From Candidatus Oxydemutatoraceae bacterium (GTDB lineage Bacteria; Pseudomonadota; Gammaproteobacteria; Poriferisulfidales; Oxydemutatoraceae): a stretch of DNA of 64,000 nucleotides. Position numbers and translations under genes: made by a program. Shown here one piece after another: positions 1-64,000 of this stretch. Every line of letters starts with the position of its first letter. Position 1 is the first letter of the stretch. Below the pieces are notes generated by a model that was not told where the DNA came from, made no database searches, and saw only the letters and a program-made list of their open reading frames with translations. Where the stretch lies: contig OZ244779.1 in NCBI GenBank assembly GCA_965219575.1, positions 1,772,769 through 1,836,768 of the forward strand. The letters are read 5' to 3'.

Positions 1-153
1 TTTGTCAATATCTATAGCTTGGTCTATGCCGTCGTTGTCATCGGGAAATGCTATTGAAGTGGTACATGACGGCAAGGTTGTTTGTGCGGATACGGCTGGT
101 AAGCACACGATTACAAATAGAATAAGGATAAGAAAAAACTCCCCCATTACCAT
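1..153 (-). CDS. 5' part of a secreted protein running off the window start; probable paralog of the GLUG/cadherin-like surface proteins
   Basis: Manual translation MVMGEFFLILILFVIVCLPAVSA|QTTLPSCTTSIAFPDDNDGIDQAIDIDK...: a signal-peptide-like hydrophobic stretch, then DIDK resembling the DVDRDDDGLIEI module start of the giant proteins. Not in the ORF track because its stop is outside the window. Start codon uncertain. Confidence 0.6.
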   Translation of the reverse strand, partial: MVMGEFFLILILFVIVCLPAVSAQTTLPSCTTSIAFPDDNDGIDQAIDIDK

Positions 154-283
154 TTTTGAAGGCTTAAACAATCTCAACAACTCAAGCACTGCGATAAAAA
201 TATTGATTGATAGTGCTGATATAATAAATCATATTAGAAAAAATTACTATTTGTTTTGTGATGGATGATCTAAGTAGTGATGC

Positions 284-533
284 GGCACTATCGAAAAAAA
301 TACTGTTCTGCAAAATTGCAACCGCTTGCGCCATTTGGTTTTGGTTTCCATAAATCAGATGAATGAATGTATAAATCGTCCATGCATAACGCGTTACGGG
401 CAGAATAGAGCCGCCGATTGAGCCAGTAGGTCAATCGGCAATTCCATTGTAGTCCGCCCCTACGGCGGTTTGCAAATGTTCATGGCGCACAGCGATTGGC
501 TTTGAGCAATGCCCGCACTTTTTCGACAGCCCC
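284..533. mobile_element. MITE/REPIN-like repeat, copy A
   Basis: Ends GGCACTATCGAAAAA / TTTTTCGACAGCCCC; shared core TTGGTTTTGGTTTCCATAAAT; REP hairpin 398-463 with nested palindrome 413-439; a further left end at 538-552. Confidence 0.75.
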
Positions 534-563
534 ATGTGGCACTATCGAAAAATAGGACCACCA

Positions 564-1541
564 CTAGGATAACTGGATTGCACGACGCACCGCCTGTTCC
601 AAGCTGCTCGATCGCGCATGTCCGCTACCTGCCAATTCCAAGGCGGTACCGTGGTCTACCGAGGTACGCACGAACGGTAGTCCCAAAGTAATGTTGACGA
701 CTTGCCCGAAACCTGCATACTTGACGACCGCAAGACCTTGGTCGTGATACATCGCAAGACTCACATCGCATTGCCGTAGTTGCTCGGGTGTAAATGCGGT
801 ATCGGCGGAGACCGGACCGAATGCCATGATTCCTTGTGCGGCACATTCGGCTATCGCAGGTGCAATTACTTCGATCTCTTCCGAACCCAAATAACCTTGT
901 TCTCCGGCGTGCGGGTTGAGACCGCATACCGCAATGCGAGGCGCATCCACCTTAAAGCGACGACGCATATCGTCGTGCAATATCCTAATTGTTTTTGTCA
1001 GTAAATCACGGGAGAGCTGCTTCGGCACTTCGCACAAAGGAATATGGGTAGTTGCCAGTGCAATGCGCAATGCTTCGGCTTCGAGCAACATCACGCTATC
1101 ACAATCGCAAGCCCGGGCAAGATATTCGGTATGACCTTGAAAAGGGATATTCGCTCGACAGATAGCCGCCTTATTGACGGGACCGGTGACCAGCGCATCG
1201 AAAGAACCACGCAAGCAACCTTGCACGGCTATATCCAACTGCGCCAGCACATAGGGGATATTACGCGTATCAATTCGCCCGGCAACGACCGGTGCCGACA
1301 ATGCGACATCAATGACCGGCAAAGTGCCGTCGCCGCGATGCGCTTGCGCGGTATCGTCGGTGTAGGTGTAAGTTTTGATAGGTTCGGCAATTTGTTTTGC
1401 GCGAGCCTCCAATAATTCTGCGTTACCGATTATTGCAAGCGCGGCATCTGCAATCGGTATGTGGGCAAGCGAAGCCAGTATGTCGGGACCGATGCCGGCA
1501 GGTTCGGCGGCTGTAATCGCAATGGTTTTGTGGGGTCTCAA
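564..1541 (-). CDS. pdxA: 4-hydroxythreonine-4-phosphate dehydrogenase
   Basis: EPAGIGPD, GHTEYLA, GLNPHAGE, MYHDQGL, RTSVDHGTA motifs; follows surA. Confidence 0.97.
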   Translation of the reverse strand: MRPHKTIAITAAEPAGIGPDILASLAHIPIADAALAIIGNAELLEARAKQIAEPIKTYTYTDDTAQAHRGDGTLPVIDVALSAPVVAGRIDTRNIPYVLAQLDIAVQGCLRGSFDALVTGPVNKAAICRANIPFQGHTEYLARACDCDSVMLLEAEALRIALATTHIPLCEVPKQLSRDLLTKTIRILHDDMRRRFKVDAPRIAVCGLNPHAGEQGYLGSEEIEVIAPAIAECAAQGIMAFGPVSADTAFTPEQLRQCDVSLAMYHDQGLAVVKYAGFGQVVNITLGLPFVRTSVDHGTALELAGSGHARSSSLEQAVRRAIQLS

Positions 1542-2824
1542 AGTCTGATGTCTATATGTCGGCTTTCTCGCAATCTAAGCAACCACTCGTTTATCTCGAT
1601 ACTCGACTTCTCTTGGCGTAGTTGCGCGATGATATTCCGCCTTTGTATTTGGTTGCTGACATCTTGCCGGCGTTCACCCAATACCTCCAATAGATGCTGT
1701 CCGAAGGCGGTTTCAAAAGGTCCGATGAGTTCACGAAGCGGCGCATTTTCCACTTGTTGAGCGAATTCGGCTGCCAAACCTTCGGTGGGAATCCATCCCA
1801 AATCGCCGCCTTTGAAGCCACTGCCGGGGTCTTGCGAGTATTTTTTTGCCATGCGTTCGAAGCTCTCGCCGTTTTCGATACGCTTTTTGATAGCAAGTAG
1901 TTTTTTGCGTATATACGAATCGGAGTACATCGCATCGGATCTCAACAAGATATGTCTGATACGATATTGCTTTTCGACGATCTGCGGTAATTGTTCCGCT
2001 TGCCTGTCGTCCAGACTAAATAGGTAAAGCGTACCGGAAGTTCTGATAACCGAGGTGATGTCGCCGATGTTCATGTCCAGTACTTTTTCTTGTAGCAGTT
2101 CGGGTAATTGGCTTAGACGTCTGGGCTGCGATCTTTTATAGTTCACCGATGTTCTCTTCGTCGCTTGCTCGGCGATATCGTGAAAATCGTTTTCATCCAG
2201 CATTTTTAGGCGCAGATTTTGGAACCATTGTATTAACTCTTCGCGTTCGCTTTCGTCATCCGGTAATTCCGCCGCCAAATAAGAAAAACGAAATAGCGTC
2301 TGCGCATTGATTTCTCTTAGCTTGGCTTCTATTTCACTCTCGGAGACCGCAATATTACCGACCACGCTTTGTCTGAGTTGAGAAATGATGAACTCTTGAC
2401 GCACCGATTCTCGCATCTCGCTATAGCTTCCTTGATTGCGTTCGATTTCCGCTTTCATCTCGGCAAGTGTCTTACCGTTATCGGCGGCGATTTTTGTGAG
2501 CAGTTCGTCGAGTGCTATTTCGTCTACCACAATGCCCAGGCGCTCGGCTTCTTGGAGTTGTAGCTTGACGACTATCAACTGCTCTAACACTCTGGGCACC
2601 AGGGTTTGGGCATCCGGAATTTCTTGTTCTTGGCGCATCATGTTCTCCCTGACACGATCCACCGTCATTGCCAGTTCGCGCGAGCTGATTGCAACATCTC
2701 CGACTACCGCGACGATTTTGTCTATTACTGTGGGTTGCGCTTGCGAAGATGCGGGAATGAGCGCGGCAAAGAACAAAACTGCGATTAGGATTTTGAGTAG
2801 CGGTGTGCGCAACATAGGGTGCAT
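1538..2824 (-). CDS. surA: Periplasmic chaperone/PPIase SurA
   Basis: Signal peptide, DKIVAVV N-domain, parvulin motifs RHILL and YSQDPGSGFKGGDLGW; lptD-surA-pdxA order. Likely start 2824 or 2815; the ORF-track extension to 2962 reads into repeat DNA. Confidence 0.93.
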   Translation of the reverse strand: MHPMLRTPLLKILIAVLFFAALIPASSQAQPTVIDKIVAVVGDVAISSRELAMTVDRVRENMMRQEQEIPDAQTLVPRVLEQLIVVKLQLQEAERLGIVVDEIALDELLTKIAADNGKTLAEMKAEIERNQGSYSEMRESVRQEFIISQLRQSVVGNIAVSESEIEAKLREINAQTLFRFSYLAAELPDDESEREELIQWFQNLRLKMLDENDFHDIAEQATKRTSVNYKRSQPRRLSQLPELLQEKVLDMNIGDITSVIRTSGTLYLFSLDDRQAEQLPQIVEKQYRIRHILLRSDAMYSDSYIRKKLLAIKKRIENGESFERMAKKYSQDPGSGFKGGDLGWIPTEGLAAEFAQQVENAPLRELIGPFETAFGQHLLEVLGERRQDVSNQIQRRNIIAQLRQEKSSIEINEWLLRLRESRHIDIRL

Positions 2825-2894
2825 AGCGGTTCGGTTTGTGCAGAGATTCGGTATTTGTAGGGGATGCCCTGCCTTAAATTGTGCAGACATATCG

Positions 2895-3493
2895 GTAACT
2901 GTTGAAAAAGTATTGTTTTTGCACAAACCCAACCGCCTACGCCACATGGTTTTGGTTTCCATAAATTGGATGGATGAATGTATAAATCGTGGCGGCGCAA
3001 CGCGTTTCGGGCGGACATGCTAGTCCGCCCCTACAGGCGGTTTGCATAATTGGATGGCGCAAGCGGTTGGATTTTTGCGCTGCCGATACTTTTTCAGTAG
3101 CCTCACATTTATTCATTGGGTTTATCGTAACCATCATGCTAGTCCACCCCTACAGGCGGTTTGCGTAATTGGATGGCGCAAGCGGTTGGATTTTTGCGCT
3201 GCCGATACTTTTTCAGTAGCCCCACATTTATTCATTGGGTTTATCGTAACCATCATGCTAGTCCGCCCCTACAGGCGGTTTGCGTAATTGGATGGCGCAA
3301 GCGGTTGGATTTTTGCGCTGCCGATACATTTTCAACAACCCCACATTTATTCATTGGGTTTATCGTAACCATCATGCTAGTCCGCCCCTACAGGCGGTTT
3401 GCGTAATTGGATGGCGCAAGCGGTTGGATTTTTGCGCTGCCGATACATTTTCAACAACCCCACATTTATTCATTGGCTCTATCGTAACCATCA
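2895..3493. repeat. MITE copy B whose right half is tandemly amplified (4 x 119 bp, 3016-3493)
   Basis: Left end ACTGTTGAAAAAGT at 2898; unit CATGCTAGTCC(G/A)CCCCTAC... starts at 3016, 3135, 3254 and 3373. Confidence 0.92.
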
Positions 3494-3502
3494 AACATAT
3501 CA

Positions 3503-5587
3503 TTATTTATAACCGAATACTTCATTGCCTAAAGTTCGTTGTAAATTATCACCTATACCGGCTAATCCTTCAAGGTTAAATTCAAAACCGAAGAAGTTTT
3601 CAAAATCGAGGCCACCGTCGGCTATACGCCCGCTATCGTTGTCTACATCTATCAATCGCCTTTGTAGGCTCATACTCAATGTCCAACAACAGCTACGATA
3701 TTCGATACCGGCAAAGGTCGATAAATTATCGTCGGCATCAAAATCGTAAGACCAACCTGCCAACATTGTCCAACGATTGCCGAGCGGTATGCCGAGGTTG
3801 ATGCCGCCTTGTTCAAAGCCGTGGTTCGATTCAAAAAGCAACTGCTCGTTGAAGGCATCGGCTTGCGAACGGTAATATAGATTTACGACACGGTTGCGGC
3901 TACCTTGAATAGATAGCCGAGATGTTAATTTCAAGGTTTGGTCTTGCTTGGAGTCCCAAACCCACGAGGATAAAAATTTTATTTTGTTATTGAGATCCAA
4001 CTGTAATTCACCGATTAACGGAGACTGCCGCCGTGCCGTGTCGGCATCCGTATTGAGCTGCACTTGACGATCTTTGAAGTAATAAATGCGACCTAAACTT
4101 GCCCGCAAAGCCTCTTTGCCGGTGCTGCGATGAAACAAACGACTATTCAAAGCCAAAGTGAGCTGGTCGGCATCGCCGATACGATCGACACCGTTAAAAC
4201 GATTCTCGTAAAATAGACTTTGATAATTGAATTCGTTTGCGGTGGTGTCGAACAACGGTATGTCGTCTTGCTCTCGTCTCGGCACATTTAAGTAAAACAA
4301 AGTCGGTTCTATCGTGTGTCTGAATAGGCTACCTTGTCGAGCGACCCTCTCGAATATCAAACCCGAGTGCATGCTAAAGATCGGTTGTGTACGGTTGATA
4401 TTGCTTTCACGATAGATCTTATAATGCGTATGATTGATGGTGGCAGCGGGAGTCAAGAAAAACCACGGGCGGCGATACGACCAATCCATCCTGAGACTGT
4501 TGTGGAAACGATTGCCCAAAGGAATATACTCGCGACTTCCGTCGGTTTCTTGTAAATAACGATACTTATGAACGAATTGCATCGCTTGAGATTGGAACTC
4601 GAAGTTGATGCCCAGAGGACCGCCGGAAAATATCCGCGATACTTTTAGCCCCGGTCTAATCTGATATTGATAGGGCTGCTGCAACCAATCGGCATCGTCG
4701 TCGGCGCGCTGCAATAATTCCGCTTGAAGATTAAAATTCCACCCGCGCCAGAATAAATCACTCTCTAAATAGCTACGCAAATAGGACTCGTTCAATAGAT
4801 CTACATTACCGCCTAAATCCTGCACATAGTCGGCATCCGAAACCCTCTGTATTTTAATATCCATACGAAACAAATCATCGACGCGGACGCGATGATCCCA
4901 AAAATAGAAGTAGCGTTCGTCGTTATATTCGGTATCGTCTATCCAAGAAAAACCGAAACCACCTTGCTCGCGCGTATACAGATAACGTGATTTCATATCA
5001 ATTCCCGCACCGCGCCGACTACGGAGCGTAGGCGTGATCTTTGCGTCTTTATTGGGTGCTATATTGAAATACACCGGAATACCCGTTTTGATGCTCGATT
5101 TGCTGTTATAAGTGAGCCGCGGCGACAACAGCCCACTTTTTCGTTTATTTTCCGATAGATCGATACGATAACGCGGCATGTATAGAAACGGAAACGACCC
5201 GAGGTGCAACCATGCGTCCTTGATGGTGCCGGTATTTTTATTTTGATCGAAGGTCAATTCATCGGCGGAAATAAACCACAGTGGTGTCGGTGTCATGCAG
5301 CTCGTATAAAGTACGTTACCCTCGGCTTTCAGCCGCTCGGAGTTGGTGTCGACCGCGACACGGTCGGCGCGGATCCTTTTTTGAGCTTGCTCGAGTTGTA
5401 CTTGACCTTGCAATACGGAGATTTGATTCGGGTCGGCTCTGAGGCTTTCCGCCGATATGCGAAGCTGCTCGGTATCGGTCGCAATCGGCGTCTTCATGAG
5501 CGGCGCACACTGCTCGGTTTCGGCATACGATAGCTGCGAAAATGACAGCACGGCCACCACGATCAAGCTCCCGAAACGATAAAACAC
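3503..5587 (-). CDS. lptD: LPS-assembly protein LptD
   Basis: Signal peptide, RKSGLL, PVYFNIAPNKDA, ENRFNGVDRIGDADQ, EYRSCCW motifs; upstream of surA. Confidence 0.95.
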   Translation of the reverse strand: MFYRFGSLIVVAVLSFSQLSYAETEQCAPLMKTPIATDTEQLRISAESLRADPNQISVLQGQVQLEQAQKRIRADRVAVDTNSERLKAEGNVLYTSCMTPTPLWFISADELTFDQNKNTGTIKDAWLHLGSFPFLYMPRYRIDLSENKRKSGLLSPRLTYNSKSSIKTGIPVYFNIAPNKDAKITPTLRSRRGAGIDMKSRYLYTREQGGFGFSWIDDTEYNDERYFYFWDHRVRVDDLFRMDIKIQRVSDADYVQDLGGNVDLLNESYLRSYLESDLFWRGWNFNLQAELLQRADDDADWLQQPYQYQIRPGLKVSRIFSGGPLGINFEFQSQAMQFVHKYRYLQETDGSREYIPLGNRFHNSLRMDWSYRRPWFFLTPAATINHTHYKIYRESNINRTQPIFSMHSGLIFERVARQGSLFRHTIEPTLFYLNVPRREQDDIPLFDTTANEFNYQSLFYENRFNGVDRIGDADQLTLALNSRLFHRSTGKEALRASLGRIYYFKDRQVQLNTDADTARRQSPLIGELQLDLNNKIKFLSSWVWDSKQDQTLKLTSRLSIQGSRNRVVNLYYRSQADAFNEQLLFESNHGFEQGGINLGIPLGNRWTMLAGWSYDFDADDNLSTFAGIEYRSCCWTLSMSLQRRLIDVDNDSGRIADGGLDFENFFGFEFNLEGLAGIGDNLQRTLGNEVFGYK

Positions 5588-5729
5588 CGAACCAACCCTC
5601 TATAATGTATTATGAAAATACGGTCGAACAGTGTAGAATCCTAATCGGATATAAATATGGAATAACATATAGCGTTTTCCTGAAATTTTTGGATAATAGA
5701 CATTTGAAACTTATTATAGTAATGGCAAA

Positions 5730-6938
5730 ATGAAAAAGACCCAAAAATTTATGATCCTTGCGGTGGTATGCGTGAGCGCAGTGCTTGCAGTTCTACTGAT
5801 ACAAACTCGTCCCCAAGCCATCGCCTCTAAAGACAACAATTTTCTAGCAACCGTAGAAATTGTCATAGCCGATCCACAGAGCGTCATACCCGTTTATACA
5901 CTCTCCGGACGATTGCAACCGATCAAAGTCAGCGAATTGGAATTTGAAGTCGAAGGACAGATTGTCGCCCGCCATGTAGAACCCGGAATGTATGTAAGAC
6001 AGGGGCAAGTACTGCTTGCCGTCGACGAAGGTGATTACTACGATGCCTATGTGCAGGCGCAAGCGCGTCGCGACAGCGTTGCCGCACAATTAGAATACGA
6101 CAAAGAACTGCTAAAACTTATGATGGAAAATGTTGCGATGCAACGACGCGAGGTGGCACGCGCCGAGAGTCTATCGACCAAACAGCATATCTCGCCGTCA
6201 TTGCTGGAGTCGGAGAAAAAACAGCTCGTAGACTTTCGCTCCGAACAGGTCAGATTGCAACACTCTATCAAGAGAGCCGAAATAGATCTGGTCTTAAACG
6301 ACAGTCTGCTAAGCCACGCACAACGCGATCTGCAACGCACCGGCCTGAAAGCACCCTTTAGCGGCACGGTTAACGAGGTCATGATCGAGGTGGGAGACTA
6401 TGTGAGTAGATCTAGAAAAGTGGTTCGGCTGGTCGATTTATCGCAATACGATCTGGTTCTCAATGTGAGCAATACCCGAGTAAGTGCCTTGGAATTGAAT
6501 AGCACGGTGCCGGTGACCGTAGGCAACAAGTACTACGAAGGCACGCTCGTCGCTTTGCAAGAAAATCCCGATCCGGAGACCAATACCCATAAAGTAAAAA
6601 TTAGATTGAACGGCAACGATTTGCAAGCCGGTACGACTGCGCAAGCTACCCTCGAAGGACAACGCTACGATAATGCCATCAGCGTGCCGGTTACCGCAAT
6701 CCAATATATAGACGGACAACCCTTTTTGTTCGTCGTCAACGAAGACAACATCGTAGAGAATAGAGCGGTCGTGCTGGGTCTGCGCGTGGCCGATACGATC
6801 ATCGTCGAGAGCGGAATTGACAGCGGTGAGCGAGTGGTCGCCCGAGACATCGAAAAATTAAATAGCAACCAAAAGGTGGAACTGTCGCCCGCTTCGGTAG
6901 ATCGATCGACATCACCTCGTGCCGACTCACCCAGCTAG
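5730..6938 (+). CDS. RND efflux periplasmic adaptor (membrane fusion protein)
   Basis: N-terminal TM anchor, lipoyl halves (EVEGQIV..V.PG..V..GQVL; LKAPFSGTV), central coiled coil, VPVTAI. Confidence 0.88.
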   Translation: MKKTQKFMILAVVCVSAVLAVLLIQTRPQAIASKDNNFLATVEIVIADPQSVIPVYTLSGRLQPIKVSELEFEVEGQIVARHVEPGMYVRQGQVLLAVDEGDYYDAYVQAQARRDSVAAQLEYDKELLKLMMENVAMQRREVARAESLSTKQHISPSLLESEKKQLVDFRSEQVRLQHSIKRAEIDLVLNDSLLSHAQRDLQRTGLKAPFSGTVNEVMIEVGDYVSRSRKVVRLVDLSQYDLVLNVSNTRVSALELNSTVPVTVGNKYYEGTLVALQENPDPETNTHKVKIRLNGNDLQAGTTAQATLEGQRYDNAISVPVTAIQYIDGQPFLFVVNEDNIVENRAVVLGLRVADTIIVESGIDSGERVVARDIEKLNSNQKVELSPASVDRSTSPRADSPS

Positions 6939-7963
6939 CCGCCGATATACGACATCCCTACCTTGGGAAGAGCAACCGTCTGCGCACTGCGTATCTCCGA
7001 ATAACGATCGTCGCGCCGTGTCCACAGATCGGTAATATAGCTTTTGAGCTCGTCATCGGTGTAACCCGAGTCCAGCCGGTGATGCAAATCGTGACCGCGG
7101 GTGGCAAATAGACAAGTATAAAGTTTTCCTTCGGCAGACAACCTGATGCGTGTGCAGCTGCGACAAAAGGGTTTGGAGACCGATGCAATAAAACCAATCT
7201 CGCCTCGACCATCGCAATAACGCCAGCGTTCGGCAACCTCACCGCTATAGTTGGCAGCGACCGCCGCTATGGGAAATTTCTCGTTGATTCGCTTTATCAG
7301 TTCGGCCGTAGGCACCACCCGATTCAGTTTCCATCGGTTGCCGCCGCCCACATCCATATACTCGATAAAACGAAGGATATAATTGCGCCCTCTAAAGCGG
7401 TGCGCCATAGCTAAAACTTGATCTTCGTTGCGCCCCTTTACCACCACCATATTAATTTTAATGGTCTCGAAGCCGACACCGCTTGCCTGGTCTATATGTT
7501 CCAGGATTTTATCGACCGGAAAATCCACATCGTTCATTTTCATAAAGATATCGTTGTCGAGTGCGTCCAAACTCACGGTGAGGCGATTCAGTCCGGCTTC
7601 TTTCAATCGTCGCGCTTTATCGGCGGTCAATAAGGATGCGTTGGTAGTCAAGCCGATATCTTCGATTCCTTTTGTTTGTGCGATCATTTCGATCAACACC
7701 TCTATATTCTGCCGTGCCAGTGGTTCACCACCGGTGAGGCGTATTTTAACAACCCCGAGCTCGGCAAATAGACGAACTACGCGAACCAGCTCCTCGAAAG
7801 ATAGCAATTCGTCGCGCCGCATGAATTGATAATGCGACCCGTAAATTTCCTTAGGCATACAGTAAGTACAGCGAAAATTACAGCGGTCGGTCACCGATAT
7901 TCTAAGGTCGCGTATCGGTCTGTTTAATTTATCTTTCAAAAATGTTGCCCGGTTTATAGCCAT
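6935..7963 (-). CDS. moaA: GTP 3',8-cyclase (molybdenum cofactor biosynthesis)
   Basis: LRISVTDRCNFRCTYCMP radical-SAM motif, FCRSCTRIRLSAEG, C-terminal MSYIGG. Confidence 0.97.
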   Translation of the reverse strand: MAINRATFLKDKLNRPIRDLRISVTDRCNFRCTYCMPKEIYGSHYQFMRRDELLSFEELVRVVRLFAELGVVKIRLTGGEPLARQNIEVLIEMIAQTKGIEDIGLTTNASLLTADKARRLKEAGLNRLTVSLDALDNDIFMKMNDVDFPVDKILEHIDQASGVGFETIKINMVVVKGRNEDQVLAMAHRFRGRNYILRFIEYMDVGGGNRWKLNRVVPTAELIKRINEKFPIAAVAANYSGEVAERWRYCDGRGEIGFIASVSKPFCRSCTRIRLSAEGKLYTCLFATRGHDLHHRLDSGYTDDELKSYITDLWTRRDDRYSEIRSAQTVALPKVGMSYIGG

Positions 7964-7987
7964 AAATCACCATCGTATAACTCTATA

Positions 7988-8866
7988 CTAAACGAATCTA
8001 GCATACACTTTGCCGTCTCCGCCTATGCCCAAAAAATCACCCGATTCATTGTACAGCCTAAAACATCCTCCCGACGGCAATATCCGAGCATCGTAGCGAC
8101 CGTGCTTAAAGTATCTTGCCGATTCTTCGCTCATTATATAGGCTTCGAAGTCCGAATAAACTCTAGCCGGATCGATTAAATATTCGGATTTCGGGTCGGG
8201 GTTGCGTTCTAGGCAATCGAGCGAGACGGCGGACGCAATATCAAACGCACCGATTGCAGTACGTTTAAGCCGGTGAGTATAGGCGATGGTATCGAGTGCA
8301 GCCGCTATATCCTCTACCAAAGTGCGTATATAAGTGCCTTTGGAACATTCCACCTTAAAACTAAAACCCTTGTCGTCGACATCGCCGAGCGTCAAAGAAT
8401 AAATGTACACCTTGCGCTTGCTTCTGATAACCGAGATATTCGCACGAGCTAATTTATAGAGACGTTGGCCTCGGTGTTTGAGTGCCGAATACATCGGCGG
8501 GATTTGCTCTATCTCGCCGATAAAATCGGAAAATATGTCGTTTAAGACTCTCGCCTCGGGCACCACAAAGTCCCGACGCTCTATAATCTCACCTTCGCAA
8601 TCACCGGTTGTAGTACGCAAACCCAGTCGTGCTCGAACTTCATAGCGTTTGTGCCGATTGCTTAGATCGGTTAATGCACGGGTCGCTTTGCCCAATGCGA
8701 CAATTAGCAAACCTTCGGCAAAAGGATCCAAAGTGCCGGCATGACCGGCCTTCTTAACACGCAATCTTCGTTTGACTTGCTCAACCGCCCGACAAGAACT
8801 GATTGCAGTGGGTTTGTAGAGCAATAATAAACTATTGTCTATCGAGCGGGTGGAATAATCCGACAT
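7988..8866 (-). CDS. truB: tRNA pseudouridine(55) synthase
   Basis: KAGHAGTLDPFAEG, QIPPMYSALK, CSKGTYIRTL; follows rbfA; alternative start 8884. Confidence 0.96.
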   Translation of the reverse strand: MSDYSTRSIDNSLLLLYKPTAISSCRAVEQVKRRLRVKKAGHAGTLDPFAEGLLIVALGKATRALTDLSNRHKRYEVRARLGLRTTTGDCEGEIIERRDFVVPEARVLNDIFSDFIGEIEQIPPMYSALKHRGQRLYKLARANISVIRSKRKVYIYSLTLGDVDDKGFSFKVECSKGTYIRTLVEDIAAALDTIAYTHRLKRTAIGAFDIASAVSLDCLERNPDPKSEYLIDPARVYSDFEAYIMSEESARYFKHGRYDARILPSGGCFRLYNESGDFLGIGGDGKVYARFV

Positions 8867-8870
8867 GCCG

Positions 8871-9215
8871 TTATTCGGGTACATTCCCGAGTATGTCGTC
8901 TATACGTTTTCCTTGTTCGTACGAGTTGTCTATCTTAAAACTCAGCTTAGGCATAAACTTTAGTTCCAGACTCGACGATAAATTGCTTCTGATGAATCCG
9001 GCTGCGCCGCTAACGGCTTTTAGTATTTGTCGCCCGTCTTCCGGTTCGGGTACCGAGATATAAACTTTTGCATGAGAGCAACCTTTACTCACTTCTACAT
9101 CGGTTACGACGAGTCGATGCAATCGCGGGTCGTTGATTTTATTGCGCAACACCATAGTGATTTCCCGCTTGAGCAAACCCGCAACCCGCAAGGGACGGTG
9201 TAAAACGGTGGCCAT
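8871..9215 (-). CDS. rbfA: 30S ribosome-binding factor A
   Basis: DPRL, AKVY, GFIRS, PKLSFKIDNSYEQG; between infB and truB. Confidence 0.95.
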   Translation of the reverse strand: MATVLHRPLRVAGLLKREITMVLRNKINDPRLHRLVVTDVEVSKGCSHAKVYISVPEPEDGRQILKAVSGAAGFIRSNLSSSLELKFMPKLSFKIDNSYEQGKRIDDILGNVPE

Positions 9216-11608
9216 CACAAACTCCTTCGCACTTCCGCCCGTTGAAAAACTTCTATTTGATCACTCAATTTAACATCGTTGTAGTCTTTGACGGCAATGC
9301 CGCACTCGGTTCCCGCCTTAACTTCGTTGACATCGTCCTTGAAGCGGCGCAACGACTCTAGCTCTCCTTCGTAAATAACGATATTGTCCCGTAATACACG
9401 AATCGGATTGCCGCGTCGTACCGTGCCTTCTATCACCTGACAGCCTGCGACTACTCCGAGCTTGGACGAGCGGAAGACATCCTTGACTTGAGCGATGCCT
9501 ACAATTTCCTCTTTGATAACGGGTTCCAGCAAACCGCCCATCATCTCCTTAACGCTGTCTATCAACTCGTAGATAATGCCGTAATAATTCATCGCTATAC
9601 CTTGCATCTCGGCTGCTCGGCGCGCCTGTGCATCGGCCCGCACATTGAATCCTATCACCATCGCCTTCGAAGCTGCCGCCAGGTTGACATCGGAAACATT
9701 AATACCGCCGACACCGGTAGATAATATATTGACTTTTACTTCATCGCCCGGAATTTTAGAGAGAGCATCTTGTATGGCTTCGGCGGTGCCGCGGGTATCC
9801 GCTTTGAGCAATATATTGACCGATTGTACGGCTTGTTTCGCGTCTTTGATAAAGCTATCGAGGTGCACGACCGGTGTGCGAGCCAAATGTTTGTTGCGTT
9901 CCTTTTGACGACGTAAATCGACGACTTCTCTTGCTTGACGTTCGCTCTCTACGACGATGAACTCGTCGCCCGCCGACGGCGCACCGGAAAGTCCCAATAC
10001 CCCGGCCGGTATCGAGGGGCTGGCTTCGGAAAGCATGGTGCCGCGCTCGTCCAATATTGCGCGCACTCGACCGAATTCCATACCCGCCAATAGAATATCG
10101 CCCTTCTTTAGCACACCGCGCTTAACTAAAACCGTTGTGATAACGCCGCGTCCTTTATCCAATGTCGCTTCTATCACCGCACCTTGCGCATTCCCCGAGC
10201 GCGGTGCCTTGAGTTCCATAACCTCGGCTTGCAGTGAGATTGCGTCTAGTAGTTCGTCTATACCTTGACCGCTTTTAGACGAAACCTCGACAAAGATGTT
10301 GTCCCCGCCCCAGGCCTCGGATACGATATTGTATTTGGCAAGTTCGCTTTTTATTTTCTCGGTGTCCACACCTTCTTTGTCTATTTTGGTAAACGCGACA
10401 ATGACCGGTATCTTAGCCTCTCGGGCATGTTCTATCGCTTCTACGGTTTGCGGCATTACACCGTCGTCGGCAGCGACTACCAAGACGGCAACATCGGTCA
10501 CTTCGACACCGCGGGCGCGCATCGCCGTAAACGCAGCATGGCCGGGCGTATCCAGAAAAGTGATTACTCCCTTATCGGTTTTCACATGATACGCACCTAT
10601 ATGCTGTGTGATACCGCCCGTTTCGTTGCTATGCACTTTGGTGCTGCGTATATAGTCCAGCAACGATGTTTTACCGTGATCCACATGCCCCATCACGACA
10701 ACGACAGGAGGGCGAGAAAACTTTTCCAAGTTTTCGTCGTCCAATTTATTAACCAATCCCGTCTCTGCATCCTCGCGCTTCTCGGCAACTGCGCGATGCC
10801 CTAATTCTTCTACTATCAATATTGCGGTATCTTGATCGAGCGACTGGTTGATAGTCGTCATAATGCCCATATCCATCATTTTTTTGACAAGTTCACCACT
10901 CTTGATCGCCAAACCTTGCGCCAAATCGGGTACCGATATATGTTCGGGAATTATCATTTCGCGTTTTACTTTTTGAGTGGGTTTTTCAAACCCGTGTTTC
11001 TGCGACGGTGTTACTTTAACGGCTTGTCTACCGTGTCTTTTGATCGTTCGTTTGCCGCTTTTATCGCTTGCGATGCTCAGTCGTTTACGCGGCTTGTCCG
11101 GTTGTGCGGTCGCTTGACCGGTAGGTTTGGTTTGCTCGGCTTCGGTAGTTGAAGGTGCTTTAGGTTCTTTCGTGGGTTTGGCTTTTGCTTGCTTATTCGA
11201 TTTACTCTCGGGCTTCGGTTTTTCGTCGGCTTGGGGTATTTGCGGAATCGTCATTTGTGGCGATTTTTTTCTGACCGTTTTTCCGGTATCTTTCTTTGCG
11301 GTCGGTGGCGTTTTAGTTTTTTTAACGGGCGACGGTGCCTTAGGTTTTTCATAAGTAGTTTTTTGACGAACCTCTATCTTGACCGTTTTAGCCGATTGAC
11401 CGCGCATGACTTGAACTTGCGAAGTACTACTTCGGCGAGGACCGGATGGCTTGCCTTTGCCCAAACGCTTTATTACTTGTAGCTTTTCGTCGTTAGAAAG
11501 CGTGTCGTCCTTTTTTTTGCCGACTATACCGGCGGTCTCGAGAATCTTGAGTATCTCGCTCGGTGATTTGTTTAGGTTCTGCGATAATTTCTCGACGGTT
11601 TCCGACAT
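9215..11608 (-). CDS. infB: Translation initiation factor IF-2
   Basis: [43 protein letters not shown]. Confidence 0.99.
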
Positions 11609-11611
11609 TTT

Positions 11612-13105
11612 TTAGCTACCCTCGACATTCTGAAACCAAGGTGTCCTTGCTTCCATAATAAGTTCCGCCGCTTTATCCGCATCGATACCCTCTATTTCCA
11701 GCAAATCGTCTACCGCTTGTTCCGCCAACTCTTCACGGTTGGTGATATTGTGCTCTCTCAGTTTTAGAAGTAGAGGCTGATCTACACTGCTAAGATGGCT
11801 CAACTCGTTGTCGGGAACCTCGTCTTCATCGGACAAAACCATCGCCAACAAGACATCGCTGGCGCGACTTTTTAGATCCTCTACGAGCTGTTCGTCGAAC
11901 TCTTTTATGGCAAGCAGTTTTTCGGTTTCGGCATACGCAATCGCTTCCATACTGTCAAAACCTTCGTCGACTAAAATTTCCGCAACTTCTTTGTCGACAT
12001 CGAGTTTCTCGTTGAATAATTGAACCACGTTTTGTATTTCATATTCGCTTTTATCTTCCGCCTGTTCGGTGCTGATAACATTCAGTTTCCAGCCCAGTAG
12101 CTGGCTTGCCAAACGCACATTCTGCCCACCGCGTCCGATGACTTGAGAGAGTTTCTCTTCCTCTACTACGATATCTATCTGCTGTAATTCCTCTTCCACT
12201 ACGATAGAAGTAATTGCGGCGGGTGCCATCACATTGACTACATATTTACCGAAATCCTCGTCCCAACAAATGATGTCGACGCGTTCTCCCGCCAATTCAT
12301 TCGATACCGCTTGCACGCGCGCGCCGCGCATTCCGACACAAGCACCAACCGGATCCAGACGCGAATCTCTGGAGTGTACCGCGATTTTAGCGCGCAGACC
12401 GGGGTCGCGCGATGCGCCTATAATCTCTATCAACCCCTGCCCTACTTCGGGCACTTCGAGTTCAAACAGTCTGATCAGAAATTCCGGTGCGGTGCGAGAC
12501 ATAATCAGTTGCGGACCGCGCATTTCTTCACGCACTTCTTTTAAGTAAGCGCGTACGCGTTGACCGGGGCGTATGGTATCTCTGGGAATTAGATCGCTAC
12601 GCGGTATAAATCCTTCGCCGTTGCTTCCCAAATCCAAATAGAGACCGGTATAATCTTCTCGTTTAGCATTTCCCATAATCAAAGTGCCGACTTTATCTTT
12701 GTACAAAGACACGACGCGTGCCCGCTCGGCTTCGCGCAGTTTTTGAACTATAACTTGCTTGGCGGTGTGCGCGGAGATGCGACCGAAAGGCGCATTTTCA
12801 ATCTGCTTCTCCAGATAATCGCCGGGGTTCAAGGACTCGTCGTCTTGTCTTGCCGAACTCAAGAGTATTTGATGATCCGAAGAAGCAAAATTCTCATCGT
12901 CATCGTCGATAACATGCCATCGCCTGTAGGTATTGTATTCTCCGGTTTTGCGGTCTATCTCCACGCAAATATCTACATTATTATCCCATTTTCTACGGGC
13001 AGCCACGGCGAGTGCCGACTCCAGAGCTTCAAAAACGTCCTCCGCTGCTACATTTTTTTCGTTTTGTACGGCTTCTACGACGCGCAAAATTTCATTACTT
13101 TCCAT
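11612..13105 (-). CDS. nusA: Transcription termination/antitermination factor NusA
   Basis: FGRISA..AKQVI, DPVGACVGMRG, IGRGGQNVRLASQL; likely start MESNEILR at 13105 after GGAG. Confidence 0.98.
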   Translation of the reverse strand: MESNEILRVVEAVQNEKNVAAEDVFEALESALAVAARRKWDNNVDICVEIDRKTGEYNTYRRWHVIDDDDENFASSDHQILLSSARQDDESLNPGDYLEKQIENAPFGRISAHTAKQVIVQKLREAERARVVSLYKDKVGTLIMGNAKREDYTGLYLDLGSNGEGFIPRSDLIPRDTIRPGQRVRAYLKEVREEMRGPQLIMSRTAPEFLIRLFELEVPEVGQGLIEIIGASRDPGLRAKIAVHSRDSRLDPVGACVGMRGARVQAVSNELAGERVDIICWDEDFGKYVVNVMAPAAITSIVVEEELQQIDIVVEEEKLSQVIGRGGQNVRLASQLLGWKLNVISTEQAEDKSEYEIQNVVQLFNEKLDVDKEVAEILVDEGFDSMEAIAYAETEKLLAIKEFDEQLVEDLKSRASDVLLAMVLSDEDEVPDNELSHLSSVDQPLLLKLREHNITNREELAEQAVDDLLEIEGIDADKAAELIMEARTPWFQNVEGS

Positions 13106-13583
13106 CGCCTCTCCTCCTTTCCGAATAATCCCACTCTTCGCAAAGCAAGCGACCTTGCCTGATCGCACCATAAGGAATATCAACCGACTCTTGCTCTACT
13201 TTCAAAGTAATAGAGTTCGCTCTCACCGCTTCCAGACGACCGGTAAAATTTTTCCTATTATTAAAAGGTTCATAGCTTTTCACTTTTATCATAGCTCCTA
13301 TGTATAGTTCATAATGTTCGTTACTCAATAAAGGCCGTTCTATTCCCGGCGACGAAACCTCTAAGGTATACGCCTGCCTCATTAGATCTTCTACATCCAA
13401 TACGCCGCTTATCTGATCACTGACTGCGGAACAATCGTCGAGCGTGATACCGTCGGGATGATCTATGTAGATTCTTAGTAAGGAACGCCGTCCGTAGCCG
13501 TTGAGCTGTAGACCCCAGTAAATATAACCCATGCGCTCAATCTCGGGCTTTATAATAGATGATAAATCTTCCACGCGCCTCAT
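13095..13583 (-). CDS. rimP: Ribosome maturation factor RimP
   Basis: LRIYID..GITLDDC, YTLEVSSPGIERPL; first gene of the nusA operon. Confidence 0.96.
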   Translation of the reverse strand: MRRVEDLSSIIKPEIERMGYIYWGLQLNGYGRRSLLRIYIDHPDGITLDDCSAVSDQISGVLDVEDLMRQAYTLEVSSPGIERPLLSNEHYELYIGAMIKVKSYEPFNNRKNFTGRLEAVRANSITLKVEQESVDIPYGAIRQGRLLCEEWDYSERRRGDGK

Positions 13584-13634
13584 AACTATTCCACCTCGTT
13601 ATACGATGTTTAAGTAAACCAACCGACACATAAT

Positions 13635-13658
13635 AAAAAAGCTCCCTGAAGGAGCCTT
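13635..13658 (-). promoter_or_regulatory. rimP leader-like hairpin with U-tract (attenuator/terminator)
   Basis: Minus strand AAGGCTCC-TTCAG-GGAGCTTTTTT about 50 nt upstream of rimP, where the known rimP leader hairpin lies in Gammaproteobacteria. Confidence 0.6.
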
Positions 13659-13784
13659 CCGATAAGTTAGCCGATGTTAAATAACACGCCTATGATATTA
13701 AAAATCGGGACAAAACACAAGGGCATGTCCATTTCTCTCCTGTGGAGGGGTGGCAGGCGTAGCCTGACGGGGTGGTCGCTGCGT

Positions 13785-14153
13785 GGGACTGTTGAAAAAG
13801 TATTTCATAAATTTATAGGGGCGGACTAAAATTAAATTGCCGATTGACCTACCGGCTCAATCGGCGGCTCTGTTCTGCCCGAAATGTATCATGTCTGCAC
13901 GATTAATGCGTTCACCCATTAATATTATGGAAACCATTATTTGCTGGCGCAAGCGGTTGGTGTCGTGCAGAACGGTACTTAAGGGCAGACACACAGGTCT
14001 GCCCCTACGGCTTGGTGGTTATTATGAATTCACGGCGAAGGCGGTTGAGTTTGTGCAGAAACTCAGCATTGATAATAATCGAAACCTTTGCGGTTAATCA
14101 ACAACCGCCGATTGAGCCGGTAGATAAATCGGCATAACAGCGTTAAATTTTCA
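13785..14153. mobile_element. MITE/REPIN-like repeat, copy C (degenerate right end)
   Basis: GGGACTGTTGAAAAAGT left end, two inverted REP hairpins, nested palindrome 13839-13865, further palindrome 14107-14133; strongly similar to 57977-58272. Confidence 0.8.
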
Positions 14154-14154
14154 A

Positions 14155-16062
14155 CTATAAAGGTGTCTCTAAACGGACATAGGAAGGCTCTCTCAATTCC
14201 GCCTCGGCGGTTGCAACTTGGTGTTCAAAATTGATTTTCAGGTCTCGTAAAAAACTGCGTGCGCCTCTTTGAAATAAAGCGGTGACATCCTTCTCATCCA
14301 TCACTCTGCTCTTTACCATTCCCAGCTGCGTCTCCAATTTGTCCAATAATTGATCTCTCGTCGTAGAGGGTATTAGCTTATCTATCGCCTGCCGTCTTTT
14401 CTCGGGATTATCAATATCTTTAGCGGGCAACATCACTTTGAGTAAATCGTCTAAGGTGAACTCCGAGAGATCATCCCTACTACCTATTGCCTTTCCGGCA
14501 ACTTCGGATGTCTGCAATACCCTATAAAGTTCTCGATGGTTATTCTCGTTCAAGGTGTCGATGTTTAATTGATTCGCTATCGATATAAATTCGGGTCCCC
14601 ACTCGTCCCCTTGTTTTATTCTATCAATCAAAATTGGGTGGATACGGTCGGGTATCTTCCCTTTTAAGCCCGATACTTGCTTATGACCTTTAATCAAAGG
14701 AATGATAATATCTTTGGCATAGCTTCGCATCATGGCTTTGACATCCGCCACTTCCCAATTTCTACTTTCAAATACCGAATCCGGTTTGGGTGCCTGCTTA
14801 GAGAGTACTTTCAAGTCGGCGAGCATCGTCTCTTTATGAACAATTTGATGTATCTTAGACAAAATTTTTCCTTTATCCATTCCCAGAGCCTGACAAGCGG
14901 CAGCGTCCTTATTGTAAATTTCATCCAAAGTCTCTTCCATGTCTTGTTGTACGGCTTCAATCTGAGGCTTGCCTATATAAGGATCTTGTAGTACTAATTT
15001 TTTCAGCAAACTATCCACACCGGTATATTGACTTGGGCGGAGTGCCTCAATTGCTTCTTTTTTACCCGATAACCACCGGCTTAATAACCCGGTCGCTTGT
15101 TCGCGTGCATCGGCAACCGATAACATCCGCGCTTCGTTCTGCTGTGCAAGTTTCGCCTGTAGTTGCTCTTTGACTTCCGGCATCCGCATCGGTTGCTCGT
15201 TGAAGTTATGATCTTCGCCCACCTTTTTGAGCAGACCGTCGAACTCACTCCCCATCTGCTTGATAACCGCTTCGTTGATGCGCGTCTTTAATTCGTCGCT
15301 AGTCGCTATCGTTGTATCGTCGATCTCCGATACTATCGCTTGTTTTACTTCGCCGTCCAAACCGGAGGCATCGAGCCGGGTATTTAATTCGTCGCGTAAT
15401 CCTGCACCAGCCTCGTCGATGCGCCGATCCAATACTTCCGACAATATCTTATCTACATGATTTTGCGCACGCTGTCCTTGCTCGTTCTCGTTCAGACATG
15501 CGATGGTCTCGATTTCGTCGGTGTCTTCTCGGGCTCGAATATTGACTTCATCGCCTAGACTCTCTATATCGACATCGGCAGCCGAAATGCCTCTGTGAGC
15601 TCTAATTTTCTCGGCGATCATGGCATCGGTCCTCTCCTCAAAATTTTCTCCACTTGTCATTGTTTCGATTTTACCGCTGTACCAATCCACCCATCCTTGT
15701 GCGCGGTCGATTTTCGTCGCCATCGCATTCTGTTGTACATCGCTGATAAAACGATGCACTTTTCTCGCCGACAGTGGTTTATTTTTGTAAAAAATACTAC
15801 CTTGAGGATCCAATTCATTTATTCTTGCCTCGAAATCCCTCCCGTACAAGCGGTCGGACAACAGCAAGTCTTTTACTTTACCTTTGGCAAGCAAAACAGC
15901 TTCCTTGTAATCGCGATTAAACTTAAAACGCACCCAAGTCACTATCCTACCTACAAAAGTTGTCCCATCGGTTTTCAGTTCCTGGGTTGTTCGGTTGATA
16001 CCTATATAGCCGTTCGATCGGTCTATCATTTGCATTAAAGATTGTAAGCCCATTCTATCCAT
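14155..16062 (-). CDS. Hypothetical helical protein, paralog of 16159-18027; candidate type III-like effector
   Basis: 635-aa ORF with AGGAG RBS, colinear similarity with its neighbour, N-terminal FVGRIVTW...YG...NKPLSARKV pattern; no Sec signal. Confidence 0.7.
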   Translation of the reverse strand: MDRMGLQSLMQMIDRSNGYIGINRTTQELKTDGTTFVGRIVTWVRFKFNRDYKEAVLLAKGKVKDLLLSDRLYGRDFEARINELDPQGSIFYKNKPLSARKVHRFISDVQQNAMATKIDRAQGWVDWYSGKIETMTSGENFEERTDAMIAEKIRAHRGISAADVDIESLGDEVNIRAREDTDEIETIACLNENEQGQRAQNHVDKILSEVLDRRIDEAGAGLRDELNTRLDASGLDGEVKQAIVSEIDDTTIATSDELKTRINEAVIKQMGSEFDGLLKKVGEDHNFNEQPMRMPEVKEQLQAKLAQQNEARMLSVADAREQATGLLSRWLSGKKEAIEALRPSQYTGVDSLLKKLVLQDPYIGKPQIEAVQQDMEETLDEIYNKDAAACQALGMDKGKILSKIHQIVHKETMLADLKVLSKQAPKPDSVFESRNWEVADVKAMMRSYAKDIIIPLIKGHKQVSGLKGKIPDRIHPILIDRIKQGDEWGPEFISIANQLNIDTLNENNHRELYRVLQTSEVAGKAIGSRDDLSEFTLDDLLKVMLPAKDIDNPEKRRQAIDKLIPSTTRDQLLDKLETQLGMVKSRVMDEKDVTALFQRGARSFLRDLKINFEHQVATAEAELREPSYVRLETPL

Positions 16063-16158
16063 ATCACTCTCCTATTTAAGAAATTGCCGTTGTCTTAAAG
16101 CCTTAATATTCGGCATATCGGAATACAATATCGTAGCATAATTATTGATAACTCGTCA

Positions 16159-18027
16159 TCATTGCTTTGCGGTCATCGCCTCAAAATTGATGTTTTGGGC
16201 GCGTAAAAATCTAACCGCCCCTCTTTGAAACAAAGCATTCGCATCTTCCTCATCCATAACCCTGCTTTGCACCATCAATAATTGACGATCGAGTTCGTTC
16301 AACAATTTGATTTTGATTTCGTCGGGTACCACCCGATCTATTGCCTGACGTCTTTTTTTGTAATTGTCCGCATTTTTAGAACCTAGCATCGATTTAAGTA
16401 AATCCTCCAAACTAAAACTTACAAAGTCTTCCCTGTTGCCTATTCTTTTTCGTGCAACTTGCGGCGAATCCAATAACTCATAAAGCCCTGCGTTGTCCTT
16501 CTTGGTCAGGTTGGCTATGTGCATCCCGTTCGCCGCAGCAATAAACTTGGGTTCCCACACATAGCCTTTGCCCACTTTCTCTAACATGGTTCGGCAAATA
16601 TGATCCGGAATTTTAGTTCTTAAAGACAATACTTTAGCATAGCTTCGGGTCATCGGCTTGCTTACCGATTCAATATACTTTTGAGCCACACCTCTAATAT
16701 CCGCAACCTGTTGAACATCGTTCTCAAACAGAGAGCTCGTCGCTTGCGTTTCTCTAACCGAATTCCGCAAGCGATCGAACAATACACTGTGGCGGTCAAA
16801 TTTATACAGCATGGAAAAAAGTTTAGTTTTAGAAACATTGAGTGCCTCGTAATCGGAACGATTTTTTTCATAGATTTCGTTTAAGGTTTGTTCGATCGTT
16901 TGTCTAAAAGATTGAATATGCTCTTTGCGCGTGCGCGGTTCCTGCAACACAAGTTGGGTCAGTACATCGACTATGCTTGTGTGTTGACTTTCTTGTGCGG
17001 CTTCGAATGCTTGTTGCTTGCTTTCAACCCAACGATTTAACATCTCACCGGCCTTGTTGCGGGCATGCTCTACGGACAACATCCTATGATCGGTTTGTCG
17101 GGTAAGTTCTTCCCTTAATTGCGCCCTCACCTCGGACAGTTGTGCAAGCGGTCCGCTAAAATCTTTTTCTGCTTGTGCTTGTTTAAGTAATTGCGGAAAT
17201 TCCCCGTCTACCTTCAGTACCACCAAGCGATTTACACGTTGATCCAATTCATCCATCGTGGCGATTTTAGAGGCAGCAATCTCGGCATTGACTTCGCTCA
17301 TCTCGGCCCCGAACAAACCGGAAACCGATAATCGCTTGTATAATTTTGTTTGGTTGATGGCGCGTGAATCCGCAATACGCTCGTCTAAAATGCGAGACAT
17401 TGCTTTGTTGACATGCACCGTAGCTTGCGAGCCGTCGGTCACCGACATCATCCCTTCTCGGTCGCTCAGGGCTGCTTGATGGATCTCGTCGCCGACTCCC
17501 TTCAGATCTACATCTGCTGCCTCTATACCGCGTTCATTTTGTAGTTTCTCGGAGAGCATTGCGTGCAGATTGTCTTCAAAAGCCTCGCCGCTCGCTATGG
17601 TGTTTGCTCTGCCGCACACCCAATCGACCAAGCCTCTGCTTAAATCTTCATTCGATTTCCGCCCGAAACTTCGGCGATGCGGTGCCTGATTCCCACCTTG
17701 TGTCACATCGTTTATAAAGTGGCGCACTTTTCTCGCCGACAAAGGCTTGTCGTTGAAAAAAAATCCGTGCCTTCTATCCAAACCTTCTATCTTTTGACGA
17801 AAGTCATCGCCATGAATGCTATCGGACAACATCGATGCCATAACTTGACGCTTGGCATCTACGATTGAACTTCTATAATTTGAACTGGTTTTGAAGCGTA
17901 TCCAGACGACTAACCTACTCAGAAAATTACTGCCGTTAGTCTGCAAATTACCGGTACTGCGATTGAACCTCAGATAACCACTCGATGTGTTGACTATCCT
18001 CGACAGATTATGTAAATCAGTATTCAT
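16159..18027 (-). CDS. Hypothetical helical protein, paralog of 14155-16062; candidate type III-like effector
   Basis: 622-aa ORF with GGAGG RBS; shares KPLSARKV, KRRQAID, VxSRVMDE and ALFQRGA with its neighbour. Confidence 0.7.
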   Translation of the reverse strand: MNTDLHNLSRIVNTSSGYLRFNRSTGNLQTNGSNFLSRLVVWIRFKTSSNYRSSIVDAKRQVMASMLSDSIHGDDFRQKIEGLDRRHGFFFNDKPLSARKVRHFINDVTQGGNQAPHRRSFGRKSNEDLSRGLVDWVCGRANTIASGEAFEDNLHAMLSEKLQNERGIEAADVDLKGVGDEIHQAALSDREGMMSVTDGSQATVHVNKAMSRILDERIADSRAINQTKLYKRLSVSGLFGAEMSEVNAEIAASKIATMDELDQRVNRLVVLKVDGEFPQLLKQAQAEKDFSGPLAQLSEVRAQLREELTRQTDHRMLSVEHARNKAGEMLNRWVESKQQAFEAAQESQHTSIVDVLTQLVLQEPRTRKEHIQSFRQTIEQTLNEIYEKNRSDYEALNVSKTKLFSMLYKFDRHSVLFDRLRNSVRETQATSSLFENDVQQVADIRGVAQKYIESVSKPMTRSYAKVLSLRTKIPDHICRTMLEKVGKGYVWEPKFIAAANGMHIANLTKKDNAGLYELLDSPQVARKRIGNREDFVSFSLEDLLKSMLGSKNADNYKKRRQAIDRVVPDEIKIKLLNELDRQLLMVQSRVMDEEDANALFQRGAVRFLRAQNINFEAMTAKQ

Positions 18028-18144
18028 TTCCCCCCTCCATCGGTCGTTGAAGCCTTTTTAACCGAAGCTATAGTATATCATGGAATCCCGTCAATAAACG
18101 ATGTGTGTACGATGCTAACGTTACCCCATTTTTATTACCATCTA

Positions 18145-18291
18145 CAAGGTTAGTTTTCATGCTACTACTCTCGCAGATATATTAGGGGTTGATACCCTAA
18201 TGCGATAGTTTACTATGCAATGGTTATCGCACCGGCAGGCGAACATAGGTTCTACTGGAGCGGACCCTCTAAAAATACTTTGACGCGTATC
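18145..18291 (-). repeat. 147-bp block (C-terminal tag codons + 3' flank), copy 1
   Basis: Ungapped match to 27761-27907 (offset 9616), 12 mismatches by manual count. Confidence 0.93.
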
Positions 18292-21200
18292 ATCAAAGCC
18301 GGGCGAGTAGTATAAATTCGCCCTGCCGAGTTAACTACTTCGTCATATCCCTGCCTATCCGTATAGGTCCCTATCACGCGAAATATACTACTCTCTTCTA
18401 CTAAAGGAAATGTTTTATCCCCCTCTAACGATACACTAGAACCCGATATTTCATACGGCGTTCCAATAGCTCCGTCAATATCCATCCAATTGCTCTCCGA
18501 GGGACAACGGCCTTCATTTCCTTCGCATACCTGCCATTGATACACTATAGTCCCACTGGTGCCACCGTCCGGATCCTCGGACGCAACCGATGCCGTCCAT
18601 GTCGACAATGTCGTCCCGCTGCTATCATCTACATCTATTTTTAGCGAAGTTCGCAAAATTGCATCGCCGTTATCTCTCTTGTTCGCTATCACCGACACCA
18701 TTCCCGTCGTAGAGGCAGTTCCATCGCTTACCGTCACCTCTAATTCCACCGTCGTTTCAGACGAAACAACATCGGTTATGAAGTAGTCGGGGATACTTAA
18801 TGTTGCCGGATTTCCGGATACATTTATCCCGGTATATTGGCTATTTACAGACCAATTATAAGTCAATCTATCTCCGTTAGCATCACTTGCATTTACTGTG
18901 ATGCGCTGCATAGCACCCTCATCTATCATCTCGGGTGCCAGAATACTTTCAATGACCGGACTTTCATTTGCAACCCTATACGAATTGGATCGGATTGTCG
19001 CCTCTTGTCCTTGGCTATCGGTTGCGGTAAATGTGATTGTCGCTTCTCCGGCTTGACCGGCGGTTAGTGTAAAAGTGATATTCATGTCCGCTGTGATGTC
19101 GGGAATCTCCATCGGCATCACCAATACGACGGATTGGTTTGAGGACATTGCCGCCACAGCGACTGTGTCGTTCATATCAAAGTTTTGATCCTTCACCGAT
19201 ATCACAATATTCGCAGTACTGCCTGCTTCTATCGTCGGCATCGACGAGGAAATAATCTCGAGGGTCGGGGCTTGGTTTGCTTCTACCGTCACCCTAAACA
19301 CTAGGGAAGCTATAGAATTTATTGTATCTCTGCCGTCATCCACCGTCGCAGTAATTGTTGCCTCACCCTCACTTACACCGGTAATCTCAAGTGTTCGGCT
19401 ACCACCGTCGGTCGCAATAATTATTGCAGTTGCAACAGTTCTGTCGTCGGAGTTAATGCTTACAACGAGATCGTCGTCGTCGGTATCGCGTACTACCACA
19501 TTGAGTGTCGTGCCGGCACCTTCCAACAATGTGATCGATAGAGGAAAAGTAGTCATAATCGTCGGCGTAATGTTTCCTCCGCGTGGCCTAGCTCTCTGGT
19601 CAGGCAGTAAGCTACCACAACGAGGCAATGGTGTCTCCGGTTTCGCATCGCAGGCAGGGTTACCGGTATCATCACCTAGTGCATATTTGACTGCCGGGTA
19701 TTGAACGCTGGTGCCGAAATCCCAGTTGTCACGGCTCCAGCTACTATATATCCCTATTGCCATTGTCGGTGATTGCAGTTCCATCGTAGTTTTAGTTGTG
19801 CCACCGGCACTTGTCTGTATCACACTAGTGTCTATATTCCAGTAGCTGTTCATGATGGAACCAAAGTTACCACCGACTAAACCACCTACACTGTCACTCC
19901 CTAAAACAGAACCCGTCGCATAGCTGTTCGTGATGGTGCCTCTGCTACTACTACTACTATTACCACTATTCCAACCGACTAAACCGCCTACACCAAAATC
20001 TCCTGAAACAGAACCCGTCGCATAGCTGTTCGTGATGGTGCCTCTATTCAAACCGACTAAACCACCTACATCATTACCATTTCCTGAAACAGAACTCGTC
20101 GCATAGCTGATCGTGATGATGCCTCTATTCAAACCGACTAAACCACCTACATCATTACCATTTCCTGAAACAAAACCCGTTGCGTAGCTGTTCATGATGG
20201 TGCCTCCATTATCACCAACTAAACTGCCTATATCTTCACCTCCTATAATATCTACATTTAGCAAACCAACATTAGCAATTGCAGCCTTATTTCCTGCATA
20301 ACCGAATAAGCCAACGATCGAGGTGTCGCTACTATTGATGAAGAGATGAGAGATGTTGTAGCCGTTGCCTTCAAACTTACCGCTAAAAGTATTAGCGGCA
20401 GAATCCCCAATCGGCTGCCAACCTGCTCCTGTAGCCCATATAGTCCTATTTTTCGCCAAACTATAGCTGCCAGCATTGTTAAAATCTAAATTTCTTGTCA
20501 ACTCATAGCCTCTGCATGCGTTATTAGGGCAACCTATTGCAATCTTAGGTGCCGTCTCGCTCTCTCTATAGCCCGTCCCATCCGGTTGATAACGCATCGC
20601 ATTCAATCCCTCTAAATTATCAACTTCTATCAAACCGTTATCATCCCTATCAACATCCCCGTTAAACTCATAATAATTAAGGGAGAGAGTATAACGAACG
20701 GTCTGCGTTATTTGACCTCTGCTCTCAACTTCAATTGTGATCGTAGTTATTCCGCCGGTGTTTAGCGAAATCATACCACTCTCATCACCACTATCCATAG
20801 CTATACCTCTAGCTTCTTCATCAGCCGTAATATAAACCTTGGCATCGGGATTTACTGTTGTTGGTCTGAACTGTATCGTGCTGATACTATTAACTACCGT
20901 CCCTCTGTAGCTCGGCACTACCACATTAAAATCAGGCGACAGATTACCTCTTAATAATTGCAATTCCCTCAAACCATATCTCAGTGCAGGCAACAACAAA
21001 CTACCACAGACAGGTAAATCTGTTGTGGTATCACTCACACTACGACATTCTCTACTATCCGTGTTAGGATTATCCGCATATTTGAGAACCGGGTATTGAA
21101 CGCTGGTGCCGAAATCCCAATTATCACTGCTCCAGCTACTATATATACCTGTTGCCATTGTAGGTGATTGCAGTTCCACCGTAGTTTTAGTCGTGCCACC

Positions 21201-23483
21201 GTCACTTGTCTGTATTCCACTAGTATCTATATTCCAGTAGCTGTCCGTGATAATACTTGAATTAAGACTAACTAAACCGCCTACATTGTCCGCTCCTGAA
21301 ACAGAACTCGTCGCATAGCTGTTCGTGATGGTGCCTCTACTGCTACTACTCCAACCGACTAAACCGCCTACATAGTCACCTCCTGAAATAGAACCTGTCG
21401 CATAGCTGTTCGTGATGGTGCCCCCGTCATTATGACCAACTAAACCACCTATATCCTCATTTCCTGCAATAGAACCCGTCGCATAGCTGTTCGTGATGGT
21501 GCCTTCATTATCACCAACTAAACCGCCTATATCGTCATCTCCTGCAATGGATCCCGTTGCGTAGCTGTTCGTGATGGTGCCTTCATTATCACCAACTAAA
21601 CCGCCTACATTAAAATTCCCTATAATATCTACACTTAACAAACCAACATTAGTGATTTCAGCCCCACCCTCTGCAGAACCAAACAAACCCACATCCTCAC
21701 TTTCACCTCTGCTAATCATAAGACCAGAGAGGGTGTAGCCATTGCCGTTAAACCGACCGCTGAAAGCATTAGAAGAATCCCCAATCGGCTGCCAACCTGC
21801 TCCCGTAGTCCATATAGTCATGTTGGCAACGGAACTATAGCTGTCAGCGTCGTTGAAGTCTAAATCTCTCGTCAATTCATAGCCTATGCATCCGTTATTA
21901 GGACAACCTACTGTAACCTTAGATGCTGTCTCGCTCTCTCTATAGCCCGTCCCGTCCGGCTGATAACGTATCGCATTCAATCCCTCTAAATTATCAATCT
22001 CTATCAAACCGTCGTCATCCCTATCAACATCTCCGCTAAACTCATAATAATTAACGGAGAGAGTATAACGAACAGTCTGCGTTGTTTGACTTCTGTTCTC
22101 AACCTCAATTGTGATTGTAGTTATCCCGTCGGTATTTAACGAAATCATACGACTCGCATCACCGCTATCTATGGCTGGGCTTCTAGCTTCTTCATTGGCC
22201 ATAACATAAACCTTGGCATCGGGATTTACTGTTATCGGTCTGAACTGTATTGTGTTGATACTATTAACTACCGTTCCTCTGTAGCTCGGCACTATCACAT
22301 CAAAATCAGGCGACAGATTACCTCCCACTAATTGCAATTCACTCAAACCTCTGGCGATAGGAGACAACAAACTCCCACAGACAGGTAAATCTGTTGTGGT
22401 ATCACCTACACTACGACATTCTCTACTATCCGTATTAGGATTATCCGTATATTTGAGCACCGGGTATTGAACGCTAGTGCCGAAATCCCAATTATCACTA
22501 CTCCAGCTAAGATATATCCCGGCTGCCGTTGTCGGCGATTGCAATTCCACCGTAGTTTTACTCGTGCCACCGTCACTTGTCCGTATCCCGCTGGTATTTA
22601 TATCCCAGTAGCTATCTGTGGTGGTGCCGGTATCGCTACGACCGACTAATCCACCCGCATTACTATCCCCTGTGACAAGTCCCGTAGCGTAGCTGTTTGT
22701 AATAGTGCCGATATCGTGACGGCCGACTAATCCACCTATCTGAGAAGTCCCTTCAACAGAACCAGTGGCATAGCTACTCGTTATAAGGTTGGTATTCCGA
22801 CCAACTAAACCACCTACACGCGCACTACCTGTAACAGATCCCGTAGCATAACTGTTCACAATAATGCCATAATTCCTACCGACCAAACCACCCGCACGAG
22901 AAGTCCCACCAACAGAAACCGTAGCATAACTACTCATGACGGTGCCCGCATTCCGACCAACTAGACCACCTACGCGAGAAGAAGTTCCGATAATAGAACC
23001 CGTCGCATAAGTATTCGTCATAGTGCTTTCGTTCCAACCCACTAATCCGCCTACATAAGAAGAAAAAGCTATAATATCTATATTCAGTAAACCCAAATTA
23101 GTGATTTCAGTACCACTGCCCGTATAACCAAACAGACCTATGTTGCTTGTGCCACTTCTGTCAATCATAAGATTAGAAATCGTAAAACCGTTGCCGTTAA
23201 ACCGACCGCTGAAAGCATCAGAAGAATCCCCAATCGGCTGCCAGCCCGCTCCCGTAGTCCATGTAATCTTGTTAGCTATTGAACTATAGCTGTCATCGTC
23301 GTTGAAGTCTAAATCTCTCATCAATTCATAACCTTCGTCCAGTTGAAAGCGGATTGCATTTAAGGTTTCCAAATCGTTGATGTCTATCAGCCCGTCGCCA
23401 TCGGCATCTACAACAGTATTAGTTTGAGCAACTATGTTCGCACTGAATAGTGCAAGTAGAACAATCAACAAGAGGGTTTTCAT
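18252..23483 (-). CDS. Large secreted GLUG-repeat / cadherin-like / Ig-like surface protein (1743 aa) with C-terminal KVFLEGPLQ tag
   Basis: Signal peptide MKTLLLIVLLALFSANIVA; three blocks of ITNSYATGSV..VGGLVG repeats, each opened by a DxDxDGLIxI motif; LSPDF..Y cadherin-like domains; Ig-like tail. Confidence 0.85.
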   Translation of the reverse strand: MKTLLLIVLLALFSANIVAQTNTVVDADGDGLIDINDLETLNAIRFQLDEGYELMRDLDFNDDDSYSSIANKITWTTGAGWQPIGDSSDAFSGRFNGNGFTISNLMIDRSGTSNIGLFGYTGSGTEITNLGLLNIDIIAFSSYVGGLVGWNESTMTNTYATGSIIGTSSRVGGLVGRNAGTVMSSYATVSVGGTSRAGGLVGRNYGIIVNSYATGSVTGSARVGGLVGRNTNLITSSYATGSVEGTSQIGGLVGRHDIGTITNSYATGLVTGDSNAGGLVGRSDTGTTTDSYWDINTSGIRTSDGGTSKTTVELQSPTTAAGIYLSWSSDNWDFGTSVQYPVLKYTDNPNTDSRECRSVGDTTTDLPVCGSLLSPIARGLSELQLVGGNLSPDFDVIVPSYRGTVVNSINTIQFRPITVNPDAKVYVMANEEARSPAIDSGDASRMISLNTDGITTITIEVENRSQTTQTVRYTLSVNYYEFSGDVDRDDDGLIEIDNLEGLNAIRYQPDGTGYRESETASKVTVGCPNNGCIGYELTRDLDFNDADSYSSVANMTIWTTGAGWQPIGDSSNAFSGRFNGNGYTLSGLMISRGESEDVGLFGSAEGGAEITNVGLLSVDIIGNFNVGGLVGDNEGTITNSYATGSIAGDDDIGGLVGDNEGTITNSYATGSIAGNEDIGGLVGHNDGGTITNSYATGSISGGDYVGGLVGWSSSSRGTITNSYATSSVSGADNVGGLVSLNSSIITDSYWNIDTSGIQTSDGGTTKTTVELQSPTMATGIYSSWSSDNWDFGTSVQYPVLKYADNPNTDSRECRSVSDTTTDLPVCGSLLLPALRYGLRELQLLRGNLSPDFNVVVPSYRGTVVNSISTIQFRPTTVNPDAKVYITADEEARGIAMDSGDESGMISLNTGGITTITIEVESRGQITQTVRYTLSLNYYEFNGDVDRDDNGLIEVDNLEGLNAMRYQPDGTGYRESETAPKIAIGCPNNACRGYELTRNLDFNNAGSYSLAKNRTIWATGAGWQPIGDSAANTFSGKFEGNGYNISHLFINSSDTSIVGLFGYAGNKAAIANVGLLNVDIIGGEDIGSLVGDNGGTIMNSYATGFVSGNGNDVGGLVGLNRGIITISYATSSVSGNGNDVGGLVGLNRGTITNSYATGSVSGDFGVGGLVGWNSGNSSSSSRGTITNSYATGSVLGSDSVGGLVGGNFGSIMNSYWNIDTSVIQTSAGGTTKTTMELQSPTMAIGIYSSWSRDNWDFGTSVQYPAVKYALGDDTGNPACDAKPETPLPRCGSLLPDQRARPRGGNITPTIMTTFPLSITLLEGAGTTLNVVVRDTDDDDLVVSINSDDRTVATAIIIATDGGSRTLEITGVSEGEATITATVDDGRDTINSIASLVFRVTVEANQAPTLEIISSSMPTIEAGSTANIVISVKDQNFDMNDTVAVAAMSSNQSVVLVMPMEIPDITADMNITFTLTAGQAGEATITFTATDSQGQEATIRSNSYRVANESPVIESILAPEMIDEGAMQRITVNASDANGDRLTYNWSVNSQYTGINVSGNPATLSIPDYFITDVVSSETTVELEVTVSDGTASTTGMVSVIANKRDNGDAILRTSLKIDVDDSSGTTLSTWTASVASEDPDGGTSGTIVYQWQVCEGNEGRCPSESNWMDIDGAIGTPYEISGSSVSLEGDKTFPLVEESSIFRVIGTYTDRQGYDEVVNSAGRIYTTRPALMIRVKVFLEGPLQ

Positions 23484-23650
23484 TTTTTAATAAATTAATA
23501 ATTTACTTTATTTTTCAGATTATAACAATTTAGAAATAATAATCAATCTATTGTAGGATGCCATAGCATATTGGGCAAATGGGGGTAATGTTAAGGACTT
23601 CTTTTTTACTCGCTTCAATTACAACCTCTACTTGCATGGTGGCAGTAGTA

Positions 23651-26600
23651 TCATTTATCCAGCAAATCTAAGTTTGTATCGTGCAACGGCCGGGCTGTGC
23701 GCAGCGAAGCCGGCGATGCAGTAAACCATTTCCTTACGTTCAAGCCGTCATGAGTATGCCCACTTTGCCGATCAAAGGTGCCGTGGCTGTGTGGATAAGT
23801 ACTGGTTTGCTCGTATTTACCGTTGATTGTCGTTATGTGCGGTGGCGGAATGGTGCCGAGCGACTCGGGCAATTCCTTTTCAAAAATACTCACGGCGGCA
23901 TCCATGACGATATCGGCGATAGTACAAAACAAGTGTTGTGTGTTGCCATTGCGACAGAGACTTGAAACGGTATCGGCCATGGCGCCCACGATGGTGCCGG
24001 TATCGGTTTTTCGCAGCGCAGACAAACCATCCATAGTCACCGAACCTAAACCTCGAGTAGCCTCGTAGTAGCTGTAAACAAAATCACCATCTCCTCGTCG
24101 ACTAAATTGTTCGATATACTCGTTCAATTCATCCAACTGCCCGGAAGTTGCAGGATGATTTTCATCCGTCAATAGGATTACGGCGATGCGGAAATGTCGC
24201 TGCGCATCTTCCGAATTAGGAACCCGTGCCCCGTGAGTGGCAATAATATCCTCTATAGTAAGTGTCTGTACATTGCTTGCGGTGAAAATCGGTTGCCCAT
24301 TCGTTGTGGCTCTCGTAGAACCGCCCTCTTCTAATAACCAACGACCATCCTCGGCCACCCAGAGATCCGGAACATCTTCCGGTGCCAGAAGACCTGCAAA
24401 ATAAAGTTCTATCGAACTATAGGGAACAATATTGCCACGATTGGCAATTGTCCCAAAACTACCGGCGGTGTATTGCCCATCCCCTAAATCAACCAAGTCG
24501 GCGATATCAAATCCGCCAAGTTGCCCATCTGCGCTACTAAATCCCCAATGTCCACCATAGGCTGTCGGTATGGTATAGTTTGCCCACGCATGCTGCAGTT
24601 CGTGTAGCGAGGGACCATACAGTAGTAATCCTTTTTCGGGAAAGTGCATTACGCCTTTCAAGGTATTCGCAGAACCGTACCGATTGTCATAAAATTTGGC
24701 TAAACCTATTCCTTCAACATCGTTCCGAACCCTAAGATATACACCGTAATAAAAAATATTCTCATGATCATCGATATCGTCAAGATTGGAGAAGAACATC
24801 AAGAAATCAAAACTATCCTCAAAATGTTTGTATAATTGCGATGCGTAGGCATCAAGATTAAGTCCTCTAAATGCCGTTCCGCGCGTGATATCCTCGTCAA
24901 TACGCATTACAATCACATTATCATTATGCACAAAAATATCCTGAGATACGCTCACTCGGAATTGAACCTCATCTTCGTTTCCTAAGCTATCGGTGATAAT
25001 GATTGTCGCTGTCGTATTACCTAATCCTATTAGTGTGATTGCAAACTCTGCGGTTCTCGTCACTTCGTCAGTAGCGTCGGATAAAATTATTGTATCCGTA
25101 GCAATAGATATAACCGACTCGCCACCTTCATCTAATTCTAATGTCATTGACACAGGCAGGTCATAAGCCTCAACGACGACCGGCAAATTAGTCACCGAAT
25201 TTTCATCTTTTTTTATTAGATGCACGGTCCGACCTTCTGCCGGACTGATTATTTTCACATAGTTGGATTCTTGAGCAACACGAAATCCAAAAGATTGATA
25301 TTCTATGGACGCATAAGCATTGCGAGAGAAGGAAAAAATATCATTCAGCGAACTGTTCCAAGCTCCACCACGCACTACATAACTTTGGAAAGGACATCCA
25401 TCAGACCAAGCACTGCCGTCCGACGGTGCACCCTCGTAGCCATAGTGCCAACAATCCTCTACCCACTCACCGACATTACCATGTATATCATGTAGCCCGA
25501 AGGCATTCGCAGGATAACTACCAACTCGAACAGTCCCTCGACAAGGAGAATTAGCTATTGAACCGCAACCGGAATGCCAATAGCGCGCCTGACTCGATAA
25601 AATCGTCGAACCGAAATGATACGGTGTGGTTGTTCCTGCCCTAGCTACATATTCCCACTCCGCTTCGGTCAACAAGCGATATTTCTTCTTTGTTTTTCTC
25701 GATAACCAACGAGTGTATGCTTGCGCATCATGCCATGAAACGCACACAACCGGATGGTTATCAAATTGCGAAAAACCCGGAGAACGCCAATTAAGATTGG
25801 TGCCATAGTCATACCTATCGCCAATATATTCGAAGCAATCATCGTATGTGAAGCGTCTTGTCTCGTCGACAAATGCCTCATACTGTCCGCGAGTCACTTC
25901 GTATTTTCCGACTGCAAAGGAGTTGGAGATAGTAACTAAATGTTGTGGTTGGGAAGAGCCCAAATAATATCTCCTTTCGCCTATGGTTATATAAGACCCT
26001 GTCGACCCCATCATAAACTGCCCTGCCGGCACTACGACCATCTCAGGACAAGTCGGACAATCACTAAAAGTTTTATCCGAAATATCCTGAAATACGCTCA
26101 CCCGAAATTGAACCTCATCTTCGTTTCCTAATCTATCGGTGATAATGATTGTCGCTGTCGTATCACCTAATCCTATTAGTGTGATTGCAAACTCTGCGGT
26201 TCTCGTCACTTCGTCAATAGCGTCGGATAAAATTATCGTATCCGTAGCAATAGATATAACCGACTCGCCACCCTCATCTAATTCTAATGTCATTGACATA
26301 GGCAGGTTATGAGCCTCAGCGACGACCGGCAAATTAGTCACCGAATCTTCATCTTTGTTTATGAGATTCACGGTCTGACCTTTTGCCGGACTGATTATTT
26401 TCACATAGTCGGATGCCTGAGCAACCAACCGAAATTGAACCTCATCTTCATTTCCTAAGCTATCGGTGATAATGATTGTCACTGTCGTATTACCTAATCC
26501 TATTGGTGTGATAGCAAACTCTGCGGTTCTCGTCACTTCGTCGGTAGCGTCGGATAAAATTATTGTATCCGTAGCAATAGATATAACCGACTCGCCACCT

Positions 26601-27763
26601 TCATTTAATTCTAATGTAATTGACACAGGCAGGTTATAAGCCTCAACGACGACCGGCAAATTAGTCACCGAATCTTGATCTTTTTTTATGAGATGCACGG
26701 TCCGACCTTCTGCCGGACTGATTATTTTCACATAGTTGGATACCTGAGCAACACGAAATCCAAAAGATTGGTATCTGGACGGGAAAGCATTGCGAGAGAA
26801 GGAAAAAATGTCATTAAGCGAATTGGCCCAAGCTCCACCACGCACTACGTAATCTTGGGAAGGACATCCATCAGACCAAGCACTGCCGTCCGACGGTGCA
26901 CCCTCGTAGCCATAGTGCCAACAATCCTCTACCCACTCACCAACATTACCATGTATATCATGTAGCCCGAAGGCATTTGCAGGATAACTACCAACTCGAA
27001 CAGTCCCTCGACAAGAAGAATTAGCTATCGAACCGCAACCGGAATGCCAATAACGCGCCTGACTCGGTAAAATCGTTGAACCGAAATGATACGGTGTAGT
27101 TGTTCCTGCCCTAGCTACATATTCCCACTCCGCTTCGGTCAACAAGCGATATTTCCTTTTTGTTTTTTTTGATAACCAACGGGTGTATGCTTGCGCATCA
27201 TGCCCTGAAACGCACACAACCGGGTGGTTATCAAATTGCGAAAAACCCGGAGAACGCCAATTAAGATCAGTGCCATAGTCATACCCATCGCCAATATATT
27301 CGAAGCAATCATCGTATGTGAAGCGTCTTGTCTCGTCAACAAATGCCTCATACTGTTTGCGAGTCACTTCGTATTTTCCGACTGCAAAGGAGTTGGAGAT
27401 AGTAACTAAATGTTGTGGTTGGGAAGAGGAACCCAAATAATATGTCCTTTCGCCTATGGTTATATAATATCCTGTCGCCCCCATCATAAACTGCCCTGCC
27501 GGCACTACGACCATCTCAGGACAAGTCGGACAATCACTAAAAGTTTTATCCGACCGGAAAATTCTGCTTGCTTCACTAGTGCCACCCCCCATAAGAGCAC
27601 CTTCTAGGAAAACTTTGGCTCGCACCTTTACATTAGTTGTCGACATATCTATTTGTGCATTTGCCGATAGAGAATACACGCTAGCCGTTATAGCTATAAC
27701 GCTTAAAAACGACATCCTAATAATCCCCCTGACGTTCTCCTTCTTTTTAGTGTCCATATCCAA
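23651..27763 (-). CDS. Secreted protein: KVFLEGAL tag, two FGE-sulfatase (CLec-fold) domains, three Ig-like repeats, HExxH metallopeptidase-like C-domain
   Basis: DCPTCPEMVVVPAGQFMMG, YRLLTEAEWEYVARAG, NAFGLHDIHGNVGEW and VVRGGAW..GFRVA each occur twice; HELQH...HWG; signal ending ANA|Q; start codon uncertain. Confidence 0.85.
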   Translation of the reverse strand: MDMDTKKKENVRGIIRMSFLSVIAITASVYSLSANAQIDMSTTNVKVRAKVFLEGALMGGGTSEASRIFRSDKTFSDCPTCPEMVVVPAGQFMMGATGYYITIGERTYYLGSSSQPQHLVTISNSFAVGKYEVTRKQYEAFVDETRRFTYDDCFEYIGDGYDYGTDLNWRSPGFSQFDNHPVVCVSGHDAQAYTRWLSKKTKRKYRLLTEAEWEYVARAGTTTPYHFGSTILPSQARYWHSGCGSIANSSCRGTVRVGSYPANAFGLHDIHGNVGEWVEDCWHYGYEGAPSDGSAWSDGCPSQDYVVRGGAWANSLNDIFSFSRNAFPSRYQSFGFRVAQVSNYVKIISPAEGRTVHLIKKDQDSVTNLPVVVEAYNLPVSITLELNEGGESVISIATDTIILSDATDEVTRTAEFAITPIGLGNTTVTIIITDSLGNEDEVQFRLVAQASDYVKIISPAKGQTVNLINKDEDSVTNLPVVAEAHNLPMSMTLELDEGGESVISIATDTIILSDAIDEVTRTAEFAITLIGLGDTTATIIITDRLGNEDEVQFRVSVFQDISDKTFSDCPTCPEMVVVPAGQFMMGSTGSYITIGERRYYLGSSQPQHLVTISNSFAVGKYEVTRGQYEAFVDETRRFTYDDCFEYIGDRYDYGTNLNWRSPGFSQFDNHPVVCVSWHDAQAYTRWLSRKTKKKYRLLTEAEWEYVARAGTTTPYHFGSTILSSQARYWHSGCGSIANSPCRGTVRVGSYPANAFGLHDIHGNVGEWVEDCWHYGYEGAPSDGSAWSDGCPFQSYVVRGGAWNSSLNDIFSFSRNAYASIEYQSFGFRVAQESNYVKIISPAEGRTVHLIKKDENSVTNLPVVVEAYDLPVSMTLELDEGGESVISIATDTIILSDATDEVTRTAEFAITLIGLGNTTATIIITDSLGNEDEVQFRVSVSQDIFVHNDNVIVMRIDEDITRGTAFRGLNLDAYASQLYKHFEDSFDFLMFFSNLDDIDDHENIFYYGVYLRVRNDVEGIGLAKFYDNRYGSANTLKGVMHFPEKGLLLYGPSLHELQHAWANYTIPTAYGGHWGFSSADGQLGGFDIADLVDLGDGQYTAGSFGTIANRGNIVPYSSIELYFAGLLAPEDVPDLWVAEDGRWLLEEGGSTRATTNGQPIFTASNVQTLTIEDIIATHGARVPNSEDAQRHFRIAVILLTDENHPATSGQLDELNEYIEQFSRRGDGDFVYSYYEATRGLGSVTMDGLSALRKTDTGTIVGAMADTVSSLCRNGNTQHLFCTIADIVMDAAVSIFEKELPESLGTIPPPHITTINGKYEQTSTYPHSHGTFDRQSGHTHDGLNVRKWFTASPASLRTARPLHDTNLDLLDK

Positions 27764-27907
27764 AGTTAGTTTTCATGCTATTACTCTCGCAGATATACTA
27801 GGAATTGATACTCTAATGCGATAGTTTACCATGCAATGGTTGTCGCACCGGCATATGAACATAGGTTCTACTGGAGCGGACCCTCTAAAAATACTTTGGC
27901 GCGTATC
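27761..27907 (-). repeat. 147-bp block (C-terminal tag codons + 3' flank), copy 2
   Basis: Ungapped match to 18145-18291. Confidence 0.93.
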
Positions 27908-27919
27908 CTAATAGCTGAA

Positions 27920-30650
27920 GCAGTGACATCCACCGACACAGTCTCACTATCGCTTAACCCGCCGCTATCGGTGGCGGTGAAGGTAATCGTTGCTTCTCCT
28001 TCTTGCTCGGCACTAATCACAAAGGTTGTAATCGTATCCGTGGTTATATCGGCAGCTTGCACCGGTGTTACCGAAACAATCGTTCGGCTCGACGACATCG
28101 CCTCCAATGTAACAATATCGTCCAAATTGAAATTATCATCCGCTACCAAGACAGCGATTTGAGCCGCACTATTGACCGGTAGCGTTTGCGCCGATGACGG
28201 TGTAATCATAATCGTCGGTGTAGTATTCGCCTCCACTCGTACTTCAAATTGTGCCGAGACCTCCGAGTTTGCTACACCTCTGTCGTCGTTCACCGTCACC
28301 GTAATCACCGCACGACCGGCACCGACACCGCTAACCTCAAGCGTACGGGTGGCATCGTCGGTTGCGATAATCGTTGCGGTTGCAATCATACTATCGCCGG
28401 TATTAATTCTTACACTGAGGCTATCGTCGGCATCGGCATCGTTTATCGCAACATCAAACTCGGTACTCAAACCTTCCAACAACCTAATCGGTTGCTCGGG
28501 AATACCGCTCAGCGTCGGTGCCGTATTGACACGCACCACTAGCTCTACACTATCGCTTAACCCACCGCGGTCGGTTGCGGTGAAGGTAATCGTCGCTTCT
28601 CCGCCTTGCTCGGCACTAATCCTAAAGGTTGTAATCGTATCCGTGGTTATATCGGTAACTTGCGCCGGTGTCACCGATATAATCGTTTGGCTTGACGACA
28701 TTGCCGCCAGTGCGACAATATCATTCAAATCGAAATTGCTATCCGTAACCGAGACGATGGTATCGGTCGTGGTATTGACCGGTAGCGTTTGCGCCGATGA
28801 CGGTGTAATCATAATCGTCGGTGTAGTGTTCGCTTCGACTTGTACTTCAAACTCTGCCGAGACCTCCGAGTTTGCTACACTTCTGCCGTCATTTACCGTC
28901 ACCGTAATCGTTGCTTCGCCCTCACCGACACCGCTAACCTCAAGCGTACGGGTGGCATCGTCGGTTGCGATAATCGTTGCGGTTGCAATCATGCTATCGC
29001 TGGTATCAATTCGTACATTGAGGCTATCGTCGGCATCGGCATCGTTTACCGCAACAGAAAGCTCGGTACTCAAACCTTCCAACAACCTGATGGGTTGCTC
29101 GGGAATACCGCTCAGCGTCGGTGCCGTGTTGACACGCACCGCTAGTTCTATACTATCGCTTAACCCGCCGATGTCGGTTGCGGTGAATGTAATCGTCGCT
29201 TCTCCGCCTTGCTCGGCACTAATCCTAAAGGTTCTACTCGTATCCGTCGTTATATTAGCAACTTGCACCGGTGTCACCGAAACAATCGTTCGGCTTGACG
29301 ACATTGCCGCTAATGTGACAATATCATTCAAATCGAAATTGCTATCCGTAACCGAGACGATGGTATCGGTCGTGCTATTGACCGGTAGCGTTTGCGCTGA
29401 TGACGGTGTAATCATAATCGTCGGTGTAGTATTCGCCTCCACTCGTACTTCAAATTGTGCCGAGACCTCAGAGTTTGCTACACCTCTGTCGTCATTCACC
29501 GTCACCGTAATCACCGCACGACCGGCACCGACACCGCTAACCTCAAGCGTACGGGTGGCATCGTTGGTTGCGATAATCGTTGCGCTCGCAATCATGCTAT
29601 CGCCGGTATCAATTCTTATACTGGGGCTGTCATCGGCATCGGCATCGTTTACCGCAACAGAAAGCTCGGTACTCAAACCTTCCAACAACCTGATGGGTTG
29701 TTCGGGAATACCGCTCAGCGTCGGTGCCGTATTGACACGCACCGCTAGTTCTACACTATCGCTTAACCCGCCGATGTCGGTTGCGGTGAATGTAATCGTC
29801 GCTTCTCCGCCTTGCTCGGCACTAATCCTAAAGGTTCTACTCGTATCCGTCGTTATACCGCCAGTTTGCGTTGATGTCACCGAAACAATCGTTCGGCTTG
29901 ACGACATTGCCTCCAGTGTGACGATATCGTCCAGATTGAAATTATCATCCGCCACCGAGACAACGATAGCCGCCGTGCTATTGATTGGTAGCGTTTGCGC
30001 TGTTGATGGTGTAATCATAATCGTCGGTGTAGTATTCGCTTCCACTTGCACTTCAAATTGTTCCGAGATCCTTGAATTTGCTACACCTCTGCCGTCATCC
30101 ACCGTCACCTTAATCGTTGCCTCACCCTCACCGACACCGACAACCTCAAGTGTGCGGGTGGCATCGTCGGTTGCGATAATCGTTGCGGTTGCAATCATGC
30201 TATCGCTGGTATCAATTCTTACATTGAGGTTATCGTCTGCATCGGCATCGTTTATCGCAACATCAAACTCAGTACTCAAACCTTCCAATAATCTGATGGG
30301 TTGCTCGGGAATACCGCTCAGCGTCGGTGCCGTATTCACACGCACCGCTAGCTCGGCATGAGCACTCAAGCTGTTTCGGTCGGTTGCGGTGAATCTAATC
30401 GTCGCTTCTCCGCCTTGCTCGGCATTCAGCACGAAGCGCACACTCGTATCGGTCGTTATGTCGGCAATGCGCGCCGGCATCACCGAGACCACCGATGGGG
30501 TTGACGATACCGCCGTCAATGTAACAACATCGTCCAAATCGAAATTGCTGTCCGCAACCGAGACGATGGTATCGGTCGTGCTATTGACTGGTAGCGTTAG
30601 TGCCGATGACGGTGCAAGCAATAACGTTGGAACGGTATTCTCTTCCACCG
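27920..30650 (-). repeat. Intragenic tandem repeat, 603-bp (201-aa, two Ig-like domains) unit, about 4.5 copies
   Basis: VRVNTAPTLSGIPEQPIRLLEGLSTE recurs every 603 bp; another copy near 32500-33100; boundaries approximate. Confidence 0.9.
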
Positions 30651-33600
30651 TCACATCAAACACCAAAGAAGCCGTTGCATTGGCTTCGCCGGTGCCGTCA
30701 TCCACCGTTGCGGTAATCATCGTCTCACCGGCACGCTCTCCGCTAATCGTAAGCATGCGGGTGGTTCCGTCCCCGCTAATCATTGCGCTTGCAATCGTAT
30801 CGTCGGTGGAGGTGACTTCTACATTCAATGTACTGCCGTCCCTATCGTCCACCGACACCGGCACCATGATTAGCTCTCCCTCCAACAATGTGATATTGGT
30901 GTCTTGGGAGTCATCAACCCTAATCGTCGGTGTCGTGTTTTGTCCCAGCCTCGCACCTAGATTCGACGAGTATACACTCCTCGTATAGTCTTGCAAGTCG
31001 GTATACGCTATCCGCACACGGAACCTGTCGCCTGGGCTTACTTCATGGTCTTGAGGTGCCGATAACGTGGTCGGAACATCGTAGGAAATCTCAATATCGC
31101 CTAAAGTGCCACTCTGCCCGGCAATGTCTTCCCAACCCGAACCGTCACCCTCATCTATCAGACAATTCCTGTTGAGACTTCCTAGACACTGTTGCCAGTG
31201 ATAGGTCATAGTTCCGCTCACGCCACCGTCGGTCTCACCCGTCGCATCTATGCCGGTAAAGATTAATATTGTCTCGGTCGTAGATCTGGTGAGGTCATTT
31301 ATCGACACCACGCCATTATCTTCCTTGTTCACCACTATCGCGTACACTCCTGTCGTAGTAGTCGCCCCGTCGCTCACTTCCACCACAAAGCTCGCCGTCG
31401 CCGTAGTAGCAGTTGCGTCGGTCACAAAGTAGTCGCGAATAGTTAACGGTGCCGTCTCTCCCGACACATCGGCTTCGTCGGCATTGATGCTACTCACACG
31501 CCAACGATAGCTTAAGTTGTCGAAGTTCTCGTCGGAAGCCTCGGCAGTCATCCTCACCATGCCACCTTCGCTCACCGGTGAAGGTGCGACATTAACCAGC
31601 GTAATCGTCGGTGCAATGTTCGGTACCGTATACACATCGGATTGCGTCGTCACCAATTGTCCGATGTTATCTACAACCGTTGCCTCCAGCCTATAGCGTG
31701 TGCCGGCGGTTCGCGACGGTCTATCGTAGGGGATGCGATATTCATTCTCGGTTGCACCGTCTATCAAAGTGTTGTTAATGAACCACCGATAGCTCGTCGA
31801 CGTAATCCCGTTGGCATCGGCGAGCGTTGAAGTCGTACTCAGCTGCCATCTATCGTCGCTGTCCGGTTCTATGCGTACAGCACCGGTCAGCGGGGCATCT
31901 ACCACTAGTGTGAAGCTCGCCTGCACGCGACCACCTCTGCCGTCATCCGCCGAGACTCTCACGATGGATCCTGCCGCGGTTTGGCTGGCATCGGCATTGG
32001 TTGCCGTGAAGGTCCATACACCGGTCATGGTGCTGAAGTTGCCTATCAAGCCACTCATCGGTTCTATTGCAATATCGTGTGTCAATGTGTCGCCGTCGGC
32101 ATCGCTGAAGAAGTCGCTGATATCTCGTTCAAACGGCTCGCCGACCGTTGCGATAATAGCTCGAATCGGCACCCGAGGTGTCGGTGGAGTATTGACAGCT
32201 ACCTCCAAAGTACGACTACTGCTTAAATCTGTGCCATCTGTTGCGGTCACTTTGATTTCCGCTATACCCGCTTTGTTCGCTCTCAGTGCCAAGGTTACAC
32301 GGGTATCCGACCCGATATCGCCAATCCGCTCCGGCATCACCGATACGATCGTTCGGCTCGACGATGCTGCCGTCAATGTGATACGATCGCCGAAGCTAAA
32401 ATTACCATCCGATACACTAATCACTAGGTGTGCGGTGCTGCCCAGTTGTATCGGCTGTTCAGGTGTGGCAACAATCTCAAGTGCCGGGGCCACGGTGCCC
32501 CCCACCTGCACCGTAAATTGTGCCGAGACCTCCGAGTTCGCTACACCTCTGCCGTCGTTCACCGTCACGGTAATCGTCGTATTGCCGGCACCGACACCGA
32601 CAATCTCAAGCGTGCGGACATTACCGGTGGTTGCGATAATCGTTGCGGTTGCAATCATGCTGTCGCTACTATCAATTCTTACACTGAGACTATCTTCGGC
32701 ATCGGCATCGTTTATCGCAATATCAAATTCGGTACTCAAACCTTCCAACAACCTGATGGGTTGCTCGGGAATACCGCTCAGCGTCGGTGCCGTATTGACA
32801 CGCACTGGTATTTCTACACTATCGCTTAACCCACCGCGGTCGGTTGCGGTAAATGTGATTGTCGCTTCTCCGCTTCGCTCGGCACTAATTATAAAGGTTG
32901 TAATCGTATCCGTGGTTATATCGGCAACTTGTGTCGGTGTCACCGAAACAATCGTTCGGCTTGACGACATCGCCTCCAGTGCGACGATATCGTCCAAATT
33001 GAAGTTATCATCCGCCACCGAGACGAATATATGAGCCGTACTATTGATTGGTAGCGTTTGAGCCGATGACTGTGTAATCATAATCGTCGGTGTAGTGTTC
33101 GCTTCCCGGGGGCTAATCATATAAATAGTAACCTCGCGATCGGCTTCGGTGACCGTGATGACTAATGCGGTGTTTGCATCTATAGGAATAGGCTCGCTTC
33201 GCCCGTCGCCACCTTGGTTTGCAAAATAATCGGTATCCTCGCCTTGTCTAACTATTTTGATCGTCGCATCGGTATTATAGGCTTTTAATCGCAGGGTGAT
33301 GTCACTAGTCCTAAAAGCAAAAAAACTTACAACATAATGGGCGGTTGTAGCCCCGAAAATTGGGGTCAATCTTGCACCGTGTGTCAATACTTCTAAATCT
33401 CTTAGACCTACGCCTTGACCCGACAACAAAATATCGCTATCCGCAGATTTGAGGATCGGATATTGGATGCTAGTACCGAAATCCCAGTCGCCGGTACTCC
33501 AGCCACTATATATCCCGGTTGCCGTTGTCGGTGATTGCAGTTCCACTAGGGTTTGCGTTGAACTGTTTGTGATAGTAGGAGAACCAGAAGAAGAACCGAC

Positions 33601-36600
33601 TAAGGTGTTAAAACCCGTCGCATAGCTATTCGTGATGGAACCACTAAAATACCAACCAACTAATCCGCCTACCCTGCGACCCCCTGATAAAACAGAACCC
33701 GTGGCATAGCTGTTCATGATGGAACCAACAGAATTTAAACCGACTAAACCACCTACATTATTATTTGCTTCAACAGAACCCATCGCATAGCTATTCGTGA
33801 TAGCACCCTGAGAATTATAACCGACTAAACCGCCTACCTCACTACTCCCTGAAACAGAACTCGTCGCATAGCTGTTCGTGATAGTGCCTCTATTAAAACC
33901 GACTAAACCGCCCACACTACTCCCTGAAACAGAACCCGTCGCATAGCTGTTCGTGATAGTACTACCAATATTCTCACCGACTAAACTACCTACATTAGAA
34001 CCCCCAATAATGTCTACATTTAGCAAACCAACATTAGCGATTTCAGCATCACTGTTCGTATAACCAAACAAGCCTATGTTCCTCGTACCACTTCTGTCAA
34101 TCCTAAGATTAGAAATCGTAAAACCATTGCCTTCAAACCTGCTTCTGAAAGCATTAGAAGAAGAATCCCCAAGCGGCTGCCAACCTGCTCTCGTAGTCCA
34201 TGTAATCCTATTGACTGTTGAGCTATAGCTGTCATCGTCGTTAAAATCTAAATCTCTCATCAATTCATAGCCCATGCATATATCATTAGGACAACCCTCG
34301 GTGCTTCCCGTCGCCGTCTCGGCGGTTGCCCTATAGCTCGTGCCGTCCAGTTGAAAGCGGATTGCATTTAAGGTTTCTAAATCGTTGATATCTATCAGCC
34401 CGTTGCCATCGGCATCTACGGCGGTACTCGCTTCCATTGGTGCCGTATTGACCCGCACCAATAATTCTACACTATCGCTTAACCCGCCGCTGTCGGTGGC
34501 GGTGAATGTGATCGTCGCTTCTCCACCTTTCTCGGCACTAATCATAAAGGTCGTACTCGTATTCGTGGTTATATTAGTAACTTGCACTGGTGTCACCGAA
34601 ACAATCGTTCGGCTTGACGACATCGCTTCCAATGCAACTATATCGTCCAAATTGAAGTTATCATCCGCCACCGAGACAACGATATGAGCTGTACTATTGA
34701 CCGATAGCGTTTGAGCCGATGACGGTGTAATCATAATCGCCGGTGCAATGTTCGCTCCTACTTGAGGGCTAACCATATGAATACTAATCATATAAATAGT
34801 GGTTCCGGCATCGGCTTCGGTGACCGTAATGACTAATGTAGTGTTTGCGTTTATAGGAATAGGCTCGCTTCGCCCATCACTGCCCTTGTTTTCAAAATAA
34901 TCGGTATCCTCGCCTTGTTTAACTACCTTAATCACCGCACCAGCATTATAGGCTTTCAATCGAAGGCTGATGTCGCTCGTCCCGGAAGCAAGAAAACTTA
35001 TAACATAATGGGTCGTTGTCGCCCCGAAAATCGGGCTCAATCTTGTACCGGATGTCAATACTTCTAAATCTCTTAGACCTACGCCTTGACTCGACAACAG
35101 AATATCGCTATCTGCAAATTTGAGGATTGGATATTGGATACTAGTACCGAAATCCCAGTCATCGGTACTCCAGTTATAGTATATATCACTGGAGGTACTG
35201 CTCGTGTCGGTCGCTACTTGCAATTGCTGTGTAGTTGCACCCCTACCACCGGAACTTGTCTGTATTCCGCTGGTACTTATATCCCAGTAGCTGTTTGTGA
35301 TTGTGCCGTCATTATCACCAACTAAACCGCCTACACGACCACCTCCTGAAACAGAACCCGTCGCATAGCTGTTCATGATGGTGCCTCCATTATAACCAAC
35401 TAAACCGCCGACGGAGAAATTACCACTCGCTGAAACAGAACCCGTCGCATAACTGTTCGTGATTATGCCTTGATTTCGACCGACTAAACCGCCTACAATG
35501 AAATCTCCAGGAACAGAACCCGTTGCATAGCTGTTCATGATGGTGCCGTCATTCCAACCGACTAAACCGCCTGCATTGCCATCCCCTGGAACAGAACCCG
35601 TCGCATAGCTGTTCATGATGGTGCCATTCAAATTATAACCGACTAAACCGCCTGCATTGCCGTCCCCTGAAACAGAACCCGTCGCATAGCTATTCGTGAT
35701 GGTACCGTCATTCCAACCGACTAAACCGCCAGCACTCGCACTATCACTCTCTAAAACAAAACTCGCCGCATAGCTGTTCGTGATTGTGCCACCACTATTC
35801 CGACCGACTAAACCGCCTGCAGTGCGGGTCCCTGAAACAGAACCCGTCGCATAGCTGTTCGTGATAATACCGTCATTCCAACCGACTAAACCGCCTACAT
35901 TGGAAGCACCCATGATATCTACATTTAACAAACCAACATTAGCAATTTCGGCACTACCTCCCGTAGAACCGAACAAACCTATGTTGCTTGTGCCACTTCT
36001 GTCAATCATAAGATTAGAAATCGTGAAACCGTTGCCTTCAAACTGACCGCTGAAAGCATTAGAGAGAGAATTCCCAATCGGCTGCCAACCGGCTCCCGTA
36101 GTCCATATAATTCTGTTGGCTATTGAACTATAGCTGCCATCTTCGTTAAAGTCTAAATCTCTCGTCAATTCATAGCCTCTGCATCCGTTATTAGGGCAAC
36201 CCATCGAAACCTTAGGCACCGTCTCACTCTCTCTATAGCCCGTCCCGTCCAGTTGATAACGCATCGCATTCAGTCTCTCTAAGTTATCAACCTCTATCAA
36301 ACCATCGTCATCCCTATCGACATCTCCGTTAAACTCATAATAATTAAGGTAGAGAGTATAAGTAATAGTCTGTGTTGTTTCACCACCATTCTCAACCTCA
36401 ATGGTGATTGTAGTTATCCCGTCTGTGTTTAACGAAATCATACCACTTTCATCACCACTAGCTATGGCTGGACTTCTAGTTTCTTCATCAGCCGTAATAT
36501 AAACCTTGGCACCGGGATTTAATGTTATCGGTCTGAATTGTATTGTGCTGGCACTACTAACTACCGTCCCTCTGTAGTTCGGCACTACCACATCAAAATC

Positions 36601-37809
36601 AGGCGACAGATTACCCTCCACTAATTGCAATTCACTCAAACCATATCTAAGTGCAGGCGACAACAAGCTACCGCAGACAGGTAAATCTGTTGTAGTATCG
36701 CCCACACGACGACATTCGCTAATATCTGTGTTAGGATTATCCGTATATTTGAGCACCGGGTATTGGACGCTAGTGCCGAAATCCCAGTCATCGGTACTCC
36801 AGTTATAGTATATCTCGGCAGAGGTGCTGCCCGGACCAGTTGCTGCTTGCAGTTCTACCGTGGTTTGACTCGTGCCACCGGCACTTGTCTCTATTCCACT
36901 GCTATTTATATCCCAATAGCTGTTTGTAGTAGTTCCGAAATTACGACCAACTAAACCGCCTACATTATCACCGCTCCCTGAAACAGAACTCGTTGCATAG
37001 CTGTTCGTGATGATGCCACCATTCTCGCCGACTAAACCGCCTACACCGAAATCTCCTGAAACAGAACCCGTCGCATAGCTGTTCGTGATGATGCCACCAT
37101 TCTCGCCGACTAAACCGCCTACACCGAAATCTCCTGAAACAGAACCCGTCGCATAGCTGTTCGTGATGGTGCCTCTATTCTCACCGACTAAACCGCCTAC
37201 ACTATTATTTCCTGAAACAGAACCCGTCGCATAGCTGTTCGTGATGGTGCCTCTATTCTCACCAACTAAACCACCTATCTGATTTCTCCCTTCAACAGAA
37301 CCCGTCGCATAGCTGTTCGTGATGGTGCCTCTATTCTCACCGACTAAACCGCCTACCCTATCGCTAAAACCTCCTATTATATTTACATTTAATAAACCCA
37401 GATTAGCAATTTCAGCACTACTTCCCGTATGACCAAACAAGCCTATTTCACTCGTGTCACTTCTGTCAATCCTAAGATTAGAAATCGTAAAAACGTTGCC
37501 TTCAAACTTGCCTCTGAAAGCATTAGAAGAATCCCCAATCGGCTGCCAACCTGCTCCCGTAGTCCATGTAATCCTATTAGCTATAGAACCATAACTGCCA
37601 GCGTCGTTAAAGTCTAAATCTCTCGTCAGTTCATAGCCTCTGCATCCGTCATTAGGGCAACCTGTCACAACTTTAGGTGCCGCCTCGCTCTCTCTATAGC
37701 CCGTCCCGTCCGGTTGATAACGTATCGCATTCAGTCCCTCTAAATCATCAATCTCTATCAAACCATCATCATCCCTATCAACATCACCGTTAAACTCATA
37801 ATAATTAAG

Positions 37810-38562
37810 GGTACTTGACTAGTTTAGGGACAAAATCCCACTCAAATATCCCTTACCATCTTCATTAGCATATCATACTTTTGGGAGGCTGAAAGGTGCC
37901 TGTGATTGAATCGCCACTCGCATTCTTTTAGATGAAGATGGAAATGTTTTCTCGACACGCCGCAGAACTTTGTTAATCTCCTTTTTGCCCATCCCCAAAA
38001 GTTTTCAATGCCATTGATATGTCTAGTACCACTGCCCAGTGTCTTTGAATGATTGATGCGGTAGTGTTTGTATCCATTCAACACCAACCCGCCATAAGCT
38101 CTCCATTTGTCTGTGTATATAGTACTCTGATGTCCCACTAAACGCTTGATAATAGGTCGTATCCCGCTCTTTGAAGCATTTCGTATCACCTGCGTATAGA
38201 CCTTCCCATCTCTTTTTAATATGCCGAATACCGGTACTTTGTTCGGTGCACCTCTACCTCTTTTGTCTCCCTTTTTGCGACCACCGAAGTAGGACTCATC
38301 CAACTCTACCTCGCCGGAGAATACGCTCGTCTTCTCGCAGTGTTGTGCAATTCTTTCTCGGATTATATTGACATATCTATTCACTGTATTTCTATTGACC
38401 CCGGCTGCTTGTGCGATTTGGGTTGCACTCAAATCAAGGGCAAAATACCTTACAATTTGCCTTATTTTCCTGTTTGAAATATGTGCCCCTCTAAAATGCC
38501 TGTTAGGTGTTGTCATTACTAGTTATTTTATCAAATCGTACTCCCTAAACTAGTCAAGTACC
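37810..38562 (-). mobile_element. IS1595-family insertion sequence (IS1016-like group), 753 bp
   Basis: Perfect 21-bp TIRs GGTACTTGACTAGTTTAGGGA (37810-37830 / 38542-38562); 8-bp TSD TAATTAAG (37802-37809, 38563-38570). Confidence 0.97.
37842..38516 (-). CDS. IS1595-family DDE transposase
   Basis: N-terminal HTH without zinc finger, GEVELDESYFGG, RGRGA, IYTD, HINGIENFW, LKECEWRFN. Confidence 0.96.
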   Translation of the reverse strand: MTTPNRHFRGAHISNRKIRQIVRYFALDLSATQIAQAAGVNRNTVNRYVNIIRERIAQHCEKTSVFSGEVELDESYFGGRKKGDKRGRGAPNKVPVFGILKRDGKVYTQVIRNASKSGIRPIIKRLVGHQSTIYTDKWRAYGGLVLNGYKHYRINHSKTLGSGTRHINGIENFWGWAKRRLTKFCGVSRKHFHLHLKECEWRFNHRHLSASQKYDMLMKMVRDI

Positions 38563-40779
38563 TAATTAAGATACAAAGTATAAATAACAATCTGTGTTGT
38601 TTCACCACCATTCTCAACCTCAATGGTGATTGCAGTTATCCCGTCGGTGTTTAACGAAATCATACTACTCTCATCACCACTATCTATAGCTATACCTCTA
38701 GCTTCTTCATCAGCCCTAATATAAACCTTGGCATCGGGATTTACTGTTATTGGTCTGAACCGGATTGTGCTTGTACTATGAACTACCGTTCCTCTGTAGC
38801 TCGGCAATATCACATCAAAATCAGGCAATAAATCGCCTTCCACTAATTGCAATTCACCCAAACCATACCTCAGTGCAGGCGACAACAAACTACCACAGAC
38901 AGGTAAATCTGTTGCAGTATCACTTACACTACGACATTCGCTAATATCCGTGTTAGGATTATCCGTATATTTGAGCACCGGGTACTGGCTATCAGTGCCG
39001 AAATCCCAATTCGTGTTACTCCATTCGTAATAGGGTTTGCCGGGGTCTGTGCCTTGTGCACTTTCTGCTTTCAATTCCACCGTGGTTTTACTCGTGCCAC
39101 CGTCACTTATCTTTATTCCGCTGGTATTTATATCCCAGTAGCTACTCGTGATAGTACCATCATTATTCCGACCGATTAAACCGCCTACACCATTACTCCC
39201 TTCAACAGAACCCGTCGCATAGCTGTTTGCGATGGCACCACTAAAATAATTCTGACCGACTAAACCGCCTGCATTGCCGTCCCCTGAAACAGAACCCATC
39301 GCATAGCTGTTCGTGATGGTACCGCCGTTCTCACCGACTAAACCGCCTACATTAAAACGATCCCCAATAACAGAACCCGTCGCATAGCTGTTCGTGATAT
39401 TGCCGCCCCTATTACCACCGACCAAACCGCCTACATAGTCATCTCCTGAAACAAAACCCGTCGCATAGCTGTTCGTGATATTGCCGGCACTATTATCACC
39501 GACTAAACCGCCTACACGACCACTCCCTGAAACAGAACTCGTCGCATAGCTGTTCACGATGGTGCCGCCGTTCTCACCGACTAAACCGCCGAAACCGAAG
39601 ATATCGAAGAAACCGCGAAGATCACTACTCCCTGAAACAGAACCTGTCGCATAGCTGTTTGTGATGGTGGCACCAAAACGATTCCGGCCGACTAAACCGC
39701 CAAAACCGGCTAAACGACCGAAACCGCCGAAATCGAAGAAATCGCGAAGATCACCACTCCCTGAAACAGAACCCGTCGCATAGCTGTTCACGATGGTGCC
39801 GCCGTTCTCACCGACTAAACCGCCGAAACCGACTAAACCGCCGAAACCGACTAAACCGCCGAAATCGCGAAGATTACCACTCCCTGAAACAGAACCCGTC
39901 GCATAGCTGTTCGTGATAGTGCCACCGTCATTCCTACCGACTAAACCGCCGAAACCGACTAAACCGCCGAAATCGAAGAAATCGCGAAGATTACCACTCC
40001 CTGAAACAGAACCCGTCGCATAGCTGTTCGTGATAGTGCCACCGTCATTCCTACCGACTAAACCGCCTACACTGCTACTCCCTAAAACAGAACCCGCCGC
40101 ATAGCTGTTCGTGATTGTGCCACCGTCATTCCTACCGACTAAACCGCCTACACTGCTACTCCCTAAAACAGAACCCGTCGCATAGCTGTTCGTGATTGTG
40201 CCGCCATTCTCACCGACTAAACCGCCTACCCCATTGCTAAAACCTCCGATTATATTTACATTTAGTAAGCCCAAATTAGCGATTTCAGCACCACCGTCCG
40301 TACGACCAAACAAGCCTATTTGACCTGTGCCACCTCTGGCAATCGTAAGATTAGAAATCGTAAAATCGTTGCCTTCAAACCAACCGCTGAAAGCATTAGA
40401 AAAGTCCCCGATCGGCTGCCAACCTGCTCCCGTAGTCCATATAACCTTGTTAGCTGTTGAACTATAGCTGTCATCGTCGTTAAAATCTAAGTTTCTTTTC
40501 AATTCATAGCCTCTGCAGATATCATTAGGGCAGCCTTCAGTAATCCCCGTCGCCCCGGCGGTTGCTTTATAGCTGGTGCCGTCCGGTTGAAAGCGGATTG
40601 CATTTAAGGTTTCCAAATCGTTGATATCTATCAGCCCGTTGCCATCGGCATCTACGACGGTATTAGTTTGAGCAACTATGTTCGTGCTGAATAGTGCGAG
40701 TAGAATAATCAACAAGAGGGTTTTCATGGAAATTATATATATTGTAAATACTGGGATTGTACAGCCAATATGCACACAT

Positions 40780-41089
40780 GGGACTGTTGAAAAAGTACCG
40801 CTCTGCACGAATTCAACCGCTTTTCGCCACATAATTATCCAACCCACCTGTAGGGGCAGTATAAAGCCGCCGATTGAGCCGGTAGGTCAATCGGCAACTC
40901 TGATGTCTGCCCTTAAGTACCGTCCAGAATAACCGTAACCGCTTGTGCCATTTGGTTTTGGTTTCCATAAATCGGGTGGATGAATGTATAAATCGTGCCG
41001 ACCAACGCGTTGCGGGCGGACATGTCGTAGGGGCGGACTTACATGTCCGCCTGCCCCTACAGTCCATAAAATACTTTTTCAACAGCCCC
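40780..41089. mobile_element. MITE/REPIN-like repeat, copy D (complete)
   Basis: GGGACTGTTGAAAAAGTA / TACTTTTTCAACAGCCCC ends, ACAT on both flanks, two inverted REP hairpins, each with a nested insert. Confidence 0.85.
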
Positions 41090-41432
41090 ACATACCATAA
41101 TAGAAAATATCTTACGGCTTTAATACTAGTTATTGTTTCTGAGCTCATTTTTCTCTATATCGTTTATCGGCACCCAACCCGACATGGTGTCAGGCGATTG
41201 CTACAAATAACCAAACTTAGGATACTCCCGTTTATTTCCTTATCGGGTGTTATATTCACGGGTCGCCCGACATGGGCAAAGTTTGGTTTTTGTAGCATGA
41301 GATATAATAGCATAGTTATAGAAAATTATTGTACATTTGCATGATGTTGTATTATGCCATGACATATTGAACAAATGTTGTATAATTGCTATCCAATATG
41401 GACAATGACCCCAACTAATAGAAATAAATCGA

Positions 41433-42704
41433 ATGAAGACTTTTGACAATGCAACCTGTCCGTTTTGTGCTTTGACATGCGATGACTTAAGCGTTAAAAG
41501 CAACAACGGTAAACTCATCGTAGACGAAGACTTGCCGACATTTTGCCGTGCGAGCTATGAAAACGCATCTCAAATCTCTACGACCAAACCTCGCTATAAA
41601 GGCAAAGAGATTACGCAAACCGAGGCTGTTGCCGAGGCGAGTAAAATGCTCAAACAAGCTAAACGCCCTTTGTTCGGCGGGCTGATTACCGACATACAAA
41701 CGATGCGTGCGTTGGTGCCTCTGGCTAGGCAGTGCAATGCAACCTTAGATCACTTAGACAGCGATAAAACTTTACGCAATCTTAGAATAATGCATGGTTT
41801 CGGCATCGTCGGTGCCACACTCTCGGAAATACATCGCCGTGCCGATTTGCTTATCTTTGTAGGCAGTCGTTTATTCGACGATTATCCACGATTACTTCAA
41901 AGAGTTTATAAGAATAAAACTCAAAAAAAATCGGTTTTAATCGGTCCTTGGCAACGCGAGAACATACCGGATATTTTGAAGGCGGATTGCGATATCGTGA
42001 ATACCCCACCCGAAGCATTCCCCGATGTGATACAAAAGCTCGGGATGTATATCGATAGACAATTCGAGCAACACGAGCAACACTCGAAAGCCGAGCCTCA
42101 AAACGATAAAGACGACGGCACGCTCTATGCAAAACTCGCAGCCGATATAGAACGCGCCGAGTATCCGGCTTTTGTTTGGTCGGCCAAAGATATGGATTAC
42201 TCGCATGCCGATCTAGGCATCCTGCTACTCGCCCGAGTAATCAAAAAAATAAACTTAAGAAAACGTTGCGTCAGCTTGGTATTGAGCGGTAATCGCGGTG
42301 CGGGTAACACGCAGAGCGTTTGTTTATGGCAGAGCGGTTATCCCGGGTGTCTATCGTTTAATTCGGAACAGGCATACTACAACCCGCTACATAACCGCAC
42401 GCCCGAAATACTAAAAAACCGCCGTGCCGATCTACTCGTTTGGATTGCTTCCATCCATCCCGAACCGCCGCCGCCGAGTGACTTGCCGACGATCGTTTTT
42501 GCACATCCTAAGATTGCCGAAGGATTAACAAACGATTTAGTCGTGCCGTGCGGTGTCCCCGGCGTAGACCATACCGGCTATAGTTATCGCACCGACGGTG
42601 TTATAATACTGCCGCTACGCAAACTGCGAGACAGCGCACTTCCGGCATTGCACGAAATGCTACAAGACATACAACTTCAACTGGGTCAACAAAATGATGA
42701 TTAA
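41433..42704 (+). CDS. fhcB: Formyltransferase/hydrolase complex subunit B (FwdB-like)
   Basis: N-terminal CPFCALTCDDL, RADL, WQSGYP, PGVDHTG..RTDGV; first gene of the B-A-D-C order. Confidence 0.88.
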   Translation: MKTFDNATCPFCALTCDDLSVKSNNGKLIVDEDLPTFCRASYENASQISTTKPRYKGKEITQTEAVAEASKMLKQAKRPLFGGLITDIQTMRALVPLARQCNATLDHLDSDKTLRNLRIMHGFGIVGATLSEIHRRADLLIFVGSRLFDDYPRLLQRVYKNKTQKKSVLIGPWQRENIPDILKADCDIVNTPPEAFPDVIQKLGMYIDRQFEQHEQHSKAEPQNDKDDGTLYAKLAADIERAEYPAFVWSAKDMDYSHADLGILLLARVIKKINLRKRCVSLVLSGNRGAGNTQSVCLWQSGYPGCLSFNSEQAYYNPLHNRTPEILKNRRADLLVWIASIHPEPPPPSDLPTIVFAHPKIAEGLTNDLVVPCGVPGVDHTGYSYRTDGVIILPLRKLRDSALPALHEMLQDIQLQLGQQNDD

Positions 42705-44319
42705 ATTAACCGGCGGCAAGATTTACGATCCGCTCAACGGGGTCGACGGTACGGTTGCCGATCTTTATATAAAAGATGGAAGAATTATTCCGCCTCCGAA
42801 CGACACCGACAAATATACCGTATACGATATCGCCGGCAGCGTAGTGATGCCGGGGGCAATCGATATACATACGCATATCGGCGGCGGCAAAGTCAATATC
42901 GCCCGCTGTATGATGAACGATGTACACGGAGCAGGCTGCGAAGGCGATGCGCTCGACACTCACAATGCCGGTATCCGCTATGCCGAGATGGGATACACCG
43001 CCGGTTTCGAGCCGGCAATGCTCGCTTGCAATGCGCGGCAAGCGCACTTGGAGATGGCCGATACACCCTGCGTCGATACCGGTGCTTATATCATGGTCGG
43101 AAATACCGATTTGTTTTTGAAATTGCTGGCAACCAAAGCCGATCCCAAAACCATACGCGACTATGTCGCTTGGATGATAGACAAAACCCAAGCGATAGCG
43201 GTTAAAATAGTCAACCCCGGCGGCATCAACGCGTTCAAGTTCAATCAGCGCAAGCTCGATATAGACGAAGCCTCGGTTCCTTACGGTGTAACACCGCGTC
43301 AAATCGTGGAATGTCTGACGCGAACACTCAACGAACTCAATACACCGCACCCTTTGCATGTCCATGCCAGCAACTTGGGGGTGCCGGGAAATTATAGAAC
43401 GACGCTTGATACGATCAAGGCTGCCGACGGTTATCCGATGCATCTGACGCATATACAATTTCATAGCTACGGCACCGAGGGTGACAAACGCTTTTCGTCC
43501 GCTGCCGCCGAGATCTCCGAAGCTATCAACAACAATCCACATCTGACCACCGATGTAGGGCAGATTATGTTCGGTCAGACTGTCTCTACATCGGGAGATA
43601 ATATGATGCAATACGCACACCATCCGCATGCCTCACCGGATAAATGGACGGTGATGGATATAGAAGCCGAAGCCGGTTGTGGGGTGGTGCCGTTTCATTA
43701 CCAAGATAAAAAATTCGTCAATGCGCTACAATGGGCTATCGGCTTGGAAATTTTCCTATTAATCAAAGATCCGTGGCGTGTTTTCTTGACCACCGACCAT
43801 CCGAACGGTGCACCTTTCACGAGTTACCCGCACTTGATACGCTTACTGATGGATCGCAGTTATCGCATCGATATGTTCTCGAGATTACACCCCGAAGCCA
43901 GAAAAATGTCAACTTTAGACAGTATCAAAAGAGAATATTCTCTGTACGAAATTGCCGTAATGACCCGCGCAGCACCGGCGCGTAGTTTGGGGCTTCGCAA
44001 TAAAGGACATTTAGGGGTCGGTGCCGATGCCGATGTCGTCGTCTACATACCCTCGCAAAATGTAGAGCAGATGTTTGCACACCCGCGTTATGTATTCAAA
44101 AACGGGGAATTGATGGTCAAAGACGGCAAGGTAATAAAAATACCGCCTTCTTACACCCATGTCGTTAAACCCGAATACGACTCCGGAATTGAGAAAATTA
44201 TCAAGGCGCACTATGAAGACTATCGCACCGTCGGTTTCGAGAACAGTCAAATTAGTAATACCGAGATGGCCGAACAAATAGGCAGCCCTGTTGTCGAACA
44301 CCCATGTCGAACCCCATAG
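42694..44319 (+). CDS. fhcA: Formyltransferase/hydrolase complex subunit A (FwdA-like amidohydrolase)
   Basis: IDIHTHIGGGKVN, HPLHVHASNLGVPGN, LQWAIGLE, TTDHPNGAPF. Confidence 0.95.
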   Translation: MMIKLTGGKIYDPLNGVDGTVADLYIKDGRIIPPPNDTDKYTVYDIAGSVVMPGAIDIHTHIGGGKVNIARCMMNDVHGAGCEGDALDTHNAGIRYAEMGYTAGFEPAMLACNARQAHLEMADTPCVDTGAYIMVGNTDLFLKLLATKADPKTIRDYVAWMIDKTQAIAVKIVNPGGINAFKFNQRKLDIDEASVPYGVTPRQIVECLTRTLNELNTPHPLHVHASNLGVPGNYRTTLDTIKAADGYPMHLTHIQFHSYGTEGDKRFSSAAAEISEAINNNPHLTTDVGQIMFGQTVSTSGDNMMQYAHHPHASPDKWTVMDIEAEAGCGVVPFHYQDKKFVNALQWAIGLEIFLLIKDPWRVFLTTDHPNGAPFTSYPHLIRLLMDRSYRIDMFSRLHPEARKMSTLDSIKREYSLYEIAVMTRAAPARSLGLRNKGHLGVGADADVVVYIPSQNVEQMFAHPRYVFKNGELMVKDGKVIKIPPSYTHVVKPEYDSGIEKIIKAHYEDYRTVGFENSQISNTEMAEQIGSPVVEHPCRTP

Positions 44320-45224
44320 AAGGTATCACTATCAACGGCGTAGAAATAGAGAATACCTACGCCGAGGCTTTCGGCATGAGAGCGACCCGCATCATTATCA
44401 CTGCGATCAACTACAAATGGGCGCATTATGCGGCAAGCACGACGGTCGGTTTTGCAACTTCGGTGATAGGTTGCAATGTAGAAGCCGGTATAGAACGCCG
44501 CTATAAATCCTCCGAGACACCCGACAGCAGACCGGGCTATTCGGTTTTGCTGTTTGCGACTTCCACCGAAAGTCTAAGCGATCAACTGACGCGACGAGTC
44601 GCTCAATGCGTGCTGACCTGCCCTACCAGTGCGGTATTCTCCGGCATGGCCGGCGAGCGCAGAATTGCACTCGGACGTTATGTTCGTTATTTCGGAGACG
44701 GTTATCAGTCTTCCAAAGTGATAGGGGGAACACGCTATTGGCGGGTGCCGGTGATGGACGGCGAGTTTATCTGCGAGGACGATACCGGCGTGGCATCGGG
44801 AATCGGCGGCGGTAATTTTTTGATCTTTGCTCGCTCGTCGTCGCAAGCCCTACAGGCATGCGAAGCCGCAATCGATAGCATCTCGGACTTGCCGAATCTT
44901 GTTCTGCCGTTTCCCGGCGGCGGTGTGCGCTCGGGATCCAAGGTCGGCTCTCGCTATAAGTTCCTCGGCGCATCTACAAACGAACAGTATTGTCCTACCT
45001 TAAAAGGCATTGTTGATAGCAAACTGCGCGCCAATACCGGGGCGGTGATGGAAATCGTGATAGACGGGCTCAATGTGCAAGACATCATAGATGCGATGCG
45101 AGTCGGCATTACCGCAGTCTGCGAGTTGGGATTATCCGAGGGAATAACGACAATCTCGGCGGGCAATTACGGTGGAAATCTAGGAAAATATCAATTTCAT
45201 TTGTGGGAGATTATAGGCGCATGA
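44304..45224 (+). CDS. fhcD: Formylmethanofuran--H4MPT formyltransferase (Ftr)
   Basis: TYAEAF, GFATSVIGC..EAGIE, QCVLTCP, RSGSKVGSRY, SAGNYGGNLG. Confidence 0.95.
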   Translation: MSNPIEGITINGVEIENTYAEAFGMRATRIIITAINYKWAHYAASTTVGFATSVIGCNVEAGIERRYKSSETPDSRPGYSVLLFATSTESLSDQLTRRVAQCVLTCPTSAVFSGMAGERRIALGRYVRYFGDGYQSSKVIGGTRYWRVPVMDGEFICEDDTGVASGIGGGNFLIFARSSSQALQACEAAIDSISDLPNLVLPFPGGGVRSGSKVGSRYKFLGASTNEQYCPTLKGIVDSKLRANTGAVMEIVIDGLNVQDIIDAMRVGITAVCELGLSEGITTISAGNYGGNLGKYQFHLWEIIGA

Positions 45225-46036
45225 GACTCACATTAACATCTTCTCCGACAATGCGCATCAATGCCGAGACGCTCACACCCGATTATTGCAATAGCCTCTC
45301 CGCCGAGCAACTGGCGAAGCAAACACTACCGAGTTCGGAAGGCGATATTGCAGTAGGCGACTTATTCAACATAGAAGAGGACTCAAGCAGAAGTTTATTG
45401 ATTAGCGGTGACTGCACCCAGTTCGATTATGTGGGTGCAAAAATGAAAGCAAACCAGATCAAAGTGGAAGGTTCGGTAGGCGATTATGCGGCAGCCGCTT
45501 TGGACGGCGGACAGTTGGAAATTACCGGTGATGTCGGTCACTATACCGCATGTGGCATGTCCGGCGGCACCGTCATCGTCGAGGGCAATGCCGGCGATGC
45601 AACCGGCGGTGCTTCTATAGGTGCGGTGCAGGGAATGTCCGGTGGCACCGTACTAATCATGGGTGATGCCGGTGATCGTACCGCCAATTTGATGCGTCGC
45701 GGTCTGATCGTCGTGCGCGGCAACAACGGAGACTACGGTGCGACACACATGAAAGCCGGCAACCTCGTCGTGCTCAAACAAAACGGCAGTCGCTGTGCTT
45801 ACGGTATGCATCGCGGCACCGTGCTACTCGGCGATGCGAGTTCCGCCGAGAAGCTCGGCGATACCTTCATCGGTCAACCCTCTAATTACAATATGGATTT
45901 TTTGATACTACTTTACAAGCATATCGGTCAACTGGTGCCGGCGTTTCAAAACCTCCCCCGCAAGAAGTTAATCCGAAGATACATCGGCGATTTCGCCGTC
46001 GGTGGTAAGGGTGAGGTGTTGGTGCCTTATGCTTAG
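45221..46036 (+). CDS. fhcC: Formyltransferase/hydrolase complex subunit C (FwdC-like)
   Basis: GxxMxGG beta-helix repeats, MRRGLIVV, GD...GGKGE; ATG overlaps the fhcD stop. Confidence 0.92.
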   Translation: MRLTLTSSPTMRINAETLTPDYCNSLSAEQLAKQTLPSSEGDIAVGDLFNIEEDSSRSLLISGDCTQFDYVGAKMKANQIKVEGSVGDYAAAALDGGQLEITGDVGHYTACGMSGGTVIVEGNAGDATGGASIGAVQGMSGGTVLIMGDAGDRTANLMRRGLIVVRGNNGDYGATHMKAGNLVVLKQNGSRCAYGMHRGTVLLGDASSAEKLGDTFIGQPSNYNMDFLILLYKHIGQLVPAFQNLPRKKLIRRYIGDFAVGGKGEVLVPYA

Positions 46037-46059
46037 TAGAACGGCTGTGCAGACATGCC

Positions 46060-46360
46060 GGGGCTGTTGAAAAATACCGTTTGGCACGGATAATGTTTTT
46101 ATACGCAGTTTATACACAAAATTTAAGTTTACCTACCGTAGGGGCAGACTAACATGTCTGCCCGTAACGAATTGCTCCTGCATGATTTATACATTTATTC
46201 ATCCAATTTATGGAAACCAAAACCAAATGGCGCAAGCGGTTGAGGCTGTGCAGAACGGCAATTTAGGGCGGACATACAAGTCCGCCCTACAGTTGGTTTG
46301 CGTAATTAGATGGCGCAAGCGGTTGCAGTTGTGCAAAAACAGTACTTTTTCAACAGTCCC
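46060..46360. mobile_element. MITE/REPIN-like repeat, copy E (complete, no nested insert)
   Basis: GGGGCTGTTGAAAAA ... TTTTTCAACAGTCCC; GTAGGGGCAGAC-N6-GTCTGCCC and GGGCGGAC-N6-GTCCGCCCCTAC in inverted orientation; between convergent genes. Confidence 0.88.
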
Positions 46361-46395
46361 ACGCTACAACTACCTCGTCGGGGGAATGGTTCGTG

Positions 46396-47091
46396 TTACT
46401 CTTTCTCACTCTTGAGTTCCATCACGACATCTACCAGCACCGCAATAATCAAATTTAAGATAGTAACAGAACCGATTGCAATAAAGCTATAAAGGTATAT
46501 CCACGCCCACCAGTGCACCGCTTGCAACGGCAGAAATACCTGTTCCCAACTCGATAGTGTGAGTACTTGGGTTAGTGTGAATAAAGCGGTTGCAATATCC
46601 TTCCAGCGTTCCGGGTCGGTGAACTCGAACAGCAACGAACCCGCCGCTGCGTAGATATACATAATGATGAACAGCAACAGACTCGTATAAAGTATACGCG
46701 GCAAAGATTTGAGCAAACATTCAATGAGTACTTTTAATTCCGGCATCACCGAGATAATACGCAGTACTCTAAAGATACGCAGTAAGCGTGCGATTAATAC
46801 CGAAGGACCCGGGCCTATGGGAACCAAAGAAACCGCAACGACAACCGTATCGAATACATTCCAGCCGTCTCGGAAAAAAGTTTTTTTATGCGGTTCACCG
46901 ACAAAACGGATTATGATTTCAATCAAAAAGAAAATTGTCACGCTTTGGCTCAATGCCGAAATAATAACTTTGTATCTATCCTCCAGATTAAAAGTGTCGG
47001 CACCGATCAACAAAGCCGAGGCAATGATTAGTGCCACGACGATTATTTGAAAAGTTTTGCTCTCTCGGATGCTGTTAAATAAAACGACCAT
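46396..47091 (-). CDS. Bacterial voltage-gated cation (BacNav-type) channel
   Basis: Six hydrophobic segments, GWNVFD, S4 RLLRIFRVLR, pore TLSSWE, S6 LNLIIAV. Confidence 0.9.
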   Translation of the reverse strand: MVVLFNSIRESKTFQIIVVALIIASALLIGADTFNLEDRYKVIISALSQSVTIFFLIEIIIRFVGEPHKKTFFRDGWNVFDTVVVAVSLVPIGPGPSVLIARLLRIFRVLRIISVMPELKVLIECLLKSLPRILYTSLLLFIIMYIYAAAGSLLFEFTDPERWKDIATALFTLTQVLTLSSWEQVFLPLQAVHWWAWIYLYSFIAIGSVTILNLIIAVLVDVVMELKSEKE

Positions 47092-47165
47092 TTTTTCTGT
47101 TTAAGGTGATTAGCGGTATAATATCGCAAATTAGTTAAATTTCAAATATAACAACGGAGGAAATT

Positions 47166-47438
47166 ATGCCCAAATACATTATAGAAAGAGATATCCCCGG
47201 TGCGGGTAATTTATCGGCAGATGAACTACAGGGCATCTCACAGAAATCATGCGGTATTCTAAAAAGCATGGGACCACAAATTCAGTGGGTTGAAAGCCAA
47301 GTAACCGCCGACAAAGTCTATTGCACCTATATCGCACCCGATATAGAAAGCATCAAGAAGCACGCCGAAGAGGGTGGCTTTCCTGCAAATAAAATTTCCG
47401 AGATCAAAACAACCATAGATCCGACTACTGCGGAATAG
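47166..47438 (+). CDS. DUF4242-family small protein
   Basis: MPKYIIERDIPGAG..QIQWVES.V..DK.YC.Y.AP..HA..GFPA; GGAGG RBS. Confidence 0.8.
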   Translation: MPKYIIERDIPGAGNLSADELQGISQKSCGILKSMGPQIQWVESQVTADKVYCTYIAPDIESIKKHAEEGGFPANKISEIKTTIDPTTAE

Positions 47439-47453
47439 CCGGCGATTTCGCCT

Positions 47454-47729
47454 TCATCTAAAAATACAACCGCTATTCGTAACGGTGACAGTAAAACCTT
47501 CCATGTCGCGCATCACATCCGCGACTTGGAAGGTTTCTATTTGGCTTGCTGATTGCTCGTCGTCTAATCCTTCAAAAGCCTCATCAAGTACCAACAAATT
47601 GAATTGTCCCTCCTCGCACGATACTTTATAACCCCAACCGTGCTCCTCGGGTACTTCGGTAGTGTATATTTCGGCACCTACAAAGTGCCGCTCTAAATAC
47701 GCTTTCACTATTTCTGTTTGCTTAGTCAT
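47454..47729 (-). CDS. Hypothetical acidic protein (91 aa)
   Basis: Free-standing ORF with protein-like composition; no motif recognised. Confidence 0.6.
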   Translation of the reverse strand: MTKQTEIVKAYLERHFVGAEIYTTEVPEEHGWGYKVSCEEGQFNLLVLDEAFEGLDDEQSASQIETFQVADVMRDMEGFTVTVTNSGCIFR

Positions 47730-47930
47730 TTTATTGCCCCGACTTGTCTGCCGATTGCAGAATGTTAAATCTGCCGCTACAGATACCTAGTATACACACC
47801 CGCTATAACCATTCGTCGGATATTTGCTACCGCTCATTGAATTTAGTAAAGCCACATATTTCGAAAAAGGATACCCTGTGACTGATTTGCTATAAGGCAT
47901 CAATTTACATATAATTCAGAGGAGAAGACA

Positions 47931-48158
47931 ATGAACACAGTAATATCGTTATTAGAAAAAATCCCCGGTGCCTCTAATGAGGAAGTTTTAGAGGTTGCTA
48001 CCAAATTGCGCAGAACCGATGATTTGGTAGCTCATAAAGATTTAGAAACGATCATAGCGAAACTAGAAGCACGACTGATCAAGCAGATGTATGCTGTGGG
48101 CGGAGTAACCGTTGCAATAACGCTCACAGGTGTCGGATTGATGATCCAGTTTTTATGA
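47931..48158 (+). CDS. Small coiled-coil + C-terminal TM protein (DUF1640/CCDC90-like)
   Basis: AGGAG RBS; LVAHKDL..LEARLIK followed by a hydrophobic tail. Confidence 0.65.
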   Translation: MNTVISLLEKIPGASNEEVLEVATKLRRTDDLVAHKDLETIIAKLEARLIKQMYAVGGVTVAITLTGVGLMIQFL

Positions 48159-48176
48159 TGAAGCAATACCATAGAA

Positions 48177-48284
48177 CCGCCGATTGAGCCAGTAGGTCAA
48201 TCGGCAATACAAAGCCGCCGATTGAGCCAGTAGGTCAATCGGCAATACAAAGCCGCCGATTGAGCCAGTAGGTCAATCGGCAAT
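48177..48284. repeat. Tandem array of a 38-bp palindromic GTAG-containing unit (about 3 copies)
   Basis: CCGCCGATTGAGCCAGTAGGTCAATCGGCAATACAAAG; GTAG at 48192, 48230 and 48268. Confidence 0.95.
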
Positions 48285-48342
48285 TATGATGTGCGCCCGA
48301 TAGGTTGATCGGCGTTACATTGTTCAGGACTACGATAATAAT

Positions 48343-48657
48343 TTAACCCATGCGTAACAACGCGATGATGACACCGGTAAAACCGGCACCTATAACACAT
48401 ATAGCCACAATGCTTTCTACATATAGCCACGATAATCTTCTCTCAACTATACCGATATGCTTTTCAACTATACCTATACGCCTCTCAACGGCATCAAAAC
48501 GAGCGTCTATTTTATCAAGGACTTCTTGCATTGACATCGATACTTGTCGGTCAATCGCACGCGCCGTTATCTCCGCTTGCGTTCTCGACATTCCTGCTTG
48601 TTCCAATTCGTGCATCGTGTTAAAAGTCTCCGTGCTTCGGTTGATCGTTGTATTCAT
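48343..48657 (-). CDS. Small coiled-coil + C-terminal TM protein (DUF1640/CCDC90-like)
   Basis: AAGGAG RBS; FNT..LEQAGMSRTQAE, heptads VERRIGI/VEKHIGI/VERRLSW, TM tail. Confidence 0.72.
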   Translation of the reverse strand: MNTTINRSTETFNTMHELEQAGMSRTQAEITARAIDRQVSMSMQEVLDKIDARFDAVERRIGIVEKHIGIVERRLSWLYVESIVAICVIGAGFTGVIIALLRMG

Positions 48658-48962
48658 TTTTACTCCTTTGAATTATATGTTAATCAATGCCCTAGAGCAA
48701 ACTAAGGGATAGCCTATCTCACCCTGTAGCACGATTTTCCTAATTTTGATGAACAGCCCTAAATACCCGACGAACGGTTTTATATAAAGGGAATGTAGGA
48801 CATAGGGGTTACTTTACGGTTTTAACAACCTAAAAGTAGCTTTCGTCGGAAATTTGCTACCGTTCACCGGAAATATAACAAAGTACTTCTTTTATAGGTC
48901 AAAATCGGACTAATCTTTGTTATTCAAGTTTATAAGTCAAACGATTAGGAGGAATTATTAAC

Positions 48963-51068
48963 ATGATGGAAACTTTCAGATCTAAAACAGATACTATCAT
49001 CGAGGTACCGCAAGATTGGGTTGCTTTGTATGTAAAAGAGAATCCCGAAGCTATGGAGATATTAAACACGCATAAAATCTATAACGATGTTTCATATCTC
49101 AATGCCGAGCGTGGATTAGATCCGATTACTCGACAAAAACTGAGCATATTTAGGATACGCCATTTAGCCGATAAAAACCGCAGAAACCCGTGTGCGATTG
49201 CCCGCGCCGCATCGCCGTGGTGGGCGAAACAAAGACTGACCAGCACAAATACCACGCTTAGAATCTATAAAGTTTTGCAAACAAAGAATATACAAACAGT
49301 TGAAGATCTAGCCGCTTGGACAACCGAAAAATTGCACGAGCAAACACCTTTCGGCTACAAAACTTTATACAACCTCTGCATTTTCTTAAATAAAATCATC
49401 GGCGATAATCCGATAGCCGACAAAAAACAAACTCGGGATGGTGATATTGACGACGCGCTTATACGCGACGCAATAGCCGAACCGGACAAACTCAAACAGC
49501 TGATGAAAATACTGCACTACACAGATAACTGCAAAGATCCGTGTAAGTTGGCGCGTTTGGCTCTACCGTGGTTGGGCAAATGGAAGCTGATAGACACAAA
49601 CTTTCCCAAAGCACCTATAGAAGTTATGAGGAGAGACGGTATCGAAACAATCTCGGATCTTGCAACATGCTCCCCGGAAAGATTACTCGGCAAGAGAATG
49701 TTCGGGCGTAAGTCTCTGCACATTATTCTAAATTGCTTAAATACCGCACTGCTCGGAAAGCTAATATCCGATATAGATTATCCGGCAAATGTCGATTTGA
49801 TACCGAACTCGAAGGTCTCTATACACCTTAGGCTCGGCTTCATTGAAAATCTAAGATGTTTTTTGTCTTCGCTCTATCCCGTTGATCTCTATATTTTTAC
49901 GCGTCGGACGGCATTTGAAGCTACATTTCAAACTATACAAAAAATTTCGGATACCTGCGGCAAGTCGATCGTATATGTCACTTTAAGCCAAGCTGCGATG
50001 ATAAAGAATTTTAGGAATTCTCTCTTAGGGCATATCTTCAGGCAAAAAATCATACGGCTATCGGAGGAGGCCGATTTTCCATTGTCTTTAGATCAAATAG
50101 AAACTATGGATCTATGGTTCAGCGGCATCCACTCGCATCGAACATTTTTCGGAAATCTAATCGGCGCAGTGAATGAGCGCGGTATACGCGTCGTTAAAAT
50201 CGGCAACAAATATTATCTCGGTTCGATTGAGCAGTTGGTTTGGAAGCGTACCGTAGAGGCGGCGAAAGCATTATTATCTTCGTCCGTAGACAAAGGGTGG
50301 AGTGAGACCGAAGCCTTTTTACGGGTGCAAAGATTGTTGCCCGACGGTGCCAAGCAATTCAAAAATCTATTGTGGGATTATGCCTCCGATTTATGCTACT
50401 TTAAAATTAATCCCGACGGTACGCGCACATTGATAGACTACGGGAAAGGACTGCACAAAACTATCAAAGTAATCCTTTCCGAATCCGATTCGCCGATGCA
50501 CTACGATGAAATCATCAAGGCGATAAAACTTAAGCTGGGGCTAAATCTGACTATGCTACAAGTATGTCCGGCGGCAAATAGTGTCGGTCTTGCCTTTAGA
50601 AAGGGGCTGTACGGTCTTGACAAACATATACCTTTCTCCGACAAACAGATTGCTCGTATCTGTCGTGCAGCCGAATCTATCGTCTACGCCGATAGGGCAA
50701 AAAAGCAGTGGCATTGTTTTGAAATACTCTCTAAATTGCCGGAACAAGCCGATGAGACCTTCGACAAGTTAGATATCCGTTTGCTAAACATCGTGCTTTC
50801 TAAATCCCGGAGATTGAGCTATCTTAACAGAATGGTCTGGACAACGACCGAAGGTTACAACAAAGGAGAAAAACGTCTGAACAAAACTCAAGCAATCATC
50901 GCTATGATCAAAAATGCCGGACATCCGTTGACGGGAAGCGAAATCAAAGCGCGATTACAAAAAGTAACCGGTGTCAATAAAATTTTGCATATACCGAAGC
51001 ATCCGTCTTTAATTCGCATCGCACCCGGTGTTTGGGATGTTAAGGACAAGGATGTACCGAATAGTTAG
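48963..51068 (+). CDS. Putative nucleic-acid-binding protein with two RNAP alpha-CTD-like repeats, a degenerate sigma-region-4-like HTH and winged-helix domains
   Basis: NIQTVEDL..L....FG.KTL and GIETISDL..LL...FGRKSL; PMHYDEI and HPLTGSEI wHTH-like motifs; AGGAGG RBS. Confidence 0.7.
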   Translation: MMETFRSKTDTIIEVPQDWVALYVKENPEAMEILNTHKIYNDVSYLNAERGLDPITRQKLSIFRIRHLADKNRRNPCAIARAASPWWAKQRLTSTNTTLRIYKVLQTKNIQTVEDLAAWTTEKLHEQTPFGYKTLYNLCIFLNKIIGDNPIADKKQTRDGDIDDALIRDAIAEPDKLKQLMKILHYTDNCKDPCKLARLALPWLGKWKLIDTNFPKAPIEVMRRDGIETISDLATCSPERLLGKRMFGRKSLHIILNCLNTALLGKLISDIDYPANVDLIPNSKVSIHLRLGFIENLRCFLSSLYPVDLYIFTRRTAFEATFQTIQKISDTCGKSIVYVTLSQAAMIKNFRNSLLGHIFRQKIIRLSEEADFPLSLDQIETMDLWFSGIHSHRTFFGNLIGAVNERGIRVVKIGNKYYLGSIEQLVWKRTVEAAKALLSSSVDKGWSETEAFLRVQRLLPDGAKQFKNLLWDYASDLCYFKINPDGTRTLIDYGKGLHKTIKVILSESDSPMHYDEIIKAIKLKLGLNLTMLQVCPAANSVGLAFRKGLYGLDKHIPFSDKQIARICRAAESIVYADRAKKQWHCFEILSKLPEQADETFDKLDIRLLNIVLSKSRRLSYLNRMVWTTTEGYNKGEKRLNKTQAIIAMIKNAGHPLTGSEIKARLQKVTGVNKILHIPKHPSLIRIAPGVWDVKDKDVPNS

Positions 51069-51178
51069 CTTTTCCTCGGTAGCGTATTCATATTTTGATT
51101 ACCGCCGTATCGCGGGATTGTGGTTTCCATCGATTAAAGCGATTCTATTTTGCTCGCACAAGGTATAATTTACCTACG

Positions 51179-52984
51179 ATGTGTGGTATTGCCGGTGAAT
51201 TTTGTTTCGGGGGGCGGGCGACGAGTGCCGAAAATCTGCAACGGATGCTGGAACACATTGATTTTCGCGGTCCCGATAGTCGGCAGACTTGGTTGGACGG
51301 GCAGATAGGTTTTGCGCATGCACGGCTCGCAATCATAGATTTATCGGCTACCGGATCCCAACCTATGGTGGATCGTGATTTGGATTTAGTGCTGGTGTTC
51401 AACGGGGTCATCTATAACTATCGCACGCTACGCGCTCGCCTGGAATCCTACGGCTACCGCTTCTTCGGCACCAGCGACAGCGAGGTTATCCTAAAAGCCT
51501 ATCATCGTTGGCGGGAAGCCTGTGTTGAAAAACTCGACGGTATCTTTGCATTCGCAATTTGGGATCGCCGGTGCGAGTCTCTTTTCCTTGCTCGCGATCG
51601 TCTGGGAATCAAACCGCTTTATTATGCACGCACCGCAAATTGTTTTCGTTTTGCCTCGAACCCGCAGGCGTTGCTGGCAACCGACGAGATTAATACCGAG
51701 ATCGATGCGGTTGCATTACATCGTCATCTGAGTTTACATGCGGTCATCCCCGCGCCTCGTACCTTATTACGCGGCATACGCAAGCTCGAACCTGCACACA
51801 CGATGTCGGTTGATTATAACGGTACTTTTGCCAAGCATCGTTATTGGTCCTTATCCGAGCAGGCACAATGTTTAGACATGCAAGAAGACGAATGGATAGA
51901 ATTAATCGAATACGAATTGTCGAAGGCTGTTAAAAAACGTTTTGAAATAGCCGATGTAGAGGTCGGTGTCTTATTGTCGGGTGGATTGGACTCCAGTCTA
52001 TTGGTGGCACTGCTCGCCAAGCTCAATGTCGCAAACATCAAGACTTATACGATCGGCTTCGAAAGCAAAGGCAAAGAGATCGGCGACGAGTTCGCCTACT
52101 CCGATGCAGTCGTAGAACACTTCAATACGGATCATCATCGCTTTAGCGTATCCGACACACAATTATACGAGCGGCTGCCCGAGGCGATTGCAAAGATGGC
52201 CGAACCTATGCCGGCGCAAGACTGTATCGCTTTTTATCTGCTTGCCGAGCAAGTCGGCGCAGACATTAAAGTTGTGCAGAGCGGACAAGGTGCCGACGAA
52301 GTGTTCGGCGGTTATTTTTGGTATCCCGAAATGCACCGTGCATCGGGTACGCCGTTGCAACGATTTAGTCGACATTATTTCGATCGTAGCCACGACGAAT
52401 ACTCGGCAACCGTCGCACCATCTTTGCATATAACCGACAGCACTTCGCCTTTGGTCGCAGATCGTCTCGGACAAATCAAACTATCCGATTATATAAACAC
52501 CGTTTTATGCTTCGATGTAGAAACTTTGATCGTCGACGACCCGGTCAAGCGCGTGGACAATATGATGATGGCGTGGGGTGTAGAGGCAAGAGTGCCGTTT
52601 CTGGATCGTCATCTGGTAGAAACTGTCTGCGCGATGCCGCCCGAACTTAAACTCGGCGACGGCGGCAAATATAGCCTCAAAAAAATCGCTCGCCGCTATC
52701 TGCCAACCGAGGTGATAGACCGCAAAAAGGGCTATTTTCCCGTTCCTGCTCTAAAATATGTGCAGGGAATGTTTTATGAAATGATGTGCGATGCCCTAAA
52801 CTCGAATGCTTGCCGCGAACGCGAACTATTTCAACGCAGCTACATAACACACTTGCTAAACTCGGAGAAAGATCAGCTGACACCGATACAAGGTAACAAA
52901 CTCTGGCATTGTGCATTGCTCGAAATGTGGCTACAAACGCATGTAGACCGACACGGCACCGTACCGACACAGGTAATGAGATAA
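51179..52984 (+). CDS. Asparagine-synthetase-family amidotransferase, N-acetylglutaminylglutamine amidotransferase-like
   Basis: MCGIAG N-terminal nucleophile (start 51179), RGPD, LSGGLDSS, VVQSGQGADEVFGGY, DDPVKRVDNM, KGYFPVPAL. Confidence 0.85.
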   Translation: MCGIAGEFCFGGRATSAENLQRMLEHIDFRGPDSRQTWLDGQIGFAHARLAIIDLSATGSQPMVDRDLDLVLVFNGVIYNYRTLRARLESYGYRFFGTSDSEVILKAYHRWREACVEKLDGIFAFAIWDRRCESLFLARDRLGIKPLYYARTANCFRFASNPQALLATDEINTEIDAVALHRHLSLHAVIPAPRTLLRGIRKLEPAHTMSVDYNGTFAKHRYWSLSEQAQCLDMQEDEWIELIEYELSKAVKKRFEIADVEVGVLLSGGLDSSLLVALLAKLNVANIKTYTIGFESKGKEIGDEFAYSDAVVEHFNTDHHRFSVSDTQLYERLPEAIAKMAEPMPAQDCIAFYLLAEQVGADIKVVQSGQGADEVFGGYFWYPEMHRASGTPLQRFSRHYFDRSHDEYSATVAPSLHITDSTSPLVADRLGQIKLSDYINTVLCFDVETLIVDDPVKRVDNMMMAWGVEARVPFLDRHLVETVCAMPPELKLGDGGKYSLKKIARRYLPTEVIDRKKGYFPVPALKYVQGMFYEMMCDALNSNACRERELFQRSYITHLLNSEKDQLTPIQGNKLWHCALLEMWLQTHVDRHGTVPTQVMR

Positions 52985-54444
52985 TGCGCCCACTCTACAC
53001 CGCCGAACAAAGCCGCGACATAGACCGAATGATTATCGCACAAACGCCTATCGCCGGATACGAACTGATGCAACGTGCCGGACGGGCGTGCTTTAGTCAT
53101 TTAATCGGACACCGGCCGCAAGCACGCAGTATCGTCGTTTACGCCGGTATCGGCAACAACGGCGGCGACGGCTATATCGTCGCCGATCTGCTTCGCCGAG
53201 CAGGACGGCAAGTCAAAGTGTGCCAACTCGGCGATACCGGCACTATCGAAGGCGATGCGTTGCAAGCGTGCAATGACTATCTTGCCGCCGGTGGTGAGAG
53301 AATCGGTGCCGACCAAACTATCGAAGCCGACTTAATCGTCGATGCGGTGTTCGGTAGCGGCTTAAACCGAGATTTATCGGAACAGTCACTGGCTTGGATA
53401 GAACGAATCAACCGACTACAATTGCCGGTGCTTTCGGTGGACATTCCCTCGGGACTCGATGCAGACCGGGGATGCGCACGACCTATCGCAGTGAACGCCG
53501 ATATTACCGTTAGCTTTATTACTCGCAAGCGCGGCATGTACACCGCCGACGGTAAAAATCACTGCGGGCAAATTATCTTTGAAGACCTGCAAAGCCGGGA
53601 GGATATCGTTGCACAAATTGAACCCGACTGCCGACTGCTCAACCACGACGAGGCAATCGAATGGCTACCACCTCGCCGCCGGGATACGCATAAAAAAGCC
53701 TGCGGTCATGTTTTGATAATCGGCGGCAATCACGGCATGGCGGGGGCTGTTTGTCTTGCCGGCAAAGCTGCTCTGTATAGCGGTGCCGGCTTGGTCGGCG
53801 TACTCAGCCACGCACAACATAGCACTGCGGTCACTACGGTATGTCCGTCGTTGATGGCACACGACGCAGCGTGTGCGGAGACGACAAAAAGACTGATAAA
53901 TCGCTGCGACATCGTTGTTATCGGTCCCGGATTAGGCACCGATGCTTGGGCACTCGCTTTGATGGCCGATGTCTTGGACAGCGACAAACCGTTGGTCGTC
54001 GATGCCGATGCCCTACACCTATTGGCAGAAGATCCGCTTAAGTCGGAACGTTGGATACTCACCCCACACCCGGGCGAAGCGGCACATTTATTGCATACGA
54101 CAACGCATGAGGTACAGAGAGATCGCTTTGCCGCTGCGCAAAACATACAGACTCGCTACGGCGGTGTGTGCGTACTCAAAGGAGCCGGCACCGTCGTTGC
54201 AAGCGATGAACACACCATCGTATGCGAAGGCGGCAACCCGGGCATGTCGAGTGCCGGCATGGGCGATGTATTAAGCGGTGTTATTGCATCGCTACAAGGA
54301 CAAGGACTCACTCGAGTAAAAGCTGCCCTGCTCGGCACCTGCGCCCATGCCCGCGCCGGCGACCTTGCAGCGGCTAAGTCGCCGCGGGGTTTGAGCTCCG
54401 AAGTTGTGATAGGGCATTTGCGGACGGCGGTTGCGAGCAGATGA
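52984..54444 (+). CDS. nnr: Bifunctional NAD(P)HX epimerase/dehydratase
   Basis: LMQRAG, GNNGGDG, VDIPSG, GPGLG, VDADAL, LTPHPGEA, GMGDVLSG; start MRPLY at 52984. Confidence 0.95.
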   Translation: MRPLYTAEQSRDIDRMIIAQTPIAGYELMQRAGRACFSHLIGHRPQARSIVVYAGIGNNGGDGYIVADLLRRAGRQVKVCQLGDTGTIEGDALQACNDYLAAGGERIGADQTIEADLIVDAVFGSGLNRDLSEQSLAWIERINRLQLPVLSVDIPSGLDADRGCARPIAVNADITVSFITRKRGMYTADGKNHCGQIIFEDLQSREDIVAQIEPDCRLLNHDEAIEWLPPRRRDTHKKACGHVLIIGGNHGMAGAVCLAGKAALYSGAGLVGVLSHAQHSTAVTTVCPSLMAHDAACAETTKRLINRCDIVVIGPGLGTDAWALALMADVLDSDKPLVVDADALHLLAEDPLKSERWILTPHPGEAAHLLHTTTHEVQRDRFAAAQNIQTRYGGVCVLKGAGTVVASDEHTIVCEGGNPGMSSAGMGDVLSGVIASLQGQGLTRVKAALLGTCAHARAGDLAAAKSPRGLSSEVVIGHLRTAVASR

Positions 54445-54445
54445 G

Positions 54446-54907
54446 ATGACTTATGTGCTACATATCGAAGATGCCTCGGCAATGAAACATTTAGGTGTTT
54501 GCCTGGCAAAATATGTGCGCCCGGCGACCTCGCTGTGGCTACAAGGTCCGCTGGGGGCAGGTAAAACAACCTTGTGTCAGGGATTAATTCGAGGACTCGG
54601 CTATGAGCAGGCGGTAAAAAGTCCGACTTTTACTTTGGTAAATAGTTATACTATAGGACAGTTGCTCGTGCATCACTTTGATTTTTATAGGGTCTGCGAC
54701 GCTTATGAATTTGATTTAATCGGAGGTCGTGATTACTTTGCAAACAATGCCTTTTGTGTTATCGAATGGCCGGAACGCGCCGAAGCAATGCTGCCTCGGC
54801 CTACGCTATCGATTAACTTGGCAATAGAAAAACACTCGCGACAGCTTAAAATAGCGAGTCATTCGGAATACTCCGTGAAAAAAATAGTTGAGGATTTTAA
54901 GTCTTGA
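54446..54907 (+). CDS. tsaE: t6A biosynthesis ATPase TsaE
   Basis: GPLGAGKTT, VKSPTFTLV, HFDFYR, IEWPE. Confidence 0.96.
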   Translation: MTYVLHIEDASAMKHLGVCLAKYVRPATSLWLQGPLGAGKTTLCQGLIRGLGYEQAVKSPTFTLVNSYTIGQLLVHHFDFYRVCDAYEFDLIGGRDYFANNAFCVIEWPERAEAMLPRPTLSINLAIEKHSRQLKIASHSEYSVKKIVEDFKS

Positions 54908-56244
54908 ATAGACATACGAGATATCTGAGTTTTTTATATCTCTGCACGGTGTTGTGCATGATTTCAAGCGGCGCACACGCAGCAACGCTGCTTGGTCTGC
55001 AAATCAGTGAAGTAGATCAAAGCACACACATCGTCTTAAACTTTGACAACAGTCCGCAATACAAAACTATCATTCTTGCAGACCCACCTCGTTTCGTAGT
55101 CGACCTGTTTGACACGGTACCCGCCGACCCGGACCTTGCATCGGGCATCAGTAATGCTTTCGTCAAAAACATACGCACCGCCTCCAAAGAGGGCGGAAAC
55201 TATAGAGTTGTTTTTGATTTGGTTGCCGGCATACGACAATCGTCGGTACAGATGCTCTCTTTGGATGGCAAACAGATCTCTTTCAAATTGAATTACCCGA
55301 CATGGTTTAGCATTCAACCTCGAACTCCCGAACAAATCGGCAAACCGTTGACTAAACCGACCACCGTAAAACAAATAGACAAAGCGCGGTTGCGCAACGC
55401 ATTGGTCATGATAGATCCTGGACACGGCGGAAAAGACCCCGGTGCAATCGGAGTGTCCGGAACTCGAGAAAAAAATATCGTAATGTCAACCGCGCGTATT
55501 TTAGAAAGCATGCTCAACAGCGAATACGGCATCGAGGCAATGTTGACACGCAGCGACGATCGGTTCATGGATTTGCGCAAAAGACTGGAGGCGGCGCGCA
55601 CCCATCAAGCCGACCTGTTCATCTCGCTACACGCCGACGCCTTCCATCACAGTAATGTAAGGGGCGCATCGGTTTATGTGTTATCCGATAAAGGTGCGTC
55701 GAGCGAAGCCGCACGCATCCTCGCACAGCGCGAGAACGAGGCGGTTATCGGTGGGATCAATATCGACGACAAAGATAACGCCCTCGCCTCCATACTCGTG
55801 GATTTATCGCAAACCGCTTCGATGGGACGAGCCAACGTGCTCGGCAACTATATCCTTGCCGCCTTCGGGAAGAATGTAAGAAGTAGAAATATAGAATCGG
55901 CAGGCTTCCTCGTTCTAAAATCCCCCGATGTGCCGTCGGTACTGGTAGAACTCGGCTACCTCACCAATCCCGAAGAGGAAAAACTACTTAAACAACCCGG
56001 TTATCAAACACAACTGGCGAGAAATATCATGGCCGGCATCAAACGTTACTTAAACGACTACGCTACCGCCGATATGATCCTTGCCCATACCGCAATACGC
56101 GACTACACCGTCGCCCGAGGCGATACCCTCTACGGCATCGCCGAACGTTTCAACAGCTCGGTCAATCGCATCAAACAACTCTCGGGCCTCGGCACCGACA
56201 CCATTCGCATCGGACAGACGCTGAAAGTACCGGTGGGCAGATAG
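54904..56244 (+). CDS. amiB: N-acetylmuramoyl-L-alanine amidase (AMIN + Amidase_3 + LysM)
   Basis: PPRFVVDL, IDPGHGGKDPGA, FISLHAD, SVLVELGY, C-terminal LysM; follows tsaE. Confidence 0.88.
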   Translation: MNRHTRYLSFLYLCTVLCMISSGAHAATLLGLQISEVDQSTHIVLNFDNSPQYKTIILADPPRFVVDLFDTVPADPDLASGISNAFVKNIRTASKEGGNYRVVFDLVAGIRQSSVQMLSLDGKQISFKLNYPTWFSIQPRTPEQIGKPLTKPTTVKQIDKARLRNALVMIDPGHGGKDPGAIGVSGTREKNIVMSTARILESMLNSEYGIEAMLTRSDDRFMDLRKRLEAARTHQADLFISLHADAFHHSNVRGASVYVLSDKGASSEAARILAQRENEAVIGGINIDDKDNALASILVDLSQTASMGRANVLGNYILAAFGKNVRSRNIESAGFLVLKSPDVPSVLVELGYLTNPEEEKLLKQPGYQTQLARNIMAGIKRYLNDYATADMILAHTAIRDYTVARGDTLYGIAERFNSSVNRIKQLSGLGTDTIRIGQTLKVPVGR

Positions 56245-56410
56245 CGGACTATCGTACCCACCTACAGTACCGTACAAGTCGGACAAACTATGGATATAAA
56301 GGCGTTGCATTCGTATCGGTCACCGACAGACTTAAGGTGATGTATAATATCTATTCTCTCTAATAAGTAATACTATCAGGATTTCTAAAAACTCTATAAA
56401 ATAAGGCACG

Positions 56411-57718
56411 ATGAAAGATAAGAACGTTGACTTAAAAGACCACCGATCGAATAAAGAAATAGAACTTCCTATTATGGATGCGACGAGTGGTGCGGATATT
56501 ATCGATATCCGTTCTATCTATCAGCAGTTGGGCTATTTCACTTTTGACCCGGGTTTCGTTTCAACCGCAAGTTGTGAGAGCAAGATCACTTATATAGACG
56601 GCGATGCCGGGCTACTCTATTATCGCGGTTATCCGATAGAACAGCTGGCGGAAAAAAGTAATTATTCCGAGGTGTGTTATTTACTTTTATACGGTGAATT
56701 GCCGAGTACCGATCGGTTGCGAAGTTTTAACGCAAGTCTGACCGAACACGCAAACTTGGACATGGAAAAAATAACCGCACTACTCGACGGTTTTGACAGG
56801 CACGGACATCCGATGGCGATGTTGATGGCAGCACTCTGCCACCTCGCTGCGATGTATCACGACGAATTAGCGATTCATGACGAAACATACCGAGAGCAAT
56901 CCGCTCACCGTTTAATTGCCAAAGTGCCGGCGATTGCTGCGTGCATACTTCGTTATAAACAAGGCAAGACATTCAAAAAACCGAATAAAGATTTAGCTTA
57001 TATCGAAAGATTCTTGGATATGGTGTTCGACGATTTCAATCTACAATCGCCGTTATATCAAAAATACGCAGCGGCGATGGACCTGATATTATTGCTACAT
57101 GCAGACCACGAGCAAAATGCTTCTACTTCGACGGTACGCTTGAGCGGTAGTACGGAAACAAATCCTTATGCAGCCTTGGTGGCAGGCATCGCTTCGTTGT
57201 GGGGACCGGCACACGGCGGGGCCAACGAGGCGGTGATAGACATGCTGGAGAATATAGTCGAATCGGGACAGCCGTTGCAATCTTATATCGATAGAGCCAA
57301 AGATAAAAACAGTCATTTTCGGCTAATGGGCTTCGGGCATCGTATCTATAAAAATTACGACCCGCGTGCAAAAATTATAAGTACTATCTGTCACGAGTTG
57401 CTATCCGAACTCAACAATGACTATACCGACAAACCGCTGCTAGACACCGCCAAAGAACTAGAAAACATCGCACTAAAAGACGACTATTTCATCTCGCGCA
57501 AACTTTATCCGAATGTAGATTTTTATTCCGGAATCATCCTCAATGCGATGGGCTTGCCGCGCGATATGTACACCGTCATCTTCGCCCTCGCCCGCACTAT
57601 CGGTTGGGTTAGCCACTGGAATGAAATGCTCGGCGATCCGCTGACTCGCATCGGCAGACCGAGACAGCTTTATACCGGCCATACGCGCAGAGATTATATC
57701 GCTGTATCCGACAGATAA
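56411..57718 (+). CDS. gltA: Citrate synthase (type II)
   Basis: FDPGFVSTASCES, HADHEQNASTS, WGPAHGGANE, LMGFGHR, YPNVDFYSG. Confidence 0.98.
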   Translation: MKDKNVDLKDHRSNKEIELPIMDATSGADIIDIRSIYQQLGYFTFDPGFVSTASCESKITYIDGDAGLLYYRGYPIEQLAEKSNYSEVCYLLLYGELPSTDRLRSFNASLTEHANLDMEKITALLDGFDRHGHPMAMLMAALCHLAAMYHDELAIHDETYREQSAHRLIAKVPAIAACILRYKQGKTFKKPNKDLAYIERFLDMVFDDFNLQSPLYQKYAAAMDLILLLHADHEQNASTSTVRLSGSTETNPYAALVAGIASLWGPAHGGANEAVIDMLENIVESGQPLQSYIDRAKDKNSHFRLMGFGHRIYKNYDPRAKIISTICHELLSELNNDYTDKPLLDTAKELENIALKDDYFISRKLYPNVDFYSGIILNAMGLPRDMYTVIFALARTIGWVSHWNEMLGDPLTRIGRPRQLYTGHTRRDYIAVSDR

Positions 57719-57721
57719 CGA

Positions 57722-58432
57722 CAACCACCGATTGAGCTTGTAGGGGCGGACTTATATGTCCGCCCGAACACGCGTCGTGTTAGCATAAATAAAATCGTAC
57801 GCCATCCAATTCATGAAACCAAAACCATCCCGGCGTAAGCGGTTGAGCTTGTGCAGAACGGTATCGTTTTGGGCAGACACACAGGTCTGCCCCTACGACT
57901 CGGTGGTTATCGTAAATTCAATGGCGCAAGCGGTTGGATTTTTGCGATGCCAATACTTTTTCAACAGCCCCACATAAGACTGTTGAAAAAGTATTTTCAT
58001 AGAGTGGTAGGGGCGGACTTATATGTCCGCCCGAAACGTATCATGTTTGCGCGATTAACGCGTTCACCCATTAATATTATGGAAACCATTATTTGTTGGC
58101 GCAGGTGGTTGGTGTCGTGCAGAACAGCACTTAAGGGCAGACATCAGAGTTGCCGATTGACCTACCGGCTCAATCGGCGGCTTTATACTGCCCCTACAAC
58201 TCAGTGGTTATCGTAAATTTAATGGCGCAAGCGGTTGGATTTTTGCGATGCCAATACTTTTTCAACAGCACCATCGTATCTGCGCTGTTTTATACATTCA
58301 TCCATCCAATTTATGGAAACCATAATCGGGTGGCGCAAAGCAGCTGGTGTTGCGCGTAACAGTACTTAAGGGTAGACATCAGAATTGCCGATTGACCTAC
58401 CGACTCAATCGGCGGTTTTATCCTGCCTCTAC
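57722..58432. mobile_element. Cluster of three MITE/REPIN-like copies (about 57722-57971, 57977-58272, partial 58273-58432)
   Basis: Repeated REP hairpins, TGGCGCAAGCGGTTGG and TTTTTCAACAGC ends; nested palindromes 58152-58178 and 58387-58413. Confidence 0.85.
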
Positions 58433-58433
58433 G

Positions 58434-59519
58434 CTAGGTAAACACATTATTCTTGCAAAGATATTCGCTCATTCTCGCTTGACATTCTGCTAACCGCTTT
58501 CTTGAGAGCTCACAGTAAGTGGAATCTATATCAATACCTAGATAATGGCAATCCTCTTCCATAGCGGCAATAGCCGTTGTGCCGCTCCCGCTATACGGGT
58601 CCAGAACGATGCCGTTCTTCGGTGAAAGCAGTTTTATAATTTCTTTGATAATTGAAAGAGGAAATATAGCACTGTGTTTATTTCCGGGAATTGATTCAAC
58701 CGACGAAATAATCACATCCTTTTTCATTTTCTTTCCATGTATTTTAATAATAGTGTAACCGTTCTTCTCGATCTGGCTTTTACGCCCCCCTTCTTGCCCT
58801 CCGAAAGCCTCTGCGTGTATTCCGCGAATCTTCATACGAAATCCCTCTATTTTAGATTCTTTTACTTCTTCAGTAACCTCGTCGAGAGATTTATGCGCTT
58901 TTCTTTTCAGCTCCGAAGATAAATCCGAATTTTCAATCAATGTCCTATATCTTTCTCCTAATCTATTTGAAGGCTTATGCCGTTTTCTTTCGTCTACCTC
59001 GTTAAAAAATTTATCGGGGTTGTAATAATATTTTGTACCTTTTACAAAATGAAAAAATGGTTCCGTGCTACTTACCAGACGCCGCCCGAATTGCCTCGGT
59101 GTGGGGTTTCTCTTTACCCAAGTTATTTCATTGACAAGCTTCACACTATGGTCATTAGTTGCTTTTATGGCAAATCTATACGGCACAAGTAAAAGCGAAC
59201 CATTCAGATATTTATCACCGATGTTATAAACGATATTTCCCGAAGGTTTTACTACTCTGACAATTTCCGAAAATACTTCAAGTAGAGAGTCAATATAAGA
59301 CTCAACCGTTTTTTCGTGACCGGTCCCGATTCCCATTCCGTTATAATTTCGTTGCATATAGTACGGTGGGGATGTCACCACTAAATCAATACTATTATCC
59401 GGTAACTGCTTCAGCAAAAAAGCGGCATCTCCACACTGTATTGAATCTATTAGGCAATTCATCCGGCTTTTATGTGAAAGACCCTTTTGGGATTTTTCTA
59501 ATTCTATAAAAGAACTCAT
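58434..59519 (-). CDS. Site-specific DNA methyltransferase, beta class (probably N4-cytosine)
   Basis: Motif IV VTSPPY precedes motif I LDPYSGSGTT; HSAIFP; AT-rich. Confidence 0.9.
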   Translation of the reverse strand: MSSFIELEKSQKGLSHKSRMNCLIDSIQCGDAAFLLKQLPDNSIDLVVTSPPYYMQRNYNGMGIGTGHEKTVESYIDSLLEVFSEIVRVVKPSGNIVYNIGDKYLNGSLLLVPYRFAIKATNDHSVKLVNEITWVKRNPTPRQFGRRLVSSTEPFFHFVKGTKYYYNPDKFFNEVDERKRHKPSNRLGERYRTLIENSDLSSELKRKAHKSLDEVTEEVKESKIEGFRMKIRGIHAEAFGGQEGGRKSQIEKNGYTIIKIHGKKMKKDVIISSVESIPGNKHSAIFPLSIIKEIIKLLSPKNGIVLDPYSGSGTTAIAAMEEDCHYLGIDIDSTYCELSRKRLAECQARMSEYLCKNNVFT

Positions 59520-59748
59520 GTCTCACCCTTGTTGGATATATTTATCCATCGTTTCTTTACCATGTTTATAAGTTTCAATAATTTAGACACCATTTTCTCC
59601 CATTGATTAAAAATTGTAAATAGTTCTTGTGCACACAATCTCGCAATATTAGCCGATATCAAAGCCCAAGAATTCATTATCCGATGAACGGTTGTATTTG
59701 AGTATATAAAAGGTGCTCGACGGTTGGATTATGCAGTAATACGCTATG

Positions 59749-59860
59749 CGACTGTTGAACCACAAAACCGCCGATTGAGCCAGTAGGTCAATCGGTGTCA
59801 CATTGTGCAGAACCTTAGTACCAATGTGTGGGACGGACAAGCTAGGGCTTGTCCTCACAG
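59749..59860. repeat. Degenerate MITE fragment with the GCCGATTGA palindrome
   Basis: GACTGTTGAA end and CCGATTGAGCCAGTAGGTCAATCGG near 59770-59795. Confidence 0.7.
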
Positions 59861-59991
59861 GTATAGAGCGGTAGAGGTTTGCATATCCGACACTGTACAT
59901 GACGCAATGATTGTTTAATTTATCGTTGCACTTAATTTTAAGTTAAAGTATATAATTGCATGCACACAAAGAGAGCTAAAAATCTGTTCAA

Positions 59992-62823
59992 ATGAGAAAG
60001 CAACTGAAAATAACAATCTCGGCACTATGTTTAGTCATTTTTACAATAGCAGAAACCAATGCTTTTATGATGACAAACTCTTATCCATCTAGCAAAACAT
60101 TAGCTGCGCAGTCGGTAAATAATACCGGAATGAATACCTACGAGGCTATAATGCTTCAACAGGTACAGCAAAATTTCAATCCTGTAGGGATTTGGCAACT
60201 TACAGCAGCCGAAGCTACAGGATTTCAATGTTCCGTTGATGTTGATATCGATATTAATGATCTTCTTGACTTTTCTCAAGTAAACACAGAGCTTGATGCT
60301 GTGGTGACATCTAATAGATTAAGTATTGTAAATAGACAAACATCAGCAGTATATACGGAAATCCGCAGACATCCGCCCAATCGATATATACTCGAAAACA
60401 GGGGAAGCTTCTCTCAATTTGTGAATGGCCTCTTAGTTCGAGTGGTAGGAAGGGATGCAGTAGACCTTACTCTTATCTCTGATGAGGAAGTAGTAGGAAC
60501 AGGTGTTGTAACCGCAACCGTAACTGCAGAAGCGATAAACTTTGAAGTTCGTTGCTCTGCTACTTACACGATAGCGGCAAAAAAAATTAGTTCCCCCCGT
60601 TTATCTAAGCTTTCTTTATCTACGGGAACACTGCATCCGAACTTTGACGGCACAGTCTTTAGGTATTTTGCAGCCGTTCCCAATAATACTCGACAAATTA
60701 CGCTGAGATTGAATGCCGAGGAGAGTAACAACACGATCACCGTCAACGGCAATCGGATAACCGGAACTGCAACTATTCCCCTAGGTTCTAATACCGATAC
60801 GATTACCGTAGGTATACGGACGGCAGACGGTAATAGAACAAATACTTACATCGTTGATATCATACGGCTTGCACAACGAAATTTTAATCCCGTAGGAACT
60901 TGGGAAACCACTGCGAGAGAAAATATAAACCTTCAATGTCCCTTGCTTCCCAATTTAAGTTTAAGCCGTGACGATTTTGACCCGATAGGCAGAGAGTACG
61001 ATATAGTCATGACATCGGGCGGGTTAAACCTCATAGATAGAGTGGATTCGGAAACGTCTACCGAAATTGGCAGAAATATACCGAATCGTTATAGCTTGCA
61101 ATACATTGAGAGAGAGTCTATATCCGAACAAGGTGTCACATTGACAATAGAAGGAACGAGCACTCTAGATTTTATCCTGATCTCCGATGAGGAAGCGATA
61201 GTTGCGGTTGTCAGGGACATAAAAGTGACGAGCCTCGAAAATATTCCCTGCCTTACATCGTATACGGTAAGCGCAAAAAAAGCCGCAATATCTACTGCTA
61301 TCCTAAAAGATATTTCATTATCGGCAAGCACGCTTAACTCAATCTTCACCGGCTTAGTCAGGAATTATTCTGCAACCGTTGACAGTGGTGTCGGCCAACT
61401 TGGGATAACGATTGAAACTTCCCATATAAATCAATCGGTCACGATAAACGGTACCACACTATCCAGAGGCTTAAATCGTAGTCAATTGATAAGTAGTACG
61501 GTACCGCTAAGCGTGGGTAACAATACGATCGTTATAGGAGTGACATCGGCGGACGGCATATTGACATCAAGCTACACTTTGCAAGTTATCCGTCGAAGCC
61601 CTGCTTTGATCGGATTGTCTTTATCTCCCGGAACGCTCAACCCCGGCTTTAGTAGAGAGAGATTAAGATATGCAGCAACCGTAGAGAGTGATATAGAACG
61701 AATTACACTAACTCCTACAGCCGATAGTGCCGGACATAGGGTCATCATTACCGCCAACGGAAGATCTATAAACGGAAATTCAGTTCCTTTGAATGTAGGA
61801 GACAATACCATAGCTATCTCGGTCACTACGCGAGACAGTCAAGCAACGACAAGATACACCTTAACTGTAAGGCGATTAGAACCCTGCTTGACCGACCTCT
61901 TCTTATCATCGGGATCACTCAGCCCAACCTTCGGTAATCCCAGTCAATGCAGTAATGCAGCGATACGATATGCGGCAACCGTAGAGAGTGATATAGAACG
62001 AATCACATTAACCCCTACAGCCAATAGTGCCACACATACAATCGCCATTACTGCCAACGGAAATTCTATAACCGGAAATACAGTTCCTCTGAATGTGGGA
62101 GACAATACTATAGCTATTTCAGTCACTACGCGAGACAGTCGAGCAACGACAAGATATGTCGTAACTGTAAGGCGATTAGAGCCCTGCTTGACCGACCTCT
62201 CTCTATCGTCGGGATCACTCAGCCCGACCTTCATAACATGCTCGGATGAAACGGTAAATTACCGAGCAATCGTGAGAAACAATGTAAGCCAAATTGAAAT
62301 AACGGCTACGGCAAATAGTATCGCACATACGATTACTTTCAACAGTAATCAAAATAGTACGGTACCGCTAAGCGTAGGCGACAATACGATTACCGTATCG
62401 GTAACAACGGCAGACGGTATGGCTAGAAAAGATTACAACTTAGTTATAAGACGTTTAAGTACGGCAACTTTAACCGGACTAACAGTGGAAGTAAATTCGC
62501 AAATGCTAGAACTAAACCCTAACTTCAGCCTTATCAACTTAGACTACAGAATAAATGTAGAAAATACTATGACCCTTGTTACTATACAACCTACGGCCTC
62601 GGCCGGTCGCATCATCAGGGTACGCTATACACCGGACGATGGCACCGCAATTGACCGTCTCGTCTCGAGTGGCGATACGGTTACCATAACGCCATTGTTC
62701 TATGGTAAGAATAATGTCTACATCGATGTTATGCACAACGGTGCTATGGAGAGATATTCACTAGCCGTGATTATAGGTGTTATTCTGCGTATAAAATTAT
62801 TTTTAGAAGGTGCCTTGCAATAA
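59992..62823 (+). CDS. Secreted protein with six cadherin-like beta-sandwich repeats, two NFNPVGxW domains and C-terminal KLFLEGALQ tag
   Basis: Signal peptide; LSLSxGxLxPxF..Y.A.V and VPLxVGxNTIxIxVT repeats; two Cys-containing NFNPVG(I/T)W...LISDEE...YTxxAKK domains. Confidence 0.85.
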   Translation: MRKQLKITISALCLVIFTIAETNAFMMTNSYPSSKTLAAQSVNNTGMNTYEAIMLQQVQQNFNPVGIWQLTAAEATGFQCSVDVDIDINDLLDFSQVNTELDAVVTSNRLSIVNRQTSAVYTEIRRHPPNRYILENRGSFSQFVNGLLVRVVGRDAVDLTLISDEEVVGTGVVTATVTAEAINFEVRCSATYTIAAKKISSPRLSKLSLSTGTLHPNFDGTVFRYFAAVPNNTRQITLRLNAEESNNTITVNGNRITGTATIPLGSNTDTITVGIRTADGNRTNTYIVDIIRLAQRNFNPVGTWETTARENINLQCPLLPNLSLSRDDFDPIGREYDIVMTSGGLNLIDRVDSETSTEIGRNIPNRYSLQYIERESISEQGVTLTIEGTSTLDFILISDEEAIVAVVRDIKVTSLENIPCLTSYTVSAKKAAISTAILKDISLSASTLNSIFTGLVRNYSATVDSGVGQLGITIETSHINQSVTINGTTLSRGLNRSQLISSTVPLSVGNNTIVIGVTSADGILTSSYTLQVIRRSPALIGLSLSPGTLNPGFSRERLRYAATVESDIERITLTPTADSAGHRVIITANGRSINGNSVPLNVGDNTIAISVTTRDSQATTRYTLTVRRLEPCLTDLFLSSGSLSPTFGNPSQCSNAAIRYAATVESDIERITLTPTANSATHTIAITANGNSITGNTVPLNVGDNTIAISVTTRDSRATTRYVVTVRRLEPCLTDLSLSSGSLSPTFITCSDETVNYRAIVRNNVSQIEITATANSIAHTITFNSNQNSTVPLSVGDNTITVSVTTADGMARKDYNLVIRRLSTATLTGLTVEVNSQMLELNPNFSLINLDYRINVENTMTLVTIQPTASAGRIIRVRYTPDDGTAIDRLVSSGDTVTITPLFYGKNNVYIDVMHNGAMERYSLAVIIGVILRIKLFLEGALQ

Positions 62824-62934
62824 TTCGGGTTGACACTTTTCACGATCAGCACAAACATATGAACAGTTTTCCTTAACAATATCCAAATATAGAATCAGAT
62901 TGCATATTTGTCCAAAATCGGATAGGATAAAAGT

Positions 62935-64000
62935 ATGAAGTATATTCCTCGAATCCTCTTAAAATCCCTTAAATCAATGTCTAAACAGTACCCTGTTGTA
63001 GCTGTGCTAGGTCCCAGACAGTCCGGAAAAACAACAATAACCCAAAAAGCCTTTCCTTCAAAACATTATATTTCTTTAGAGGACTTAGACAACAGACAGT
63101 TTGCGCAACAAGATCCTAGAGGTTTCTTGGATAGCTATAAAAAAGGAGCTATTATTGATGAAGCCCAAAGATGCCCCGATTTGCTCTCCTATATTCAAAC
63201 ACATGTTGATCAAAACAAAAAAAAAGGACAATTTATTATCACCGGCTCTAATCAATTCTTACTAGAAGAAAAAATCACTCAATCTCTAGCCGGACGGGTT
63301 TCCTTATTAAGGCTTCTTCCCTTATCCCTTCAGGAGCTAAAACAAGCTAAAAAAACAACTCCCTTAAACAAAATGATTTTTAAGGGATTTTACCCTCAAC
63401 TCCATGTAGAAAATATTGAAATCGGTTCATTTTTTAATAATTACATAGAAACCTATGTAAGCAAGGATGTCCGCTTGATAAAAAATATAAGCAATTTATC
63501 TTCGTTTAACACTTTTATTAAACTATGCGCTAACCGAGCCGGACAACTGCTTAACTTGCAGTCTTTAGCAAACGACTGTGGCATCACCCAAAATACGGTC
63601 AAGTCATGGATTTCTATTCTAGAGAGTAGCTTTATCTTAAAAAGAATATACCCCTATTATAAAAACTTTAATAAAAGGCTCGTAAAATCTCCAAAGATAT
63701 ACTTTTATGACACCGGTTTGCTTTGCCGATTATTATCTGTCAAAAAAGCGCAGGATCTAGCTTTTCATGCTCTAAAAGGTTTTATTTTTGAAAACTTGAT
63801 TTTCTCGGAGATAGAAAAATATTTTTTTAATCAAGGACAGAAAGCTCCACTTTATTTTTGGAGAGATAAAACAGGTCATGAAATTGATTTTTTAATTGAC
63901 AGTGACCATTTAAAGATAATAGAGGTTAAATCCGCTCAAACTTTTTCAACGGATTTCTTAAAGAACATCACTTATTTTTCTAAAATCAATCCAACTAAAA
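62935..64000 (+). CDS. AAA_14 ATPase with DUF4143 domain (runs off the window end)
   Basis: Manual translation MKYIPR..GPRQSGKTT, IIDEAQ, TGS, SLAGR, KRLVKSPKIYFYDTGL, EIDF..IEVK; not in the ORF track. Confidence 0.9.
   Translation, partial: MKYIPRILLKSLKSMSKQYPVVAVLGPRQSGKTTITQKAFPSKHYISLEDLDNRQFAQQDPRGFLDSYKKGAIIDEAQRCPDLLSYIQTHVDQNKKKGQFIITGSNQFLLEEKITQSLAGRVSLLRLLPLSLQELKQAKKTTPLNKMIFKGFYPQLHVENIEIGSFFNNYIETYVSKDVRLIKNISNLSSFNTFIKLCANRAGQLLNLQSLANDCGITQNTVKSWISILESSFILKRIYPYYKNFNKRLVKSPKIYFYDTGLLCRLLSVKKAQDLAFHALKGFIFENLIFSEIEKYFFNQGQKAPLYFWRDKTGHEIDFLIDSDHLKIIEVKSAQTFSTDFLKNITYFSKINPTK

Follow-up and report, generated by a model that had tools for sequence, protein, structure and literature searches.

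The KVFLEG tag, a peptide of 12–14 residues at the C-terminus of exported proteins in a genome of the family Oxydemutatoraceae, is probably the detached first strand of an X-module-like sandwich, the rest of which is carried by small secreted acceptor proteins (Acc), the two parts together forming a split docking system. If this is true, what addresses a protein is the completion of an adaptor fold, in place of a sortase-type enzyme or a signal to a translocon.

Tag copies in the window, the genome and the family

The window, the whole stretch of 64 kb that was analysed, contains three C-terminal tags, one N-proximal variant and the genes that carry them:

18252..18290, minus strand: tag 1, IRVKVFLEGPLQ plus stop codon, the C-terminus of a 1743-aa signal-peptide protein
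18252..23483, minus strand: cargo gene 1, encoding a signal peptide, three GLUG-repeat blocks, Ig-like domains (Big_2, Big_9) and then tag 1
23651..27763, minus strand: cargo gene 2, encoding a 1370-aa protein with two FGE-sulfatase domains and the N-proximal tag
27590..27625, minus strand: N-proximal tag variant VRAKVFLEGALM, internal, inside cargo gene 2 and followed by a GGG linker
27868..27906, minus strand: tag 2, IRAKVFLEGPLQ plus stop codon, after a complete Ig repeat and in place of the inter-repeat linker
27868..37761, minus strand: 3′ fragment of a giant GLUG/Ig gene, 3297 aa, without its own signal peptide, ending in tag 2
37842..38516, minus strand: IS1595-family transposase gene (DDE_Tnp_IS1595, 119 bits), inserted in the giant GLUG/Ig gene
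38562..40847, minus strand: 5′ fragment of the giant GLUG/Ig gene, 761 aa, with the signal peptide MKTLLLIILLALFSTNIVAQ and GLUG repeats
59992..62823, plus strand: cargo gene 3, encoding a 943-aa signal-peptide protein with five cadherin-like β-sandwich domains and tag 3 at its end
62785..62823, plus strand: tag 3, LRIKLFLEGALQ plus stop codon, with codons unlike those of tags 1 and 2

All four KVFLEG peptides named in the original prediction are present where it placed them, with tag 1, tag 2 and the N-proximal variant on the minus strand. The three C-terminal tags had further been assigned to signal-peptide proteins; this holds for tags 1 and 3, while the ORF that ends in tag 2 has no signal peptide because the gene has been split by the transposase, which leaves the signal peptide on the 5′ fragment. 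Pfam and NCBIfam searches of the four window proteins found no known sorting signal or secretion domain.

In a six-frame scan of the 2.37-Mb genome with [VLIA]FLEG[PAS], 37 of the 42 matches lay exactly 8 residues ahead of a stop, that is, at a C-terminus, and the terminal enrichment that the original prediction had proposed to look for genome-wide was thus confirmed; a degenerate DNA pattern of the tag gave 35 matches in the genome against 0 for the reversed pattern, and the motif is far above chance. The consensus reads hydrophobic-R-hydrophobic-R-x-K-[VL]-F-L-E-G-[PA]-L-x-COOH, and its hydrophobic and basic residues alternate in the manner of a β-strand. The carriers are about 31 substantial exported proteins, including GLUG/Ig/cadherin giants, a subtilase and Calx-beta proteins, while three copies are internal (in the FGE-domain enzyme and in two LRR proteins). 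Among the 31 tagged ORFs with 150 aa or more, a crude script recognised a signal-peptide-like N-terminus in 27; two of the four misses have one by eye and the other two are truncated ORFs. The size of the cargo extends to 16,068 aa.

Tags 1 and 2 can be aligned at the DNA level for about 135 nt beyond the stop, which points to a duplicated 3′ end, and these two tags are therefore not independent of each other. It is barely credible that all the tails are DNA-level artefacts without a protein function, derived from a repeated element (for instance the end of a MITE, a recombination site or a duplicated 3′ cassette), even though this shared stretch, the richness of the genome in intergenic palindromic repeats and, in the family genome G006, 50-aa mini-ORFs with the tag at their end that recur about every 156 nt would all suit such an origin. 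Among the 37 copies every tag codon varies synonymously and all three stop codons are used (TAG 19, TAA 14, TGA 4), from which it follows that selection acts on the peptide; moreover, the sequences past the stop mostly differ between copies, and the peptide is conserved across genera despite different codons. An origin of the tag in a DNA element was ruled out on the synonymous variation and the mixed stops.

It is also very improbable that the tag is the integral last strand of the preceding cargo domain, or a self-associating strand that links cargo proteins to one another, with no dedicated partner in either case. The Ig repeat ahead of tag 2 is complete without the tag, so the tag is not the last strand of that repeat, and the simplest objection anticipated for the original prediction does not apply; the tag also occurs behind unrelated architectures, and the copy in the FGE protein has no domain ahead of it. 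The alternation of hydrophobic and basic residues is that of a β-strand, and a slight likeness to the tag is seen in PIRLLEG, the opening strand of the following Ig-type repeat, but a structural strand would not be expected to stay nearly invariant from one unrelated protein to another.

Tags or tag variants are found in all six sampled genera of the family, and their last residue is constant within a genome and varies between genomes (Q, R, E, N). An apparent limitation of the tag to one genus was rejected as an artefact of a strict pattern, as a relaxed pattern and a tag profile gave variants in other genera; when 10 loci were checked for this, two of them (L138, L141) had no tag in the frame printed by the script. 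An occurrence outside the family was likewise rejected, the global scan having given 7 singleton matches, all in tiny ORFs and ascribed to chance.

Fused modules and putative strand-less acceptors

A search of 301 Bacteroidota genomes for the motif KVFL[EQ]G[PA]Y gave 8 matches, spread over 6 genomes (about 0.25 matches expected, by our own estimate), and 7 of the 8 open a C-terminal module composed of a sandwich and a dockerin, the fused modules starting V-x-[AVL]-KVFL[EQ]G[PA]Y; the Bacteroidota domain beginning with KVFLEGPY, which the original prediction had mentioned, was thereby recovered. A profile of the module matches 15,758 representative proteins (E ≤ 0.001) and, among PDB sequences, dockerins at E 1e-3. 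The sandwich part has no Pfam family, and an unnamed sandwich-plus-dockerin C-terminal module is thus brought to view. An AlphaFold model of the fused module has a pLDDT of 85.3, with about 94 in strand 1, and in a Foldseek search of the PDB its top 10 matches were all X-module–dockerin dyads of type II cohesin–dockerin complexes at probability 1.00, the target-normalised TM being about 0.6 and the model being that of a fused homologue and not of Acc. The tag matches strand 1 of this module; the N-proximal variant VRAKVFLEGALM, which lies 9 residues past the predicted signal-peptide end (...SANAQ), matched the Bacteroidota module profile weakly (positions 3–26, E 0.2).

In a genome of a sister genus (G005), fused modules start with TIRARVFLQGAY, TVRAGVFLQGAY and similar sequences, and 25 module matches lie within ORFs of 687 to 17,496 aa; neither a stand-alone Acc nor a tag-region match was found in G005. 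The Oxydemutatoraceae genome under study has no fused module. The fused modules of G005, together with its lack of stand-alone Acc and tag, form a Rosetta-stone pattern that was counted in favour of a split module, in which the cargo would keep strand 1 only and Acc the remaining sandwich and the dockerin. Searching the studied genome with the Bacteroidota profile gave two ORFs, both outside the window, that were matched only from position 49 or 57 on (E 1.5e-16 and 6.5e-13):

Genome C1:2216875–2217765, minus strand: AccA, a small secreted protein with the rest of the sandwich and a dockerin
Genome C1:2246056–2246925, minus strand: AccB, a small secreted protein with the rest of the sandwich and a dockerin

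Both have a signal peptide, and in a 38-row alignment the mature chains begin at a conserved M/L directly after strand 1; as read from their sequences, AccA and AccB are the module minus exactly strand 1. AccA matches Pfam Dockerin_1 at 33.5 bits (cut-off 22.9), and PF00404 is annotated on many of 33 Acc homologues; a search of the ESM Atlas returned only "hypothetical protein" clusters. Within the family, 16 of 18 further genomes gave an Acc match, compared with 0 of 34 from the remainder of the order, and G011 has neither Acc nor tags; this distribution and the joint absence were counted as co-occurrence, again in favour of a split module. When sequences were compared by eye across genomes, no N-terminal residue of Acc followed the last residue of the tag in a clear pattern. 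In one metatranscriptome library (X1), six contigs of 152–277 nt match the AccA locus with full identity, covering portions of AccA, of its partner and of the region upstream, and two sister libraries contain no such contigs from the AccA locus; DNA carry-over into X1 is possible, and the contigs were therefore not counted as expression.

Predicted complex, downstream partner and proposed docking

A complex was predicted from AccA residues 28–269 and the last 45 residues of the tag-1 protein. The scores were 0.81, 0.85 and 0.85, against 0.18 for the best control, and they pass a mark that 58 of 80 solved complexes and 2 of 110 mismatched pairs attain; at least 79% of the contacts agreed between runs, and the pLDDT of the 45-residue partner in the complex was only 48–52. 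Predicted contacts involve only partner residues 29–45 (RPALMIRVKVFLEGPLQ), which run between the AccA strands LLQNGYV and YTYDFT, at residues 105–111 and 180–185, and the tag is thus predicted to occupy the strand gap of AccA. The predictor may recognise the intact fold of the fused relatives, so the pass means that the tag fits and not that it binds. The original prediction had the tag completing a receptor by strand addition, and suspected a split domain with its acceptor half encoded elsewhere; the former is supported in silico by the predicted complex and the latter by the two strand-less Acc genes outside the window.

A distinctly unlikely alternative is that the tag is a relic of strand 1 whose present reader is a different machinery, for example a component of type II secretion, an Omp85-type protein, or a PDZ domain or protease that binds C-termini, and that Acc has an unrelated role together with its neighbour gene. 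A reader of free C-termini would produce a last residue that is fixed per genome and differs between genomes, as is found, and the protein encoded next to AccB has no tag. Internal copies, however, cannot offer a free C-terminus, and no candidate reader stands next to tagged genes: in the low-tag genomes G007 and G018, where one was looked for, the neighbours are cytochrome c peroxidase, pseudouridine synthase and ABC-transport genes. The same alternative does not sit well with an Acc chain that starts exactly at the tag end, with an AccA–tag prediction that passes its controls, or with the absence of both Acc and tags from G011.

For 15 of 15 Acc genes, from five genomes of the genus, the same N-terminal domain is encoded within about 1.5 kb downstream, at the start of a large protein that usually ends in a GlyGly-CTERM-like tail. 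The model of this domain has a pLDDT of 71.7, which is moderate confidence, and its top 10 Foldseek matches in the PDB are cohesins; Pfam PF00963 (cohesin) has no match in this genome, a profile of the partner domain matched no cohesin among PDB sequences, and G005, the sister-genus genome with fused dockerin modules, has no match to the cohesin-like domain profile. The AccA partner comprises 4598 aa and is itself tag-bearing; the AccB partner is without a tag, so tag binding does not account for why Acc and partner genes are neighbours. A rhombosortase gene (TIGR03902, 144 bits) follows the gene of the AccB partner.

In the split docking system proposed here, cargo and Acc would be exported by Sec, as their signal peptides suggest, and the tag of the cargo would enter Acc as its missing central strand by donor-strand complementation in trans. 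The dockerin of Acc may then bind the cohesin-like N-terminal domain of the protein encoded downstream, a step put forward on fold similarity and gene adjacency. The AccB partner would be held at the envelope via its GlyGly-CTERM/rhombosortase anchor, while the AccA partner, bearing a tag itself, could give rise to chains of units, and the outcome would be that adhesin-type proteins are displayed in a cellulosome-like manner. As a more tentative proposal, orphan strands on dozens to hundreds of proteins could be gathered by X-dockerin adaptors on cohesin-like scaffolds, either lipid- or membrane-anchored (GlyGly-CTERM) or tag-ended and chaining, in a natural tag-and-catcher "adhesome". Orphan first-strand tags may represent a general, unrecognised class of bacterial sorting signals.

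Counted against the split docking system are the odd stoichiometry, with about 31 substantial cargo genes sharing 2 Acc genes in this genome and 216 tag-pattern matches facing 1 Acc match in G006; the three internal tags, for which the chain would need to exit the sandwich via a linker; and the cohesin, which is without sequence support, is known from a model of moderate confidence only and has no profile match in G005. Few Acc genes for many cargo genes would suit a recycling factor, as would be the case if Acc were a periplasmic chaperone or pilot that the tag enters transiently by strand complementation, the cargo being kept export-competent or passed to an outer-membrane translocon by analogy with PapD. 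This is unlikely. It shares the split-domain evidence with the adaptor reading and could draw on the four secretin genes of the genome, one of which (2254932–2255411) lies near the AccB locus. But Acc retains its dockerin, and its gene is always accompanied by one for a cohesin-like, membrane-anchored protein, a combination that better suits a stable scaffold, and in the fused relatives the module remains in the mature protein by construction.

Relation to known systems

The closest structural parallel is found in the type II cohesin/XDoc dyads of C. thermocellum CipA and A. cellulolyticus ScaA (PDB 2b59, 4wi0, 4u3s, 5k39, 3kcp), where an Ig-like module likewise directly precedes a C-terminal Ca-binding dockerin; shared features are a dockerin detectable with Pfam and a neighbouring gene whose product has a cohesin-like fold in the model. 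Unlike in these dyads, the X-like module appears to be divided between two proteins, the cargo contributing strand 1 and a second secreted protein the remainder. The setting differs as well, a Gram-negative sponge symbiont whose cargo is made up of adhesin-type and eukaryote-like repeat proteins and not of glycoside hydrolases. Sequence searches detect no cohesin, and the sandwich has no Pfam family. If the proposal is true, cohesin–dockerin logic reaches Gram-negative symbionts, and the mounting of giant adhesin-like and eukaryote-like repeat proteins on uncultured sponge symbionts becomes testable with mature Acc and a 14-residue peptide.

In chaperone–usher pili and in the type V pili of Bacteroidia, a strand from another polypeptide with alternating hydrophobic residues completes an incomplete Ig-like sandwich. 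Acc, a sandwich without one strand, and the tag, with its alternating hydrophobic residues, are predicted to stand in the same relation of acceptor and donor; the difference is that the donor here is a C-terminal, rarely internal, tag on dozens of unrelated proteins and not a pilin, and that one or a few dedicated, dockerin-bearing adaptors would serve as the acceptor. SpyTag/SpyCatcher is an engineered pair in which a short peptide completes an Ig-like domain on a separate protein, whereas the present system is natural and is predicted to be genome-wide and presumably non-covalent; it might serve as a natural, orthogonal pair of peptide tag and binder.

Among the matches listed in the literature for dockerin and X module, none contained "donor strand", and none of those listed for Porisulfidus or Oxydemutator concerned the tag. 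No paper joining rhombosortase and dockerin was found, and nothing relevant was found on dockerin or cohesin in sponge symbionts. The type IX secretion CTD, a β-sandwich of about 70–100 aa, gave no Pfam or NCBIfam match in the window proteins or in the Bacteroidota modules. An outer-membrane β-signal is an aromatic end of a barrel, and the tag ends in Q, R, E or N; the window proteins contain no barrel or autotransporter domain in Pfam, in agreement with the original prediction.

The LPXTG/sortase, PEP-CTERM/exosortase and GlyGly-CTERM/rhombosortase systems are likewise based on a short, lineage-specific C-terminal signature on many signal-peptide proteins. The tag differs from these tripartite signals in lacking a transmembrane helix and a basic tail, its stop standing two residues past FLEG[PA], and its proposed reader is a binding domain and not a processing enzyme. 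NCBIfam sorting-signal models had no match in the four window proteins, and the dissimilarity to PEP-CTERM, GlyGly-CTERM and LPXTG signals that had been claimed at the outset holds for every described sorting-signal model searched. The genome also possesses a true GlyGly-CTERM/rhombosortase system, which adjoins AccB.

Tagged genes of the window

The tag is a KVFLEGPLQ-type strand of ~12–14 residues carried by exported cargo. All four copies named in the original prediction were found in the window, and the features around them are as follows:

18252–18290, minus strand: tag 1, the C-terminus of a 1743-aa signal-peptide protein with GLUG, Big_2 and Big_9 domains
27868–27906, minus strand: tag 2, the end of a 3297-aa ORF without a signal peptide
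62785–62823, plus strand: tag 3, the C-terminus of a 943-aa signal-peptide protein with five cadherin-like domains
27590–27625, minus strand: fourth tag, an N-proximal variant nine residues past the signal-peptide end and followed by a GGG linker, in a 1370-aa protein with two FGE-sulfatase domains
18117–18290 and 27733–27906, minus strand: duplicated stretch shared between two loci (last 12 codons plus ~135 nt past the stop)
37842–38516, minus strand: IS1595-family transposase gene (DDE_Tnp_IS1595, 119 bits)
14155–16062 and 16159–18027, minus strand: a 635-aa and a 622-aa ORF, immediately downstream of the tag-1 gene
298–462, 13816–13980, 40849–40998, 48171–48298 and 58049–58432, both orientations: intergenic palindromic repeats with the core GCCGATTGAGCC...GGTCAATCGGC

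A signal peptide had been assigned to each of the C-terminally tagged proteins; it is present for tags 1 and 3, but the tag-2 ORF has none. The giant GLUG/Ig gene ending in tag 2 is interrupted by the transposase gene, giving a 761-aa 5′ fragment (38562–40847), which bears the signal peptide, and the 3297-aa 3′ fragment, and because of this split the gene is probably inactive or truncated. Since the DNA similarity of tags 1 and 2 continues ~135 nt past the stop, the two are a single duplicated 3′ end, of which the copy at 27733–27906 extends as far as the FGE gene's start region; the codons of tag 3 differ from those of both. Neither ORF downstream of the tag-1 gene has a Pfam match. Elsewhere in the window, a 119-nt unit occurs four times in tandem (3016–3610; 95–97% identity for three of the copies), next to the start of ORF 3503–5587. 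The tag as simply the last strand of the preceding Ig domain, a reading raised with the original prediction, was checked and rejected: the Ig repeat is complete without the tag and aligns fully with the internal repeats, the tag replacing the inter-repeat linker.

Frequency and distribution of the tag

The genome containing the window (G000) holds it in one contig of 2,369,097 bp, and the frequency of the tag there exceeds chance. In its six-frame translation, [VLIA]FLEG[PAS] has 42 matches, 37 of which end in FLEG[PAS]Lx-stop; of the other five, three are internal, lying in the FGE protein and in two LRR/FN3 paralogues, one carries a four-residue extension and one belongs to an unrelated membrane protein. 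A degenerate DNA pattern gave 35 matches against 0 with a reversed control. Selection acts on the peptide: the 37 C-terminal copies show synonymous codon variation at every position, and are followed by TAG (19), TAA (14) or TGA (4). Of the 31 tagged ORFs that reach 150 aa, a crude script assigned a signal-peptide-like start to 27; in two of the four it missed, such a start is visible by eye, and the other two ORFs are truncated. The six tagged frames below 150 aa look like remnants. The cargo is diverse: besides proteins of the GLUG, Ig, cadherin-like and Calx-beta kinds, there are a P-domain subtilase and several proteins without a Pfam family, and the largest tagged ORF reaches 16,068 aa. 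In tagged proteins, and in the Acc proteins described below, almost all signal peptides end in A-Q (e.g., 23424–23483 and 27650–27720), so mature chains would start with Gln; conversion of N-terminal Gln to pyroglutamate is known in exported Bacteroidota proteins.

A global scan of ~185,000 species genomes returned 38 stretches with the tag pattern, of which 31 are labelled Candidatus Porisulfidus (26), Candidatus Oxydemutatoraceae (2) or one 'Chromatiales' MAG (3), and the remaining seven are singletons inside tiny ORFs. Within the order, the strict pattern occurs in 5/5 genomes of the genus and 2/5 of a second genus. The relaxed pattern gave 36 matches in G000 and, among its relatives (G001–G018), 17 in G001 and G002, 15 in G003, 13 in G004, 216 in G006, 26 in G017, 17 in G018, 7 in G007 and 6 in G014; the other nine genomes had 0 to 3, the control level. 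In the control-level genera, divergent tails were sought with a tag profile and ten fetched loci, and were present in eight of these loci: RIRVFLEGAVIP-stop in G010 and G013, RVRVFLQGALQ-stop in G009, and LKVFLSGVVR-stop and LKVFLGGLVR-stop in G015 and G008. The final tag residue is near-constant inside a genome and varies between genomes: G000 has Q in 35 of its 37 copies and R in two, G002 and G006 use R, G017 and G018 use E, and G007 has either Q or N. In the sister-family genome G006 (loci L119, L120), the 216 matches have the form FLEGPLR-stop, many lie on tandem paralogues of 350–430 aa, and 50-aa mini-ORFs, each with the tag at its C-terminal end, recur at a spacing of ~156 nt.

Fused module and candidate acceptor

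The original prediction pointed to a similar KVFLEGPY at the start of a larger domain in Bacteroidota, and this held. Of 301 Bacteroidota genomes, 6 contain KVFL[EQ]G[PA]Y, with 8 matches in total (control 0; ~0.25 expected, our estimate from the information content of the pattern), and 7 of the 8 matches open a conserved C-terminal module. The module runs from this first β-strand (strand 1) through a ~130-aa sandwich (VDWVLLELR ... RHRNHL.vMS) to dockerin-like repeats; Pfam and NCBIfam recognise the dockerin part alone and have no model for the sandwich. The fused-module profile matches 15,758 representative public proteins at E ≤ 0.001 (5,434 at E ≤ 1e-30). Among the best 150 of these, nearly all matches start at profile positions 3–9 and therefore include strand 1, mostly at the extreme C-terminus of host proteins of many lengths. 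G005, a sister genome, has 25 matches, all within ORFs of 687 to 17,496 aa; in 20 fetched stretches each module opens with a strand-1 sequence, e.g., TIRARVFLQGAY, and profile and pattern searches of G005 found neither a stand-alone Acc nor a match to the tag region. The fused-module model (pLDDT 85.3, pTM 0.83; strand 1 ~94) has as its top 10 PDB neighbours only X-module–dockerin dyads of type II cohesin–dockerin complexes, whose fold it resembles.

The acceptor half had been proposed to be encoded elsewhere, and in silico two ORFs of G000 match the module without strand 1, with the tag predicted to fit:

C1:2216875–2217765, minus strand: AccA, small secreted protein
C1:2246056–2246925, minus strand: AccB, small secreted protein

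They are the only ORFs of G000 matched by the Bacteroidota profile (E 1.5e-16 and 6.5e-13), from position 49 or 57 onward; the FGE-protein tag matches weakly at positions 3–26. In both, the signal peptide is followed at once by the conserved M/L...[LI]P..DPY segment, which in fused forms comes after strand 1. AccA contains Pfam Dockerin_1, and public data hold 33 unnamed Acc homologues of 252–313 aa. The tag is homologous to strand 1 and the two halves are precisely complementary; fused and split forms stand in a Rosetta-stone relation.

For complex prediction, AccA 28–269 and the C-terminal 45 residues of the tag-1 protein were each supplied as an alignment. The three scores, 0.81, 0.85 and 0.85, compare with 0.18 for the best control; of 80 solved complexes, 58 attain the score mark, as do 2 of 110 mismatched pairs, counts only roughly valid here because our own alignments were used. 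Contact agreement between runs was at least 79% (partner-chain pLDDT 48–52), and AccA is contacted only by partner residues 29–45, exactly the tag, placed between AccA 105–111 and 180–185 beside AccA's own N-terminus. As modelled, the tag fits as the missing strand of AccA, which is evidence of fit rather than of binding.

Cohesin-like neighbour and proposed three-part model

In the five genomes of the genus, 15/15 Acc genes have downstream, on the same strand and within ~1.5 kb, a gene for a large signal-peptide protein, all of these sharing an N-terminal domain. This domain is found in 17/18 other genomes of the family and in 0/34 elsewhere in the order. Sequence methods did not detect a cohesin in it, while its model, of moderate confidence (pLDDT 71.7), has cohesins as all top 10 PDB neighbours. 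At their C-terminus, the partners in G000 (that of AccB), G006, G008, G010 and G015 have a stretch rich in Gly, a transmembrane segment and basic residues; the partner of AccA, 4598 aa long, ends instead in IRLRIKVFLEGPLQ-stop. Two further features lie outside the window:

G000:C1:2240775–2246925: operon in which AccB stands with a 1484-aa protein whose tail is GlyGly-CTERM-like and with a rhombosortase gene (TIGR03902, 144 bits)
G000:C1:1073020–1073853, plus strand: third cohesin-like domain copy, inside a 7908-aa tagged protein, far from its N-terminus

Phyletic and gene-order links and fold similarities connect these parts, and the complex prediction passes its controls. The best-supported model has three parts: cargo would carry strand 1, the adaptor Acc would combine a dockerin with an X-like sandwich lacking strand 1, and a cohesin-like scaffold would be GlyGly-CTERM-anchored or tagged itself. 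The tag would actually bind Acc, and the dockerin would pair with the cohesin-like domain; the surface location and the export route we infer. The main points against the model are stoichiometry, the nature of the complex predictor, G005 without a cohesin-like domain, and a cohesin assignment made only at the fold level. In a limited literature collection, searched at the level of listings, no description of a tag–Acc system was found; new here are the acceptor, the fused relatives, the cohesin-like partner and the wider tag distribution. A secretin gene is located at 2254932–2255411, ~8 kb from the AccB operon.
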